The notes: generated by a model not told the origin, from the letters alone. Shown: positions 1-64,000, numbered from the stretch's first letter. The stretch: DNA of 64,000 nucleotides from Candidatus Latescibacterota bacterium (GCA_965219995.1 CBDCOX010000002.1:3264001-3328000); one strand, 5' to 3'. Made by a program: numbers and translations.

Positions 1-1
1 G

Positions 2-520
2 GCACGCCAGATTCGCCTTGTGGCTGCCCGGCAACACCACCACACCCCCGTCGCCCGGCCCCTCGTCCGCCAGCAGATATTCCACGACCGTCAGCCCGCA
101 GTAGATGCGCCCGCTCTTGAAAAAATACGCCTCGGAAAGATCCGGGCGTTCCACGCCTCCCCCGTGCAGCGTGCCCCCTTCGCAGCCCTTGTCCATGGCA
201 ATCAGTCCGGGCCCGTGGTCCAGCCGGTATCCCTTGCCCAGAATCACGTGCAGATAGGGCATGACTCGGGGATGCACGAGCATCGCCCTGAAGGGTTCAC
301 ACCACGGCCTCTCCCATGCCAGCATTCCGCCCAGATCCATCCTGTTCGACGAACCGCCAAGCGCCGGCGCGCCTATCGTGAGCGACCCCTCCCTCTCCCT
401 GAGCTGATCGGCATGGCGATCGATCGCCTCGTTGCAGCGGTCGACTTCCTCCGATGTCAGGACGTCTTTGAGCACCAGGTACCCGTTCAGATCGAATAGA
501 TATTTCTCATCGTCGGTCAT
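2..520 (-). CDS. PhyH-family Fe(II)/2OG dioxygenase, HxG type (3' end outside window)
   Basis: Hand translation from ATG at 520 (RBS GAGGAGG): MTDDEKYLFDLNGYLVLKDVL...GGTLHGGGVER...GDGGVVVLPGSHKANLAC. Not in the ORF track because it runs off the window edge. Confidence 0.88.
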   Translation of the reverse strand, partial: MTDDEKYLFDLNGYLVLKDVLTSEEVDRCNEAIDRHADQLREREGSLTIGAPALGGSSNRMDLGGMLAWERPWCEPFRAMLVHPRVMPYLHVILGKGYRLDHGPGLIAMDKGCEGGTLHGGGVERPDLSEAYFFKSGRIYCGLTVVEYLLADEGPGDGGVVVLPGSHKANLAC

Positions 521-627
521 GTCATCCCTCCTCGGGTTCCTTCAGTGAGACTTCAGCGCAGAGTACGCGCCTGTCAATTTACGCTGCCTGCGTGCGGCCA
601 GGGGTTGAAATCCCCCGGCGCTCACGA

Positions 628-1092
628 TTATTTGTACATCTGAATCGAGAACATCCCATAACCATGCCGCTCATAGAATCGAACCGTGCGCATCCAATCC
701 ACGTTATTCGAACCCACCATCGAGCGGTTGATTCCTTCCGACTCCGATCTCGACAGCAACGTCGCAACGAGCCGGTCTCCTACGCCCTTTTCGCGGTGGT
801 CGGCATGGACAAAGACCTCGTGAACGTGCAGGTATCGCTCGCCCTCGGGTTTGAATATCGAATATTTCCCGACTTTCACGACTCCCGAAGCGTACGCGAT
901 GACGACTCCCTTATGCTCACCGACGAAAAAATAGTCGCCGTCAAGCCAGGACTGAAGATGCTCATCGCCTACCATCAACGCGACATAGCCCGTAGTACAG
1001 CCTTCCTCGGCCCAGAGTTTCGACAAACCTATGACCGAACGTACATCGTCAGTTTCTGCCGGCCTGACTTTATATCCTGAAGCATCGCTCAC
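628..1092 (-). CDS. GNAT-family acetyltransferase
   Basis: Acetyl-CoA motif A VFVHADHREKGVGDRLV; C-terminal AV/TVRFYERHGY-type motif. Confidence 0.85.
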   Translation of the reverse strand: MSDASGYKVRPAETDDVRSVIGLSKLWAEEGCTTGYVALMVGDEHLQSWLDGDYFFVGEHKGVVIAYASGVVKVGKYSIFKPEGERYLHVHEVFVHADHREKGVGDRLVATLLSRSESEGINRSMVGSNNVDWMRTVRFYERHGYGMFSIQMYK

Positions 1093-1262
1093 CTTCTTCT
1101 TGTCTCCAAATCAACACACCGGGAACCGCGCATTTTCTGGCCGCACTGTCAAGCCTCCGCATCGAAGCGGCCCGGCGGCACCATGCCTTGAATCTGCAAC
1201 CCCTCGTTCGACGTGACCTTTCCCTCCGGCACCTTCGCCCCGATCGCCAATTGACATTCGCC

Positions 1263-2312
1263 CTATCGACTGACAACGTTCTGGCGATAATCACCGTGCG
1301 AAATGAGTTCCGGCGCATAGGCGAACAGCGCGGGGTTTCCCCCGGTGTGCACGTAGACGACAGTGGATCCGGACGGAATCTCCCCCGAGCGGATGCGGTC
1401 GATCACCCCGGACATGGCCTTGCTGGTATAGACAGGATCCAGAAGGATCCCCTCCGTCCGCGCCAGCAGGTGCAATGCGTCCAGGCCCGCCTCGGTTACA
1501 ATCCCGTAGTTCTCGCCCACGTACGCGTCCGTGTTCTCCATTTCGTCGGCCGTCATTCGAATGTCCAGCTCCATCAGCGCCGCCGTTTCGTTGGCCACTT
1601 CGGCAAGCTGCGCCCGGCGTTGCGCCTCGTTTCCCCGGCTCGGCGAGAATCCCTGCGCGCGGACCGGCAATCCCAGCGCTTTCACACCCAGCGCCAGCCC
1701 CGCGTGCGTGCCGTGACCGGATGCCGTACAGATAAAGTCTGTCTGCGCGTCCATGGATTCCATCTGCGCAACAATCTCCAGCGCGCACCCGACGTACGCC
1801 ACCGTGCCCAGCACGACCGCCCGCCGCCCGATGAGATAGGGCACCTCTCCCTGCGCCCTGAGTTCTTCCAGGATTTTCTTCTTCACGTCCTCCTGGCTCA
1901 CGCCCTCGGCAACCAGCCGGACGTCCGCGCCGAGGATATTGTCCAGCAACTGATTGCCCTGGATGCCCATCAGGCTCCGATGGTCGTGACGGTTCACCAG
2001 CACGCATTTCATGCCCAGCTTCGCGGCAGCTGCCGCCGCCTGCCGGGCGTGGTTCGACTGCGAGGCCGCGCCCGTCACCAAGGCCGTCGCCCCGTTCGCT
2101 ACCGCGTCGCCAAGGGCAAGACTGAACTTTCGCGTCTTGTTCCCTCCGAACGCCAGACCGGTCAGATCGTCCCGCTTCACCAGCACCCTCACTTTCCCGC
2201 CCAGCGCTTCCGAGAACCTCGGGCAATCGTGCAGCGGCGTGGGAAGTTCGGCCAGGGCCGTTTTCGGAAAACGATCGATAACAGCCTGCAGCTCCTGAGC
2301 GCTTACAGCCAT
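1263..2312 (-). CDS. D-cysteine desulfhydrase / ACC deaminase family PLP enzyme
   Basis: PTPL, VKRDDLTGLAFGGNKTRK, SNHARQ, EGILLDPVYTSKA, HTGG motifs; GGAGGA RBS before ATG 2312. Confidence 0.9.
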   Translation of the reverse strand: MAVSAQELQAVIDRFPKTALAELPTPLHDCPRFSEALGGKVRVLVKRDDLTGLAFGGNKTRKFSLALGDAVANGATALVTGAASQSNHARQAAAAAAKLGMKCVLVNRHDHRSLMGIQGNQLLDNILGADVRLVAEGVSQEDVKKKILEELRAQGEVPYLIGRRAVVLGTVAYVGCALEIVAQMESMDAQTDFICTASGHGTHAGLALGVKALGLPVRAQGFSPSRGNEAQRRAQLAEVANETAALMELDIRMTADEMENTDAYVGENYGIVTEAGLDALHLLARTEGILLDPVYTSKAMSGVIDRIRSGEIPSGSTVVYVHTGGNPALFAYAPELISHGDYRQNVVSR

Positions 2313-2534
2313 GGATTCCTCCATCCGGAATGTGGAACCGGTTGTCGCGGATTGACCCCGTTTCCCTCAATCGATACGTGAGTTTTCCGCCGCAGCCGGC
2401 GGTGATGGAAAAATGGCACAGTTTCACCGGGAAGTCAAAGAAAAAGGGCGTTGTGCGCCTGCCTTCAATTCCATTGTGTCGGCCCCGATCGATTTCTATA
2501 TTCGGGAAACCGCAGTCCAATCATGGAGGTATGA

Positions 2535-3359
2535 ATGTCTATGTCCGACAACAGCGTCATCGCGAAAAACGCGCCGGCCCTGGACGACGAGACCACGCGG
2601 AAGATCGTGGAACAGTTCAACCGCGACGGGTATTATTTCATGGAGAATGTACTCGATCCCTGCGAGGTGGACGCGCTGAGAGAGGGCATGGAGCGCAAGT
2701 GGGACGATCCCCGGATCCAGGCGGACGAGGCCGGCGATCACATCCGCGGCATCAGCATGATGCGCATGTACGAATACGACCGCAATTTCCGGGATCTGAT
2801 CGAACGCGAGCCCATCGTGAGCCTGGCGGAAGCCATTCTGGGTGAGGATTGCCACATGATGTCCCAGAACGCCCTGCGTTACGAACCCGGCCAGGGCGGC
2901 GGATGGCACCTCGACGATAGGATCCACTTCCCGCTTCCCGATGGCGTTCCCCGCCATAGTCCGGATATCCCCGTCCCCTGTTTCGTGATGAACGTGATGA
3001 TCCCGCTCAGCCGGGCCGACTCCGCGGAATACGGCCTGACCCAGGTCATCCCCGGCAGCCACTATGCCGGCCGACACCCGAATGACCGCGAGAATCCGAC
3101 CTTCGAAGGCCGGAAACCGGTGTCCCTTTTTGCAAAAAAGGGCGACATATATTGGTTCCACAACCAGGTCTGGCATCGCGGTTCGCGGAACGATTCCGAC
3201 CAGGTGCGTTACGTTGGCTCAATCGTCTACAGCCAGCGGATGATCGCCCAGCGCCTCTACCCGTTCATCGATTACCGCATGCCCGACCACGTCTGGGAAG
3301 GCGCCGGCCCCCGCCTCCAGCGGCTCCTGGGCCGGCACGAAAAAGGAGCGTATGGGTAA
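2535..3359 (+). CDS. PhyH-family dioxygenase (canonical HxD...H)
   Basis: FNRDGY, WHLDD, IPGSH, VWHRG. Confidence 0.9.
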   Translation: MSMSDNSVIAKNAPALDDETTRKIVEQFNRDGYYFMENVLDPCEVDALREGMERKWDDPRIQADEAGDHIRGISMMRMYEYDRNFRDLIEREPIVSLAEAILGEDCHMMSQNALRYEPGQGGGWHLDDRIHFPLPDGVPRHSPDIPVPCFVMNVMIPLSRADSAEYGLTQVIPGSHYAGRHPNDRENPTFEGRKPVSLFAKKGDIYWFHNQVWHRGSRNDSDQVRYVGSIVYSQRMIAQRLYPFIDYRMPDHVWEGAGPRLQRLLGRHEKGAYG

Positions 3360-3368
3360 ACACAAAAA

Positions 3369-3500
3369 GCGGTGAGACGCAAGACGCAAGAGGTGAGATG
3401 ATGACATTGCGTCCAATCGATATCGATATGGCCTGGCGATATCAACTCGCGGATGCGCAGACCTCTCCCCCCGGCCCCCTCTCCCGTGGGAGAGGGGGAG
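3369..3500 (+). repeat. Composite intergenic repeat (heptamer arm + GATATCGATATGGCC module + CCCCTCTCCC/GGGAGAGGGG hairpin)
   Basis: Similar modules at ~50104-50220 and ~57348-57458. Confidence 0.75.
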
Positions 3501-3611
3501 GAAGAGAAGGAATCGGCGATCAGCTTTAAGCAGTCAGCCAAAAGCAGAATCAAGAACATCTCACACGGAGACACGAAGACACAAAGGGAAAACCGGAAAC
3601 ACCTGAAAGGA

Positions 3612-3637
3612 GGGCAACCACAAGGGTTGCCCCTACA
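3612..3637. repeat. REP-like palindrome GGGCAACCACAAGGGTTGCCCCTAC
   Basis: GC-rich hairpin ending in CTAC (GTAG on the other strand); a related one lies at ~42548-42571. Confidence 0.6.
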
Positions 3638-3722
3638 CACCAGAATTCTGCAATCAGCTTTCAGTTGTCAGCCAGAAGGTAAAGCCCACCCAGTTAATGT
3701 CAGCGCAAATAGGGGGCGTAGC

Positions 3723-4085
3723 GTGCCAAACGTTCAGGGAATCGGCGGGTTCTTCTTTCGGGCAAAGGACCCGGAAGGACTTGCGAAATGGTACCAGGAT
3801 CACCTCGGCATCAATCCTGCTCCAACGAACATGGAGATGGCGCCCTAGGTGACCGGGTCCGGGGTCACGGTATTCTCTCCCTTCGATGCCGACACGGACT
3901 ATTTCGCAGCGGACAAGCCTTTCATGCTGAATTTCCGCGTGGCCGATCTGGACGCGATGATCGCACAGCTGAAGTCCGCGGATGTCGAGGTCAGCCACGA
4001 AAGCGAGATGGAGGGCATCGGCCGCTTCGCCCGCATCCACGACCCGGAAGGAAACCCGATCGAGCTTTGGGAACCCGCGTCGTGA
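3723..4085 (+). pseudogene. VOC/glyoxalase-family protein with in-frame TAG at 3846-3848
   Basis: GIGGFFFRAKDPEGLAKWYQDHLG ... * ... FMLNFRVADLD...GRFARIHDPEGNPIELWEP, all in one frame. Confidence 0.8.
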
Positions 4086-4330
4086 GATTCGCACATATGC
4101 TGGTGGACGCGACGGCGCCCGACCCACTTGAATCGTTCCGCGTTTCCGCTTGTGAGACAGCAATCCCTCGTAAACGAACGAGTATTCAATAGTGCGAAGG
4201 ATCACAACGGCCTCAAAACCCGTCTAACTGTTTTATCCGAAGAATATCGGCAATTGGAGTTGATTTTTCGGAAGTCAATGCACTCATTCAAGGGGCTGCA
4301 TATTCCGGCAATCTGAATTCGCCTTCGCCC

Positions 4331-4359
4331 TTGCCACAGTCTTCCATTGTATGTATAAT
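4331..4359 (+). promoter_or_regulatory. sigma70-type promoter
   Basis: TTGCCA-N17-TATAAT upstream of the ORF at 4480. Confidence 0.6.
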
Positions 4360-4479
4360 TTCATTCGCCACCCGGAATGAGCTTAGTTTTGGGATAGTCA
4401 ACTCAGTGTGTGTACAGACGATGTGTTATATTTGTAGTCGACTCAATGACGCACGCACGAGGGTGAGAAGGGACCTGCC

Positions 4480-4695
4480 ATGGCGCGAAAATCACAAGCA
4501 TCCAATTGCAAGAGAGTGCACGTCATCTCAAGAAGAGATCGCTGGGTCGTCAAGAAGGAAGGGAATTCCAGAGCGTCGAAAATCTACGATACCAAGTCTG
4601 CTGCCGAAAAAGGCGCCAGCGAAATATCGAATGGCAGTGATGTTGTGATCCATAGACGAGATGGAACTGTACAAAAATGGATAAAGGCTAAGTGA
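4480..4695 (+). CDS. DUF2188-like small protein
   Basis: HVISRRDRWVVKKEGNSRAS...VVIHRRDGTVQ pattern. Confidence 0.75.
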   Translation: MARKSQASNCKRVHVISRRDRWVVKKEGNSRASKIYDTKSAAEKGASEISNGSDVVIHRRDGTVQKWIKAK

Positions 4696-4804
4696 ACAGC
4701 CGCGGGGATCGGATGACGTAGAGTAAAACCGGGAGTTAATGGGTCCAACCTCTTGTGAGATTTCGCACGAGGTTTTCGTTTATTCAGGTCGAGCCATCAG
4801 ATAC

Positions 4805-4858
4805 TCCAGGCGTGCGTCCTGCTCGAACCAATTCCACAATCTACTGCCGAAACTCCGT
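4805..4858 (-). pseudogene. Possible tiny IS3-family OrfA relic
   Basis: Minus strand reads TEFRQ*IVELVRAGRTPG, resembling IS3 OrfA N-termini (PEFRxQIVELVRAGRxP). Confidence 0.35.
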
Positions 4859-4974
4859 CGCTTGCGAAGAACATGCCTGTGTCACGGTGCGCCGTCTTTC
4901 CTCCCATTAGAAATCGAGAAGGTGAGTTTCCCACAAATCTGCTGAAGTCCTGACTTGCATAATTGCGGGTTTTC

Positions 4975-5439
4975 ATGATACCTAAGGTGTACATTGACAC
5001 ATCGGTGATCGGCGGATATTTGGATGACGAATTTCGTCTGCATTCAAGACGTCTGTTTTCCGATTTTCAAGCGGGTCGATTCAAGGCCGTGCTATCGAAT
5101 GTTACCTTTGCCGAACTTCGCCAGGCCCCGGATGCCATTCGTGCCCTTTTGCAACACCCAGTTCTCAATGACGCGGAGCGGGTGTTTCTGGATCATGAAG
5201 CAATTATGCTCTCTGAGGCATACATTGAGGACGAGGTCGTTGGCCATGCCCATCGTGTTGATGCCCAGCATATCGCGATTGCCACGGTTCAACGAGTGGA
5301 CATCCTGGTCAGTTGGAATTTCCAGCATATTGTCAAGTGGAGTCGCATTCGCGCTTTTAATGCTGTAAATCTGAAACAGGGGTACCCCCCATTGGAGATT
5401 CGCTCTCCTCAGGAGGTCTACTATGAAGACGAACCATGA
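4975..5439 (+). CDS. PIN-domain (VapC-like) toxin
   Basis: VYIDTSV, DAQHIAIAT, LVSWNFQHIV motifs. Confidence 0.85.
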   Translation: MIPKVYIDTSVIGGYLDDEFRLHSRRLFSDFQAGRFKAVLSNVTFAELRQAPDAIRALLQHPVLNDAERVFLDHEAIMLSEAYIEDEVVGHAHRVDAQHIAIATVQRVDILVSWNFQHIVKWSRIRAFNAVNLKQGYPPLEIRSPQEVYYEDEP

Positions 5440-5596
5440 GAATAACCCTGTGCAATTGATGAGGACCCTCCGTGATCAGATGAGTGAGGAAATGAGAGGA
5501 ATGACTCCTCAACAGCAGATTGCGTACATTGAAGAACGATCGGGCTTGAAACGGGACGATCATAAGGAACCGTCAAGAGACACGAGCACGAGCTGA
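5423..5596 (+). CDS. Small putative antitoxin partner of the PIN protein (57 aa)
   Basis: MKTNHENNPVQLMRTLRDQMSEEMRGMT..., with AGGAGG RBS and overlap with the PIN gene end; below the ORF-track cutoff. Confidence 0.6.
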   Translation: MKTNHENNPVQLMRTLRDQMSEEMRGMTPQQQIAYIEERSGLKRDDHKEPSRDTSTS

Positions 5597-5793
5597 TCGT
5601 CCACTTCCCATCACACTTAGTGAATGGAGATTTGCGCCAGCAAAATGGTTTTACCTGCTGGTGTTTTCCGGATGGTGCTGGCCTCATCAGTACACTCCCG
5701 GGATTCGACTTGAAATATCCGTCAACGAGAAACACGACGAATTCTGCCGTCTGTCTTCGTGCATTGACGCCATAACCAGCGAAAGGAATCACC

Positions 5794-6864
5794 ATGACAC
5801 AATCCGATCCGTATGAAAAAGGTCTCGCGGCAGGTGAAGCGGCCGTGGCCGCCGCCGGAGGCAATTCGCAGGCATCGCCGAACGGCGGGCGCATGTACGT
5901 GCGCACGCAGAGCTTCGGGTCCACCGATGCCGAACTGCGCTTTCTGCAGCGCTGCGGCGTGCGCCACAAAGCCGTCGTCTTTCCGTTCCACGAAGACCGA
6001 GGCTGGGATCTCGACGAACTGGTCCAGGTACGGGAGCGCCATGAGGCGTTCGGGATCACGCTGGATATGAGTTCGCTGCCCATATACGAGCGTTTTCCCA
6101 ACATCATCTATTATGGCAGGAGCCCGGAGCGCGACCGGGAGATCGACATCGTATGCGAAATGATCCGGACCGCTTCGCGCGCGGGCATCGACTCGCTGCG
6201 ATACAACACCTGCGTGCTGCCCATCGACCGCACAGAGCCGGAAGAAGGCCGCGGCGGGTTCTACCATACCGCGTTCCGCCTGGAGAAAGTCCCGGCGGAA
6301 GACCAGGCCAGGCTGACCGAGGCCGGGCGCGTCACGGCCGACATGTACTGGGAAAGAATCGAGTATCTGCTGGAACGCATGATTCCGGTGGCGGAAGAAT
6401 TCAAGGTTCGAATGGGCAATTCCCAGGAGGACCCCGCCACACCCCCCGGCTACCGGGGCGTTGACAAGGTCCTCAATGACTTCGAGGGCATGAAGCGTTT
6501 CATCGAGATACAGCGCGGTCCGTATCACGGCTGGAACTTCTGCGTGGGCTCCGTTGCCGAAGGGCTCAAAGACCCGGCCAGTGAAATCTACCCGATCATT
6601 GAGTACTTCGGCAGCCGGAATACGATCTTCCTGGTCCACTACCGCAACATCATCGGGGGCCAGTACAGCTTCCGCGAGTCTCTGCCCGATGAAGGCGACA
6701 TGGACTTCCACCTCGTCTTGAAGGCGCTGAAGGACACGGGCTACCGTTACGGCATCGATCCGGACCACGTCCCTTGGACCGACGACGATCCGAACCGCTC
6801 CTACCAGTCCTACGCTTACTGCTTCGGGTACATCAACGCCATGATTCAGGCGGTGTACGGTTAA
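5794..6864 (+). CDS. Mannonate dehydratase (UxuA)-like protein
   Basis: IPVAEEFKVRM, NFCVGS, VHYRNI, FRESLPDEGDMD, PDHVP motifs. Confidence 0.8.
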   Translation: MTQSDPYEKGLAAGEAAVAAAGGNSQASPNGGRMYVRTQSFGSTDAELRFLQRCGVRHKAVVFPFHEDRGWDLDELVQVRERHEAFGITLDMSSLPIYERFPNIIYYGRSPERDREIDIVCEMIRTASRAGIDSLRYNTCVLPIDRTEPEEGRGGFYHTAFRLEKVPAEDQARLTEAGRVTADMYWERIEYLLERMIPVAEEFKVRMGNSQEDPATPPGYRGVDKVLNDFEGMKRFIEIQRGPYHGWNFCVGSVAEGLKDPASEIYPIIEYFGSRNTIFLVHYRNIIGGQYSFRESLPDEGDMDFHLVLKALKDTGYRYGIDPDHVPWTDDDPNRSYQSYAYCFGYINAMIQAVYG

Positions 6865-6900
6865 CACATACGCAGGCGGGCCAGGGCAAAGGACAGACAC

Positions 6901-7746
6901 ATGGAACCGGCTGAAATAGCTCACCGTATCAGGGAAAACGGCTACTGCATCATTGAGGACGTCATCCCCTCTGGGGAAGTGGGTACGATCCGCGAGCGCG
7001 TTGTGCGGGCGCAGGCCGCACAGAACGCCGCCCACCAGGCCAGGGAGAAGGCGACTCGAGCCAGGGGCCACCGCGTCGGAGCCCGCGGCGTGGGCGTGCT
7101 CAAGCAGGCGCTCAATGAAGACCAGTCGTTCGCACCGTACCTGGCCGACCCGCGGATCATCGGGACCCTCGAGATCTTCTTCGGTCCCTGGCTGCGGATC
7201 TCCTGTACCGACGCCGTGGTAAACCACCCGGGGAACGAGCGCGGCTACTGGCACGCGGACTGGCCGTTCAACCAGACGAACGCCTCCAATGTCCCCGCCC
7301 CGTACCCGGACGTGATGATGCACGCGTCGTCGCTGTGGATGCTGACCGATTTCTCCCATGCCAACGGCGGGACGCTGATGTTGCCGGGCACGCACCGGAA
7401 GAACCGCAATCCGGCGACGGGAGACCTGCCCGGCTTCGACAATGAGGCGCCGCAGCCGGACGAGATCAACGCCCAGGGCAGGGCGGGATCCGTGCTGCTC
7501 TACGACAGCCGGCAATGGCACGCGGTTGCGCCCAACCGGAGCGGAAGCCCCCGGGTGGCCCTGATCGTGCGCTACGCTCCCTGGTGGCTGAACCTGAATC
7601 CCACGCACGTAGGCACGCCGGAGCACGAGATGATGGTGGTGGAGACCGGAGGGAAGAACTACGAGATGGAACCCCTTCGCCGCGACGTATACGACGGGCT
7701 TCCGGAGGACGTGAAGCCGCTCTTCAGGCATTTCGTGGGCAAATAA
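6901..7746 (+). CDS. PhyH-family dioxygenase (canonical HxD...H)
   Basis: ENGY, WHADWP, NGGTLMLPGTH, QWHAV. Confidence 0.9.
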   Translation: MEPAEIAHRIRENGYCIIEDVIPSGEVGTIRERVVRAQAAQNAAHQAREKATRARGHRVGARGVGVLKQALNEDQSFAPYLADPRIIGTLEIFFGPWLRISCTDAVVNHPGNERGYWHADWPFNQTNASNVPAPYPDVMMHASSLWMLTDFSHANGGTLMLPGTHRKNRNPATGDLPGFDNEAPQPDEINAQGRAGSVLLYDSRQWHAVAPNRSGSPRVALIVRYAPWWLNLNPTHVGTPEHEMMVVETGGKNYEMEPLRRDVYDGLPEDVKPLFRHFVGK

Positions 7747-7767
7747 AGCCACGGTAAACCCTGACCG

Positions 7768-7822
7768 ACCCTTCGACCCTTCGGCAGGCTCAGGGCACCG
7801 CAAGCTCAGGGATCTACTCAGG
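7768..7822 (+). repeat. CCCTTCGAC..GCTCAGGG repeat cluster
   Basis: Same motif at ~28970-29070 (reverse) and ~33150-33195. Confidence 0.75.
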
Positions 7823-8016
7823 ACAACGCACACGGTGCTGGATTATGGACCGGAAACTGCTGCTTCGTCTACATCAATGGGATGATTCAGGCGGTCTATG
7901 GATGGTCCATATGCAGGATGTTCCGGCCGGCAGCGCCATATCTCGAGCAACTTGCACCTCGTCGGGAAGGGCGGGATGGAGATCAGACGCACGAACTGAA
8001 ACCGCGAGGAGGGATT

Positions 8017-8214
8017 ATGAGGTATAAAATCGCGCTTCACAAATCTGAAGAAGGCTATAGTGTCTCCGTACCCGGCCTGCCTGGTTGCTGGTCGCAGGGA
8101 GCCACAGAAGTTGACGCGATTGCAAACATCGAGGCGGCCATACGCGAGTATCTTGAAGTTGTTGACAAATTGCTGGACAATGTAGAAGTACGAGAAATCG
8201 AGCTGACGGTATAG
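8017..8214 (+). CDS. hicB: HicB-family antitoxin
   Basis: YSVSVPGLPGCWSQGATE.EAIANI; GAGGAGG RBS. Confidence 0.85.
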   Translation: MRYKIALHKSEEGYSVSVPGLPGCWSQGATEVDAIANIEAAIREYLEVVDKLLDNVEVREIELTV

Positions 8215-8215
8215 C

Positions 8216-8428
8216 ATGCCGAGACTGCCAGGAGTAAACCATTTGGATGCAGTCCGTGCATTAGAGAAAGCAGGATTTTACCTGGCACGCCAAAGCAAGC
8301 ACGTAGTTATGACAGATGGCGTGCGCATTCTGACAATCCCGCGAAACAACCCTGTGAATGCCTTTACGATGGGAGGAATCGTCAGGGACGCGGGATTATC
8401 TATTGAGGAATTTCGCAAGCTCTTGTGA
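8216..8428 (+). CDS. hicA: HicA-family toxin
   Basis: ALEKAGF..RQSKHVVM...LTIPR...IVRDAGLSIEEF. Confidence 0.85.
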   Translation: MPRLPGVNHLDAVRALEKAGFYLARQSKHVVMTDGVRILTIPRNNPVNAFTMGGIVRDAGLSIEEFRKLL

Positions 8429-8643
8429 TGGCCAAACTTCGGTACTGAAAATTCCCTGCCATCGGCGGATCTTGCGGTCCACATTCGGCTGTAGACGTGG
8501 CCGACCGATCTCAATCTGACGATGCCGGGTTTTTCGCAGGGACGACTGGAAGGTCGGCATTACCCAAACGTAGAGGCGTTCGTTCAAGACACAACTTTGA
8601 AACAGGCGAAACGCTGATCTGACCGGATCAGGAGGCAACGCCC

Positions 8644-9399
8644 TTGGAATGGTATGAAGACGAGTCGTTCTGGAAAGCGACGTATCCGTTTCTTTTTTCC
8701 GAGGCGAGGTTTGACGCCGCCGAGACGCACGTTGAGAACATTCTGAATCTGGTCGGCCTGGACTCGGGGCCGGTTCTCGACCTGTGTTGCGGCCCGGGCC
8801 GCAGCGCGATCCCCCTGGCGCAGCGCGGGTTTCAAGTCACCGCGGTAGACAGGAGCCCGTTTCTTCTGGTCAAAGCGAAGGCGAGGGCGGCGCACGAGAA
8901 TCTGAACATTGAATGGATCGAGAGCGATATGAGGAAGTTCGAGCGGCCGGCTGCCTTCGATCTGGTCCTCAATCTCAACACCTCATTCGGGTACTTTGAC
9001 GACAAGGACGAGGACGTCGGGGTGCTGCGAAAGATCTTCGGCAGCCTGAAGCCCGGCGGTCGTCTCGTCATGGATCTCATGGGCAAGGAGAAGTTGGCAC
9101 GAATCTTCGAGCCGACGACGTCCGAGAAGCTTGAAGACGGCACCCTGCTGGTGCAGCGGCACGAGATCTTCGACGAGTGGACACGCGTCAGGAATGAATG
9201 GATCATCATCAAAGGTTCGGAGGTCCGCGCCTTCGAATTTCACCACACGATATATTCCGGACAGGAACTGAAAGACAGATTGCTTGCCGTTGGATTTGGC
9301 GACGTGAAACTCTACGGGAGTTTCGAAGGGGAGGAATACTGCAGGGAATCCAACCGGTTTGTAGCCGTCGCCGGGAAACCCACTCTGACCGATGCCTGA
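8644..9399 (+). CDS. Class I SAM-dependent methyltransferase
   Basis: VLDLCCGPGR, TSFGYF, LKPGGRL. Confidence 0.9.
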   Translation: MEWYEDESFWKATYPFLFSEARFDAAETHVENILNLVGLDSGPVLDLCCGPGRSAIPLAQRGFQVTAVDRSPFLLVKAKARAAHENLNIEWIESDMRKFERPAAFDLVLNLNTSFGYFDDKDEDVGVLRKIFGSLKPGGRLVMDLMGKEKLARIFEPTTSEKLEDGTLLVQRHEIFDEWTRVRNEWIIIKGSEVRAFEFHHTIYSGQELKDRLLAVGFGDVKLYGSFEGEEYCRESNRFVAVAGKPTLTDA

Positions 9400-9463
9400 T
9401 CATACGTCTGGAAAAGCTCCAGCCCGGCGATGACGTCAGACCCCATTTCGAGCGACAGAACTC

Positions 9464-9889
9464 ATGGACATACTCGACGTGACCTCGATCAGATACCAGA
9501 ATACTCTTGAGGGGATCGACTCCGACAATCTCGGGGGGCATTTCCAGGGTTGGCCGAATCCGCCCTCGCCGGATGCGCATCTGAGGATTCTTCAGGGCAG
9601 CGATTACCTCGTTCTGGCTGTTTCTCCGCAAGGAACGGTCGTCGGCTGGATTTCAGCCATCTCGGACGGCGTGTCCTGCGCATATATTCCACATCTAAGC
9701 GTACTGCCCGCATACCAGGGGAAGGGCATCGGCGCCGAGCTTGTCAGGCGGATGCGCGAACAGGTTGGACACCTTTACATGATCGACCTTGTGTGCGACC
9801 GGGACGTGGTTGATTTCTACGTCAAGCAGGGTTTCTCGGAATGCGTGGGGATGGTTGTACGAAATTTCGAGCGCCAGAACTGCGAATAG
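9464..9889 (+). CDS. GNAT-family acetyltransferase
   Basis: LSVLPAYQGKGIGAELV; VDFYVKQGF. Confidence 0.85.
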   Translation: MDILDVTSIRYQNTLEGIDSDNLGGHFQGWPNPPSPDAHLRILQGSDYLVLAVSPQGTVVGWISAISDGVSCAYIPHLSVLPAYQGKGIGAELVRRMREQVGHLYMIDLVCDRDVVDFYVKQGFSECVGMVVRNFERQNCE

Positions 9890-9896
9890 GGCCGTA

Positions 9897-10616
9897 ATGA
9901 CGCCTCACTCCCGCGACGGGATATCCGAAGAAACGGCTCGATACTATGCCGCGCGTGCTCCGGAATACGACCGCAGCGCGGGGTATCTGACGCTCGACGC
10001 ACATCCTTACCGCGCTGAGAAAAAGAAACGATACCAGCAACTGTTCAAGGGCCATGACGTCCTCGAAGTTGCGTGCGGGACGGGATATTGGACGGAAGCC
10101 CTGGCGGAAACCGCGAGGTCGGTTGTTGGCGTTGACGTCAACCCGGAGATGATCTCCCGAGCGGGCTCCAGGTGCGAACATCTCCCGCACGTGAAATTCC
10201 GTCTGGCTGACGCGTTTTCCCTGGACCCCTCGGTCGGCACATTCACCGCGGCGTTCGCTGTCTGGTGGTGGTCCCACGTCCCCAGGTCCCGCCTGCGGCA
10301 GTTTCTGCAATCGCTTCACCGCAGGCTGATTCCCGGAGCGCTTGTGCTGTTTTCGGACCAGCTTGAATATGAAATTCCCAGGGTTGACGGAATGGCCACG
10401 CAACGGCGCGAGGATTCCAACGGCGATACCATCGAGCGGCGTGTTCTCTCGGATGGGCGGGAGTACGATATCGTGAAGAATTTCCCGACCGAGCAGGAGC
10501 TTGTTTCAGCCGTGAGTGGCTTCGGATCGGACATTCAGTATCGGGAGTGGCCGGGGGAAAAGCATTGGGAACTGACGTACAAGTCCGGCAAAACGCAAGA
10601 TAGGGCAAAACCCTGA
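9897..10616 (+). CDS. Class I SAM-dependent methyltransferase
   Basis: YYAARAPEYD, VLEVACGTGYWT, WWSHVP. Confidence 0.88.
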   Translation: MTPHSRDGISEETARYYAARAPEYDRSAGYLTLDAHPYRAEKKKRYQQLFKGHDVLEVACGTGYWTEALAETARSVVGVDVNPEMISRAGSRCEHLPHVKFRLADAFSLDPSVGTFTAAFAVWWWSHVPRSRLRQFLQSLHRRLIPGALVLFSDQLEYEIPRVDGMATQRREDSNGDTIERRVLSDGREYDIVKNFPTEQELVSAVSGFGSDIQYREWPGEKHWELTYKSGKTQDRAKP

Positions 10617-11060
10617 ATAGCATCTACTGTCCTGTCCCAAAAATACCTCACCATTCTTCCGCCGATTCATCCCGTCTCGCGGCGTTGCCTTCGCTCGCCG
10701 ACCTGGCCAGGTCGCCTGCGCTCTGGCGCCTTGCGAGCCGGGCGACTCGACGGCCGAATTCAGGCAACTTATTTCCGGGACAGAACACTACCAACTCCTC
10801 GAGTATTGCGAGATCGCATTCTCTCTCCGCGATTTTCCGCGGGAGGTAGACGTTCTGGAGGAGGCCGCCCGTCGCTTTTCAGAGATCCCTGTCAAGACCT
10901 TTCTCGAGATCGGATGCGGCAACAGCCCCCTCATGGAAGAGCTGGCAGGCAGAGGCTACGATTTCATAGGAATCGACACAAGTGACGAAATGCTCACGTA
11001 CTCGAAGGAGAATGCCAGGAACAGGGGAGATCACGCGCGGTTTGTGAAGGCGATCATGGA
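10613..11060 (+). pseudogene. MITE-interrupted, truncated SAM methyltransferase
   Basis: Removing the MITE and one TSD gives (L)NSIYQLLEYCEIAFSLRD...FLEIGCGNS...FIGIDTSDEML; family resemblance ends near a CTCTGCG repeat at ~11065. Confidence 0.75.
10628..10787. mobile_element. 160-bp MITE with terminal inverted repeats and CTAC target duplication
   Basis: TGTCCTGTCCCAAAAATA ... TATTTCCGGGACAGAACA; CTAC at 10624-10627 and 10788-10791. Confidence 0.8.
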
Positions 11061-11131
11061 AGGCCGTTCTCTGCGTTCTCCGCGGGCTCTGCGGGCAAAA
11101 AAAAACGGTACGGATTTTGGAGATCATCGCT

Positions 11132-13390
11132 ATGATCAAGCCAAGTCACGAGTGGGTACGGCGGGCGCGCACCTTTCAGATAGAGCAATACCACCCGCCC
11201 TTCTGGCCCGATATCGATTTTGACGCGAAGCAGCTCGTCGATGTCGTGCGGAAATACCACGCCAACGCTATCCGGTTCGGCAGCGCGGGCAAATGGGCGG
11301 TCTTCCCCAATGAGTTCTTTCCCCCGCACCCTCAATTAGGTGAGCGCGACCTGCTCGCCGAGACCATCGCCGAGGCCCATGCGCGGGACGTCCGCGTCAT
11401 CGGGTACATTCCCGTGGGGCACATTATTCCCGAAGACAACATGCTGATCCATCATCCGGAGTGGATGTACCGCCCCAGCCCCGAAGGCAACGCTCCTGTC
11501 CTGAGGCACCACGGCGGCGGATTTCACCGGCACGTCTGCTTCAACACACCGTACCGAGAGGCCATCTGCGCTTTCATCGCACAAGTGGTGGACCACGACG
11601 TCGACGCGATCTACACCGATTCTGCCTGTCCTTACCATTCGCACCACACCCCGCAGTCGCCCTTGTGCTACTGCGACTATTGCCTCGAGAAGTTCGAGAG
11701 GCAATTCGGCTGCCCAATGCCGTATGCACCCGATCCGCACAGCCTGCCTCGGGAAGACCGGGAGATGCTGGAAGAGTGGAGTCTGCAGTACGGCAGGATC
11801 GTCGGCGATGTCTTTCTCGAATTCGCCGCTGCGACGCGAAAGAAGAAGGACATCCCCGTGCTGACGCACGGCCTGGGTGTGGGCGACTGGCCCGAACGCA
11901 GGATCGTGGAGGTGCACGATGGATTCCTCTACGAGGCCGGGGGCGACTTCCTTCATCGGCTAGAGGCGGCCAGTCTGGCCGAGTCGTCGGGTTGGACCAT
12001 GTGGCAATACGTCGGCGCCTTGACGGGCTGGTCGCGGGCGCAGTGCTTCGGCATGGAACTCGTCGAGGAGGCGGCAGCCAGCTTTGCTTCCGGAGGGGGC
12101 GTCCTGGTGGCGTGCGGCGTGAACCTTTGGCTGTCGCCTCCCCACAAAGCCAATCGTGAGCTGGCGGAGCTCCTTGAGATCCTGGAGAGGAATGAATCAC
12201 TCTTCGAAGATCTCCACCCGTCACCGTTTGTTGCGATTCCATTTGTTTTGCCGGTGCGGGTGTATGAGATGCTCGAGCGGTTGCGGTTCCGCGCCGAGCC
12301 CCTGGTGATGCGCGATCGTCCGCGCGATGTCATCGGCCAGTCCAGGCAGGACCTCGCCGACCGCCCGGGGGAGCTTGAGGCCCCGCTCTCCGAGGCGGGC
12401 TATCTCGTACGCACGCCCCCGCAGCAATCCTGCCGTCGCGGGGCCTTCTCGGCCATGCTGGCCAACCATTTGCCGACATCGGTGATCGAGGAGCGGGTTC
12501 TCTCCGATCCAGCGGCGTTGGCAAAGTATCCTGTTCTGTTTCTGCCCAACGTCGGCCATCTCACGCGGGAGGAAGTCGAGGGCATCACGGAATATGTGAA
12601 TGCGGGCGGGCGGCTCCTGGCGACGTACCGGACGAGCCTGTACGGTGCCGAGCCCGATGAGATGCGCGACAACTTCGCCCTGGCGGACCTTCTGGGCGTG
12701 GACCGCGTGGACCCGAACCCCGACCAATTCGCTGATTACGAACAACACCTCTGGGCCGCCGGGACGTTCGACACGTACGGCTGCTGCGTTCCGGGTCAAT
12801 GGCTGGCCGAGGGGTGCTCGCATGAGCTGTGGCCGCTCAATCGGTTCGAGTTCGTCCAGGCGCGGCCGGGAACCGACGTGGTGGCGAACATCGTCTTCGG
12901 CGGGCGCGAGGACGACGCTCTGTGTCCCGCCGTCACCTGCCGGACGGTTGGCAAGGGCCGCGTCGTCTATCTGGCCGCGCCGGTGGAGGAGCTTCATTTC
13001 GAATATCGCCTGCTGGTGATCCGCGATCTTCTGGGCGCCGTGGTGGATTGGCTATACCCGGAGGGCCGGCCTCTGATGACCGACGGCCCGAACCAACTCG
13101 TGATGATTCCGAATGAGAAACCGGGAAGCCAGGTGTTGTTTCTGATCAATCACACCGGCGAGCGCGTCGAGCATCTGCCGGAGATCTGGCCGCGCTTCAG
13201 CCCACAGTTTGACTATGTGACCACGATACCCGAAGTGAACCTGCGCTGGCAGCTCACGGAGCGGGGCACTCCTCGTCGCGTGTGGGACGTTTGCACGGGA
13301 GATGACCTGGAGGTCACGTTCGACGGAAACCACCTGGAAACCATATTAACGAACATCGGACAGTACGCGATGATTGCCGCTGAGTTCTGA
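11132..13390 (+). CDS. Putative glycoside hydrolase (TIM barrel plus beta-galactosidase trimerisation-like domain)
   Basis: RDLLAE.IAEAH, HPEW, CFNTPYR, CYCDYC, YPVLFLPN, EYVNAGGRLLATY, GKGRVVY. Confidence 0.7.
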   Translation: MIKPSHEWVRRARTFQIEQYHPPFWPDIDFDAKQLVDVVRKYHANAIRFGSAGKWAVFPNEFFPPHPQLGERDLLAETIAEAHARDVRVIGYIPVGHIIPEDNMLIHHPEWMYRPSPEGNAPVLRHHGGGFHRHVCFNTPYREAICAFIAQVVDHDVDAIYTDSACPYHSHHTPQSPLCYCDYCLEKFERQFGCPMPYAPDPHSLPREDREMLEEWSLQYGRIVGDVFLEFAAATRKKKDIPVLTHGLGVGDWPERRIVEVHDGFLYEAGGDFLHRLEAASLAESSGWTMWQYVGALTGWSRAQCFGMELVEEAAASFASGGGVLVACGVNLWLSPPHKANRELAELLEILERNESLFEDLHPSPFVAIPFVLPVRVYEMLERLRFRAEPLVMRDRPRDVIGQSRQDLADRPGELEAPLSEAGYLVRTPPQQSCRRGAFSAMLANHLPTSVIEERVLSDPAALAKYPVLFLPNVGHLTREEVEGITEYVNAGGRLLATYRTSLYGAEPDEMRDNFALADLLGVDRVDPNPDQFADYEQHLWAAGTFDTYGCCVPGQWLAEGCSHELWPLNRFEFVQARPGTDVVANIVFGGREDDALCPAVTCRTVGKGRVVYLAAPVEELHFEYRLLVIRDLLGAVVDWLYPEGRPLMTDGPNQLVMIPNEKPGSQVLFLINHTGERVEHLPEIWPRFSPQFDYVTTIPEVNLRWQLTERGTPRRVWDVCTGDDLEVTFDGNHLETILTNIGQYAMIAAEF

Positions 13391-13498
13391 TTCAGCGACA
13401 AAGCGGGCTTACCGAACCATTTCGTTCCGATGATTGTCACATCCCACTAACAAACTCAAATCGCAAATGCGACGATCTGTGAGAGAAAGGGTTGCCTC

Positions 13499-15079
13499 AT
13501 GACCGAAACGGAAAAATACCTCTTCAATGTTCCACGGAGCGGGTCCAGGGCGCCGATGACCGAGGAGCAGAGGTGGGCCTTCGAGCTCGACGGCTATATC
13601 CTCCTCCCGAGCCTGCTCGGCGCGCCGGCAGCGGCGCACGCCACACCCGCCGCTCTGGCTGAGCATCCGGACTTGCTGGCTGCGATTGATCAGCTGGCTG
13701 GCGGGGAGTTACCGCTGTGGCATCGCGCTGCGTACGACGGTACTGAAGGGAAGGAACAGGAGTTCCACACGATCAAGTTTGAGCTGGACCGGCCGTCGCG
13801 CCGCCTGACCAAAGAGGGGCAGTGGGCCAATGATCTGACGGTGGATGAGCAGCGCCGGCTGGGCTACGACACGACCAGCCGGCCCGACCGGGTGTGCGTC
13901 TGGGGGCTGCGCGCGCTGTGGGCCGTGGGCGACAGCTGCGTGGTGGTGTGCCCTGCGTCGCACAAAGCCAACGTCCAGCCGCCCCCGAGCATGGCGCGCG
14001 CCGAGGAGCTCGGGGCGACGGAGCGCGTGCAGCTCCGCGCTGGCGACTGTCTGCTCGCGGTTGCCACCACGCTGGTCGGCGCCGCCCCAGGCTCCTCGCT
14101 GCAGGAGTGCATCTTTTGCGACGACTCCCGCTACCCTGGGGGGGCCATCGGCCACGGCGCGACGGGTGTGGACAGCTGGCTGGATGAGCTCACGCCGGCG
14201 CGCCGAGCGCTGGTGGCCGGCCCACCACGCGGCCTCGGCCACGACGGCCAGCCCCTCAGCAACGAGCAGCAGCTGGCGCCGTCGCTGCTGGACGTCAACA
14301 CGCGGCCTGACGCTCCGAACCACGAGGAGGTCTGGTTCTGGGACCTGAGAGGCTACCTGGTGCTGCCTGGCGTGATGGACCGTGAGTGGTTAGCGCAGTG
14401 CAATGCAGCGCTCGACTCGCCCTTCGCCGAAGCCAACCGTCGGCCGGTGAGCTTTTCGAGCAGTGTCGTGGGCGAGTACCCGGACTACGAGGGCTGTTCG
14501 CAGACTATTGCCCCGGCCCCGGGCACGCGCTGCACCGAAGAGCGCGTCTCGCAGACCTGGACCCATCCCCCACCCTTCAGCGACGGCTTTCGTCGCATGA
14601 TCGACAATCCGCTCGTGAACGCGCGGCTGAAGTGGATGATTGACCCGGGCTTCGTCATGACGGCGTGCTACACAATCGTCAGCCGCGACGGGGCGGCCGG
14701 CCAGCCTCTACATGGCGGCTGGTTTTACGGCGCCGGCCCTAACTATCATTTCCGGGACGGACAGCCTCGTACGGAGCAGGTGAACATCGGCTGGCTGCTC
14801 CAGGACGTCGAGACGGCGACGGGCGACGGCGGACTGATGTTGGTCCCCGGAAGCCACAAAGCGCGGCTACCGCTGCCGCGCCCGAAGCAAACCAGCTGCG
14901 ACCTGCCGCAGGTCAAGCATATGCAGGGCGTTGCCGGGACGGTGATCATGTACCCAGGCACGACGACGCACGGCGTGCGCAGCTGGCGCAACCCCAATCG
15001 CGAACGGCGCTTCGTCAACACCAAAGCGGGACCCAATATACGGCGGCCGGAGCACGGGGCGGCGCAACCGAGCCCCTGA
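13499..15079 (+). CDS. Tandem two-domain PhyH-family protein (degenerate N-domain, HxG C-domain)
   Basis: FELDGY...CPASHK (domain 1); FWDLRGY...PLHGGW...GDGGLMLVPGSHK...TTHG (domain 2). Confidence 0.8.
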   Translation: MTETEKYLFNVPRSGSRAPMTEEQRWAFELDGYILLPSLLGAPAAAHATPAALAEHPDLLAAIDQLAGGELPLWHRAAYDGTEGKEQEFHTIKFELDRPSRRLTKEGQWANDLTVDEQRRLGYDTTSRPDRVCVWGLRALWAVGDSCVVVCPASHKANVQPPPSMARAEELGATERVQLRAGDCLLAVATTLVGAAPGSSLQECIFCDDSRYPGGAIGHGATGVDSWLDELTPARRALVAGPPRGLGHDGQPLSNEQQLAPSLLDVNTRPDAPNHEEVWFWDLRGYLVLPGVMDREWLAQCNAALDSPFAEANRRPVSFSSSVVGEYPDYEGCSQTIAPAPGTRCTEERVSQTWTHPPPFSDGFRRMIDNPLVNARLKWMIDPGFVMTACYTIVSRDGAAGQPLHGGWFYGAGPNYHFRDGQPRTEQVNIGWLLQDVETATGDGGLMLVPGSHKARLPLPRPKQTSCDLPQVKHMQGVAGTVIMYPGTTTHGVRSWRNPNRERRFVNTKAGPNIRRPEHGAAQPSP

Positions 15080-15125
15080 TGACCTCTGGCATTTTGTCGT
15101 GGTTCCTGCCGAAGGATAAAGAAAA

Positions 15126-15962
15126 GTGATACAAGTACAGCCCACCAAAACGCGATTCGTTGATATTCATCACCTGAACTGGGATCTGAAGTGGTCCATC
15201 CAGTTTCCGGAAGTCATCACGTCGATGAATGGTGTGACGATGATGTGGCAGAAGATCTGCCCTCAATGGACCAGGACCGGAGATAACGCGTGGGCATACG
15301 AATGGCAAACGACGCCTGAGTATATCGAGAAGCAACTGGCATACCGTCAAACGGATCCCTCAGGGAAGGTGATTCGACACAACTTCATAACAGGTCTTGT
15401 TCTCAGAGCAGCGTTGTCCGGACGCGAGGACAGCGTCGAATTGACGTTGACCCTCACGAATCAGTCATCCGCGAAATTCTATGACGTCGCTTCCGATGGT
15501 GGATGTCTCCAGGCAAAGTCATCCGATTTCATCGATCAGGATGAAGTCAGACGATCGTACATCCTGGTCAAAGGCAAGCCGGAAAACATGGGCGATCTTC
15601 ACAGAACGGTGGATATTCGGACCGCGTATCATGCGGATCTTACGGACTACGAAAAAGAGTGGGTAAACAGTACCGAGTGGTTCTGGGGAAGAAGCAACAC
15701 GGCCATAGATCAACCGGCCATCCTGGGCGCCGTTTCTCACGACAGGTCCAGGGCAGTGGCGTTGGGATATGAGTGCGCAACTTCGGCTTTGCAGAACGCT
15801 GACGGGCATCATTGCCTGCATAGCAGACCTCATTTTGGTGATATCGAACCGGGGCAGTCAGTGACCCGCAAAGGCTGCATCCTGTTCGGCAGCGAGTTCC
15901 CTTCGCTGGCAAAGCGACTTGGCAAACAACTCACCAGACCGGACACGTCAAAACCTGAATAA
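15126..15962 (+). CDS. Hypothetical protein
   Basis: 278-aa ORF filling the gap; no recognisable motif. Confidence 0.6.
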   Translation: MIQVQPTKTRFVDIHHLNWDLKWSIQFPEVITSMNGVTMMWQKICPQWTRTGDNAWAYEWQTTPEYIEKQLAYRQTDPSGKVIRHNFITGLVLRAALSGREDSVELTLTLTNQSSAKFYDVASDGGCLQAKSSDFIDQDEVRRSYILVKGKPENMGDLHRTVDIRTAYHADLTDYEKEWVNSTEWFWGRSNTAIDQPAILGAVSHDRSRAVALGYECATSALQNADGHHCLHSRPHFGDIEPGQSVTRKGCILFGSEFPSLAKRLGKQLTRPDTSKPE

Positions 15963-16064
15963 TTCACAAAAATGGAATCGTTTCCTTTCCCAAGTCACTA
16001 AACGACCCTGTTCCGGCGCACTCTAGGCGGAGAAGCTCGGATATGGGGTTCTGGAGAGTTGAAA

Positions 16065-16256
16065 ATGAGAAATGAATTCACGGCAGTGATCGAACAAGAC
16101 GACGAATGGACAATTGCCTATTGCCCTGAGATCACGGGCGCCAATGGACAGGGCAAGACCAAGGATGAAGCCCTTGAAAGCTTGCGAGATGCGATATCGC
16201 TTATCCTCAAGGATCGTCGGGAGGATGGACTTCGCGCCTCAAAACAAAGTTCTTGA
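16065..16256 (+). CDS. hicB: Orphan HicB-like antitoxin, possibly C-terminally truncated
   Basis: FTAVIEQDDEWTIAYCPEITGANGQGKT.DEA..SL.DAI; no hicA adjacent. Confidence 0.65.
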   Translation: MRNEFTAVIEQDDEWTIAYCPEITGANGQGKTKDEALESLRDAISLILKDRREDGLRASKQSS

Positions 16257-16394
16257 TGAAATGGAGTCCGCGTCGTATATTTCGAATCGACAGACAACGG
16301 GTCGCCAACGTCCCGCCGACGCAAATTTCGCAAAAACGGCCTTTCAATCGGAGGATTTTCGGTATTTAGGTAATCCGACATTGCGATAGTAATT

Positions 16395-16547
16395 CCGGAT
16401 TCAGGTTACAAAACAGGGAAAACGGTGAAAATCCGTTGCGGTCCCGCCGCTGTAACTGGGGATGTTTCTCGCAACGACGCCACTGGTTAACTACCGGGAA
16501 GGCGCGGGAAACAGGTGATCCAGGAGCCAGAAGACCTGCCTGAGTCT
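16395..16547 (+). ncRNA. Cobalamin riboswitch
   Basis: AACAGGGAA..CGGTGAAAATCCG..GCGGTCCCGCCGCTGTAA, GCCACTGG..CCGGGAAGGC and B12 box AGCCAGAAGACCTGCC, upstream of btu/cbi genes. Confidence 0.95.
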
Positions 16548-16844
16548 CAGACCATATGTTTTTCCTCGTGGATTTGGGAAACGGTGACACAAACGCGTGC
16601 TTCGGCCGCGTGGTTGGTTATGACCCTGATTTCCGCCAGGAAATCGGGGATTTTTTTTAAGGCGGGGAGAGGTGAGACGGGAGAGGTGAGAGGAAAACCC
16701 TGCTCCACCGGATCACCGAATAAAGCGAGATGTGAATCGTACAAGGGGCAGGTTACGGTTTGCGCCATGTAATTGGCTACGAATGACCTGAAGTCTCTCC
16801 TGGAGCTATTGAGGGTCGAATGCGGATCGTTGGAGGCTGATTTA

Positions 16845-17969
16845 ATGTTGGATTTCAGATTCTGGACACGATTGCTCTGTTGCATCGGCATGTGCGGGAC
16901 GGCGGTACCCGTTAGCGCGGAAGTGTCATTGCGATACGCCGAGGGGTTTCGCGTTGACTATTTCGACGGGTACAAGGTCGCGACCGTCCTGGCGCCGGGG
17001 ACGGGCGCGAGGGATACGCTTCGGTACGTCCTGGTATCGCGCGACGGGAAATCGCCGGATGGTTATGCAGGGGCGCCGAGGATACGGATTCCCGTGAGGT
17101 CGCTGATCACCACGTCCACAACGCACCTGCCGCATATCGAAAAACTGGACGAGATTCAATGCCTCGTTGCGGTGGACAACGTCAAATTCGTCAACTCGAA
17201 GGCCGTCAGACAGCGGTTCGCGGCAGGGAAAATAGAGGAAGTCGGCAGGGGAAGGTCGATCGATTTGGAGCGGGTTCTCGTACTCCAGCCCGAACTCGTC
17301 ATCATCGACGCGCCGTCGCAGGACAACGCATTCCATTCGCTTCAGCAGGCGGGCGTGGCCGCCGTGGTGAATGCCGCCTATGCCGAACCGACGCTGCTCG
17401 GGCGCGTGGAGTGGCTCAAATTCATGGGCGCCTTTTTCAACAAGGAAGCAATGGCCGCCGCGCAATTCGACAGTATCGCGGCCAGGTACGAGGTGCTCAG
17501 ATCGTTGACCGGGAATGTGCCGCGCCAAGAGAAGCCGACCGTTTTCGTGGGATCCCTGTGGCGCGGGACGTGGTTTATGTCCGGCGGCAAGTCCTATCCC
17601 TCGCAACTGCTCGAGGACGCCGGCGCGAATTACCTGTGGGGAGACAATGAATCGCGACGGAGTTTGTCGCTGGACTTCGAAGCGGTTTACGAAATAGCGC
17701 ACAATGGCGATTTCTGGATCACCATGAGGAACGAATGGCTATCCATAGACAACGTCGTCGCGGAAGATGAACGATACGGGCAATTCAAGGCGGTCAGAAC
17801 GGGGAACGTCTTCAACGCCAACGCGAGGCTCAACGCAAATGGCGGCAACGATTATTGGGAAACCGGCCTGATCGAGCCGGACGTTCTTCTGGCCGACATC
17901 ATTAAGATCCTGCATCCCGACCTGCTGCACGATCACCAGCTCAAATATTATCGAAAGCTGGATCCATAG
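16845..17969 (+). CDS. Corrinoid ABC transporter substrate-binding protein (BtuF-like)
   Basis: Signal peptide; EPTLLGRVEWLKF, LEDAGANYLW, GNDYWE...PDVLLADI..ILHP; TGGAGG RBS. Confidence 0.85.
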   Translation: MLDFRFWTRLLCCIGMCGTAVPVSAEVSLRYAEGFRVDYFDGYKVATVLAPGTGARDTLRYVLVSRDGKSPDGYAGAPRIRIPVRSLITTSTTHLPHIEKLDEIQCLVAVDNVKFVNSKAVRQRFAAGKIEEVGRGRSIDLERVLVLQPELVIIDAPSQDNAFHSLQQAGVAAVVNAAYAEPTLLGRVEWLKFMGAFFNKEAMAAAQFDSIAARYEVLRSLTGNVPRQEKPTVFVGSLWRGTWFMSGGKSYPSQLLEDAGANYLWGDNESRRSLSLDFEAVYEIAHNGDFWITMRNEWLSIDNVVAEDERYGQFKAVRTGNVFNANARLNANGGNDYWETGLIEPDVLLADIIKILHPDLLHDHQLKYYRKLDP

Positions 17970-17972
17970 CCT

Positions 17973-20168
17973 ATGCGAATCATGCGATCCCTGATATTCC
18001 TGACTCTCTGTGCAAGTACGCCGCTTCAGGCAGCGGAGATTACGGGCCGCGTCATCGATGCGGACACCCAAATGCCCGTCGCCGATGCGCGCGTTCGCGT
18101 TCTCAACGCCGACCTCGCGGCGGTGACGGATGACCGCGGTCATTTTTTCATTCGCGACCTCGCGGCCGGCATCCATACGCTCGCCATCACGCACATCGCG
18201 TATCGGTCCGGGCAACGCAGGGTCCACGTGAGTGACGAGATTTACGTTGCCATCGAGCTGACGCCGCGGGCGTTTCCCCTCGATGAGTTCCCCGTGATTG
18301 CCGATCCGACGGGACCCGGCGACATCCACAGAAGTCCGGCCTATGCCACCGTGATCACGCGCGAGAGCTTCGAGGGAAGAGAGACGACCCTTCCGGACGT
18401 CCTGGCCGAGGCCACGGGCGTACACGTCAAGCGCCTGGGCGGGCTGGGCGCATTCAGCACGATTTCCCTACGGGGTTCGTCCGCCGATCAGGTCGAAGTG
18501 TATCTCGACGGCGTTCTTTTAAATGCCGCCTTCGGCGGGGGCGTGGACCTCGGCAACCTGCCGCTCGCGCACGTCGGGCAGATCGAAGTGTATCGAGGCG
18601 CGGGCGCCCGGGGCAACGGCCTGGGCGGGGCGGTGCACGTACGCACGCGTCCCACGCAGGCACCGTGGCGCCATGACGTTCGCGGTTCGTGGGGGGCTTT
18701 CGACACACGGTTGATGAGCGGCATGATCGCGGGCGGGCTCGGGCGGTCGGAGTTTCTTGCCGTGGCCGACTATGCGCAAAGCGACAACGATTTCGGATTT
18801 CTGGACGACAATGGAACCGAATACAATGCCGATGACGACGTCTGGTCCAGGCGCCGGAACAACCACCACCGGTCCCTCAATCTGCTGGGGAAATGGCGAC
18901 GCGCGCTCGGGGAAAACAGCGAAGTGTCCCTCCACGAGACGATGTACTGGAAGGACCAGGGCATGCCGGGCATCAGTAACAATCAATCGCGGAATGCACA
19001 GTTGGATGCCTTCCGGACGATGACGGAGATCACATACGAGAATCGGGCGCTGGCGGGTGCCATGAGTACGCGCCAGTCGTTTTACGTCACACACACCAGG
19101 GAGCGATTCCGCGATCCCGACGGCGAAGTTGGGATTGGAAGGCAGGATAACGAATATCGCACGCGCACGTATGGATGGCGGGGCCGCATCAGAACCGTTC
19201 TGCTGTCCCGATGCGATGTCTCGGCGGCGACCGGCGTCCGCAGAGAGTCCTACTTCCCGACTACGCGCATCCGCAACATCGCGAATTTCTTCGACAGCCG
19301 GCGATGGGTCGTATCCGCACGTTCGGGCGCAGACGTTACCCTGCCGGGGATATCCGGCGTCTGGTCTCTTAATGCCGAACACCGGCTCATCCACAGTTCG
19401 TTTACGGGAGCCAATCCATTCGATTTTTCGCCGCTTGCGCCCGATTCGGCGAATACCCGCAATCTAACGAGCGTTCGTACGGGCGTTCGACTGGATCTGA
19501 CGTCCCGCCTTGCGTTCAAGGCCAATGCAGGGCGCGTATTCCGGATTCCCTCGTTCTTCGAGCTCTTCGGCGACCGCGGCGGCGTGGTAGGCAACGTCAA
19601 TCTCCGGCCGGAATGCGGTTTTGCGTTGGACGGGGGCCTGCGCTGGTCCGGCGAGGCGAACTCGTTGGAGTTTGCGGTTTTCGATCACCGCTATGAAGAC
19701 CTGATCCAGTTTGTCCACACGTCGCAAGCCACGTCTCGCCCCGTAAACATCGGCAGCGCCCGGGTGTACGGGATCGAAATCTCCGCGCAAAGACGCCTCG
19801 GTCGCTACGTCAACGTCTCCGGAAATTACACGTATCAGGATGCCAGAAACCGATCGGAAATCCCCTACCTGTCCGGCAACGTACTGCCCAATCGACCGCC
19901 CCACGCGCTGTTCGTCCGTGCGACGGCGCAACTGGGACGCTTTACCGCCGCGTATGACTACAGCCTGGAGGACGGCAGCTTTCTCGATCAGTCGAACCGG
20001 CGCCCCCTTTCGTCACGGCACATTCACAACGCCGGCGTGAAACTGAATACCGGACGGCGGTTCCAAATCGGAATGGAGGCAAAGAATATCGCCGGCGCCC
20101 AAGTTGCCGATACATGGGGCTATCCGTTACCCGGGCGCGCGTTTTTCGTGAGCGTGAATACGGAATAG
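17973..20168 (+). CDS. TonB-dependent receptor (BtuB-like)
   Basis: N-terminal carboxypeptidase-like domain, plug SLRGSSADQVEVYLDGV, RIPSFFELFG, C-terminal GYPLPGRAF. Confidence 0.9.
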   Translation: MRIMRSLIFLTLCASTPLQAAEITGRVIDADTQMPVADARVRVLNADLAAVTDDRGHFFIRDLAAGIHTLAITHIAYRSGQRRVHVSDEIYVAIELTPRAFPLDEFPVIADPTGPGDIHRSPAYATVITRESFEGRETTLPDVLAEATGVHVKRLGGLGAFSTISLRGSSADQVEVYLDGVLLNAAFGGGVDLGNLPLAHVGQIEVYRGAGARGNGLGGAVHVRTRPTQAPWRHDVRGSWGAFDTRLMSGMIAGGLGRSEFLAVADYAQSDNDFGFLDDNGTEYNADDDVWSRRRNNHHRSLNLLGKWRRALGENSEVSLHETMYWKDQGMPGISNNQSRNAQLDAFRTMTEITYENRALAGAMSTRQSFYVTHTRERFRDPDGEVGIGRQDNEYRTRTYGWRGRIRTVLLSRCDVSAATGVRRESYFPTTRIRNIANFFDSRRWVVSARSGADVTLPGISGVWSLNAEHRLIHSSFTGANPFDFSPLAPDSANTRNLTSVRTGVRLDLTSRLAFKANAGRVFRIPSFFELFGDRGGVVGNVNLRPECGFALDGGLRWSGEANSLEFAVFDHRYEDLIQFVHTSQATSRPVNIGSARVYGIEISAQRRLGRYVNVSGNYTYQDARNRSEIPYLSGNVLPNRPPHALFVRATAQLGRFTAAYDYSLEDGSFLDQSNRRPLSSRHIHNAGVKLNTGRRFQIGMEAKNIAGAQVADTWGYPLPGRAFFVSVNTE

Positions 20169-20301
20169 GAAACCGGGATCCGGCGAGCGCAGGACCGGAA
20201 GGCGCATCCCCCGCTTTTTGTCCGAAGCCTTCTTAACCTTGATTCGTGAAGAATAACACCAGGGTAGCACTCCTTTACACATTTCCCGACGGGAGGTTTG
20301 A

Positions 20302-21543
20302 ATGAGGTGGTTTCTGCTGGTTCTGTTCCTTGCAACCGATGTACTGGCGAATCAGGCGGTGATGACGACGACGGATTACGCCACGGGTGGACTTTCGAGC
20401 CTGGACCTCGACACAAATACGGCTGTAAACGACCATCTGACGATTCATTCAGACGCGGTGGTTCGCACGTATCGAGACAAGGTGTATGTACTCAACCGCC
20501 TTGGGCAGGATAACGTCATTGTTCTGAGCGGGGATGATTTACAGACGCCACTGACGCAGTATTCCACGGGAAACGGCACGAATCCCCACGACATCGCGTT
20601 TGTCAGCGAGGAGAAGGCGTATATTTCGCGATATGGCCGAACCCATCTCCTCGTCGTCAATCCCGTCACGGGCGATTCGCTGGGTACGGTCGATCTTTCG
20701 ACGTTTGCGGATGCCGACGGCCTTCCCGAAACCTCTCAACTCGCCGTGCACGGCGCGCATCTGTTCGCGGCGTGTCATCGTCTTGACAGGGAGAACGGAT
20801 GGGTCCCGACCGAATTTTCGGCGATTGCCGTCGTGGACGTGACATCCGACCAACTCGTGGACGTGGACCCGGACGCTGAGGGCATGCAGGGGATTGTCAT
20901 GACCGGCAGCAATCCCTCAGGGGCGGTGCTGCGGGGCAGCAGGTGGTATTTGAGCGCCGTCAATACGTACACCGATTTGACCGACGGCGGCATCGAGGTG
21001 ATCGATCTGGCGAACTTGCGAAGCGAAGGAATCGTGCTCGATGGGACGACCGTGGGCGGCAATCCGGGTTCGCTGGTGATGACTTCCGAGAGTGACGGGT
21101 ATGCCGTCATTACCGACGAGAATTTCGTGAATTCCGTCAAACGCCTGGATCTGGCGACGCAGTCGGTGTCCCCGGGCCTGGAGGGGCTCTCTGGCGGATT
21201 TGTGCCCAGTCTGGGCCTGTTCGGCACGCGGCTGTTTGTTCTGGATCAGGGGAGTTTCGGCGATCCGGCCTCCGCCGGCGTGAAGGTCTACGACGTGAAT
21301 TCGAACGACCTTCTGGCCGGTCCGATCAGCATGGGCCTGCCGCCGTCGAGCATTGCGTTCCTGGGCAGTGTGGCGGATTTCAATGGCGATTGTATTGTGG
21401 ATTTCAGCGATTTCGTGGCATTCGCCTCCACGTTTGGCGGAACCGTCTCTGACGATGATTTCGATCCCAGATTCGATCTGAGTGGAAACGGAGAGGTCGA
21501 TTTCCAGGATTTCCTGATCTTCGCTTCCGAATTCGGGCGATGA
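20302..21543 (+). CDS. Secreted beta-propeller (BtuG/YncE-like) with C-terminal EF-hand/dockerin-like repeat pair
   Basis: VYVLNR, NPHDIAFVSEEKAYISRY; tail DFNGDCIVDFSDF...DLSGNGEVDFQDF. Confidence 0.75.
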   Translation: MRWFLLVLFLATDVLANQAVMTTTDYATGGLSSLDLDTNTAVNDHLTIHSDAVVRTYRDKVYVLNRLGQDNVIVLSGDDLQTPLTQYSTGNGTNPHDIAFVSEEKAYISRYGRTHLLVVNPVTGDSLGTVDLSTFADADGLPETSQLAVHGAHLFAACHRLDRENGWVPTEFSAIAVVDVTSDQLVDVDPDAEGMQGIVMTGSNPSGAVLRGSRWYLSAVNTYTDLTDGGIEVIDLANLRSEGIVLDGTTVGGNPGSLVMTSESDGYAVITDENFVNSVKRLDLATQSVSPGLEGLSGGFVPSLGLFGTRLFVLDQGSFGDPASAGVKVYDVNSNDLLAGPISMGLPPSSIAFLGSVADFNGDCIVDFSDFVAFASTFGGTVSDDDFDPRFDLSGNGEVDFQDFLIFASEFGR

Positions 21544-21669
21544 GAGTCGGTGAGTCACGTAAGACGTGAGACGATAGATGAATTCGGGGAGATGTGGATG
21601 TTGAGTTTGAAGTTGATTTTTGTCGTTGCTTCAAGCTGACTGCTGAACGCTGAGAGCTGATAGCTTCTT

Positions 21670-22794
21670 ATGGATGAATATCTGGATCGCCACGAACACT
21701 ACGATCTGACGCGCGACGGCCGTTTTCTGATCGCCGAGCTGCGGTCGCCCCACCAGGTGCTGAGTACGTCGGCGCATCGCGGCGGCTTGTACACGGGCAT
21801 CCGCTTTCTGGTGAATCACCAGAGTTGCGAGGGAACCGGGCACGATGCGCGATTCGCGTTGATGAGGAAACTCGGCCAGGCGGGCTATCACCGCCGCGTC
21901 TGCGCGGAACGCGGCCTGCCCCCCGATGGGGTCGCGATGATGGGTACGGCCGCGAACATGAACTGCGCGGCGCATGTCGTGAAAACCCATGCCGAATTGC
22001 GCGTGTGCGCGGTTGTGACGGCGGGCGTGGAGGGCAACGCGGGTTGTGCGGGCGATCCGGCAACCTGGCATGAAGAGGATGAAAAATGGATCGAAACGCA
22101 TCCGAACGCGGGTACGATCAACACCATGCTACTCATCAATTGGCCGCTCACGCCGGGCGCGATGGCGCGGGCGGCGATCACGATGACCGAGGGCAAGTCC
22201 GCCGCGCTGCGCGACCTCGCTGTGTCGAGTCGGTATTCTCGCGACCTCGCCACGGGCACCGGCACCGATCAGTACTGTATTGCCGCGCCATTGGACGAAA
22301 CGAGAACGTCGAAGACCAACACGGGCCACCACTCGAAATTGGGGGAATTGATCGGCACGGCGGTACGCGAAGCCACACGCGAGGCGCTGCGATGGCAGAA
22401 CGGTCTCGAGCCGTCCCAGACGAGAAGCCTCTTCCATGCGCTGATGCGGTACGGGTTCCGCCGCGACCGGTTCCTGGCGGCGATGCATAAGCGTCTGACG
22501 GAAGCCGATTGCGCCCTGCTGGAAAAAAACCTCAAGTCCGTTGTATACGAACCGCGGGTGTCGGCGGCGGCATACGCGTTCGCGGCGATTTGGGACCGTG
22601 TGCGATGCGGCGCGATTCCTTATTCGCTGGCCGAACCGGTATTCCGGCAGCAGGCCGCGACATTGGCGTCCTCGCTCGCAGCGAGACCGGGGGAGTGGCC
22701 GGCCTGTCACGAACAGCTCCGCGCCAGCGACGACAATCCCCTGGAACTCGTCTTCGATGCCCTTGCGCTGGGTTGGCGTCTGAAATGGACCTGA
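21670..22794 (+). CDS. cbiZ: Adenosylcobinamide amidohydrolase
   Basis: MGTAANM, VTAGVEGNA, GTINTML, TEGKSAAL, ATGTGTDQ, GHHSKLGELIG. Confidence 0.9.
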   Translation: MDEYLDRHEHYDLTRDGRFLIAELRSPHQVLSTSAHRGGLYTGIRFLVNHQSCEGTGHDARFALMRKLGQAGYHRRVCAERGLPPDGVAMMGTAANMNCAAHVVKTHAELRVCAVVTAGVEGNAGCAGDPATWHEEDEKWIETHPNAGTINTMLLINWPLTPGAMARAAITMTEGKSAALRDLAVSSRYSRDLATGTGTDQYCIAAPLDETRTSKTNTGHHSKLGELIGTAVREATREALRWQNGLEPSQTRSLFHALMRYGFRRDRFLAAMHKRLTEADCALLEKNLKSVVYEPRVSAAAYAFAAIWDRVRCGAIPYSLAEPVFRQQAATLASSLAARPGEWPACHEQLRASDDNPLELVFDALALGWRLKWT

Positions 22795-23765
22795 CCCTGC
22801 TTGCGCCGGACCCGGTTCTGCTCATCGGCGCCGTTCTCCTGGACGGCGTGTTCGGCGACCCGGTCTATGCCTGTCACCCCGTTCGCCTGATAGGCGGCAC
22901 GCTTTCCGTTTTCGAACGGAACCTGCGTCGGCTTGGTCTGGACGGATACGCCGGAGGTTGTACTCTGGCGTTGCTGCTCTCCACGTTCTGGCTGGTCATC
23001 ATCTGCGGCCTGGCAATCGTGCTGAGTCAGGTTCATCCCGCGGTCGGCTGGGTTTTTCAGTTATATATTATATATAGTATGATTGCGCTCAAGGACCTGT
23101 GCAAGCACGGGTTGGCCATCGATCGCGCCGGCGATCCGGACGGCGCCCGGAGGGCTGTCTCACAACTCGTTGGGCGCGATACCGATACAATGGACGCCGC
23201 GGCCTGCCGCAGGGCGGGCGTGGAGAGCCTGAGCGAGAACGCCGTCGACGGGTTTATTTCGCCCGTTTTCTGGTATATTATATTTGGTATTCCTGGAGTT
23301 GTATTCTTCAAGGTGATCAGCACCATGGATTCCATGGTGGGTTTCAAAACCCCGCGATACCGCGCTTTCGGATGGTGCGGCGCCCGGCTGGACGACGTGC
23401 TCAATTACCTGCCGGCGAGATTGACTTATCTCTGGATGGTGCTGGTCGCGCTGTTCCTGCCCGGTTGTTCCGCACGCAAGGCGATGCTTGTCGGCTGGCG
23501 GCAGCACGGGCTCGTTCCGGGACCCAATGCCGGATGGAGCGAAGCGACGGCTGCGGGTGCGTTGCAGCGCCGGCTGGTCGGCCCCGTCCGGCAGGACGGA
23601 ACACTGATTACAGAGCTGTGGCTGGGTGTTGAATCCGATCCGGAAGGCGGCCAACCCGGGGACATGCGCCGCGCGTGCTCATTTGTTATCGGCACCTGTG
23701 TGCTCGCAACGGGTCTCGGGGGCGCTTATCTTTTTGTTCTACGCCCGCACGTATTGACTTTCTGA
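22785..23765 (+). CDS. cbiB: Adenosylcobinamide-phosphate synthase CbiB/CobD
   Basis: GDP...HPVRLIG, LVGRDT, ESLSENAVDG, TMDSMVG, ARLDDVLNYLPARL, PNAGWSEA. Confidence 0.92.
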   Translation: MDLTLLAPDPVLLIGAVLLDGVFGDPVYACHPVRLIGGTLSVFERNLRRLGLDGYAGGCTLALLLSTFWLVIICGLAIVLSQVHPAVGWVFQLYIIYSMIALKDLCKHGLAIDRAGDPDGARRAVSQLVGRDTDTMDAAACRRAGVESLSENAVDGFISPVFWYIIFGIPGVVFFKVISTMDSMVGFKTPRYRAFGWCGARLDDVLNYLPARLTYLWMVLVALFLPGCSARKAMLVGWRQHGLVPGPNAGWSEATAAGALQRRLVGPVRQDGTLITELWLGVESDPEGGQPGDMRRACSFVIGTCVLATGLGGAYLFVLRPHVLTF

Positions 23766-23831
23766 TGTCCCGCCGCTATCTTCATCTGCCGCACTCAACC
23801 GAACCAAAGAGCATGTTACCAGGAGAGGGCG

Positions 23832-25421
23832 ATGATGAAATCTCTAACTGCCGGCTTGACTCTGGCGGCGATCTGCATGTCTTTAAATCCTGTCTTTGCA
23901 CAGGACAACAGGACGACGGCAGGCGATGTGGTGGACCGTGAGACCCTGATGGCCTTTGTGGAAGGGGCAAAGGACTCCCTGGAGGGAGCAGCCGACTTCG
24001 CCGCGGTCGGGCGATTGACCGAGGCGTTCAGGACCGAAGGCGACTGGAAGGCCGGGCCGGTCTATCTCGTGATTCTGACCGGCGAGGGACTCGTGCAATT
24101 TCACGCGGCCGACGTTATGATCGAAGACACGAACGTAATTGATCTCGAGGATGACAGAGGCGCGAAAATTGTGCGGGACATGCTCGCCGCTGCCGCTGAG
24201 GACGGCGGCTTTGTCGAGTACTATTGGGACGATCCTACCGTGGAGGACGATGATTTACCCAGGCTGACCTTCTCGGTTCCTGTTACCATAGTCGGGCTGG
24301 AATTCGTCCTTGTCGGCGGTTTTCACATGGACCTGTCGGACGTCGATGCCGAGCCGAACATCTTTGAACTGCTGGAGGTAACGGCCCGGGACGTCAAGGA
24401 CAGGGCATCCCTCATGTCGTTTGTGGAGGGCCTGCGGGTGCTCGTTCCCTTCATCGAAGAAAGAGGGTATCCCTACCTGGCAACCGTGCAGGCCGCCATC
24501 CGGACCGAGGGCGAGGATTTCAAACACGGTTCGATGTACATCTTTGTGATCAACACGTCGGGCATACTGATCTTTCACGGCACGGCGGACGCCAGTTCCT
24601 TCGGCGAGAACATGATCGACGTGGAGGACGTCAACGGAGTCAAAATCGTCCGTGAAATTATCGCGACGGCCGAAGCCGGCGGCGGGTTCGTGAAATATTA
24701 CTGGGACAATCCGGCGGTCATCGGAGACGAGGACACCAGGTCGCCCAAGCTCAGTTACGTGATCCCGATTCACATTTTCGGTCAGACGTTTGTCGTGGGC
24801 GCGGGCATCTATCTGGAGAGCGATATCGCATTCGAAGAGGTCGCGCAGGTGGATGTACAGGTCGTCGGCGACGGCGACCCGAGCGGACTGACGGTGCAAG
24901 TTTCGCGGTCGATTTCAGGACGCGCGCCCGTCTATGCGTGGCGCAAGACGACCGATGAGACGGGGCGCGCCGTGGTGAGAGTCACGCCGGACGAACAGCG
25001 TCGCGTCAACGGCATGTACCGGGCGCGCGTGCGCACGTCCGAGGGCGCGACCGTCGCAAGCTGGAGCAGCATTCCGCTGATGCCGGGAAGGCGCGTGACC
25101 TATGAGGTCAATCTGAATGGCGATGTACGTGCCATTGCGTCGCTTGCGGCTTCGCTGGGGCCGAACCGTCCGAATCCGTTCAACCCCGCAACAACCATAC
25201 GCTATTCACTGAACGAATCGGCGGACGTGAAACTGGCAGTCTACAACCTGCTGGGCCAGGAAATCCGTTCGCTGGTTCAGCAGTTCCAGCCGGCGGGCAG
25301 CTACACGGTCGTGTGGGACGGACGGGACGCCGCCGGACGGCAGGTGAGTACGGGTTTGTACCTGTATCGGCTTCAGGCAGGGGCGGACGTTGTCACGCGC
25401 AAGATGGTGTTGGCGAAATAG
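23832..25421 (+). CDS. Secreted tandem single-Cache domain protein with T9SS/FlgD-type C-terminal domain
   Basis: Signal peptide; two repeats ending GGFV(E/K)YYWD(D/N)P; C-terminal NRPNPFNPATTIRY...VYNLLGQEIR...WDGRDAAG..VSTGLYLYRL. Confidence 0.82.
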   Translation: MMKSLTAGLTLAAICMSLNPVFAQDNRTTAGDVVDRETLMAFVEGAKDSLEGAADFAAVGRLTEAFRTEGDWKAGPVYLVILTGEGLVQFHAADVMIEDTNVIDLEDDRGAKIVRDMLAAAAEDGGFVEYYWDDPTVEDDDLPRLTFSVPVTIVGLEFVLVGGFHMDLSDVDAEPNIFELLEVTARDVKDRASLMSFVEGLRVLVPFIEERGYPYLATVQAAIRTEGEDFKHGSMYIFVINTSGILIFHGTADASSFGENMIDVEDVNGVKIVREIIATAEAGGGFVKYYWDNPAVIGDEDTRSPKLSYVIPIHIFGQTFVVGAGIYLESDIAFEEVAQVDVQVVGDGDPSGLTVQVSRSISGRAPVYAWRKTTDETGRAVVRVTPDEQRRVNGMYRARVRTSEGATVASWSSIPLMPGRRVTYEVNLNGDVRAIASLAASLGPNRPNPFNPATTIRYSLNESADVKLAVYNLLGQEIRSLVQQFQPAGSYTVVWDGRDAAGRQVSTGLYLYRLQAGADVVTRKMVLAK

Positions 25422-25446
25422 CGGCCGCGTGCGAATTTGCGGTTCA

Positions 25447-25475
25447 TTGACTTTCCGAATTCAGTCCGTTATTCT
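25447..25475 (+). promoter_or_regulatory. sigma70-type promoter for hicBA
   Basis: TTGACT-N17-TATTCT. Confidence 0.5.
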
Positions 25476-25562
25476 TTCACAGTGTTCTGCAGCCACCGAG
25501 CATGATTGAGGGGATTTTACTATTGTCGTCATTTTCGTGAAAACATCCGTTCTGAGGAGAAT

Positions 25563-25832
25563 ATGAAGACGTATCTATTCAAGGCAGTCCTTGAGAAAGA
25601 CAAATGGCCCGATGAGCCGGATTCAAAGGCCGTGTGGCGAGCGTATATTCCTGCGCTGGAGCATAGGGGGGCCGCAAGCTGGGGAGATACTCAGAAAGAG
25701 GCTTTGGAGAATTTAAGGAACGCTGTCGATCTTCTCGTTGCGTACCTGCTGGAGAATGGAGAAGAGATACCCTCCGAGCCATCTTCGCAGATTGAGGTCA
25801 GCGATGTGCCCATGGTCACCGTAGCTATCTGA
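25563..25832 (+). CDS. hicB: HicB-family antitoxin
   Basis: WRAYIPAL..GAASWGDTQKEALENLRNAV...GEEIP; GAGGAG RBS. Confidence 0.82.
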   Translation: MKTYLFKAVLEKDKWPDEPDSKAVWRAYIPALEHRGAASWGDTQKEALENLRNAVDLLVAYLLENGEEIPSEPSSQIEVSDVPMVTVAI

Positions 25833-25833
25833 T

Positions 25834-26085
25834 ATGGCTATCGATTATAGCAGACTTCGTTCGCTGACAGCACGAAGATTGATACGAGCACTAAATAGAG
25901 ACGGGTTTCGCGAATACAGAAGGAAAGGCGCGACCCGTTTTTTTGTGCACGTGGATGGGAGAGTGACAACCGTCCACCTGCACAACTTGAATCAGATTTT
26001 TGCAGTGGGTACGCTCAAGTCAATCGTCGAGCGTCAAGCTCAGTGGGGAGAGGATGACCTTGAGCGCCTTGGGCTGTTGAAGTGA
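25834..26085 (+). CDS. hicA: HicA-family toxin
   Basis: LIRALNRDGF...RKGAT..F...DGRVTTV...GTLKSI; the usual GSH histidine appears as GAT. Confidence 0.75.
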   Translation: MAIDYSRLRSLTARRLIRALNRDGFREYRRKGATRFFVHVDGRVTTVHLHNLNQIFAVGTLKSIVERQAQWGEDDLERLGLLK

Positions 26086-26110
26086 AGTCTTTGATTCTTC
26101 CGGAGGTGCG

Positions 26111-27157
26111 GTGACTGAGGCGATTCTGACTGCCCGTACGCTGTCCATCGGATACACAGGCGGCCGCCGGCCGGCTCGCGTTGTGGCGCGGGATATCGAC
26201 GTTTCGCTCGATTCCGGAGACTTTGTCTGTCTCCTGGGGCCCAATGGCGCGGGGAAATCCACGCTTTTGCGGACGCTTGCCGGGGTGCAGCCGCCGCTTG
26301 ACGGCCACGTCCGTATCGCAGGAAGAGACACCTCGGAGATGTCCGCGACCGAAGTCGCTCAACTCCTCAGTGTGGTCCTAACGGACCGCGTCAGCGCGGG
26401 CGCCATGACGGTGCGCGACCTGGTGGGCCTGGGTCGGCATCCGCATACGGATTGGATCGGACGTTTCGCTCCTGAAGATGAACAGGCCGTTTCATGGTCG
26501 ATCCGGGCGGCGCGGGCTGAAGACCTTGAACACCGCAATGTCGCCGAACTGAGCGATGGCGAGCGCCAGCGGGTGATGATTGCGCGGGCGCTGGCGCAGC
26601 AGCCCGACCTGATGATTCTGGACGAACCCACCGCCTTTCTCGATCTGCCCCGCCGCGTGGAAATCATGGCGCTGTTGCGAGACCTTGCACATACGACCCG
26701 GAAGGCGATTCTCCTCTCCACGCACGACCTGGACCTGGCGCTGCGCTGTGCGGACCGCATCTATCTCCTGCCGTCAGAAGGCGAACTGCGGACCGGTGCG
26801 CCCGAGGACCTGGTCCTGAACGGCGCTTTTGAAGCGGCATTCGGGAGCGACGGCGTGCGCTTCGACGCCGACACGGGCGCCTTCAGGCTCACGCCGGAGC
26901 GAGGCCAGGCCGCGGTTTCCGTGTCGGGACAGGGACGGCGGGCGTATTGGACAAAGCGCGCGCTGGAACGCGCAGGGTTCCAGGCGGATGACGCGGAATC
27001 CCCGTGCCGCATCAACGTCGTCGACGGCACCAACGGCTCGTGGCGATTCGAACGTGGCGAAACAACCCGAAATTTCCATTCCATTTACGACTTGATTGCA
27101 GCGCTTAAAGTAGAATTTGGAATAGATACGGTGGCAAGATCGGGAATTGCAGGATGA
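26111..27157 (+). CDS. Corrinoid/iron ABC transporter ATPase (BtuD-like)
   Basis: GPNGAGKST, LSDGERQR, LDEPTAFLD, STHD. Confidence 0.92.
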   Translation: MTEAILTARTLSIGYTGGRRPARVVARDIDVSLDSGDFVCLLGPNGAGKSTLLRTLAGVQPPLDGHVRIAGRDTSEMSATEVAQLLSVVLTDRVSAGAMTVRDLVGLGRHPHTDWIGRFAPEDEQAVSWSIRAARAEDLEHRNVAELSDGERQRVMIARALAQQPDLMILDEPTAFLDLPRRVEIMALLRDLAHTTRKAILLSTHDLDLALRCADRIYLLPSEGELRTGAPEDLVLNGAFEAAFGSDGVRFDADTGAFRLTPERGQAAVSVSGQGRRAYWTKRALERAGFQADDAESPCRINVVDGTNGSWRFERGETTRNFHSIYDLIAALKVEFGIDTVARSGIAG

Positions 27158-28221
27158 GATCTGATCTGAAAAGTGAAGCGCGGGAGGGACCGCGGTGCTC
27201 GATGATCGTTCCAGGACTGTTTCTGCTGCTTCTTGTTGCGTTCGGCCTGAGCCTTTCGCTCGGGTCGGTCCGCATTCCTCTGGCCGGACTGTTCGTTATA
27301 CTGATGGGCGGAGAGCCCGCCTCTCCGGCATGGTCGATCATCATTCACACCATTCGCCTGCCGAAGGCGATTACCGGCGTGCTGGCCGGCGCCGCCCTGG
27401 CTGTGAGCGGACTGCAGATGCAGACGTTGTTTCGCAATCCACTCGCCGATCCGTTCGTGCTTGGCATCAGCGCGGGCGCCAGTCTGGGCGTGGCGATCGT
27501 GGTATTGACGGCGGGCGCCGTCGGCAGCGCGCTGATCGCCGGCCTGGGCTTCCTGGGCGACCTCGGCCTGGCTTTTGCGGCGATCCTCGGCGCCGCCGCG
27601 GTGCTGGGGGGTGTGCTGCTGGTTTCCCGCAGCGTGAGCAGCGTGATGACGCTGCTCATCCTTGGGTTGATGTTCGGATACGCAACCGCCGCGTTCGTCA
27701 GCATTCTGATTTACTTCAGCGTGCCCGAACAGATTCAGTCGTACATCCTTTGGACGTTCGGCAGTTTCGGCAGCGTGACGTGGCGCCAGGTCCCCGTGCT
27801 CGCCGGCGCCATTTTTCTTGGCCTCGTGCTCGCGTTGCTGTGTATCAAACCCCTGAACGCACTGCTGCTGGGCGAAGACTACGCCCGAAGCATGGGCCTG
27901 AACGTGAAACGCGCGCGGCTTTGGATCCTTGTCAACGCGTCGATTCTCGCGGGCGCCACCACCGCGTTCTGCGGCCCCATCGCCTTCCTGGGCCTGGCGG
28001 TGCCGCACCTGTGCCGAAGCCTGTTGCACTCGTCGGACCATCGCGTGCTCATGCCCGCCGTCATCTGCCTCGGCGCAACCCTCGCGCTGCTGTCCGATCT
28101 GTTCGCGCACCTGCCGGGCAGCCAGTACGTGCTGCCGCTCAACGCGGTGACCTCCCTCATCGGGGCGCCCGTCGTCATCTGGTTCATCCTGCACCGGAAG
28201 AACCTTAACCGGACGTTTTGA
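27154..28221 (+). CDS. FecCD/BtuC-family permease
   Basis: IRLPK, QTLFRNPLADPFVLGISAGA, LLGEDYARSMG, GPIAFLGLAVPH. Confidence 0.92.
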   Translation: MRSDLKSEAREGPRCSMIVPGLFLLLLVAFGLSLSLGSVRIPLAGLFVILMGGEPASPAWSIIIHTIRLPKAITGVLAGAALAVSGLQMQTLFRNPLADPFVLGISAGASLGVAIVVLTAGAVGSALIAGLGFLGDLGLAFAAILGAAAVLGGVLLVSRSVSSVMTLLILGLMFGYATAAFVSILIYFSVPEQIQSYILWTFGSFGSVTWRQVPVLAGAIFLGLVLALLCIKPLNALLLGEDYARSMGLNVKRARLWILVNASILAGATTAFCGPIAFLGLAVPHLCRSLLHSSDHRVLMPAVICLGATLALLSDLFAHLPGSQYVLPLNAVTSLIGAPVVIWFILHRKNLNRTF

Positions 28222-28240
28222 AACCTGCAGGCGGGAAGAA

Positions 28241-28777
28241 ACATGGATGGACAGGATGGGCAGGATGAAGGCCAAAAACAGGGACAAACCCGGTGGATGA
28301 TGGCGCACAATGGAGCGATTTTCCGACTTCAGAGGGAGGTCAATCACCCGTCAAAGGCAACGAACATGGATGCACGGGATGGGCGGGATAAGAGCAAGAA
28401 CCGGATCAGGATTTGAACGATTAAGCAGGATTAGAATCCAGGAACAGGATCGAGACATTATGCAGGAAAAAGCCCGCGCCATCTCGGTAGCGGGGCTGAT
28501 TTATTCTCCAGCCTGCAATCTACATGGATAATCATGGATGAACAGGACAAAGGCAGAAAGAGGGGAAAACAGGAGGGCGATGCCGTAGAACTGAGCAATT
28601 TTCCGACTTCAGAGGTAAGTCAACTACCCGTCAAAAGCAACGAACATGGATGGACAGGACGGGCAGGATGAGAGCAACAACCGGATCAGGATTTGAACGA
28701 TTAAGCAGGATTAGAATCCAAGAACAGGATCGAGACATGATGCAGGAAAAAGCCCGCGCCATTTCGGTAGCGGGGCT
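28241..28777 (+). repeat. Tandem duplication, 280-bp period, containing ACATGGATGGACAGGAT 9-mer repeats
   Basis: TTCCGACTTCAGAG at 28321 and 28601; AAAGCCCGCGCCAT..CGGTAGCGGGGCT ending at 28497 and 28777. Confidence 0.85.
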
Positions 28778-28854
28778 CTTTGATTCACCGGGTGGGTTCA
28801 AACGTTGATGGAAGGGATAAAACCAATAGAGCGCCAGAAATCAGGCGGCAGCAA

Positions 28855-29070
28855 CCTATAGCGGCGTCGCGTTGTTCAGCCGCAACCGAATAGATTGAAG
28901 TGGACGTCTGGGCCCTTTTGAAAGTCGATCACTCCCCCCGTGAGGGGGAGTCGCAGAAGCCGAGCCGTTCCCTGAGCCGCTCCCTGAGCATGCGGTGCCC
29001 TGAGCTTGTCGAAGGGTCGAAGGGTCGGCGAAGGGTAGCGAAGCGCGGGCGTTTCGACAAGCTCAACGAC
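28855..29070. repeat. Left inverted-repeat module flanking mcrBC
   Basis: ATCACTCCCCCCGTGAGGGGGAGTCGCAGAAGCCGAGCCG plus CCTGAGC/GTCGAAGGG repeats; reverse complement of 33125-33480. Confidence 0.8.
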
Positions 29071-29142
29071 CACGCTTCGGTAAGCCGTGCCGGAAAGCTT
29101 GACGCATAAGGTTCTTTCTGCATGTGTTACAAACCCAAACGA

Positions 29143-30399
29143 TCAGTTGTTTGTTTGCCGGATTATCTCATTTACGCTACACTCCGGTTTGGTCACGTCA
29201 AACGGAACACAGATCAACGATAGCTCTTCGTCAAATTTGTAATGTAATGGATCGTCGAATTTATCCGTCTTCGGATAGATCAGCGCGACTTTACTGCAGC
29301 CGTATTTCTTCCCGTATACGAACATCTGGTACATGTCGGCCTGGTTGACGCCGCGTTTCAGGTCGCCGTCCTCCGCGTTTACGCGCTTCCATTTTGTGTC
29401 CAGAATTAATACAGCGTTGTCATCGGACATCAGGCTGATATCCGGTTTCATATAAAAGACACCCTCGTTGCCATGGTGGGCTAACGGCGTCATCGGACCC
29501 TGTTTACGCACTGAATAATCACCTTGATGTCGCCGAAAACTGGCCGCCACGAAGTCCTCAAATATCTCCCACATCGGAAATAACAACGTCTGGTTGACGT
29601 GTCTCCCGGAGAACGTGGTCAGGCCGTGATTGAAGAGAAACAGGCCGACCCACTGCATCACCGCGTCGTAATGTTGAATCGTTCGATCCAGAGAGTGCCG
29701 GTCCCAGTCGCTCCGCGGGTGCGTTGACAACGGAATATCGGAAAAACCGATTCGCAGCTGATGCAACATCTGCTGGTTTCCAGGCTGGCGAACCGTTCGG
29801 TTCAGTTTGTCAATCGTGCTATGGATCAATCGATTGGCGGGTCGGTTTGCGCTGAACACGTCATAGCCCACGTAGAAACGTGCGCGGTTAGCCACGTTCT
29901 CGCGAATGTGTTGTGGAAATCGGATGCGTCCGCGGAGGCATGGCAGGTTCTCCTCCACCGGTTGATATTTGCGGGCAAGACCGCGTTGCGTGAGCATCAC
30001 GAGGTTGTTCAGGAACAGGTGGACGAAGACTTCCAGCATATTGAAGTGTCGCACGGCGTTGATCTGGCTCTCGTTGAATACAGCCTGCGACTTGAATCCA
30101 CGCCACGTGCGGAGCATGGAATAAAAGATCCGTTTGGTTTCGGATTTGTCGTCGTCGTCATCGACGAAGTCAACCTTTGGCAGAATTTCAAGCACCGTTC
30201 TCTTGCGGGTTTCGATAATTCCGACGTAGTTTCCCGCGAATAACCTGCTGTTCCTGGCGTGTAACACCGGCCTGTAGTTGCCGGGTACATCGTGTTGATT
30301 CTCCAGAGCAAACTCTTTCAGGTCTTTCAGTTCGTCCGTACTCAGGTCGGTTAGAGCTTCGTGTTCTTTGACGACCAGTGGTTTTTTTCTTGGCGGCAT
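29143..30399 (-). CDS. mcrC: McrC-family restriction nuclease subunit
   Basis: YVGII, EILPK, LLFPMWEIFEDFV, MKPDI, ILDTKWK, ADMYQMFVYG, ALIYP. Confidence 0.92.
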   Translation of the reverse strand: MPPRKKPLVVKEHEALTDLSTDELKDLKEFALENQHDVPGNYRPVLHARNSRLFAGNYVGIIETRKRTVLEILPKVDFVDDDDDKSETKRIFYSMLRTWRGFKSQAVFNESQINAVRHFNMLEVFVHLFLNNLVMLTQRGLARKYQPVEENLPCLRGRIRFPQHIRENVANRARFYVGYDVFSANRPANRLIHSTIDKLNRTVRQPGNQQMLHQLRIGFSDIPLSTHPRSDWDRHSLDRTIQHYDAVMQWVGLFLFNHGLTTFSGRHVNQTLLFPMWEIFEDFVAASFRRHQGDYSVRKQGPMTPLAHHGNEGVFYMKPDISLMSDDNAVLILDTKWKRVNAEDGDLKRGVNQADMYQMFVYGKKYGCSKVALIYPKTDKFDDPLHYKFDEELSLICVPFDVTKPECSVNEIIRQTNN

Positions 30400-30401
30400 G
30401 G

Positions 30402-33002
30402 TCAGGAGCCTGGTTCGGTTTCAGGGGTATCTTCCTGTGGTGATAGTTTCCCGCCGTAGATCGACTGGTAGCTCGCGGGATCTTTCCATCTGCTATTATC
30501 CGCGGGCAAGAATTCATAGACTTTCCTTTCTTCATCGATCAATTGTTGTTCGCCTCGCAGGTTTTCTGGGACTCCACGTTCTTTAATAAACCCGTTGCGA
30601 TTCAAGACCAGGTGGATTTTCTCCCAATTGTCGTAAAAGTATTCCTGAAGAAGGGGTAATATTCTATTCTTGAATCGTTCCTCAAGCGATTTCAAGTCAT
30701 CAATATTCATGAAATACGTATGCCCGATTTGATGCTCGCGATCAAGAAGGAAACGGATACGTTCATTCATTGCTTCAAGTAAACTCCGACAGTCCACGCC
30801 CCCAACATCGTCCGGGACGAGTTCAGGATCTGGCATCATCTCCACAAAATCAAAACGCCGCCGTAGCGCTGTATCCAGCAAAGCGATAGAACGATCGGCG
30901 GTATTCATCGTGCCGATTATGTACAGGTTGTCCGGCACACCGAATTCCTCTCCGGAGTAAGGGAGCGTGGCGGTTGTCTTATCATCAGCGCCGATCCGTT
31001 TGGAAGGTTCAATCAACGTTATCAACTCGCCGAATATCTTGGCGATGTTTCCACGATTGATTTCATCGATGATCAGGACATAATTCTGCTTCTCTACAGA
31101 CGCCGTCCTGTCTGTCGTCCATTCGTTATCGTGGAATTCTTTGACTTTTTTGAACAGCTCGAAGTAGAATCTCGCATTTCCGTGATAGCCCCGGCTGGAT
31201 TTATGCGTAGGTTTGATGTCCTTTAGAGACTTGATGTCACCATTGTAAAAAGCCTCGTAATCCCGCTTTATCATCCTCTTTGACAGTCTCTGATCCGATA
31301 ACATACCGCCAAGCTGTACTGATCGGAAGCTGCCCCTTGACCAATGTATCTTCGCAATCGTGACGCCACTCCTGTGATCCGGCGGGAAAAGCCTGATTTC
31401 ATCCTCTGATTCCAACCTCTTCGCTATCGACTGGGCATATTCCTCAAGTAGCTCATCAATATCCCACGACTCGTCACCCGCTTGCTCAGACTGCCTCCTG
31501 TTTTCGTCGGCCCGTATTGAAATCTTCTTGAATACGCCTTCAGACAGTTCATATTCTATATTTCCATTCCCGTCGTCATCTAGGTCCGGCCTGATACCCT
31601 CGATAAAATCCTCATAGTTATAGCTCTGGTGAAACGTCACCATATCGATCTGGCCTTTCACTTTCAGTTCATTAAATCGATGCAATTTGTCTTTTCGGAC
31701 ATCCTCGTTCTCTTTGACAAGCGGATCCACCGTTTTTTTACGTTTTATAATCGCCAGCGCATGATTGATCGTGTGCCATGTCTTGCTTGTACCTGGAGGA
31801 CCATACAGGATCTGATTCAAGGGATGTATCCTGGAATCTTGCCCCATCTGCGTGTTGTTGGCGGGATCTGGTTCCGTGTTGTTCTCAGATGAATCGTCTC
31901 TCAATGTCTCGATTAAGTCAATCGAGTTTTTATAGCCATCGGTCTTTTCGAAAAGCGAATAAACCCCTCCTTTGTACGTCTGGCTAAAGCCAGGTTGTCG
32001 CCTTACTTTGCCATGGGGTAGTTCGCACTCGGACTTGTTTATCCATAATACGTGAATCCTGCCATTGTCTGTCCAACTACCGTTTTCGGCATAGTCGTTC
32101 TTGTAGACGACGCCAATCGCTCGCCCCTTCTGTATTCCTGTCCTGACAAGCATAATGTCTCCTGGTTTGGGCTCGGTCAGCTTAGCGTACCGGTCCCAGC
32201 CCGTAAAGACGCAGTAATTATCTTTGAAACAATCGTCTCGGTCTTCCCAATAATCGTCGTTGCCTGGATCATCTACAAAAGTGCTAACCTGATACCATTT
32301 ATCGCTCACACGTATTCTGTTCTTGGCTTTGGGCTTTTGTAGATATAAGAACATATTGATTTCATACGGCTGGCATTTGGGAAATGCTTCCTTTATCTCT
32401 CCAAGAAATGACTGATATTTCCCATATCCGCCATCCTCGGAAATTTCATTCTTTAGTTCCCCCGCAGTCAAAAAACCCCGAGTTTCCGACAATACGTCAT
32501 ATGTGTCGTCCACCGGCAGGAAGAATTCGGGATTAATTAAGAACAGGGATTGTGTCAATTTTGGAGTTGCGACGAATTTTATGTCCAGAGCATGCTTAAA
32601 GTCTTGCGGTTCTATCTCTGGATGGACCGGCAATGCCTGGCGGAAAAGACGCCACAGCAATTCGTTTTTGAAGTTCTGTCCGTCATGAAAAAGGGCATTA
32701 AGACTGGTAGGAGTGGGAAAGATGTAGTATTCACCTACCCTCGGATCAGGAAGCGGGTTGTCGATTCCGAATTCATGCGTGACACTTTCATAAACGGTTT
32801 TTCGTTGCTTGGCTGTTGCTTTAGATGCCAGGAAATAAACAAATGAGAATGGATCGATCCCTTCATCTCCGTATTTAGTCAGTGCGCGGTTCTCACCCCA
32901 ATCCACCTGCCCGGCTTTGTCAATCAGATAGGCTTCACCGCCTTCCGCGATTTTCTTTACTAACTCGCGAAACCACGGTACCCAGTCGTATATTTCTTTC
33001 AT
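30402..33002 (-). CDS. mcrB: McrB-family AAA+ GTPase with long uncharacterised N-terminus
   Basis: NQILYGPPGTSKT, VTFHQSYNYEDFIEG, LIIDEINRGNIAKIFGE, GTMNTADRSIALLDTALRRRF; RBS GGAAGGA. Confidence 0.92.
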   Translation of the reverse strand: MKEIYDWVPWFRELVKKIAEGGEAYLIDKAGQVDWGENRALTKYGDEGIDPFSFVYFLASKATAKQRKTVYESVTHEFGIDNPLPDPRVGEYYIFPTPTSLNALFHDGQNFKNELLWRLFRQALPVHPEIEPQDFKHALDIKFVATPKLTQSLFLINPEFFLPVDDTYDVLSETRGFLTAGELKNEISEDGGYGKYQSFLGEIKEAFPKCQPYEINMFLYLQKPKAKNRIRVSDKWYQVSTFVDDPGNDDYWEDRDDCFKDNYCVFTGWDRYAKLTEPKPGDIMLVRTGIQKGRAIGVVYKNDYAENGSWTDNGRIHVLWINKSECELPHGKVRRQPGFSQTYKGGVYSLFEKTDGYKNSIDLIETLRDDSSENNTEPDPANNTQMGQDSRIHPLNQILYGPPGTSKTWHTINHALAIIKRKKTVDPLVKENEDVRKDKLHRFNELKVKGQIDMVTFHQSYNYEDFIEGIRPDLDDDGNGNIEYELSEGVFKKISIRADENRRQSEQAGDESWDIDELLEEYAQSIAKRLESEDEIRLFPPDHRSGVTIAKIHWSRGSFRSVQLGGMLSDQRLSKRMIKRDYEAFYNGDIKSLKDIKPTHKSSRGYHGNARFYFELFKKVKEFHDNEWTTDRTASVEKQNYVLIIDEINRGNIAKIFGELITLIEPSKRIGADDKTTATLPYSGEEFGVPDNLYIIGTMNTADRSIALLDTALRRRFDFVEMMPDPELVPDDVGGVDCRSLLEAMNERIRFLLDREHQIGHTYFMNIDDLKSLEERFKNRILPLLQEYFYDNWEKIHLVLNRNGFIKERGVPENLRGEQQLIDEERKVYEFLPADNSRWKDPASYQSIYGGKLSPQEDTPETEPGS

Positions 33003-33124
33003 CTTGGTATGTCCTTCCCTTTGGAGTATTGGAACAAACTGACGATTAGCCCTTACAGTAAGATCTCTTCGCAAAATGCATGTATGATCGGTCATGCACC
33101 TTGCGTTCGGTACAACGCTGAAAT

Positions 33125-33480
33125 CCCCCCTCCGCATCAGCCGTCGCCGGCCCTTCGACAACCCTTCGACAAGCTCAGGACAGCGGCTCAGGGATCGGCT
33201 CGGCTTCTGCGACGCCCCTTCAACAGTCCGTTGAAATAGTCGCTCTGCAGGCGAGGCCGAGTCATTGTGGCCGAAGACAAGGCGCGCGACCGACGCGAAT
33301 CCCTGGATTCGGGGAGGGAGCGCAACGCTGTAATTCGGTCACAAGGGCCGGACGCAGACCGGATGGACTCTTTCAACGGGCTGTCACGGGGGGAGTGATT
33401 AAACCGTCGAACGGGCGCGCGCCCTTACTTCCAGCTATTTGGTTGCTGTTGAGTACAGCGTCGCCGCGCTAGCCTGCTTG
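33125..33480. repeat. Right inverted-repeat module flanking mcrBC (interrupted by a MITE)
   Basis: CGGCTCGGCTTCTGCGAC.CCCCT[MITE]TCACGGGGGGAGTGAT...ACTTCCAGCTATTTGGTTGC matches the reverse complement of the left module. Confidence 0.8.
33224..33383. mobile_element. 160-bp MITE
   Basis: TIRs CAGTCCGTTGAAATAGTC / GACTCTTTCAACGGGCTG; flanked by TCAA and TCAC; absent from the left repeat copy. Confidence 0.8.
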
Positions 33481-33889
33481 GTCGGCGAGTGTGTGGCAAA
33501 TTGCGTCATTGCGAGCAGAAATATAACACATATATGTTGATCTATCGCTGATTTATAGGGTGATTTCGTTCATTTCTTGTTGAATTCCTGTATTGATTCG
33601 CTCAGCGGGACACGGATTCCCAACAGCGATTCGAATTATATCCCGTTTTTGCGACACCGTTGCGGGAAACAACAGGGAATCGACGCCGCAGGAAACGGCG
33701 GCTCTCTCAGGATGACAGTGGGATTTGGAGTGCGAGAAGGAGGAGCGGTCGAGGGTGTACGCGACGCGTTTCATCCATCGCCGATTGTTAATGATCGCCT
33801 TTATGCGTCCATTGCAGGGTCGGTGTAATCGGCGACCTGTCTCAGGTGGTCAATACAACCAAGCGATTTCTCAAACGAACATTTGAAAG

Positions 33890-34046
33890 GGTGGAGCAGA
33901 CATTCCTGTCTGCTCACATCGAACCCGAACCTCGCAAGAAGAAATCAGGAGACGCTGCGACCCGCCGCCGTGTTCGCCTTTGGAAAATGGAAGGCGTTTT
34001 CTACAGGATCACCTGAACAGGGCAGACAGGAATGTCCGCCCCACCT
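33890..34046. repeat. Inverted pair of REP-like palindromes
   Basis: GGTGGAGCAGACATTCCTGTCTGC ... GCAGACAGGAATGTCCGCCCCACC. Confidence 0.7.
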
Positions 34047-34220
34047 TCAGACGTGCTTTTTCATACGCCGGATGATCTCTTCTACGCTGCCCTTCCGCAG
34101 ATAAACCTTCGAGATACAATACCGACGTTACTCTATCCGCGGGCATGCCAGCGGACCCGGAAGGCAACCCTTCGGCGTGATCCGTAAGATGCTGATGGCT
34201 GACTGTTGAGAGATGATTGC

Positions 34221-34841
34221 TTATATCAACCCCTTCTCCGTCGCGATGGCGACGGCTTCGGTGCGGTTTCCGGCGTCGAGTTTGGACAGGATTTCGCTGA
34301 CGTGGAACTTGACCGTGCGTTCGGAGATGTAAAGTTGGTCGGCGATTTCCTTGTTCAATAGACCCGTTGCGATCAGTTTCAGCACTTCCTTCTGACGCGG
34401 CGTCAACGCATCGGGGTTGTTGACGCTTTCCAGCAATCTGGAAGCAACCAGGGGTTCGAGCAGCGACCCGCCTTCGTGTACCACACGAACGGCGCGAAAC
34501 AGCTCCTCTCTGGGCGAGCCCTTCAGCAGATAGCCTTTTGCGCCGGCCTTCATCGCGGAAACAATGCGCTCGTCCGTGTCAAAGACCGTGAATACAATCG
34601 TCCGTGCACGGGCGTTGTTTTCCTTCAAGCGCCGAAGGGTCTCGATCCCATCCACACCCGGCATCTCCAGATCCAGCAACAGTACGTCCGGGTCACACCC
34701 GGCTACCTTCCGCATCGCCTCCTCCCCGTCACCGGCTTCTCCGACGATCTCGAAATCAGCCTGCGTACCCAGCATCGCCGCCAGGCCGTCGCGCACAACC
34801 GGATGATCGTCGACAATCAGAATGCGAATCGGGGCGGTCAT
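34221..34841 (-). CDS. NarL/LuxR-family response regulator
   Basis: [36 protein letters not shown]...NKEIA...TVKFHV; ATGA overlap with the kinase. Confidence 0.93.
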
Positions 34842-36016
34842 TTCTTGCCCTGTGCAGGAATGTGCGTTTCCAGCCGCGTGCCGTGTCCCGGCGAACTTTC
34901 GATTTTCAGTGAACCTCCAAGCAAACGCGCCCGCTCGCGCATTCCGACCAGCCCATGTCGACCACGGGGCACGTTTGAAGGGTCGAATCCGCAACCGTCG
35001 TCCTCAACGATCAGTGTAACGCAATCGGGCGTTGACGTCAGTTCGACAGACACGCCACTTGCTTTGGCATGCGCCGCGACGTTGTTCATCGCCTCCTGTG
35101 CGATGCGAAACAGACCTGCTTCAACCCGTGCGGATAGAGGATATCCGCCAATGCAATCTACCCGGATGTCCAGACCTGCCTCGGATCCAATTTCCTTCGC
35201 GAGTGCGTCCAACGCTCCGGTCAACGAGCGATTCTCCAGGGGGGCAGCACGGAGATCCAGTACGGCGCGGCGCGCATCCTCGAGATTGTCGCGAGCCAGC
35301 GCGATTGCGTCGCGCACAATCTCGGACAGCCTCTCGCGGTCCGCGTCACCGTCAAGCAGGGCGTCCAGTGTTTCCAGCCTCATAAGAATCCCCGCGAGAT
35401 TCTGGCCGAGCGTGTCGTGTATCTCTCGCGCAAGCCGGATACGCTCATCCACCGCGCCGATTTCCACGCTCTGTTCGTAGAAGCGCGCCCGTTCGATCGC
35501 GATGCTCGTCAGATCGCCGATCGTATTGAGCAGTCGCAGATCTTCGGCCGAGAGCTCACGCCACGCGGCGCTTGCAACGTTCAACACGCCAACCTTTTTT
35601 CGTTTCGCGTACAACGGAATGCTCGCGTGATACTTCAACCCCTCCGTGCCTTCGACAAGCCCTTTCAGCCTGCTGCACGCCACGACGTTCACATTCGCGG
35701 CGCCCTTCAAATCCCCTTTCCGGTAGGTGTCCAGGCAATAGCACCATCCACCCATCTTAACCGGGTTGTCGTGCAACGCGGGCGGCAGGTTCTGCGCAGC
35801 TGCCAGATACGGCTCGCCGGTCTCTTCGCTCAGGAGCCATATCCAGCTTGTACTCAGGTCGAGCAGGGCGGCTACTTTTCGAAGTGCGGCTTCAAGCGCC
35901 TGATCGAGACCCACGGACTGGTTCAATTCGTGGGCAATCTCGTTCAGAACCGTGAGTTCGCGATTGCGCTGTCTGAGCTGGCGGGTTGGCGTCGGCATGG
36001 CTTTCGTCCCTGGCAT
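34838..36016 (-). CDS. Soluble GAF-domain HisKA_3 sensor kinase (YhcY-like)
   Basis: GAF with WCYCLD and ACSRL; [15 protein letters not shown]; [11 protein letters not shown]; DDGCGFD; GLVGMRER. Confidence 0.9.
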
Positions 36017-36054
36017 GCGGTTTCTTTCGTACGACGTGGCAATATATCTCCCGT

Positions 36055-37161
36055 TCAGGGCAAAATCAAATGCAGATCGCCAAACTCATGCCACAGATAC
36101 CCCTTGTCGAGCGCTGCTTCATAGGTCGCCCGAAGATGATCCGGACCCGTCAATGCCTGCAACATCGACAGATGTGTGGCGTGAGGTTCGTGCATGCCGG
36201 TCAGGAGACCGTCTACGATCCGCATCGGCCGCTCGGGCGATATCACCAGGTCCGTCCACCCGTGACCCGGATGGACCCGTCCAGCCTCTTCGGCAACGGT
36301 CTCGAGCGCCCGGACCACCGTGGTGCCGACGGCAACGATCCGTCCGCCATTTTCGCGTGCGAGGTTGATTACCCGCGCCGATTCGCCGGGTACGCTGTAA
36401 TACTCCTCAAAGGGCGGCTCGTCGGCTTCCAGACTTGCCACGCCGGTGTGCAGGATCAACGGCGCGATCTGAATGCCCTTTGCGACCAGCTTTGTGATGA
36501 CCTCGGGCGTGAACGCGCGGCCGGCCGATGGCATTTCGGCGCTTCCTGCCTCGGTTGCATAGACGTTCTGGTAAACCTCGATGGGCCAGTTCTCCTGAAC
36601 GTATCCATACCGGATTGGCGCGCCGTAGACATCCAGGTACGTATCCACGTCGCAGGGCAATGCCAATGTCGCTATCCACAGACGAACATCGGCGAGCGGA
36701 TCGTCGCGCAACTCAGGCCTGAAGGGTGCGTGCAGGTGCGCCGATCCGCCGCCGGGCAACGCCATCACCTCGCCCGGACGCGCGTGCAGGAACGGCAATG
36801 TCCCATCCGATGACCGCATTTCAACCATCCACAAATCGGCCGGCAGATGCGTTGACAGATGCAGCCTCAGTTCTGAGCCATCGGTCCGGATGGCCGGCAG
36901 CGACGCTTTCCGGGTTCCACTCGTATTGATCACCAGAACGTCCCCGGGGCGAAGCACGTCGGGAAGATCGCGAAATCCGACGTGTTCGATCGAATCGTCA
37001 CTTTTTCGCGATACCATCAACCGGACCTCGTCCCTACCGAGTCCGCGCGCTTCCGGCGGCTCTCCTGCCTCGAGGCTCGGCGGCAGATCGAAGGAAAGAG
37101 TATCCAACCTCGAATTCACCATTGCAACGGGCAGTACAGAGTTCGATTTCGACACAGACAT
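36055..37161 (-). CDS. QueA-like (SAM:tRNA ribosyltransferase-isomerase fold) paralogue
   Basis: FDLPPSL, LRPGDVLVINTS, YQNVYA..GSAEMPSAGRAFT, VAVGTTVVRALE, YLWHEFGDLHLI. Confidence 0.85.
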   Translation of the reverse strand: MSVSKSNSVLPVAMVNSRLDTLSFDLPPSLEAGEPPEARGLGRDEVRLMVSRKSDDSIEHVGFRDLPDVLRPGDVLVINTSGTRKASLPAIRTDGSELRLHLSTHLPADLWMVEMRSSDGTLPFLHARPGEVMALPGGGSAHLHAPFRPELRDDPLADVRLWIATLALPCDVDTYLDVYGAPIRYGYVQENWPIEVYQNVYATEAGSAEMPSAGRAFTPEVITKLVAKGIQIAPLILHTGVASLEADEPPFEEYYSVPGESARVINLARENGGRIVAVGTTVVRALETVAEEAGRVHPGHGWTDLVISPERPMRIVDGLLTGMHEPHATHLSMLQALTGPDHLRATYEAALDKGYLWHEFGDLHLILP

Positions 37162-37173
37162 GGGGACCCCCTT

Positions 37174-37881
37174 TCAACATATGCTCGTCACCGGCGTGAA
37201 TGACTCGCGCGCCTGGTAGCGTCCACTGTCATAGTCGCCTTCCAACAGTTTCAGGAGTCCCGGCACACTCGCCTCCGGTACGGGACGATCGCCTATATCC
37301 TCTCCAGGAAACGCGTCCTGGTGCATCTGCGTCCGCATATCGCCCGGATCCACCCGGTAGACCCGCCAGTCCGGACGTTCCGCAGCAAGCACATTCGAAA
37401 GCTGTTCAATCGCTGCCTTGGAAGAGCCGTACCCGCCCCAGCCCTCATACGCCTCCCTCGCGGCGTCGCTTGTCACGTTGATCACACGCGCGCAGGGCTT
37501 CAATGCCTGTTGGACTGCCTGGAGCACACCCAGAGGCGCGATTACGTTGGCACGATACACTTCTTCCAGGATATTGAGCGGATAATCCAGCAATCCGGGC
37601 TGGGGACTCGGACCCAGCATGCCGGCGTTGTTGATCACCGCATCCAAGCCTCCGACCTCATTTGCGGCTTGTGCCAACTTCAAGCGATGTTCGGCGTGGG
37701 TCACGTCTCCGGGAACGGCGATGACGTCCGTTCGCCTTGCCAATTCTTCACGTGCGGCTTCCAGTGCCTCCGCGCCCCTGGCGTTGATGACCAGGCCCCA
37801 TCCTCTCCGTGCGAGTGCTCGCGAGAGAGCAAGGCCCAGACCCCGTGATGCGCCCGTAATCAGTGCCGTCTGCATGGACAT
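37174..37881 (-). CDS. Short-chain dehydrogenase/reductase
   Basis: TGASRGLG, NNAG, YGSSK, DPGDMRT. Confidence 0.92.
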   Translation of the reverse strand: MSMQTALITGASRGLGLALSRALARRGWGLVINARGAEALEAAREELARRTDVIAVPGDVTHAEHRLKLAQAANEVGGLDAVINNAGMLGPSPQPGLLDYPLNILEEVYRANVIAPLGVLQAVQQALKPCARVINVTSDAAREAYEGWGGYGSSKAAIEQLSNVLAAERPDWRVYRVDPGDMRTQMHQDAFPGEDIGDRPVPEASVPGLLKLLEGDYDSGRYQARESFTPVTSIC

Positions 37882-37996
37882 CGTCAACCTCCTTTCGATT
37901 TAAACCGCCGATTGTGATGATCTACCGCTCTCCTGTCGTGGTTGAAATGTAGCCAAACAAAAAGCCCTCCGCATCGAACGGAGGGCCAGTTAGAAT

Positions 37997-38014
37997 CCTG
38001 TACTTTCGTGCAGG
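37997..38014. promoter_or_regulatory. Candidate operator palindrome upstream of the SDR operon
   Basis: CCTGTAC-TTTC-GTGCAGG; a related half-match CCTGTCC follows; perfect hairpin GCCCTCCG..CGGAGGGC nearby. Confidence 0.35.
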
Positions 38015-38220
38015 GAGATCCTGTCCGTCTGGTCAGTTTATTTCACAGTCGTGACACCACTTAGCCTGAATAACTCACTAAACATGAACTTACATGGATG
38101 GACAGGATGAGCAGGATAAAGACAAAAACCGACCAGGATTAAGACAAAAGTAGTACGAATGATCACGATTACGGGCTAGAGCGATGGATCCTTACTTCAT
38201 TTTGGGGGGAGGTTAATTCG

Positions 38221-38433
38221 AATATACGCAAGTTGATAAAGGCGATTTGACATCGGATTTCCAGGAACCTTCAGGGCACTGGACGTGAACCGAAAGTATA
38301 TGCTTCCGGACGAACCTTTCGGCCCGTTGAGGAAATGACTGCAGGGTCGCCGCGTTACGACGCACGCCGTTTCGCACGGATGCCTTTTGTGCTTTTTGTG
38401 GCCAATTCTTCGGTTTTCTTTTTTCGAATTGAA
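38221..38433. repeat. Dispersed ~210-bp intergenic repeat, copy 1
   Basis: AATATACGCAAGT..ATAAAGGCGATTTGAC...TTCCAGGAACCTTCAGG...GGACGTGAAC, also at 60853. Confidence 0.85.
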
Positions 38434-38591
38434 GTTCAGGGATCGTTAGGGTCGGAGTGATGACGTGCGGTCTATGGTGAATCGATTCACTGCCGTTACT
38501 CGTTTTCTCGTGCCTTTCTCCTGCTCTTTGGTTCTTATCCTGTTCATCCTGTCCATCCATGTGAGTTCACGTCTGTGGTATATTCCACACC

Positions 38592-41309
38592 TCAAAACCC
38601 CGAAAACCTCGCCTTGCCGATTGAGGTGAGCGAGCGGTCCGATGTGTTCAGGAAGGCCGAAGTACGCAGGCGGTAACGAACGGTTCCGGGGATCTCGCGG
38701 TGCGGGAAAAACAGGTGGCGCATGCCTTCTCCTTCGACCGCAAATCCGGGGTCGGCTTCCAGCAGTACGTGCGTCGCGTTGCCTTCGCGCGCAACCCCTC
38801 GCACCCGGCACCCCCGGGTCGATCCGTCGCCGAACGTGACGATTGACGTCGCGCCGTCCAGCAGGTCGCCCTCGGGCAGATCGCCGGTGACGACGAGCGC
38901 GTCGTACGGCGCGCCGGCATCCGCCCTTAAAATACCCGTTACTTCCCCCTCATACGCGCCGGCGCCTTCGAGTACCACCTGATTCCACTTCAGCGCCGTT
39001 CCGCCCCAGAGTCCCATAGACTCGGGCTGTCCGTTCCGCACCCTCACGAAACCGACCTCCCCAGTGAGCGACAGATCTCCCCATTCGACGGTCTGCCCTC
39101 CCGAATCGCCTGAATACACGATATGGTCGACAACGCCGTGGTGCGACACGCGGAGGCCCACCGCGCCTCCATCCAGCGCTTCCAGATGTACGTCGTCTAT
39201 AAACGGCGAGCCATCGAACGGTTCGTGCACCGCGGCGAACCGGCTCGATAAAGGCGCGGGCCCCTTGCGGCGCAACATGAAGATGGGCATTCGAAACCGG
39301 TCCAGGAGCGCGTCGTTCTCCTCTGCCCGCCGAAACGATATGGCATCGCCCAGGAAGACTTCCGCATCCTCCTGTCCGGGAAGGTGCGTCCGCACGGCGG
39401 CAGGCGAACCGTCCACCGTAAAGGTGACGCTCAGCCTGTCTTCCGCCCGGCCGTTGGAGACGTTCTGGAAGTACGCGTAGGCAATATTCCGGCCCTCCGC
39501 GTCTCCCCGGTCCGACTCGCCGGTAGGCAAGCGCACGTCCACGTCCGGCAGCATGTTTTCGCCGTAGGCCGCAAGGGGAACGCTGACCGTCGCATCCCCG
39601 TCCGCATCCGCGTCCCCACGCAGGGCCCAGTCGTGCTGTGAACCCCCTGTTACGCGAAAAAGGTCCACCGCGTAACCATCCGATTCCCCGGCGCCCACCA
39701 GAAGCAGCGCGCGACGGTAGACCTGCGCCACACCGGGGTACGCCCCCTCCCCGCTCGCTTCCACCCACTTCACCGCATCGAAACCCGGTTCGAAGGCCAG
39801 CAGCCGTCCGTCCGAGGGCCCTTGTCTGCCACCTGAATACTGCCGCTGCTCATCGATCACCACCGTATTGTGACAAAGTGTGCTCGTGCTCCAGACCCGG
39901 TGCCGCGTGTGGGTGTACCCGACGTCCGGAAACAGTTCGCGGCCTTTGGCGAACAGAACCATGTTCAGATTGTCCGCGTGCTGGTGCCCGTAGCCGCCGG
40001 AGAAGTGAAGATGAAGCTGCACCTGTTCGTCACCCATGCCACGCCCCAGCCATGCGTGCCCGACTCCCGCCAGCAATGTTGAAACCGAGCGATCGGGTAC
40101 CTTGAGGTTTCTGAAGTGCGCCCAGTTGTCGTGCATGGTCATCTGCCGCCCGTCGGGATACCGGCAGATTTCCAGGATTCGCTCCGCCGAGGCGATCACA
40201 GGGATATCCCGTGAGAGTTCCAGGTTGTCCAGGCGGGTCCCGTTCTCCGGATGGACATAGCCCGGCGGGTCGCTATATCCCCGAACTGCACGAAATACCC
40301 TGTTCATTCCACCCATCGTCATCTGATGATAACCTACACTGCCCTCCATCCAGAACCCGTCTTCGTAGAACGTCCGTCTGAACAGTTCCCGGCTCCGCCT
40401 TACGCCTTCATGCACCAGCCCGGGATCCACCAGGACCCGGCCGATCACAATGTATCCTTCGTATATTCGCGGCCCCGCATTGCCATAAACGGGCTCGTGA
40501 AACCGGTCCTGTCGAATGGCGCCGCGGAAGAAATCGTTCTCGATACGCGCCTTAACGTCGTCTTCTGTTTCTTCCGAGAGCCGCTCGAGTTCGCCACTCT
40601 CGTAGATCGAATCGTACGCATAGACCAGGGGCGTGGGCATCTCGTCATGGCGCCATCGTCCCCATTTTCCGCCGCCGTTGGGATACGGCGGTTCCAGCGC
40701 GAACCCTTTGGGACGGTGCGGCCAGTCCCGGCTCACGAGGAAGCCGGGATAATACCGCGCGAATGCGTCCAGAATCAGCACCGCGCGGCGCGCGTACGCC
40801 TGATCGCCCGTCATCTGGTACAGGTCGCCGAGCCGATGGGCGACCGTCGAAAAGTACGAACGCGCCTCCCGCCAGGCCCTGGCCGAAAAGAGATATCTGT
40901 ATCCGGTCGCGTCTTCCCAGTAGGGGTATTCCACCTCCACGCCCACGGGATTGACGACCTTCATCACCCGGTCCTCAGGGTAATGTTCGTTCGGAAACAC
41001 CATCTCGCAGAACCGGCACGTCACGCGATGCGGATCGGAGATCGTCCATCGCAACTGCCCCTCCTGCGTCCCCTCGTCGCAATTCGGACAGCCCATGAAC
41101 CGGAAGCCGGTTTTGTCCGGGACCAGAGCCACCATCTCCGCTTCGGACATCGCCATCACCCTGGATACCGATCGCTTCAACGCGTTCATGCGTTTCGCCG
41201 ACACCTCGACCGGATAGATCGGGCGGGCCGTTTCCGCCAGGACCGATCTCGACCAGCCCAGAACAATCATGCAGACGACCGCCAACACCAAGAGGCCCAT
41301 CCATTCCAT
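38592..41309 (-). CDS. Heparinase II/III-family (polysaccharide lyase-like) secreted protein
   Basis: Signal-like N-terminus; DGFWMEGSVGYH; GHQHADNL; PDVGY; STLCHNTVVID; N-terminal CPNC..CRFC. Confidence 0.8.
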   Translation of the reverse strand: MEWMGLLVLAVVCMIVLGWSRSVLAETARPIYPVEVSAKRMNALKRSVSRVMAMSEAEMVALVPDKTGFRFMGCPNCDEGTQEGQLRWTISDPHRVTCRFCEMVFPNEHYPEDRVMKVVNPVGVEVEYPYWEDATGYRYLFSARAWREARSYFSTVAHRLGDLYQMTGDQAYARRAVLILDAFARYYPGFLVSRDWPHRPKGFALEPPYPNGGGKWGRWRHDEMPTPLVYAYDSIYESGELERLSEETEDDVKARIENDFFRGAIRQDRFHEPVYGNAGPRIYEGYIVIGRVLVDPGLVHEGVRRSRELFRRTFYEDGFWMEGSVGYHQMTMGGMNRVFRAVRGYSDPPGYVHPENGTRLDNLELSRDIPVIASAERILEICRYPDGRQMTMHDNWAHFRNLKVPDRSVSTLLAGVGHAWLGRGMGDEQVQLHLHFSGGYGHQHADNLNMVLFAKGRELFPDVGYTHTRHRVWSTSTLCHNTVVIDEQRQYSGGRQGPSDGRLLAFEPGFDAVKWVEASGEGAYPGVAQVYRRALLLVGAGESDGYAVDLFRVTGGSQHDWALRGDADADGDATVSVPLAAYGENMLPDVDVRLPTGESDRGDAEGRNIAYAYFQNVSNGRAEDRLSVTFTVDGSPAAVRTHLPGQEDAEVFLGDAISFRRAEENDALLDRFRMPIFMLRRKGPAPLSSRFAAVHEPFDGSPFIDDVHLEALDGGAVGLRVSHHGVVDHIVYSGDSGGQTVEWGDLSLTGEVGFVRVRNGQPESMGLWGGTALKWNQVVLEGAGAYEGEVTGILRADAGAPYDALVVTGDLPEGDLLDGATSIVTFGDGSTRGCRVRGVAREGNATHVLLEADPGFAVEGEGMRHLFFPHREIPGTVRYRLRTSAFLNTSDRSLTSIGKARFSGF

Positions 41310-41411
41310 TCCACGCCGTCCTTTCTTTTCTGCGTACTGTCCGGGCCGGCAGCACGGATAACAGGTGTTCGGGTACATGGGTAACACTCTCTGAAGTGGA
41401 AGCGTTCTCCA

Positions 41412-42392
41412 CTATTGTGCGTCGTCCTTACGTACCAGCTTCCAGACGTCCGGAAACATGTTGTTGCCCGCGACCATCCAGAGCGCGTCGTTGTAGACGA
41501 ATACACTGGCTGCATGGCGGGGGGCCCACGGCGTATCCGGCAATTCGGACCAGTCCACACCATCAGAGCTGTACCACACGTCGTTCCGGTTCCAGCTTCC
41601 CGTCGCTTCGTCCATCGAACGATGGGCCGCCGCGTGAAAACACCCCTCCATCACCCACATCTTTTCGTCCCACACGCCAACGTCGTGATACTGGCGAGGG
41701 ACCCACGGCGCCGACCGCGTATGCAGTTCCCAATTGACGCCGTCGGCTGTACTCCAGACGTCGCCGAACATCTTCCGGCTGTTGATCCGCGGCGTATCGT
41801 ACGTGCCGCCGCCCAGAATCCAGATCCGGTCCTGAAAAACGGCGCTGCCGCCAATCATCCCCCGCGCTTCCCACGGCGCGTTTTCCAACACCCGGTTCCA
41901 GGTCCGCCCGTCGGCCGAATGCCATACGTCGTTGAAGAAGACCTCGTCTTCGTCCGCGAACTGCGGGATGGTCTGCCCGCCCATCACCCAGATTCTGCCG
42001 TCGTGAACCGCCGTATAGTGCAATACCCTCGGGCCCCAGGGGACCGGGTCGCACACCAGTTCCCAGTCCACGCCGTCGGAACTTCGCCACACGTCGTTCT
42101 GATAGTGTCCCTGGTTGCAGTCTCCGCCCACGATCCACATCCGACCGTCGTGGACCGCGTATCCAGCGGTGTGGCGGCCTTCCCAGGGCGCCTCCTCGCT
42201 CACCTCGATCCAGGTTAACCCATCGTCGGAACTCCATACCTCGCTGTTACAGATGATAGGAAAATTGACTTTGTCCCGCGGATTCCAGCCGCCCAGCAGC
42301 CACATTTTGTCCTGAAACACCAGCGCCCCGGCGCCATCGCGGCCCGCGAACGCGGCTTCTTCCGTTACGCAAACCCATTCATATTTGGACAT
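41412..42392 (-). CDS. Kelch/galactose-oxidase-like beta-propeller repeat protein
   Basis: Repeats of (M/I)W(L/I/V)xGG...NDVWxSxDGxxW...APWxxR. Confidence 0.85.
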   Translation of the reverse strand: MSKYEWVCVTEEAAFAGRDGAGALVFQDKMWLLGGWNPRDKVNFPIICNSEVWSSDDGLTWIEVSEEAPWEGRHTAGYAVHDGRMWIVGGDCNQGHYQNDVWRSSDGVDWELVCDPVPWGPRVLHYTAVHDGRIWVMGGQTIPQFADEDEVFFNDVWHSADGRTWNRVLENAPWEARGMIGGSAVFQDRIWILGGGTYDTPRINSRKMFGDVWSTADGVNWELHTRSAPWVPRQYHDVGVWDEKMWVMEGCFHAAAHRSMDEATGSWNRNDVWYSSDGVDWSELPDTPWAPRHAASVFVYNDALWMVAGNNMFPDVWKLVRKDDAQ

Positions 42393-42698
42393 AAAAACCT
42401 CCTGGTGTCACCATTCAAAACCGCAAACGATACGTCTCGTGATTTATCAAAAAAAGAAAAAAGCCGCGCCACGGAAAATGCCTCGGGCGGGGCTATTTCT
42501 TGGACGTGACAGGTAGAATCCTACCCCCGTCTTGGGGGAAGCAAATCGGGCGGTTCGCGAACCGCCCCTACAAGATCCGCGAATTCGCGAATTGATATTG
42601 CCAGGCCATGACGATATCCTATACCCGCGGTAACATAATCTCCCCTCTTCCGTCTCCCGTCTCCCCGGGGAAGGGGGCCGGGGGGTGAGGGCCTCTTT

Positions 42699-43760
42699 CT
42701 ACCACCCCTGCCGCCCTACGTACAGGCCCCGGTTCTTCATGGGCAGCCGGACGCGGACGCCGCCGAGTCGATGTGACTCGATAAAGCCCATGATCATCTC
42801 CTGGCTGCGCCGCGCCAACTGTATCGGCCCACTGGTCTCGCGATTGTCATCCAGCGCCTCGGCGATATCCCTGAGTCCGTTCACCGTACCACTTTCCCTC
42901 GGCACCTCGGGAAACGGCCGCTCTTTCAGCGCACGCGGCGCGCCGGAGGCCTGCCGGAACTGGCAGATCATCCCGTTGTCGAACGTCCTCAGCTTTCCGC
43001 CGGAGCCGCAAAGCTCGAATTCCGCTCCGCTGCCGGCCGTTACATAACCGAGGACGCCGTTGTGAAACCGCACGAACCCGGCTGCCACGCCCGGGTCCAC
43101 GTTCAGCCGGTTGTCGTCCCAGTCCCCATCCTCACACACAATGGTTCCCTGAACGAAATCGATCTCCGGATCGCCCGCGAGATACAACATCATATCCGAT
43201 CCGTGGGTGAGCCCCCACAACGCGGCGGTCACCCCCTGCTGCACGATCACGGCCTGGACCGACCCCAGTTCGCCCGCATCGGCCAGTTCCCGCATTTTCT
43301 GATAAATCGGAATATACCGGCGCTGGGTGCCGTAATTGAACTTCGTTCCGTTCCGCTCTACCGCCGCCACCATCGCGTCGGCTTCCTCCATCGAGCAGCA
43401 AAGCGGCTTTTCGCAATAGATCCCCTTAACGCCCTGGTCGGCCGCGAATACGGTCATCTCCGCGTGGGTTGCGGGGCGCGTGGCGATACACACGACATCC
43501 GGTTTCTCTTTGTCGATCATCTCCCGGTAGTCGGTGTAACAGACCGGAACGTTGTACCGGTCCCGAATCGATTCCGCCTTCTCGCCCACCACGTCCGAGA
43601 CCGCGATCAGTTCCGTCCGCTCGCAGGCCACGGCGGCCGCGGCGTGCGAGTACGGAATCCAGAGGTTGCTGTCGGGATGGTCGCGCACCTCATCGTCAAT
43701 GGTCGCCCCCATCCGTCCGCATCCGATCAACGCCGTACGATAACGATCCGCCATTTTCAT
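42699..43760 (-). CDS. Gfo/Idh/MocA oxidoreductase
   Basis: ALIGCGRMG, PDVVCIAT, YCEKP. Confidence 0.9.
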   Translation of the reverse strand: MKMADRYRTALIGCGRMGATIDDEVRDHPDSNLWIPYSHAAAAVACERTELIAVSDVVGEKAESIRDRYNVPVCYTDYREMIDKEKPDVVCIATRPATHAEMTVFAADQGVKGIYCEKPLCCSMEEADAMVAAVERNGTKFNYGTQRRYIPIYQKMRELADAGELGSVQAVIVQQGVTAALWGLTHGSDMMLYLAGDPEIDFVQGTIVCEDGDWDDNRLNVDPGVAAGFVRFHNGVLGYVTAGSGAEFELCGSGGKLRTFDNGMICQFRQASGAPRALKERPFPEVPRESGTVNGLRDIAEALDDNRETSGPIQLARRSQEMIMGFIESHRLGGVRVRLPMKNRGLYVGRQGW

Positions 43761-43833
43761 ACCCTCGTGTTAACCTTGATTCGTAAGTTTTCGTGGACGT
43801 AAATTTGAAACCTTTCCCGCCGGCCCCTCAGAA

Positions 43834-43964
43834 GCGGGTAGACGGGAGACGGTAGAGGGGAGAGATTTCCTGCCTTGTGGCGTTTCTTCTCCTGCCGGAG
43901 GCAAGAGGAAACAAAGGACCGGGCAAGGGTTTCTTCTACCGTCTTCCCTCTACCCTCTACCCGC
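43834..43964. repeat. 131-bp heptamer-armed hairpin element
   Basis: GCGGGTAGACGGGAGACGGTAGA...TGCCGGAGGCA...TCTACCCTCTACCCGC. Confidence 0.8.
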
Positions 43965-44023
43965 ATTCATGCTCTTGTAGCCAATTTGACTTTTGTCTTT
44001 TTTCGAATTGAGATCAATGAGCG

Positions 44024-45592
44024 TTATTCCACCGAATTAGACTGCATCTCAGCCCGCAGGGGGCCGAACATCCCGTGGCTCCATCGAAACTCCGCGTCCA
44101 ATGCCGCCTCCGCCCGCCCGGCGGGGACCGGCGCCGAACCCAGGAACCGCCCGTCCTGAGCGATGCTGATTCTGTCCTCTCCGATGGTAAACGCAAGGGT
44201 CGTCGGCTTTCCCGTCCAGGCAACCGGCACGGATACGCTGCCCGGTTTTCTCACCCGGTAGACCATGCGGTACTGGTTCCACACCTCGTCGTCGTGCAGG
44301 AACGAATGCCGCATGTCCCGCACGGGACACCCCTTGGCGCTCACCGACAGGAACATCGCGTCTCCATTCGGCGCCAGCCCGGTCACGCGTTGTCCCCAAT
44401 CGTTGATAACCAGGTCGGTACCATGTTCTTCGTTGTACGCGACCACCCGGTCTTCGTAGGGATGATTCATCGTATCCGTAATCGGCGGCTTCCGAAAGTT
44501 TCGCCTCACAAACTTCCACTCGTCTCCGTGCGCGTCGTACCGCCACAGTTCAGACCAGGGCCATACCCCCACGTATAGGTCCCCTCCGTAAATCGCGGTT
44601 GTCTGCGCCTCGCGCACGCTGCCGGACACGCCCGGCATCACCGGCGGCGAGCCTTCCAGGTGCCGAAGCTCCTTGCCGTCGTACTTGAACAGGTTTCCCG
44701 TGGGGTACTGTGCGATCAGCATCTCGTCGTACCAGTTCAACATCGAATACAGCTGAAAACTCACGCCCGCCAGCGACGCGCGCACGATCTTCCAACCGGA
44801 TCCGTCGAAAACGTAAACACCCCCCATATTGGACGAGTTCACGATCTCATCTCCGAGTTGTCCGATGGAAAACGGCGTCTCCTGCGGATATTTCAGGTCG
44901 AGCGTCACCGCCTGATCCAGGTCGACCGGTCCATCTCCCGGCTTCCACGGGACCGCGTACAGCGTGGTGAACGGCGGGTCCGAATCGTGGTCCTTGTGGA
45001 AAAACGCAAGATAGCCCAGGGCGTAATAGAAGTGGTGGTAGTGTCCTGACGCGGGCTTTTCCACGACCTGCTCGCCGTCGTACCAGGCTTCGCCCCCTTT
45101 GAACTGGAATATCTTCCCGGCAACCCGCATTTTCCCGTCGCCGGCGACGGCTTCGCCCACGCCGAAGCTCTCGTCCACCTGCCACCCGCCGGCCTCGTCG
45201 TCCCACCATCGCGCGGTCCTGTCCTGGTGATAGCTGCACGAATACACGCGGCCATCCAGGTCGAACAGGTAGCTGCCGCCGTCCTCGGTGGAGGGCGGCA
45301 GGGTTTCGAATGTCTCCTCTGCCTCGTCGTCGCGGAGATAAAACTGCAGCGTGAACCGATCCATCCGAAACGCCGTATTATATACGCCCGCAAAACCCGC
45401 CCCCATCACCACCCGGCCCTCCGAGTCGCGGGCTTCGAAAAGGGAACCCCAATTCTGTCCGACGTCCTGACCGAAGTCAATCGTTGTTGTAATCTGCATC
45501 AGCGGTCTCTCCTCGGCATGCCCCGGCCTCGGCCAGAGCAACAATGTGACAAGGACCCAGTTCATGGCAAAGCGGTTTGAAACGGTCACCAT
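44024..45592 (-). CDS. Secreted hypothetical protein, probably a beta-propeller
   Basis: ATG overlaps the ADH stop (TGATG); signal-like WVLVTLLLW..GHA; motifs VYVFDGSGW, LFKYDG, LWRYD. Confidence 0.7.
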   Translation of the reverse strand: MVTVSNRFAMNWVLVTLLLWPRPGHAEERPLMQITTTIDFGQDVGQNWGSLFEARDSEGRVVMGAGFAGVYNTAFRMDRFTLQFYLRDDEAEETFETLPPSTEDGGSYLFDLDGRVYSCSYHQDRTARWWDDEAGGWQVDESFGVGEAVAGDGKMRVAGKIFQFKGGEAWYDGEQVVEKPASGHYHHFYYALGYLAFFHKDHDSDPPFTTLYAVPWKPGDGPVDLDQAVTLDLKYPQETPFSIGQLGDEIVNSSNMGGVYVFDGSGWKIVRASLAGVSFQLYSMLNWYDEMLIAQYPTGNLFKYDGKELRHLEGSPPVMPGVSGSVREAQTTAIYGGDLYVGVWPWSELWRYDAHGDEWKFVRRNFRKPPITDTMNHPYEDRVVAYNEEHGTDLVINDWGQRVTGLAPNGDAMFLSVSAKGCPVRDMRHSFLHDDEVWNQYRMVYRVRKPGSVSVPVAWTGKPTTLAFTIGEDRISIAQDGRFLGSAPVPAGRAEAALDAEFRWSHGMFGPLRAEMQSNSVE

Positions 45593-46554
45593 CAAAATGC
45601 CAGGACGACCTTTACCGCGCCGTCCGTCTCCGGATGCTCGAACGCCAGTTCGAACGCTTCCTGGATCTTTTCGAACGGCATCAGGTGCGTCAGAATCGGC
45701 CGCACGTCCAGCCGGCCCTGCGTGATCCAGTCCAGCGCAAGCGTATAGTCCAGGCCCGGATTCGGGCCGACCGACGTCACGATCTGCAGTTCCTTCCTGA
45801 ACATATTCATAAACGAAAGCGTCATCCGCCCCTCGGCATTCTCCTTGTTCGGTACTCCGAAGTATACCAGCGTGCCGTCCTGGCGAAGCAGGTCGCCGCA
45901 CAGGTTGAACGTGGACTCCCGGCCCACGGCCTCCACCGCAAGGTCCACCATCTCTCCGCCGGTAATCTCCGCAACCGCCTCCGCCAGGTCGCACGTTTCC
46001 GGATTGATGGTATGGGTCGCACCCATCCCGGGCGACACGTCCAGCCGATGGGGGAGCGGGTCCACGCCGATAATGGTCCTTGCGCCCAGGTTGCGCAACG
46101 TGGCATTGAACAGTTGTCCGACCGGACCCTGCCCCATCACCAGGGCCTTCCGGTTGATCACGTTGCCGAGCTTGTAAAAGCAGTGAATGACCGTACCCAA
46201 CAACTGGCTCATCAGCGCTACTTCCGGGTCGACGTCCCTGGGCAGCTTCACGCACGCCGTCGGATCGGCCAGCACGTATTCCTGGAAGAGGCCCCGGTCG
46301 AAGCCCCACAACAGCACCCGATCGCCGACGTTGAAGGCGTCCGTCGGGCACGCCTCGACGATCCCCAGCCCTTCGTGCCCCGTCTGCCCCAGCTCCATGG
46401 GATAGGACGTCCCTACCCCGCAAAACGCCGGCTTGTCCGTCCCGCATATCCCCACCCGCTCCAGTCGGACAAGCATCATCTCCCCGTTTGCTTCGGGCCG
46501 CTCCACCTCGGAAAGCTCCCACTGGCGGGGCGCCACCAATCTAGCCGCTCTCAT
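45592..46554 (-). CDS. Zinc-dependent alcohol/sugar dehydrogenase (MDR)
   Basis: GICGTD, GHEG, GDRV, GQGPVG, EAVG. Confidence 0.9.
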   Translation of the reverse strand: MRAARLVAPRQWELSEVERPEANGEMMLVRLERVGICGTDKPAFCGVGTSYPMELGQTGHEGLGIVEACPTDAFNVGDRVLLWGFDRGLFQEYVLADPTACVKLPRDVDPEVALMSQLLGTVIHCFYKLGNVINRKALVMGQGPVGQLFNATLRNLGARTIIGVDPLPHRLDVSPGMGATHTINPETCDLAEAVAEITGGEMVDLAVEAVGRESTFNLCGDLLRQDGTLVYFGVPNKENAEGRMTLSFMNMFRKELQIVTSVGPNPGLDYTLALDWITQGRLDVRPILTHLMPFEKIQEAFELAFEHPETDGAVKVVLAF

Positions 46555-46575
46555 CGATACACACCTCTCTCGAAA

Positions 46576-47832
46576 TCAGTCCCAAACCGGCCAATCCTGA
46601 TCCTGCAAGCGCCTCCACAATCCGTCGAACGCCTCGCTTCCGTCGTCCTCCCACTCGTCCAGGCGGACGCCGGGCGCAAAGGATTCGTCCACGCCCTCTT
46701 TCATCAGCCGCTCCGCCTGCTGCAGATTCCGATAGTAGTGTCTGATGCCGCCCGGAAACGTCACCACGGACAGGTGCCTGGGCCAATCCACCGCGGGCGT
46801 CTCCCGGTATTTCGCAACGGCATCCTCGTCCAGCGTGACGCCCAGCCCGGGCGCCTCCGGGACCCTCATGAAGCCGCGCTGAATCGGATGCGCGTCCACA
46901 ATCAGATCGTCTTCGTACGAGTGGCTGGCCGTCACGCCCGGCAACGTCGCTGTCGGCATGACAGCGCCAAGTTGAAGCGCGAACGCCGTTGTGATCCCCG
47001 TGCCCACGTACTGCAGCAGGATCGGCGTATTCGCCGCGGCGAACGTCCACCCCGCCGCCAGCGCATCCCGCACGCACTCGTGGCTGCACAGCGCGCCTTC
47101 GAAGTCGCCGGCGCGAAGTCCCGTCCACGGCCCGGAGGGCTGCCGGGACGCGGCCTCGGAAAGCACGCGCACACCGTGCAGATAGAAGGGGACGCGGATC
47201 TCCCGGTGCAGCCTGCGCCAGCCGTCGATATCGTACGCGAAGATCGGCTCCTCGACGCCCTTTACGACGGGGATCTTCTCCAGCGCCCTCAGCACCGGAA
47301 GCGCCTTCTCGACGCATATCAACGCGCCGTTGAAGTCGAACTCCACGCGGAAATCCGGCGGCGCCGCCTCCTGAATCGCCTGCGCGCATTCCACCACGTC
47401 GTAAAACGCGCGGGCCTTGCACTTCAGCCCCCGGAACCCGCGATCCGCCGCAACCCGGACCTCCGCCGCCGTATCCTCGGGCGACATGCTGGGCATCCAC
47501 CATCCCATGGCCACCCATTGACGCGCCTGCTGCCCCATCACCTTCCACGCGGGCAGTCCCAGGTGCTTGCCCATGAGGTCGTAACACGCCATATCCAGAT
47601 TGAACCGCCCGCGTCCCATGACGTGGTCGAAGGGATCCGTCCCGATATAAGCGTCCAGCGCCCCCCGATCCAGCGGCGGTCCGGGATTCTCACCCAGCCC
47701 CTCCAGTCCGGTATCCGTATGAAACCGGTATACCGTCACTTCCTCCGTCATCGCGAAGTGATGGTACGCCTTCCGGATTCGCGCTTCATAGGGAACCCTA
47801 AGGGGAATCACTTCGACGTCCGTGATCTTCAT
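46576..47832 (-). CDS. Mandelate racemase/muconate lactonising enzyme (enolase superfamily)
   Basis: DTGLEGLGE, MACYDLMGK.LGLP, KCK, DFNG, EEP, PEAPGLGVTLDE. Confidence 0.88.
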   Translation of the reverse strand: MKITDVEVIPLRVPYEARIRKAYHHFAMTEEVTVYRFHTDTGLEGLGENPGPPLDRGALDAYIGTDPFDHVMGRGRFNLDMACYDLMGKHLGLPAWKVMGQQARQWVAMGWWMPSMSPEDTAAEVRVAADRGFRGLKCKARAFYDVVECAQAIQEAAPPDFRVEFDFNGALICVEKALPVLRALEKIPVVKGVEEPIFAYDIDGWRRLHREIRVPFYLHGVRVLSEAASRQPSGPWTGLRAGDFEGALCSHECVRDALAAGWTFAAANTPILLQYVGTGITTAFALQLGAVMPTATLPGVTASHSYEDDLIVDAHPIQRGFMRVPEAPGLGVTLDEDAVAKYRETPAVDWPRHLSVVTFPGGIRHYYRNLQQAERLMKEGVDESFAPGVRLDEWEDDGSEAFDGLWRRLQDQDWPVWD

Positions 47833-47927
47833 CTCGATCTTCCTTGCCCAAACGGGGGGTTGGTCTACCGCTCGGATGCGTACGGTTACATCGCTTGAAT
47901 TCCGCCATATCCGATGGTATATATAAT

Positions 47928-48058
47928 GCGGGCAGAGGTAAGACGGAAGACAGGAGAGATTGCCTGCCTTGTGGGGTTTCTTCTCGTGCCAAAGGCAACA
48001 AGGAATAAAATATCGGGCAAGGGCTTCTTCTCACGTCTCCCCTCTCCCGTCTCCCCGC
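47928..48058. repeat. 131-bp heptamer-armed hairpin element
   Basis: GCGGGCAGAGGTAAGACGGAAGA...TGCCAAAGGCA...TCTCCCGTCTCCCCGC. Confidence 0.78.
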
Positions 48059-48112
48059 ATTTCTTCTACCCTCTCCCGTCTACCCTCTTACCGCCTCTCG
48101 AAAGGTGGTCCC

Positions 48113-49051
48113 ATGGCCCAGCGTCTTGTCTACTTCAACGGCAGCTACGTTTCCGAGCAGGACGCGCGGATCTCCATTTTCGATTCGGCCCTCATGTTCG
48201 GGGACATGGTATTTGAAATGACCCGGTCATTCAAGCAAAAACCCTACCGCTTGCGAGACCACCTGGACCGTCTCTATGCCTCGATGCAGTACGCCCGGAT
48301 CGACTGCGGGCTGAACATCGAACAGATGGAAGCCGCCACCGGCGAGACCATTGAACGGAATCTGCCCGCACTGGAAGGCCTGGACTACCAGATCATGCAC
48401 AACGTCACGCGGGGCGCCCTTCCCCTGTACGACACGCTTGTCCGGGAAGGCCTGCGTCCAATCGTCACCATCAACGTCATCCCGCTCGTGCGGCACATTG
48501 GCGGCGGGGCGCACACCTACGAAGAAGGGGCGCATTTCGTCGTCACGCCCCAGCAGTCCGTACCCGCGCGCTATATCGATCCCAAAGCGAAGAACCGCAG
48601 CCGGATCTACTATCAGCTCGCCCAACTGCAGGCGCAGCAGATGGAAAAGGGCGCCAACGCCCTGCTCACCGACGAACACGGCTTCATCACCGAAGGCACC
48701 GGAAGCAATGTGTTCATCGTCCGACACGGCGAAATCCGAACGCCGAAACCCCACGATATCCTGCGCGGCGTCTCAAGACAGGCCTGCATGGAGCTTGCAG
48801 AAGCGCTGAACATCCCCGTCAGGGAGGCCGATATCGGACCCTACGACGTGCGAGACGCCGATGAGGCGTGGTACACCGCGACCACGATATGCATGGTACC
48901 CATCACCCGCTTCGACTTCCAACCGGTCGGCTCGGGCCGTCCGGGACCCGTCTATCGACGGCTGATCGAAGCATGGTCCAATGAGGTCGGCCTGGACATC
49001 CCCGCCCAGGCCAGGGAATACGCCGAGCGGGCGAAGACCTGGACGCCCTGA
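48113..49051 (+). CDS. Aminotransferase class IV (BCAT/D-amino acid type)
   Basis: ISIFDSALMFGDMVFE, HLDRL, AKNRSR, ITEGTGSNVF, ILRGVSR, ADEAW. Confidence 0.9.
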   Translation: MAQRLVYFNGSYVSEQDARISIFDSALMFGDMVFEMTRSFKQKPYRLRDHLDRLYASMQYARIDCGLNIEQMEAATGETIERNLPALEGLDYQIMHNVTRGALPLYDTLVREGLRPIVTINVIPLVRHIGGGAHTYEEGAHFVVTPQQSVPARYIDPKAKNRSRIYYQLAQLQAQQMEKGANALLTDEHGFITEGTGSNVFIVRHGEIRTPKPHDILRGVSRQACMELAEALNIPVREADIGPYDVRDADEAWYTATTICMVPITRFDFQPVGSGRPGPVYRRLIEAWSNEVGLDIPAQAREYAERAKTWTP

Positions 49052-49124
49052 TCGCCGGCAGCAGAGCCGTACGGCGGCGATCTACCCCACCCATCGTCCA
49101 ACCCCATTACATGGAGCGACAATT

Positions 49125-50111
49125 ATGCCCTCCTACCGAGCGGCCCTCATCGGCTGCGGCAACATATCCGGCCGCCACGCACGAGCCTACGTCGACCAGG
49201 GCAACGTCGAGCTTGTTGCCGCCTGCGACATCAACCCGGTGACTCTGAACAAGACCTGCGACGAATTGAACATTCCCGGCCGCTACGCTTCTCACCAGGA
49301 CCTCTTCGAGCGCGAGTCCGACGTCGATCTCGTCAGCGTATGCACCTACCCGAAGGTCCACGCCGAGCAAACCGTCGCCGCGGCAAACGCCGGCGCAAAG
49401 GGCGTACTGTGCGAAAAGCCCATGTGTCTGAGTCTGGACGAAGCCGACGCCATGATCCACGCCTGCCGGCAGAACAATACGCGGCTGGTTATTGCCCACC
49501 GGCACCGCCAGAGCCCCAACTTCAACAAGGCGCGAAACCTGATTGACGAAGGCGCCATTGGAGAACCCCGACTGGTCTGGAGCTATCTCACCAGCTGCCT
49601 GGTGGACAACGGCACCCATATCGTCGACATGATGCGCTACCTTCTGGGCGATCCGGAGGCGGACTGGGCGATGGGGCAGGCGTCCCGCAAACGCGACACC
49701 CTCTATCAGGGCTCGCCCGCGGAAGAATCCAGTATGGGGCTTGTCGCGTTCAGGACCGGGACCCGCGCCTTCCTCGAAATGGGTGAAAAGACGCAAACGG
49801 ACGGGTTCCGCTTTCGCGTTCTGGGAAGCGAAGGAACGATAGAAGCCGCCCTCGACGAGGTGATCCTCACCGACAAAAACGGCATCGCACACTTTCGCGA
49901 GGCACCCAAACCCGGCTTCTTCGAGCAGACCGGGGAGATGATCGCGTGGATGGAAGGCGGACCCGAGCACCGGAGTTCAGCCGAACAGGGCCGGGCCGCA
50001 ACCGAACTCCTTATGGCGATGCACGAATCCGCCCGGATCGGTGAGCTGATCGAGCTGCCTCTCAAGATTGGGTTCGATCCGATGAAGAAGAGAACGGAAA
50101 AAAGCGGGTAG
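49125..50111 (+). CDS. Gfo/Idh/MocA oxidoreductase
   Basis: ALIGCGNIS, LCEKPM, DNGTH..D. Confidence 0.9.
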   Translation: MPSYRAALIGCGNISGRHARAYVDQGNVELVAACDINPVTLNKTCDELNIPGRYASHQDLFERESDVDLVSVCTYPKVHAEQTVAAANAGAKGVLCEKPMCLSLDEADAMIHACRQNNTRLVIAHRHRQSPNFNKARNLIDEGAIGEPRLVWSYLTSCLVDNGTHIVDMMRYLLGDPEADWAMGQASRKRDTLYQGSPAEESSMGLVAFRTGTRAFLEMGEKTQTDGFRFRVLGSEGTIEAALDEVILTDKNGIAHFREAPKPGFFEQTGEMIAWMEGGPEHRSSAEQGRAATELLMAMHESARIGELIELPLKIGFDPMKKRTEKSG

Positions 50112-50478
50112 ACGTAAGACGTGAGACGTGAGATGATCACCCCGCATCGCTCGGACATCGATATGGACTGGCGATATCAATTCGTCGATGCGCGGACCTC
50201 TCCTCGCGCCCCCCACCCCTGGGGAGACGTTAGACGTGAGACGGGAGAAGAAATGAGTGCCTGTTCGGTATCATCTCTTGCCGCAGGCATAAGGGAAAAA
50301 CCAATCTGGCGAGGATGTCATCTACCGTCTACCGTCTTGCCGCTTTTTTCTACCGTCTACCGTCTTGCGTCTCACCGGTTTTATTGCCCCGTGCGGGTTC
50401 ATCTCTTGCCGACGGCATTAAGGACGAGCCAATTGGGCAAGGACGTCTTCTACCGTCTCACGTCTACCCTCTTACCGC
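50104..50478. repeat. Cluster of heptamer-armed elements between convergent genes
   Basis: AGACGTG/AGACGGG arms and TCTACCG/TCTCACG counter-arms; both flanking stop codons lie in element termini. Confidence 0.8.
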
Positions 50479-52226
50479 CTTGCGGGTGCGCCCTTTGGGG
50501 TCGCTCCGGTGTAAAGCCCGCCCCGGCTCCGGTCGTAAATCACTTCGATCTTCCCGTTTTCCGATACCAGCCGCGGCACGTTGCTGCTCTTCTCGTCGCG
50601 GTCGGGCCCCCGCATCACCGCCAGTTGCGCCTCGCCCATCCCCTCCAGAAGATCGCCCCATCGCTCCTCCGGGGTCGCCATTGCCGCCCCGCCGTTGAAG
50701 TGCCGCGAAGAGTACCGCGTGAGGATGACGCGGCGTGGGACGTCGCTCTTCCACGCCAGTGCGCCGTGCGCCTGCGGGCCGTCCATAAAGAAGATGACGT
50801 CGCCGGCCTTTGTCAGCGGATGCGTCACCAGACCCATGTCCTCGTCGCAGGTCCACACCCCCCTGGGGATTCCGTACTGGGACTTGTGGCTTCCCGGCAC
50901 ACAGGCAAACCCACCGTCGTGTTCGGTCACGTCGCGCAATTGCCAGGCCACGCCGACGGACGGTCCCCCCAGGGCATAGCTCCGGCCGTTCTGGAAGGTA
51001 TAGTTACGAGACGGACTCAACGGCTCGTTGCCGCCATGCAGAAAGTGTCCTGCGCCACCCCTGGGTGTACAGATCGCCTCGAAGCCTGTACACCGGAATC
51101 CCTTCCCTCCCATCCAGGTGAGGCGGTGCACCACCGCCGGGTGGGCGAGCATCTTCCGGAACGGTTCGCAGAAGGGCCTGGGCAGTTCAAGCAGGCCGGT
51201 CAAGGTGGGCCGCCCGGTTCCCGCCAGACTTTTGGACCCCATGGCCAGATCCACGCTTTCAACCACGATGCGTTCCGTAAACCGGTCGATCGCCTCGTTC
51301 GCCAGCGCCAGGTCTTCCGGCGTCATCACGTTTCTGAGGACGAGGTGACCGCACAGGTCCCAGAAATAGAACTCCTTTTCGTCGATGTTCGAATCCGGGT
51401 TCCTGATATAGATGGAGGGGTGGGACAGGTCGGGTTCCGGGTCCACCCGGCAGGTCTCACCATCCGAACTGAGCGTTGGAGGCGGGTCGGTATCTCTGTA
51501 TCCGGGTTTGTGCAGCATCACGCGTTGCTCCGGCGTCAATTCCGCCATCCATTCCGGCTGCTCTTCCTTCCGCGTCTTCGGTCCTGTGCCGACGGACTGA
51601 ACGGCCGCGTGTCCCGCGTATCTGTACATGAGCAGCCGTTGTGGGAGCTCCTTCGTACCGGAAGGTACGCCCTGAAGCAGGGTCGCCGCGCACAGCAGCA
51701 GGTCGCCTGCCTTCAGCGCCGGCTGAACGGTCAATCCCAGGTCGTCCTTCCCGGTCAGCACGTCTTCGGGGGTTTCCACGTTGCTTTTGTGGCTGCACGG
51801 TACCAGCGAGAGCCCGCCGTCTCCCGTACTCGTGTCGGACAGCGCCCAGATGGCGTGTATCCCCTGGCAGTGCCGGCGGCCGTTGAGGATATAGTAGGCC
51901 CGTCCGGCATCCATCGGTTCATTGCCGCCAATCAGGCCGCCGGCAGCCCCATCCGTTTCACCGATCAACTCCGGTTCGCGGTCCAGCCGAAAACCGTATC
52001 CGATGAGCTGGTTCAGGTACCCCACCACCAAGGGATGGACCATCAGTTCCCGGAACGGCTCCCGCTGCGGCGCAGGCCACCCGAGCATGCCGTTCGCGCG
52101 GCCCTCCCGGTCGAGTGCCCTGTTGCAGGCCTCCACCTCCCGGGGCGTCAGAACACCCCGCAAAACGAGGTATCCCGAGATATCGAAACAGTAGTTCTCC
52201 TCGTGGCTCATCTCCGCCCGGTCCAT
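50472..52226 (-). CDS. Tandem two-domain PhyH-family protein (N-domain lacks metal His, C-domain HxG)
   Basis: FDISGY...GLIGGNEP...PCSHK...LLQG (domain 1); FWDLCGH...FLHGGNEP...PGSHK...QAHG (domain 2). Confidence 0.88.
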   Translation of the reverse strand: MDRAEMSHEENYCFDISGYLVLRGVLTPREVEACNRALDREGRANGMLGWPAPQREPFRELMVHPLVVGYLNQLIGYGFRLDREPELIGETDGAAGGLIGGNEPMDAGRAYYILNGRRHCQGIHAIWALSDTSTGDGGLSLVPCSHKSNVETPEDVLTGKDDLGLTVQPALKAGDLLLCAATLLQGVPSGTKELPQRLLMYRYAGHAAVQSVGTGPKTRKEEQPEWMAELTPEQRVMLHKPGYRDTDPPPTLSSDGETCRVDPEPDLSHPSIYIRNPDSNIDEKEFYFWDLCGHLVLRNVMTPEDLALANEAIDRFTERIVVESVDLAMGSKSLAGTGRPTLTGLLELPRPFCEPFRKMLAHPAVVHRLTWMGGKGFRCTGFEAICTPRGGAGHFLHGGNEPLSPSRNYTFQNGRSYALGGPSVGVAWQLRDVTEHDGGFACVPGSHKSQYGIPRGVWTCDEDMGLVTHPLTKAGDVIFFMDGPQAHGALAWKSDVPRRVILTRYSSRHFNGGAAMATPEERWGDLLEGMGEAQLAVMRGPDRDEKSSNVPRLVSENGKIEVIYDRSRGGLYTGATPKGAPARR

Positions 52227-52282
52227 TACCAACCTCCTCGAAGTTGTACCTTCGCCAGAAACTATGATAATATGTAGTAGTC

Positions 52283-52312
52283 ATGATACTTGTAGATATC
52301 AGAAGGTGTCAA
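52283..52312 (-). promoter_or_regulatory. sigma70-type promoter
   Basis: Minus strand TTGACA-N18-TATCAT upstream of ATG 52226. Confidence 0.5.
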
Positions 52313-52388
52313 TCAAAAAAGGGACGCGCCTCGCGTTCGCCCGTCGCTTGCGAACGGCGCAACAAAGTGTTACCTATGTATCAGAGAG

Positions 52389-52951
52389 GCGGTGAGACGT
52401 AAGACGGGAGACGGGAGATTATATGATTGCCTGTTCGGTATCATCTCTTGCCGCAGGCATAGTGGAAGAACCAATCGGGCAAAGACGTCATCTACCGTCT
52501 ACCCTCTTACGTCTCACCGAATTTACGCAGACCTCTCCCCCCAGCCCCCTCTCCTGTGAGGAGAGGGGGAGCTAAGGCAGGCGTCGCTTGCCGGTCATCT
52601 ATAGACACTTTGATCGAGAGGAAATCGCCATCCCGGCACTCTTGCGAGCCCGGTACATCGACCCTTCACCGTTTCCCCTTCCTCCCAGGAAGGGGGCTAG
52701 GGGGTAGGTCACGAAAGGCGGGGAGACGGGAGAGGTGAGACGGGAGAAGACATCAGTGCCCGCTGGTTTTCCTGATCGTAACGAAAAGGGCGAAAAATTC
52801 GGCACGGGTTAAAACAAAACGCGTTTTGCCAATCTCCAGCATATGGTCGACGAGATTCATCATCGCCTCTTGGCTCTATCCCTTTATGACTTGGCGCCGC
52901 ATTACGTGACAAAGTCTTTCCTCTACCGTCTACCGTCTCACGTCTAACCGC
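52389..52951. repeat. Heptamer-armed hairpins and CCCCTCTCC/GGAGAGGGG palindromes
   Basis: Full 131-bp element at 52389-52519; a further armed element at ~52718-52951. Confidence 0.78.
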
Positions 52952-53014
52952 TTTCAGGTTTTCATTCTTCCTTCATCCTTTTTCCTTCTTCATTTTTTTT
53001 GAAAGGATTTCACC

Positions 53015-53977
53015 ATGACAGATCTAAAGGCTGCTGTGATCGGCTGCGGCGGGCACGCCCAGTCGCACCTTCAGATGATCGCGAACGAACCGAGGCTCCG
53101 GCTGGCGGGCATCGCGGAGCTCGACGAGGCGCGGTTGCGCGGGAACCGGGCGGAATGGGCGCCTGAGCAAGCCTTTTCCGACTACCGCCGGATGCTGGAC
53201 GCGTGCCGGCCGGACGTGGTGTACGTGGTCACGGACCCCGGTCACCTTCTGCCCATTGTGCTGGAGTGCCTGGGCCGGGGTATCCACACGTCGGTGGAGA
53301 AGTCACCCGGAATGAACGTGGAAGAAACCGAACAGATGGCGAGCGCCGCCCGCCGGAGCGCGGGCAAGGCCATCGTGTCGCTCAACCGTCGATACTATCC
53401 TCACGTGCTGGCCGTCCGGCGGCGTATCCAGGCGGGCGGCGGCGCGGTACACGTCGCGGCGACGTACAACAAGCCGTTGGCCCGGTTCAGGGACACAACG
53501 CCCGATCCGGTGATCTGCGACGCGATCCACCATGTGGACCTGATTCGCTGGTTGGCAGGTTCCGGCCCAGAGGAAGCGGCGATACCGGTGGAAGTGCGGG
53601 GGATGGTGCAGGACGGCGAGCGCCCCGTGTGCCATCGCCACAATGCCGTGGTTCGCTTCGACACGGGCGCGTTCGGCGTGCTGATGAGCCACTACGGCGT
53701 GGGATATCGGATCCAGCGGGCGGAAGTGCATGCCGAGGACCTGTCGGCCTATCTCGATCTGACTCGGGCACCGAAGGTGGAGGGATATGAGCGGGGCGAG
53801 GCGTTTTCAGTGGGGGACGACGAAATCGAGGCCGTGGGCGGGGCCGCTTTCAACGAGACCGCCCACTTCGTCGACTGCATTCTGGAAGACCGCACGCCAT
53901 GGTCAACGCTGGACGACGCCATCCAGACCATGCGCCTGTGCGAGGCCATCCGCGCCGGTCACGTGGGGACGTTGTAA
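53015..53977 (+). CDS. Gfo/Idh/MocA oxidoreductase
   Basis: AVIGCGGHA, PDVVYV, VEKSPG, NRRY, DAIHHVD. Confidence 0.88.
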   Translation: MTDLKAAVIGCGGHAQSHLQMIANEPRLRLAGIAELDEARLRGNRAEWAPEQAFSDYRRMLDACRPDVVYVVTDPGHLLPIVLECLGRGIHTSVEKSPGMNVEETEQMASAARRSAGKAIVSLNRRYYPHVLAVRRRIQAGGGAVHVAATYNKPLARFRDTTPDPVICDAIHHVDLIRWLAGSGPEEAAIPVEVRGMVQDGERPVCHRHNAVVRFDTGAFGVLMSHYGVGYRIQRAEVHAEDLSAYLDLTRAPKVEGYERGEAFSVGDDEIEAVGGAAFNETAHFVDCILEDRTPWSTLDDAIQTMRLCEAIRAGHVGTL

Positions 53978-54059
53978 GGGACGGGAAACCGTAGCGTATG
54001 GGATGAGGAGGCGAGTCGTCCAACCTGGTTGGCTGCTGCATCAAACGATGCGCAGGCCT

Positions 54060-56477
54060 TTATTCATACCTTAGCGCGTCCACGGGATTCGCCATGGCGG
54101 CCTTGACTGCCTGGGCGCCCACGGCGAGCATGGCGGTTCCGAGCGCAAGAACGCCGCATAGAATGAAGATTCCGGGCTCAGGATCGATCCTGTAGGCGAA
54201 ATTCTGAAGCCAGCCGTTCATTATGTAGTAGGCTACCGGCCAGGCCAGCAAATTGGCGACCAGAACAAGCTTCGCGAATTCGCCGGAAAGCAGAAGAACG
54301 AGGCGTGAGACCGAGCCGCCTAGCGCCTTTCGGATACCCACCTCCCTGGTTCGCCGTGTTACGGACAGTGACGCCAGCCCGAGAAGTCCCAGACAGGAAA
54401 TCAGAATCGCGAATAGAAACGTATATCCCGTAATCCTGAACCATCGATCTTCACTCCGGTACTGACGGGCGAGATTGTCTTCCAGGAAGGAATAATAAAA
54501 GGGCTCGTCCGACGCCACTGCCTCCCATGTCTTCTGCAGATAAGCGATCGTACCGGCAATATCCTCGGGCCGAATTCGGATCAGAACGAAGGGGCCGAAT
54601 GCCCTGGGTCCATCGTGCAAGAGCAATGGCTGAATTTCCTTGCGCATGGAATCGAAATGGAAATCCCCAACAACGCCGATGATGGTCGGTTCTCCCAGGT
54701 TCCGCCAGGCTGGATTTCTCAGAGTCTTTCCAACGGTTTCTCCCCAATCCAGCATTCCCGCCAACTTCTCATTCGCGAGCGCATACGAGGTAGAATCGGA
54801 GGAAGACGCCGGTGGGATATTTCGTCCTGCGACGAGCCGAATGTCCAGGGTCTCGAGGTAGTCGCGGTCTATCTGGATTACGCGAACATTGAGACGGTCG
54901 CCGTTTACCTTTTCCATGGGAACAACATTGTACCCGGTCGTAAATGCCCGGTCACTGATGGTTGCACTGACAACCCCTGGGGATTTGGCGATTTCCGCCT
55001 TGTAACGAGCACAGACAGCGTCTGCATTGCTCACCATGCCACGAACAATCACCACCTGTTCTTCTCGGTACCCTAAATCCTTGTCTCTCACGTAGTTGAG
55101 CTGTCGAAACATCATCGCGGCGCCGATCATCAGGGATATCGACATGGCATACTGCCCTACTACAAGCGCCCGCGAACCTGCGTTTCGCCCTCCAATCCGC
55201 AACTGGCCCTTGAGTACGTCCACTGTTTGGAGCCCGGGGAGAACAAGGGCAGGATAGCTGCCCGCTGCCAGTCCAACGATGAACACCATCCCAGAAAGCA
55301 CGAGCGCTGTTCCCCAACCGTCCAGGTAGGGGATGCTCAGGTTCTTGCGCGCGAGCCCGCTGAAGACAGGGAGGAACATCTCGGCCAGCGCGACTGCCAT
55401 CGCAAGGGCAATCAGGCTCAATAGCAGCGCCTCGCCCCAAAACTGCCCCATGAGTTGCGCCCGATGCGCGCCCATCGCCTTGCGCATTCCCACTTCACGA
55501 GCGCGTCCGGCGGACCGGCCGGCTGCCAGGGTCATGTAATTGATGCCCGCGATTGCAAGCACCAGAAGCGCAAGTCCGGAAAGCACGTAGGAATAGACTA
55601 CGTTGCCAGCGGCTTCGTACGAGTTGCCTCTGACGTCGGCATTCAGGTAAACGTCCCGAAGCGGTTGAAGGCGCAGCCTTACTCCGTCCTCCGTGTGTCC
55701 CACACGACCGTGTTCTTTCAACAGCCCGATCCTGTCCCCCAGGTGCTTCCCGGCAAACGGCGGAAACGCGGCTTCCAGCGACTCAGATTCCTGCGCGTCC
55801 AACAGTTGCACGTATATAGAGGCCGTCCCGCCCGTGCCATCCCTGTTGATTGGATAGTTGTTGTGGTACTCAATGGGGATAAGTAGACCGAACTTCAGGC
55901 TGGAGGTCTCGGGAACGTCCCGCATCACTCCCGTAACGGCGAATGGCTTGCCCCCAAGCATCACTGGTTTCCCGAGCGCCTCAGCGTACCCGCCATCCGG
56001 ATTGCCGAAGAGCTTGAACGCGACGGTCTCGCTTATCACGGCGCCGTCGAGCCGTTGTAGGGCTGTCGCGGGGTTTCCGACCAGGAGTTGGAATGAGAAC
56101 ATTTTCAGAAAGTCGGGTTCGACCATCCCGAAGCGTTCTGGCAAGAAGCGCTTCTGGTACGAGACCTGGGTATGGGATCGAATGAACCCGCTCGCGCGCA
56201 CTATCCCCGGGAATTCTTCTTTCAGAGATGCCGCAAGTGACACCGGGTGAAGGGTGGAAAATCCGATACTGCCGTCAGGCCTGGTCTCCCTCACAACGAC
56301 GCGAAAAATGCGGTCGGCGTTCTCGTGGAAGGCGTCGAACTGCCACTCGTGTCTGACGTAAAGAAAGATGAGAATACAGCAGGCAAGGGCGACTGCCAGT
56401 CCGAACACGTTGATGAACGCGTACAGCTTCTGCCGGAGCAGGTGTCGCACGGCCACGATCAGGTAGTTGCGGAACAT
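54060..56477 (-). CDS. MacB/FtsX-type duplicated ABC permease
   Basis: MFRNYL..A.R.L, RAREVGMRKAMGA, RTREVGIRKALG, ANPVDALRYE. Confidence 0.93.
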   Translation of the reverse strand: MFRNYLIVAVRHLLRQKLYAFINVFGLAVALACCILIFLYVRHEWQFDAFHENADRIFRVVVRETRPDGSIGFSTLHPVSLAASLKEEFPGIVRASGFIRSHTQVSYQKRFLPERFGMVEPDFLKMFSFQLLVGNPATALQRLDGAVISETVAFKLFGNPDGGYAEALGKPVMLGGKPFAVTGVMRDVPETSSLKFGLLIPIEYHNNYPINRDGTGGTASIYVQLLDAQESESLEAAFPPFAGKHLGDRIGLLKEHGRVGHTEDGVRLRLQPLRDVYLNADVRGNSYEAAGNVVYSYVLSGLALLVLAIAGINYMTLAAGRSAGRAREVGMRKAMGAHRAQLMGQFWGEALLLSLIALAMAVALAEMFLPVFSGLARKNLSIPYLDGWGTALVLSGMVFIVGLAAGSYPALVLPGLQTVDVLKGQLRIGGRNAGSRALVVGQYAMSISLMIGAAMMFRQLNYVRDKDLGYREEQVVIVRGMVSNADAVCARYKAEIAKSPGVVSATISDRAFTTGYNVVPMEKVNGDRLNVRVIQIDRDYLETLDIRLVAGRNIPPASSSDSTSYALANEKLAGMLDWGETVGKTLRNPAWRNLGEPTIIGVVGDFHFDSMRKEIQPLLLHDGPRAFGPFVLIRIRPEDIAGTIAYLQKTWEAVASDEPFYYSFLEDNLARQYRSEDRWFRITGYTFLFAILISCLGLLGLASLSVTRRTREVGIRKALGGSVSRLVLLLSGEFAKLVLVANLLAWPVAYYIMNGWLQNFAYRIDPEPGIFILCGVLALGTAMLAVGAQAVKAAMANPVDALRYE

Positions 56478-56637
56478 CCTGAATCCTCAACGCCTTGGTC
56501 CCGCGGCGAATTGGAGATGCAAAACGTCGACCGGATTCGCCGTCGTAAATCGGAATGACGTGCGATTTATCGGACGTTGGTTCTTATCCTGTTCATCCGG
56601 TCCATCCATGTTAATTTCGGTTCATGACTGACATGGG

Positions 56638-57327
56638 TTAATTCGGCGCCTGTTCCTTGATGTTTTCCGATACCACGTGGCCGTCGAACAGGTGGACGAT
56701 GCGGTGGGCGAACCCGGCATCGTGGGCCTTGTGCGTCACCATGACGATGGTCGTCCCGTTCTTGTTCAGCTCCGTCAGCAACCCCATGACTTCATTGCCG
56801 TTGGCGGAATCCAGGTTCCCCGTCGGCTCATCCGCGAGGATGATATTCGGATTCGAGATGACGGCCCGCGCCACGGCCACGCGCTGCTGTTGACCCCCGG
56901 ACAATTGTTGCGGAAAGTGCTTCTCACGGTGCTTGATGCCCATATATTCCATCGACTCGTCCACGCGCTTCCTGCGTTCCTTCGACGGCATCTTCAGGTA
57001 CAGCAGCGGCAGTTCGATGTTTTCGGCCACGGTCAGTTCGTCGATCAGATTGAAACTCTGGAACACGAAACCGATATTCTCCTTCCGGGCATCGGCTCTC
57101 TGCCGTTCCGTGTGTCCTGAGACCTCCACGTCGTTCAGGTAGTATTCGCCGCCGGTCGGATTATCCAGCAGTCCGAGCACGTTCAGGAGCGTGGACTTTC
57201 CGCAGCCCGACGGCCCCATCACGGCGACGAACTCGCCTTTGCTGATCTCCAGATTCACATTCCGAAGCGCGGTCGTTTCGACTTCTTCCGTTCGGTAAAC
57301 CTTCTGTAAATCGACTGTCTTGATCAT
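56638..57327 (-). CDS. ABC transporter ATP-binding protein (LolD/MacB-like)
   Basis: GPSGCGKST, GFVFQSFNL, LSGGQQQRVA, ADEPTGNLD. Confidence 0.95.
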   Translation of the reverse strand: MIKTVDLQKVYRTEEVETTALRNVNLEISKGEFVAVMGPSGCGKSTLLNVLGLLDNPTGGEYYLNDVEVSGHTERQRADARKENIGFVFQSFNLIDELTVAENIELPLLYLKMPSKERRKRVDESMEYMGIKHREKHFPQQLSGGQQQRVAVARAVISNPNIILADEPTGNLDSANGNEVMGLLTELNKNGTTIVMVTHKAHDAGFAHRIVHLFDGHVVSENIKEQAPN

Positions 57328-57347
57328 CTCGGAGCTCCTAAAAAAAG

Positions 57348-57587
57348 GGTAGACGTTAGACGGGAGACGGTAGAGGATCACACCGCGCCCACAGGATATC
57401 GATATGGCCAGGCGAAGTCCATCAGCGATACGGGCGGAACCTCTCCCCCCGGCCCCTCAAAAGCGGTGAGAGGGGAGACGGGAGATGATATGAATGCCTG
57501 TTCGGTATCATCTCTTGCCGGAGGCAGAAAGGAAGAACCAATCGGGCAAGGACGTCTTCTACCGTCTTACGTCTCACGTCTCACCGC
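57348..57587. repeat. Composite repeat including a heptamer-armed hairpin (57463-57587)
   Basis: Same interior GCCTGTTCGGTATCATCTCTTGCCG.AGGCA as at 50260 and 52430. Confidence 0.8.
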
Positions 57588-59008
57588 TGTAAAACGAGTT
57601 TATCGATTTCTTCATAGTTCTCATACGACGACGTTACGACGCGCTCACCGGGCGACAGGCCCTCGAGCACCTCGAAGTATTCGGGATTCTGGCGTCCGAT
57701 GCGAACATCGCGCCGGACGGCCACGTCGCCCTCCACCACAAAGACCCAATTCCCGCCCGTGGTCTGATAGAAGCCGCCGCGCGGCAACAACGTCGCGACT
57801 TCCGGCGCGTCCAGTTCCAGCCGAATCTGCTCCGTCTGTCCGCGGCGGATACTTCGCGGCGCCTCGCCCACAAAGTCCATATCCACCTCGAACTGCCCCT
57901 CCTTCACCTCGGGGAAGACGCGGCGGATCCTCAACTCGAAGATCTCGTCGTCGATCTCAATCGTCCCCTTGAGTCCCGCTGTAATCCTGGTAATGTAGAA
58001 TTCATCGATGGCCGCGCGCATCTTGTACGCGTCCAGAACGTCGATCTGGCCGATGCTGGTCCCCTTCGCGATCAGCTTGCCGATCTCGGCGTTGAGTTGC
58101 GACAACTGCCCGTCGATCGGCGCGCGGACAGTCAGGTTTCTCAATGGACGTCGCACGTCATCCAGTTGAAGCTGAAGACTCCTGGCGCGCTTCTGGAGGG
58201 CGGCCAGCTCGTTGACGCGATAGATGGAGTCGCGTCGCACGGTTTCCAGCATAAACACTTTGAGCTTCTGCGCGTGCTCGTATTTGTCCTTGGCCGACTC
58301 GAATACGTCGCGGGAGGCGAGGTTGTTTTGGAATAGCGCTTCCTGCCTGCGAAAGTCGCGCTCGGACTTCTGAAGGTCCAGTTCGATGTCCATCAGGGAA
58401 CGTTTGCGCTGGATATCCTGGATTTCCTGGCTTAACCGCGTGTTTTCCATTCTGTTGATCTGCTCGAACAACTGCGCTTCCTGGCTCAACACGGTCTGTT
58501 CCAGGGTCGGATTCGACATCCGCAGGATCGGCGTACCCCGTTCGACCATCGCCCCGACTTCAAGGAAGATCTCCTCTACCTGCCCGCCTTCCAGCGCATC
58601 CAGATAGTGGGTCTGAATGGGCATCACCGTGCCTCGCTGCGGGATGAATTCCTGGAAGGGGCCGATGGTGACTTCGGAAACTGTGATCCGCTCCACCTGC
58701 ACGTTGAGCCTGGCGCTGTGGTCGCCGAAAATGGCCATGTAGACGACCAATCCCACAAAGCCCGTGACCGCGCCGCCACTCAGGATGCGCTTCGGCGTCC
58801 ACAGTTTCTTCTGGATCTTGCGGTCCATGCCCTCGGTTGGCGTCTCCCGTACAGACGCGGAGGTACCGGCATTCACGAACCCTGGAATCGGCTTGTCTCC
58901 GCCCACGGAGTCAGCCGGATCTGACGGCGTTTCCGGACCCGAAGCCGCGTCCTTCCGATTCAGCTTCAACAGACGTCCCTTTCGCTTCCGTGGTTTTGGC
59001 TCTTCCAT
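57581..59008 (-). CDS. HlyD/RND-type periplasmic adaptor
   Basis: MDRKI..K TM helix, EGGQVEEI, coiled coil, VRAPIDG, GRQNPEYFEVLEGL; true start may be internal. Confidence 0.88.
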   Translation of the reverse strand: MEEPKPRKRKGRLLKLNRKDAASGPETPSDPADSVGGDKPIPGFVNAGTSASVRETPTEGMDRKIQKKLWTPKRILSGGAVTGFVGLVVYMAIFGDHSARLNVQVERITVSEVTIGPFQEFIPQRGTVMPIQTHYLDALEGGQVEEIFLEVGAMVERGTPILRMSNPTLEQTVLSQEAQLFEQINRMENTRLSQEIQDIQRKRSLMDIELDLQKSERDFRRQEALFQNNLASRDVFESAKDKYEHAQKLKVFMLETVRRDSIYRVNELAALQKRARSLQLQLDDVRRPLRNLTVRAPIDGQLSQLNAEIGKLIAKGTSIGQIDVLDAYKMRAAIDEFYITRITAGLKGTIEIDDEIFELRIRRVFPEVKEGQFEVDMDFVGEAPRSIRRGQTEQIRLELDAPEVATLLPRGGFYQTTGGNWVFVVEGDVAVRRDVRIGRQNPEYFEVLEGLSPGERVVTSSYENYEEIDKLVLQR

Positions 59009-59065
59009 CGAACTTTCCTCTACGACCTCGGGGGCAACGGCTCCAATCCATCCCGGATCGTCGCC

Positions 59066-59695
59066 TTACCGCGCCAATGTACTTCTCGTCATCCCCCGGC
59101 GCTCGACCTCTCGCCTCAATTCATGACGCCCCCGGTACAGCCAGACTTTCAGGGTGCCCATCGGTACCTGCAGTTGCTCGATGATCTCATTATAGGACCG
59201 TTCCATAAGATAATGCAGAAAGATCGCTTCGCGCTGACGTTCCGGCAGCGCCCGGATGCCGTCGATCACAATCCGCCGGCGCTCTTTTCGCGCCAGAACG
59301 GCCTCCGGACCTTCATCGGGCGACGCGCGCCATCGCGCCTGGAGCGCAGGCTCGGCATCGTTGACTTCGCTCAACCAGACCCTCCGCTTCTTCAAGGACC
59401 TCAGGTAGTTTGTACACACATTCATGGCGATGCGCGTGAGCCACGTGGTGAAAGCGGCCTGTCCGCGAAATCCGGCCAGCCCCAGGAAGGCCTTGATGAA
59501 GACAAGTTGAACCAGGTCCTCGGCCTCATCCACGTTGCCCGCGCACCGGTGAACGAGCGCACGCACCCGGTCACGATGGCGCCGGAAGAGGACCTGATAG
59601 GCCCACTCATCGCCGCCAACGGCCCGATCGATCAGCGTCGCATCGGATTCAGGCGCGCACTGTAGCGACAGGAATTCGCTTTTCTTTTTTGTCAC
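59066..59695 (-). CDS. ECF RNA polymerase sigma factor
   Basis: AEDLVQLVFIKAF, FTTWLTRIAMN, LPERQREA, SYNEI...GTLK. Confidence 0.9.
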   Translation of the reverse strand: MTKKKSEFLSLQCAPESDATLIDRAVGGDEWAYQVLFRRHRDRVRALVHRCAGNVDEAEDLVQLVFIKAFLGLAGFRGQAAFTTWLTRIAMNVCTNYLRSLKKRRVWLSEVNDAEPALQARWRASPDEGPEAVLARKERRRIVIDGIRALPERQREAIFLHYLMERSYNEIIEQLQVPMGTLKVWLYRGRHELRREVERRGMTRSTLAR

Positions 59696-59757
59696 AAGCA
59701 GACGGTCTCCGCCTTATGTCGTACGTATACAAGATACCCGCGTCTCGATTATTCAGA

Positions 59758-59875
59758 AGCGACAACCGTGCCAACAGACACTTCTATATATTTTTCAACT
59801 ATTTAGATCGAAAATCTCTACAGATCGACTCAAACAAGTGTCCGTTTTCGATACACTAATGTCCGAAAATGAACA
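59758..59875 (-). promoter_or_regulatory. sigma54 promoter with upstream enhancer pair
   Basis: TGGCACGGTTGTCGCT (59773-59758); AT-rich IHF-like tract; GTGTCCGTTTTCGATACAC-TAA-TGTCCGAAAATGAACA. Confidence 0.75.
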
Positions 59876-59955
59876 GTCCTTTCGGCGCCGAGACGGCAAA
59901 GCTCACTCGGTCCGCAAGGCATCCACCGGATTCGCCCACGCCGAACGCTTTCGGC

Positions 59956-60780
59956 TTATCTCTCCTTCAATTGAATCGAACCGTTGACGGTCTTCAACTG
60001 AATCAGTCGCCCGCCGCCGTTGATGACGCCGTCAACCGACTTGCCGAAACGGCCCGTCACGGTCACCGGAAAGTCCGTCTCGATCCTGCCGTTCACGGTT
60101 GACGCCTTCAGGCGCGCCTTCAGCCCTTTCGGCAGCGTCACTTCGATGCCGCCATTTGTCGTTTTGGCGCGAATATCGTGCGGTTCGTCGCCAGTTCCGG
60201 AAAGCGCGACCTTGATCTTTCCGTTCGTCGTTTTCGTCTCTACCGGGCCCAGCAGGTCCGAAAGCTCGATGTTCCCGTTCGTCGTACGCGCCTGGATCGC
60301 TCCAACGATGGCGGTCAGCCCGATGCGGCCGTTGGTCGTCTTCGCATCGACGGCTCCTGAAACATCGTCGACGTCCACACGTCCGTTCACCGTTTTCAGG
60401 TCAAGATCGATGGCTCTGGGTACGGTCACAGTATAGGCGACGCTCACGTTCCGGTTCCTTCCCGGCTTCTTGGGCGCGTCCGTACGGATGTCAATCCCGT
60501 TCACGGTCTGGTCGAACTGCACCGTGGTTTTCTCCAGAAGCATCCGCGCTTCGTCTTCGTTTTCGGCGCGCGCTCTTTTCTCTGCCTTCATCTTGACCTC
60601 GTGCCGGTCCCACGATTCGATCGTAATGTCCCCGTTCACGTTGACAATCGTCAATCGCCCACCCGGCGAAAACGCGACCGTTCGCTCAATGACCTCCTTT
60701 TCAACTGACTTCCCGGCGCCACAGCCCGCCGGCGCCAGGCAAAGGCAGAGTACGACGATAGCAATACAGATTGGCTTCAT
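59956..60780 (-). CDS. DUF4097 / putative adhesin beta-strand repeat protein, possible lipoprotein
   Basis: Repeated (K/R)T(V/T)NGxI; signal ending APAGC. Confidence 0.85.
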   Translation of the reverse strand: MKPICIAIVVLCLCLAPAGCGAGKSVEKEVIERTVAFSPGGRLTIVNVNGDITIESWDRHEVKMKAEKRARAENEDEARMLLEKTTVQFDQTVNGIDIRTDAPKKPGRNRNVSVAYTVTVPRAIDLDLKTVNGRVDVDDVSGAVDAKTTNGRIGLTAIVGAIQARTTNGNIELSDLLGPVETKTTNGKIKVALSGTGDEPHDIRAKTTNGGIEVTLPKGLKARLKASTVNGRIETDFPVTVTGRFGKSVDGVINGGGRLIQLKTVNGSIQLKER

Positions 60781-60852
60781 TGCGTTTCGACCTCCGCAAT
60801 TGGGTAAAAGCGAATAACCTTGATTCGTCATATTTCGGTGGCGTTAAATCAA

Positions 60853-61182
60853 ATATACGCAAGTCAATAAAGGCGATTTGACGGCGGACTTCCAGGAACC
60901 TTCAGGTCAATGGACGTGAACGGACGAAACATCCTTTCGGACGACCTTTACGCCCCGTTTCGGAAATTATCTCCGCGGTGTCGGCTTGCTGGATTTTTCG
61001 ATTTAAGGCAAGTTGCCACAAGAGACACGAAAACAGGTATCCTGTTACCGGGCGTATGGCCGAAAGACAAGGAAATACCTGCAGGGTCACGGCGTTACGA
61101 CACCCGCCGTTTCGCACCGATACATCTTGTGCCTTTTGTACTTTTTGTGGCGAATTTTACGTTTGTCTTTTTTCGACTTGAG
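60853..61182. repeat. Dispersed intergenic repeat, copy 2 (with ~110 bp extra)
   Basis: Aligns to 38221-38433; extra segment lies between two GGAAAT motifs. Confidence 0.85.
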
Positions 61183-61184
61183 GT

Positions 61185-63548
61185 TTATTCATACCGCAAC
61201 GCATCCACAGGGTTCGCGCGGGCCGCCCGGACTGTCCGGACGCTCACCGTCAGCAGCACGACCGCCAGCGTCAGCACACCACCCATAACGAACGTCCCGA
61301 CTCCCGGATCGACGCGATACGCGAAATCCTGCAGCCACCGATCCATCGCCCACCACGCGACCGGCCACGCGATCGCATTGGCAACCCCCACCAGCAGCAC
61401 GAATTCGCGCGACAGCAGACTCACGACGTCTGTCACACTGGCGCCCGATATCTTGCGAATGCCGATCTGCTTCGTTCGCCGCGTTACGGCAAACGCCGTC
61501 AATCCGAACGCCCCCAGACACCCAACAAAAATCGCAAGCAGCGTTCCGTACCCGATGATTCGATGCAATCGCTCTTCGGTTCGGTATTGGCGATCGATGC
61601 TTTCATCGAGGAAAAAATATCGGAAACCGGAGGATTGTGTCACGGCTTCCCATTGATCCTTCATATACGCCAGTGTCCCGGGGATATCGTCGGGACGAAC
61701 CCGAACCACCAGTCGGTCGTATGGATAATCCGGATCGCATTTCAGCAGTGCGGGGCCAATCTTGTGATGGAGCGAACGAAAATGAAAATCGTTCACCACC
61801 CCGATCACCGTCACTTCGTCGAAAAATCTCAATATCTTTCCGATCGGCGACCCCGGCCCCAGCCGCCTGGCCAGCGTTTCGTTGATAACCACGGACGCAG
61901 CAGGATCCGTCGCAAGGTCCTGTGAGTAATTCCGCCCCTCGATCAATTCGATTTGCAGCGTTGGAATAAAATCGAAATCGACATAGAACACCTCGACGCC
62001 CTTGATGTCTGTTCCATCATACGCCACACCGCCGCGTGACTGTTGTCTATTGTCCATCAGGTGGAACATCCCGGTCACGCCGACAATCGCGTGATGAGAT
62101 AAGAGGGCGTCCCGATAGGTTTCAATGCCTTCGTTCCCCTGGTCCCGGAGCTTGCCGGCTTGCCAGACGCCAATCAGGTGTTCACTGTCAAAGCCGAGGG
62201 GTTTGTTCCGCAGATAGTCGAGCTGAAGGGTCACCACCAGGGCGCAGATGACCAGTGCCGCGGACATCGCGATCTGAAAGACCAGGAGAAACCTGCTGAT
62301 AAGTCCTGCCCCCACAATTCTCAATCGGTTGTTGAGCACATGAATCGGCACAAAACCGGACAGGACAAAGGCCGGGTAGCTGCCAGCAGACAAACCCACG
62401 ATCAAGGCCAGGCCGATCAACGCGGCCACTGCCGATCTGTCCAGATTCGCAGCCAACGAAAGCTCCTGATCCATCAGGCTGTTGAACAGCGGCATCAGCA
62501 CTTCTGCCAGTACAACGCCAACCATCAATGCGACGAGGCTCAGGAGTATCGATTCCGATAGAAATCGCGCGATAACCTGAGGTCTGCGCGCACCAGCCAC
62601 TTTGCGTATGCCTACCTCTCGCGCCCGGGATGGCGACCTTCCCAGCGCAAGGGTCGTAAAATTCACACATGCGATTAACAGTATCAGAATTGCAAGGCAC
62701 AACAGAATGTAGCTATAGGCCCGGTCGGTGGCGGGTTCGGGTCCACGGATATCAGGACTGAAGTGCACATCCTCGAGGGGCTGTAATTTCAATTCCTGCT
62801 TCTCGCCCATAATGGGCCACGACCACGTGATGAAACGCGGGAACAGGCCTTCCAATGCCGCGACGTCGATCCGGTCGCGCAACAATGCGTATATGCTGGT
62901 ATTGCTTGTCATATTCCACGTGTTCAGCGCGTCCTCGACATTCTCAAAGGACTGTAGAAAGCCGAACTGAATGCTGGAAGCCTCGGGAACATCCTTCAGA
63001 ATGCCCGAAATCAAAACCTGGCGCACTTCTGAATCACGTGTAAATGATATCGATTTGCCCAGTGGATCTTCTCTACCGAATAATCTCCGAGCGGCTTTTT
63101 CTGTAATAACGATGGCGTCCTTGCGATCAAGCGTTGTTTTCGGGTCGCCTTTCAGCAATGGAAACGTAAAGACATCCCAAAAACCCGGATCCACATATGC
63201 GATTCGCTCCCTGAATGAACGGTCGCCATATCGGAACGTGCGAGACGTGCTATGGATTCTCACCACGCGTTGCATTTGTTCGGGAAATGCTTCCGCCAAC
63301 GCCGGACCGAGAGGTCCCGGCATGATCGCCGTGGCGACACTTCCTTCGCCCACTTCACCCCTGTTGTACACACGATATATCCGATCTGCCCTTTCGTGAA
63401 ATGCGTCAAAAGACCATTCGTGCCGCACGTACAGAAACGCCAGAATGGAAAACGCAATGCCAAACGCGAGCCCTACGATGTTGATGGCTGAATACACTTT
63501 GTGGCGTATGAGGTCGCGGTACGCCACGGTCAGATAATTTCGGAGCAA
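61185..63548 (-). CDS. MacB/FtsX-type duplicated ABC permease
   Basis: MLRNYL, RAREVGIRKVAGA, RTKQIGIRK, ANPVDALRYE. Confidence 0.93.
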   Translation of the reverse strand: MLRNYLTVAYRDLIRHKVYSAINIVGLAFGIAFSILAFLYVRHEWSFDAFHERADRIYRVYNRGEVGEGSVATAIMPGPLGPALAEAFPEQMQRVVRIHSTSRTFRYGDRSFRERIAYVDPGFWDVFTFPLLKGDPKTTLDRKDAIVITEKAARRLFGREDPLGKSISFTRDSEVRQVLISGILKDVPEASSIQFGFLQSFENVEDALNTWNMTSNTSIYALLRDRIDVAALEGLFPRFITWSWPIMGEKQELKLQPLEDVHFSPDIRGPEPATDRAYSYILLCLAILILLIACVNFTTLALGRSPSRAREVGIRKVAGARRPQVIARFLSESILLSLVALMVGVVLAEVLMPLFNSLMDQELSLAANLDRSAVAALIGLALIVGLSAGSYPAFVLSGFVPIHVLNNRLRIVGAGLISRFLLVFQIAMSAALVICALVVTLQLDYLRNKPLGFDSEHLIGVWQAGKLRDQGNEGIETYRDALLSHHAIVGVTGMFHLMDNRQQSRGGVAYDGTDIKGVEVFYVDFDFIPTLQIELIEGRNYSQDLATDPAASVVINETLARRLGPGSPIGKILRFFDEVTVIGVVNDFHFRSLHHKIGPALLKCDPDYPYDRLVVRVRPDDIPGTLAYMKDQWEAVTQSSGFRYFFLDESIDRQYRTEERLHRIIGYGTLLAIFVGCLGAFGLTAFAVTRRTKQIGIRKISGASVTDVVSLLSREFVLLVGVANAIAWPVAWWAMDRWLQDFAYRVDPGVGTFVMGGVLTLAVVLLTVSVRTVRAARANPVDALRYE

Positions 63549-63661
63549 CTGGATCTCCCTGTAGCTGAAGCGTCGCTGTCGAAGACTTCCTCATCCATTC
63601 CCCTGAGTCCTCTGCATATCTGACGATAAGGGATCGCGGCTATCCGCGTAGGCTGTGCCAG

Positions 63662-63779
63662 TGCGATTATTGTGCCAATGCAGCAAGTTATTAATTAACA
63701 AATGGTTGTGATATTGAGCGACCTCTGCGGCCGATCACATGTGTTCGATAATGATACACTATTGTCCGAAAATGGACAC
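63662..63779 (-). promoter_or_regulatory. sigma54 promoter with upstream enhancer pair
   Basis: TGGCACAATAATCGCA (63677-63662); AT-rich tract; GTGTTCGATAATGATACAC-TAT-TGTCCGAAAATGGACAC. Confidence 0.75.
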
Positions 63780-63954
63780 TCTGTCGGGCGACTCACCGTC
63801 GCGGGGACGTATTTCGAACATTTGGCCGAAAGCGGACGGGTGGAGCATCCGACGATTTATACCGGTCATTATCGCAATTATGGAATTGCATCAACACCCG
63901 AATCTTGTGATATTTACCTGTAGATTAACCTACAGCCTGACCCGGAGGACGCCG

Positions 63955-64000
63955 ATGTACAAGATTTCCCTTACTGAAGCCAAATCGCGATTGGCTGAAC
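63955..64000 (+). CDS. Phd/YefM-type antitoxin, 5' fragment
   Basis: GGAGGA RBS then MYKISLTEAKSRLAE. Confidence 0.65.
   Translation, partial: MYKISLTEAKSRLAE

Follow-up and report, generated by a model that had tools for sequence, protein, structure and literature searches.

Probable HygX-like PhyH oxygenases with a displaced iron-ligand acid, and a candidate two-His clade, in a Latescibacterota genome

The H-x-G/A motif is commonly used for picking Fe/2OG halogenases from genomes. Here we analyze three PhyH-type genes of a Candidatus Latescibacterota bacterium that carry this motif as H-G-G. With a probability of roughly 0.7, judged from sequence and predicted structure, they are HygX-like PhyH oxygenases in which the iron-binding acid has been relocated in two cases and a two-His site is left in the third. 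The H-x-G/A halogenase rule appears to misfire in this large family because the carboxylate has shifted and is not missing, and most false positives would be weeded out by also asking for an acid at 4-5 residues ahead of the distal His. In our analysis the HygX-like family falls into three iron-site classes, of which one still lacks any carboxylate. This acid-less, asparagine-bearing clade is the new part, and it would be the right target in a search for new two-His chemistry.

PhyH genes of the window and their motifs

The window, the whole 64-kb stretch of DNA analyzed, was reported by the initial annotation to hold five PhyH-fold genes, two with the canonical H-x-D (WHLD, WHAD) and three with H-G-G. 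All five ORFs and their motifs were reproduced. In a profile search each matches Pfam PF05721 (PhyH; cut-off 22 bits), the three H-G-G genes at 28.9, 46.6 and 66.2 bits and the two canonical genes at 76.7 and 81.6 bits, and these are the only PF05721 matches within the genome coordinates of the window. The canonical oxygenases, both on the plus strand, lie at 2535-3359 (WHLD ... PGSHY ... WHRG; PF05721 4e-21) and 6901-7746 (WHAD ... PGTHR ... WHAV; 1.3e-22), with motifs read from an alignment of the 78 PhyH paralogs of the host genome. In this MAFFT alignment the His residues of H-G-G share a column with the His of H-x-D, which agrees with the earlier placement of Gly at the carboxylate-equivalent position, and a small residue occupies proximal His+2 in all three H-G-G genes. 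The distal His is kept, as had been noted, within TTTHG in gene 13499-15079 and QAHG in gene 50472-52226; a pair of arginines (RR) stands at +11/+12 from the distal His in all three genes. The H-G-G motif is not a chance occurrence, being conserved among relatives of both 13499-15079 and 50472-52226.

Gene 2-520 (minus strand) is truncated by the window edge. The portion inside the window, 173 of 263 codons, is the 5' part of a single-domain HygX-type PhyH oxygenase, with its proximal His motif TLHGG (LHGGG; codons 155-169, minus strand) followed by PGSHK (17-31, minus strand). The remainder was read from the genome, giving the full protein P0283, whose distal motif IFAETLTHG (E-x3-H) and RR pair fall just beyond the edge.

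The other two genes, 13499-15079 (protein P0004, plus strand) and 50472-52226 (P0005, minus strand), encode two-domain proteins with H-G-G in the C-terminal domain and an N-terminal PhyH-like domain that lacks both His. Among two-domain members, the source labels read Poribacteria, Latescibacteria and Planctomycetota. P0005 likely starts at the ATG at 52226, the start chosen in the initial annotation, and the consensus of its relatives opens with MDRE. Its degenerate N-terminal domain (51411-52226) aligns to HygX, with LIGGNE (51918-51935) in the place of H-x-G and TLLQG (51669-51683) in the place of the distal His; across 118 relatives the proximal residue varies (V/A/T/E/S/I), and the distal one is Q in 98, R in 11, H in 8 and F in 1. 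The corresponding domain of P0004 (13499-14281) retains PASHKAN (13952-13972) and has TTLVGA (14066-14083) at the distal His position.

An acid relocated before the distal His

Among solved structures, all three genes come closest in both sequence and fold to HygX, the Streptomyces hygroscopicus Fe(II)/2OG oxygenase that forms the hygromycin B orthoester. HygX heads the PDB matches by sequence (4XC9, 4XCA, 4XCB, 4ZPI; family profile E 5e-19), and the best 10 Foldseek matches of both the P0004 and the P0005 models (pLDDT 84 and 88.4) are HygX, at E 3e-13 and target-normalised TM 0.64-0.71. A review describes HygX as having an H-X-G ... E-X3-H arrangement with a relocated acid, and as an oxidative cyclase rather than a halogenase (PMC13374393).

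The same arrangement can be followed in two of our genes. P0283 aligns with HygX 4xc9 over residues 2-228 (E 9.7e-10), Glu to Glu and His to His: IFAETLTHG is matched with LLNEALMHG of HygX, the acid standing four residues before the distal His. P0005 has an Asp in M-D484-G-P-Q-A-H489 (50763-50786, minus strand), five residues before the distal His, a one-residue insertion relative to the four of HygX; both MAFFT and the HMMER profile place this Asp in the HygX Glu column. In the HMMER alignments the LHGG of HygX is misplaced by some five residues because the loop after LHGG is longer in HygX. The catalytic C-terminal domain of P0005 (50472-51410, minus strand) also contains FLHGG (H399-G-G401; 51027-51041), PGSHK (50880-50897) and R500 R501 (within 50724-50738). 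In its family alignment of 118 sequences, 54-90% identical, H399, D484, H489, R500 and R501 are each present in 118/118, while position +2 is A/G/S/N/C and an acid in 0/118. D484 closes strand 479-484 and H489 opens strand 489-492 of the P0005 model, so both flank one hairpin.

The host genome repeats this pattern. Of its 18 PhyH ORFs that lack an acid at His+2, 17 carry one in the HygX Glu column, and 1 of the 60 with H-x-D/E does so (Fisher p = 5e-15 over the 78 paralogs, a value that overstates the case because the paralogs are kin and kinship is ignored).

Alignment, invariance and hairpin topology together suggest that in P0283 and P0005 the acidic iron ligand has moved to the hairpin before the distal His (E-x3-H and D-x4-H, respectively) and has not been lost. 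Iron would be bound as in HygX by the proximal His, the relocated acid and the distal His, the Arg pair 11-12 residues past the distal His would bind 2OG, and the reaction would be a C-H oxidation for which halide is not required. The initial annotation had itself named a carboxylate from elsewhere, such as the Asp of FMDG, as evidence against halogenases; one is present in 2-520 (E-x3-H) and, as that very Asp (118/118), in 50472-52226. For these two proteins the halogenase reading probably fails because the relocated carboxylate is placed, by prediction, to complete the triad.

Family matches of the surrounding ORFs put all three H-G-G genes among sugar-catabolic genes, and the enzymes most likely act on imported sugars, sugar acids or oligosaccharides. 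P0005 is flanked by an enolase-superfamily acid-sugar dehydratase (46576-47832, minus strand), a class IV aminotransferase (47960-49051, plus strand) and a GFO/IDH/MocA sugar dehydrogenase (48981-50111, plus strand), with a second GFO/IDH/MocA sugar dehydrogenase on its other flank (53015-53977, plus strand). P0004 lies on the same strand as its two immediate neighbors, a GHL6 / GH42M-type putative glycosidase directly upstream (11117-13390, plus strand; 108-base gap) and a 278-aa protein without a family match directly downstream (15126-15962, plus strand; 46-base gap). The earlier remark that no NRPS/PKS genes are nearby holds for the 47 window ORFs and 12 upstream ORFs scanned.

The acid-less, asparagine-bearing clade

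The catalytic-type C-terminal domain of P0004 (14282-15079, plus strand) has no carboxylate at either the canonical or the relocated position. Its landmarks are PLHGG (H405-G-G407; 14708-14722), N429 (within 14780-14794), PGSHK (14846-14863), Y-P-G-T-T-T-H491 (14951-14974) and R503 R504 (within 15002-15016). With Gly at the canonical and Pro-Gly at the relocated position, the domain keeps only two His; in the model a 4-residue loop, GTTT, follows strand VIMYP. The six positions preceding the distal His are free of D/E in 8/8 relatives covering the site, and His+2 is G or S in 9/9 relatives covering it. H405, H491, PGSHK and R503/R504 are retained in relatives down to about 40% identity. At the level of sequence, the two-His site with its putative 2OG-binding Arg pair stands.

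This domain belongs to a clade whose signature, as read from alignments, is Gly/Ala in the acid column together with Asn at the position of HygX Lys137. The Asn429 column aligns to Lys137 in the family profile, and Lys137 adjoins the iron in HygX. Asn429 is found in 25/30 acid-less versus 1/45 acid-bearing representatives (p = 6e-14) and in 19/19 acid-less C-domains retrieved from further families of this class. Alignment A4, made up of acid-less sequences, shows H405, N429 and H491 invariant in 21/21 sequences and R503 conserved at 90% or more; R504 is absent from the positions listed at that level. The Asn429 column also holds Asn in 9 of the 78 genome paralogs, some of them canonical. An Asn in this column does not have to bind the metal.

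By analogy, the likeliest identity of the P0004 C-domain would be an active two-His oxygenase resembling AspH (human aspartate/asparagine beta-hydroxylase), with the vacant site filled by Asn, water or substrate. The likeness would be one of mechanism only, not of membership: AspH belongs to another branch of the 2OG oxygenase superfamily and is absent from the PDB matches of our sequence and profile searches. AspH is a natural two-His hydroxylase in which its authors saw no halogenase activity with chloride, and FIH D201G is reported to be catalytically viable (PMC6817910).

An unlikely variant is that in the acid-less clade, P0004 included, the substrate provides the third ligand through a sugar-acid carboxylate or a sulfate, the site forming only on the right substrate. 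Enolase-superfamily acid-sugar dehydratases do stand beside acid-less two-domain genes at 3 of 15 scanned loci (L054, L059, L062; four ORFs), and GFO/IDH/MocA, xylose-isomerase-type TIM barrel, BNR and GHL10 genes recur near acid-less genes. However, the same kinds of neighbor surround the acid-bearing 50472-52226, so context does not separate the classes, and the strict Asn signature favors an adaptation on the protein side.

We consider it distinctly improbable that P0004 and the acid-less clade are true Fe/2OG halogenases, binding halide at the vacant positions and delivering it by radical rebound to a sugar-like substrate. Such a role would suit the lack of an acid both at His+2 and ahead of the distal His (the 8/8 relatives above), the conservation of both His and the 2OG Arg pair, the aromatic, acid-free post-His stretch HGGWFYGAG, and a clade that is both conserved and diversified (39 of the 77 domains in the tree lack the acid and bear the Asn). 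Against it, none of the three H-G-G proteins matches TIGR01762 (SyrB2-type halogenase) at E <= 0.1, the sole match in the search being the canonical 6901-7746 at 21.8 bits versus a cut-off of 226. The halogenase CytC3 (3gja) comes 26th of 27 PDB matches with the family profile (E 5.9e-4 versus 5e-19 for HygX), and no halogenase is among the best 50 fold matches listed. The neighbors are glycosidase-like and sugar-acid genes, without a carrier protein or biosynthetic cluster. A two-His site is moreover insufficient for halogenation, as AspH illustrates (PMC6817910), and a halogenase-mining preprint cautions that the HXA/G motif yields false positives (PMC12871659).

It is similarly a long shot that the acid-less Asn clade represents a new kind of iron site, either His-His-Asn or, more boldly, a two-His site that depends on an anion and would transfer halogen to free sugars or sugar acids within a catabolic context; our searches turned up no carbohydrate halogenase of the latter kind. 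Very improbable is a non-catalytic binding or scaffold role for the P0004 C-domain, like that of the N-terminal domains. Both acid positions are gone and dead PhyH-like domains occur within the same proteins, but the dead N-domains lack both His, whereas the C-domain keeps H405, H491, PGSHK and R503/R504 over the range of identity given above, and H405, N429 and H491 are invariant in A4. The first proposal, that the three H-G-G genes form a family of halogenases or otherwise non-standard oxygenases under a generic PhyH label, survives in its second half; that all three are halogenases is almost certainly wrong. The H-x-G motif is real and conserved, but two of the three have a relocated acid that is invariant or the same as that of HygX, HygX is itself an H-x-G enzyme yet an oxidative cyclase (PMC13374393), and a compensating acid is present in nearly all non-canonical genome paralogs (17/18).

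Relation to known enzymes

The HygX-like oxygenase reading is anchored in several shared features: the PhyH-type double-stranded beta-helix fold, LHGG in the place of H-x-D, a GSHKAN motif, an acid in the hairpin that leads into the distal His (NEALMHG for HygX, FAETLTHG for gene 2-520), an Arg about 11 residues past that His, and a carbohydrate substrate in HygX matched by a carbohydrate gene context here. The differences are also clear. Sequence identity is about 17-22%, the setting is catabolic with no aminoglycoside gene cluster, Lys137 is replaced by V, G or N, and the post-LHGG loop is longer in HygX; in addition 50472-52226 has one extra residue (D-x4-H), 13499-15079 has no acid at either place, and both of these genes include a dead domain as a fusion. 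SyrB2 and CytC3 (TIGR01762; H-x-A ... H) resemble our proteins in the PhyH-like fold, taken widely, and in a small residue replacing the carboxylate, but differ in the profile results already given, in their carrier-protein/NRPS context, absent here, and in the compensating acid of two of the three genes.

The TlxI-TlxJ heterodimeric Fe/2OG dioxygenase (PDB 7VBQ), both chains of which are among the profile matches and the fold matches, pairs a PhyH-fold chain with a paralogous partner, and one of the two Tlx chains may be catalytically impaired. The two-domain proteins described here combine a His-less and a catalytic-type domain in a single polypeptide.

An expansion of PhyH genes in sponge symbionts has stood without an assigned function since 2014 (Kamke et al., PMC3909097). 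The HygX-like family is very large in Latescibacterota.

PhyH genes of the window and of the genome

Five ORFs of the window (C2:3264001-3328000, contig CBDCOX010000002.1, within a 5.44 Mb genome) match PF05721 (PhyH) in a Pfam search. In public databases, near-identical copies of one window gene carry mostly a Candidatus Latescibacterota label and in some cases a Gemmatimonadota one. As the initial annotation had stated, two of them are canonical, carrying H-x-D at the proximal histidine (WHLD in 2535-3359 and WHAD in 6901-7746), and three carry H-G-G (TLHGG in 2-520 on the minus strand, PLHGG in 13499-15079 on the plus strand and FLHGG in 50472-52226 on the minus strand). Genome-wide, 80 PF05721 matches correspond to 78 distinct ORFs, 18 of which lack the canonical acid. 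Aligning all 78 with MAFFT brings three motifs into register, namely the proximal His, PGSH and the distal His. The proximal His of H-G-G and that of H-x-D share one column, bearing out the proposed equivalence of the two motifs.

Gene 2-520 is interrupted by the window edge and was completed from the genome, giving a product of 263 aa (P0283). The products of 13499-15079 (P0004) and 50472-52226 (P0005) each consist of two tandem PhyH-like domains, with H-G-G only in the C-terminal one. The N-terminal domains (13499-14281 and 51411-52226) are PhyH-like with both His lost; at the distal position, 118 relatives of P0005 have Gln (98), Arg (11), His (8) or Phe (1). Such a dead N-domain would form an internal pseudo-dimer with the C-domain, in likeness to the TlxI/TlxJ heterodimer, whose chains are among the PDB matches.

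When the five PhyH proteins and 16 neighbouring ORFs were scanned with NCBIfam, only matches below the curated cut-offs were returned, and the three H-G-G proteins matched none of the NCBIfam halogenase models. Two long antisense ORFs, 5722-7833 on the minus strand (703 aa) and 50121-52277 on the plus strand (718 aa), overlie real genes and match no family; they are not genes and are typical of G+C-rich DNA.

A probable relocated carboxylate and the likeness to HygX

HygX carries an acid four residues before its distal His. HMMER aligns IFAETLTHG of P0283 with LLNEALMHG of HygX, Glu on Glu and His on His, and the distal motif of P0005, FFMDGPQAHG, has an Asp five residues ahead of the His. MAFFT and the HMMER profile agree that this Asp falls in the Glu column, with an extra residue after it. 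Among the 118 P0005 relatives, which are 54-90% identical and, where named, labeled Poribacteria, Latescibacteria or Planctomycetota, each of H399, D484, H489, R500 and R501 (P0005 numbering) is invariant in 118/118. The residues following the proximal His vary, with D90/G16/S7/N4/T1 at His+1 and A40/G33/S23/N20/C2, hence never an acid, at His+2. In the AlphaFold model of P0005 (pLDDT 88.4, pTM 0.88) strand 479-484 closes with D484 and strand 489-492 opens with H489, so that the pair flanks one hairpin.

The strongest argument for relocation of the acid is, at the level of sequence, its covariation across the genome. An acid occupies the Glu column in 17 of the 18 paralogs without an acid at His+2 (14 at position -4 and three as an inserted D-G-x-x-x-H), compared with one of the 60 canonical H-x-D/E paralogs; 13 further canonical paralogs have an Asp one column earlier. 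For these 78 paralogs Fisher's test gives p = 5e-15, a value that overstates independence because the paralogs are kin. One paralog, G000:C2:2123856-2124617 on the minus strand, combines a proximal H-M-H with FTEALTHG and may have a three-His-plus-Glu site, and in a representative sequence, P0227, a His replaces the relocated Glu (IFPHALTHG).

HygX is the sole confident PDB match of P0005 and P0283 in sequence searches, aligning over the whole length of P0283 with an E-value of 9.7e-10. A 54-member family profile likewise ranks HygX first in the PDB (E 5e-19), followed by EasH, EctD, SnoN, TlxJ and SptF, with the halogenase CytC3 at rank 26 of 27 (E 5.9e-4). Foldseek ranks 1-10 are all HygX chains for the P0005 model and the P0004 model (pLDDT 84.0, pTM 0.86) alike, and no halogenase occurs among the top 50 matches listed for either. 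According to a 2026 review (PMC13374393), HygX has an H-X-G motif, its Lys137 occupies the gap near the iron, and it makes the orthoester of hygromycin B through oxidative cyclisation; HygX is an H-x-G protein, yet not a halogenase. Because the HygX loop after LHGG is longer, pairwise HMMER alignments displace this motif by about five residues, and we equate the LHGG motifs on the basis of the review's H-X-G statement together with the family alignment.

The initial annotation had read the H-G-G genes as candidate Fe(II)/2OG halogenases and had named a relocated carboxylate as the refuting result. For 2-520 and 50472-52226 the sequences contain just such a predicted ligand (E-x3-H in the former, the invariant D484 in the latter), which argues against the halogenase reading of both.

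The P0004 C-domain and its acid-less relatives

P0004 is the only one of the 18 non-canonical paralogs with no acid in the Glu column. The distal motif of its C-domain, VIMYPGTTTHG, has the length of the E-x3-H type with Pro-Gly in place of Ala-Glu, and the model shows strand 482-486 (VIMYP), a GTTT loop and strand 491-494. The stretch after the proximal His, HGGWFYGAG, is without the +4/+5 Glu of HygX, P0283 and P0005. Only 10 relatives of near length were found. The nine rows covering the proximal site have HGG (8) or HSG (1), and the eight covering the distal site have an acid-free MY[PTA][GA][TS]TTHG.

Two other residues were considered as ligands and rejected. Glu426, ten residues before a conserved Asp, occurs in no more than 13 of the 30 acid-less representatives, is variable inside the P0004 clade and is frequent as well in the P0005 family (98/118), which does bear the acid. 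Tyr485 lies beside the acid column, at a position filled by Met or Ala in the P0005 family, and the acid-less class as a whole does not share it.

Searched against 1.84 billion representatives, the P0004 C-domain gave 579 matches at E <= 0.001, of which the best 150 were examined. Among these, 75 domains keep both His and have no acid at +2; 41 of the 75 have Glu or Asp at -4, four have the inserted Asp and 30 have neither, and acid-less members thus form a real and diverse group. Column comparison singles out P0004 position 429, where 25 of the 30 acid-less domains have Asn, versus one of the 45 acid-bearing ones (p = 6e-14); the five acid-less domains without it resemble the E-x3-H scaffold with the Glu changed to Gly, His, Ala or Ser. 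We also retrieved 20 loci belonging to other families of the class, picked by similarity to the P0004 C-domain. The Asn429 equivalent is present in 19/19 acid-less C-domains from these loci, and in the three acid-bearing domains that keep both His this column has Thr, Thr and Val. In an alignment of 21 acid-less domains Asn429, H405 and H491 are all invariant; a profile search with this alignment returned 28 proteins, mostly already found and otherwise close P0004 relatives or fragments.

Profile alignment places the Asn429 column on HygX Lys137, the residue set beside the iron by the same review (PMC13374393). In a FastTree phylogeny of 77 domains, members of the acid-less Asn class (39) and of the inserted-Asp class (8) intermingle, and the E-x3-H class (28) is separate from both. 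Many acid-less two-domain relatives (L047-L055 and others) have Gln where the canonical acid would be (H-G-Q), together with a hairpin one residue shorter (FFGGVAHG) and the motif VEQ[VT]NVAWAL. The column is also Asn in nine of the 78 genome paralogs, the canonical 2535-3359 included, and on this pattern the Asn may serve 2OG or substrate binding and not the metal.

We favor, with a probability of roughly 0.7, an active two-His oxygenase whose site would be completed by Asn, water or substrate; that the ligand is specifically a substrate carboxylate or sulfate is an unlikely version of this reading. In FIH, the D201G variant, left with two His, is still catalytically viable (PMC6817910). That the P0004 C-domain is a halogenase, as initially proposed, is slightly less likely still: it does lack an acid at either position, but a two-His site alone does not make a halogenase, and searches for HXA/G yield false positives according to a halogenase-mining preprint (PMC12871659). 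Gene context, with a GHL6/GH42M-type glycosidase on one side and a protein matching no family on the other, argues against a biosynthetic role. Our searches of the literature on Poribacteria PhyH, HygX, Latescibacter and HxG-based mining of 2OG halogenases found no report of an Fe/2OG halogenase in this family, and one sponge-halogenase preprint that was checked mentions neither ketoglutarate, non-heme nor PhyH. A dead domain is highly improbable; P0004 retains H405, H491, PGSHK and R503/R504. Other readings take the remainder.

Sampled genomes of another family of the class (G081, G099, G111, G125, G128, G132 and G149) contain copies of 13499-15079 with 88-95% identity, and the window's own order has, outside its genus, nothing above about 41% identity. 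By sequence, this distribution suggests either horizontal transfer or mis-binning of contigs.

Gene context and the wider family

P0005 is flanked by two GFO/IDH/MocA sugar dehydrogenases, one on each side, with an enolase-superfamily acid-sugar dehydratase, a heparinase II/III-like lyase and a Kelch mutarotase-like protein nearby. The 40 neighbour ORFs scanned, which come from 15 of the 20 loci described above, include BNR_2, MR_MLE (four ORFs in three loci), GFO/IDH/MocA (3), GH5, xylose-isomerase-type TIM barrels (2), GHL10 (2), Amidohydro_2 (2) and more PhyH (5); none encodes an NRPS, PKS or carrier protein, and these contexts, like that of P0004, speak against a biosynthetic role. NRPS and PKS domains are equally absent from the 47 window ORFs and 12 upstream ORFs scanned, in agreement with the initial annotation.

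At E <= 1e-40, 107 of 151 sampled genomes of the phylum contain the two-domain P0005 type, with up to 11 matches per genome, often in tandem. PhyH has been described (Kamke 2014, PMC3909097) as the most abundant Pfam domain in Poribacteria, at >1.9% of genes and mostly lacking an assigned function, an expansion that the 78 PhyH ORFs of this genome match. PHYHD1-related PhyH enzymes, one of Poribacteria source, are described as demethylating 2'-O-methyl nucleosides (PMC12709175), which makes oxidative removal of substituents from sugars, by analogy, a plausible job for part of the family. The predicted substrates of P0283, P0005 and P0004 are, by context, plausibly sugar-type.

Elsewhere in the window, 16773-28221 holds a cobinamide/B12 uptake and salvage cluster (periplasmic binding protein, TonB-dependent receptor, CbiZ, CobD/CbiB, ABC ATPase and FecCD permease), and 23832-25421 encodes a Cache-domain protein with a C-terminal FlgD-Ig / type IX secretion sorting domain. 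McrBC-type restriction genes at 29143-33161, probably an acquired island, coincide with the G+C minimum (0.508 for bin 28001-32000 and 0.546 for the one after it, other bins being 0.546-0.623). Two MacB-type ABC exporters (805 and 787 aa) lie within 54060-63548, separated by an ABC ATPase, an HlyD-type adaptor and an ECF sigma factor.
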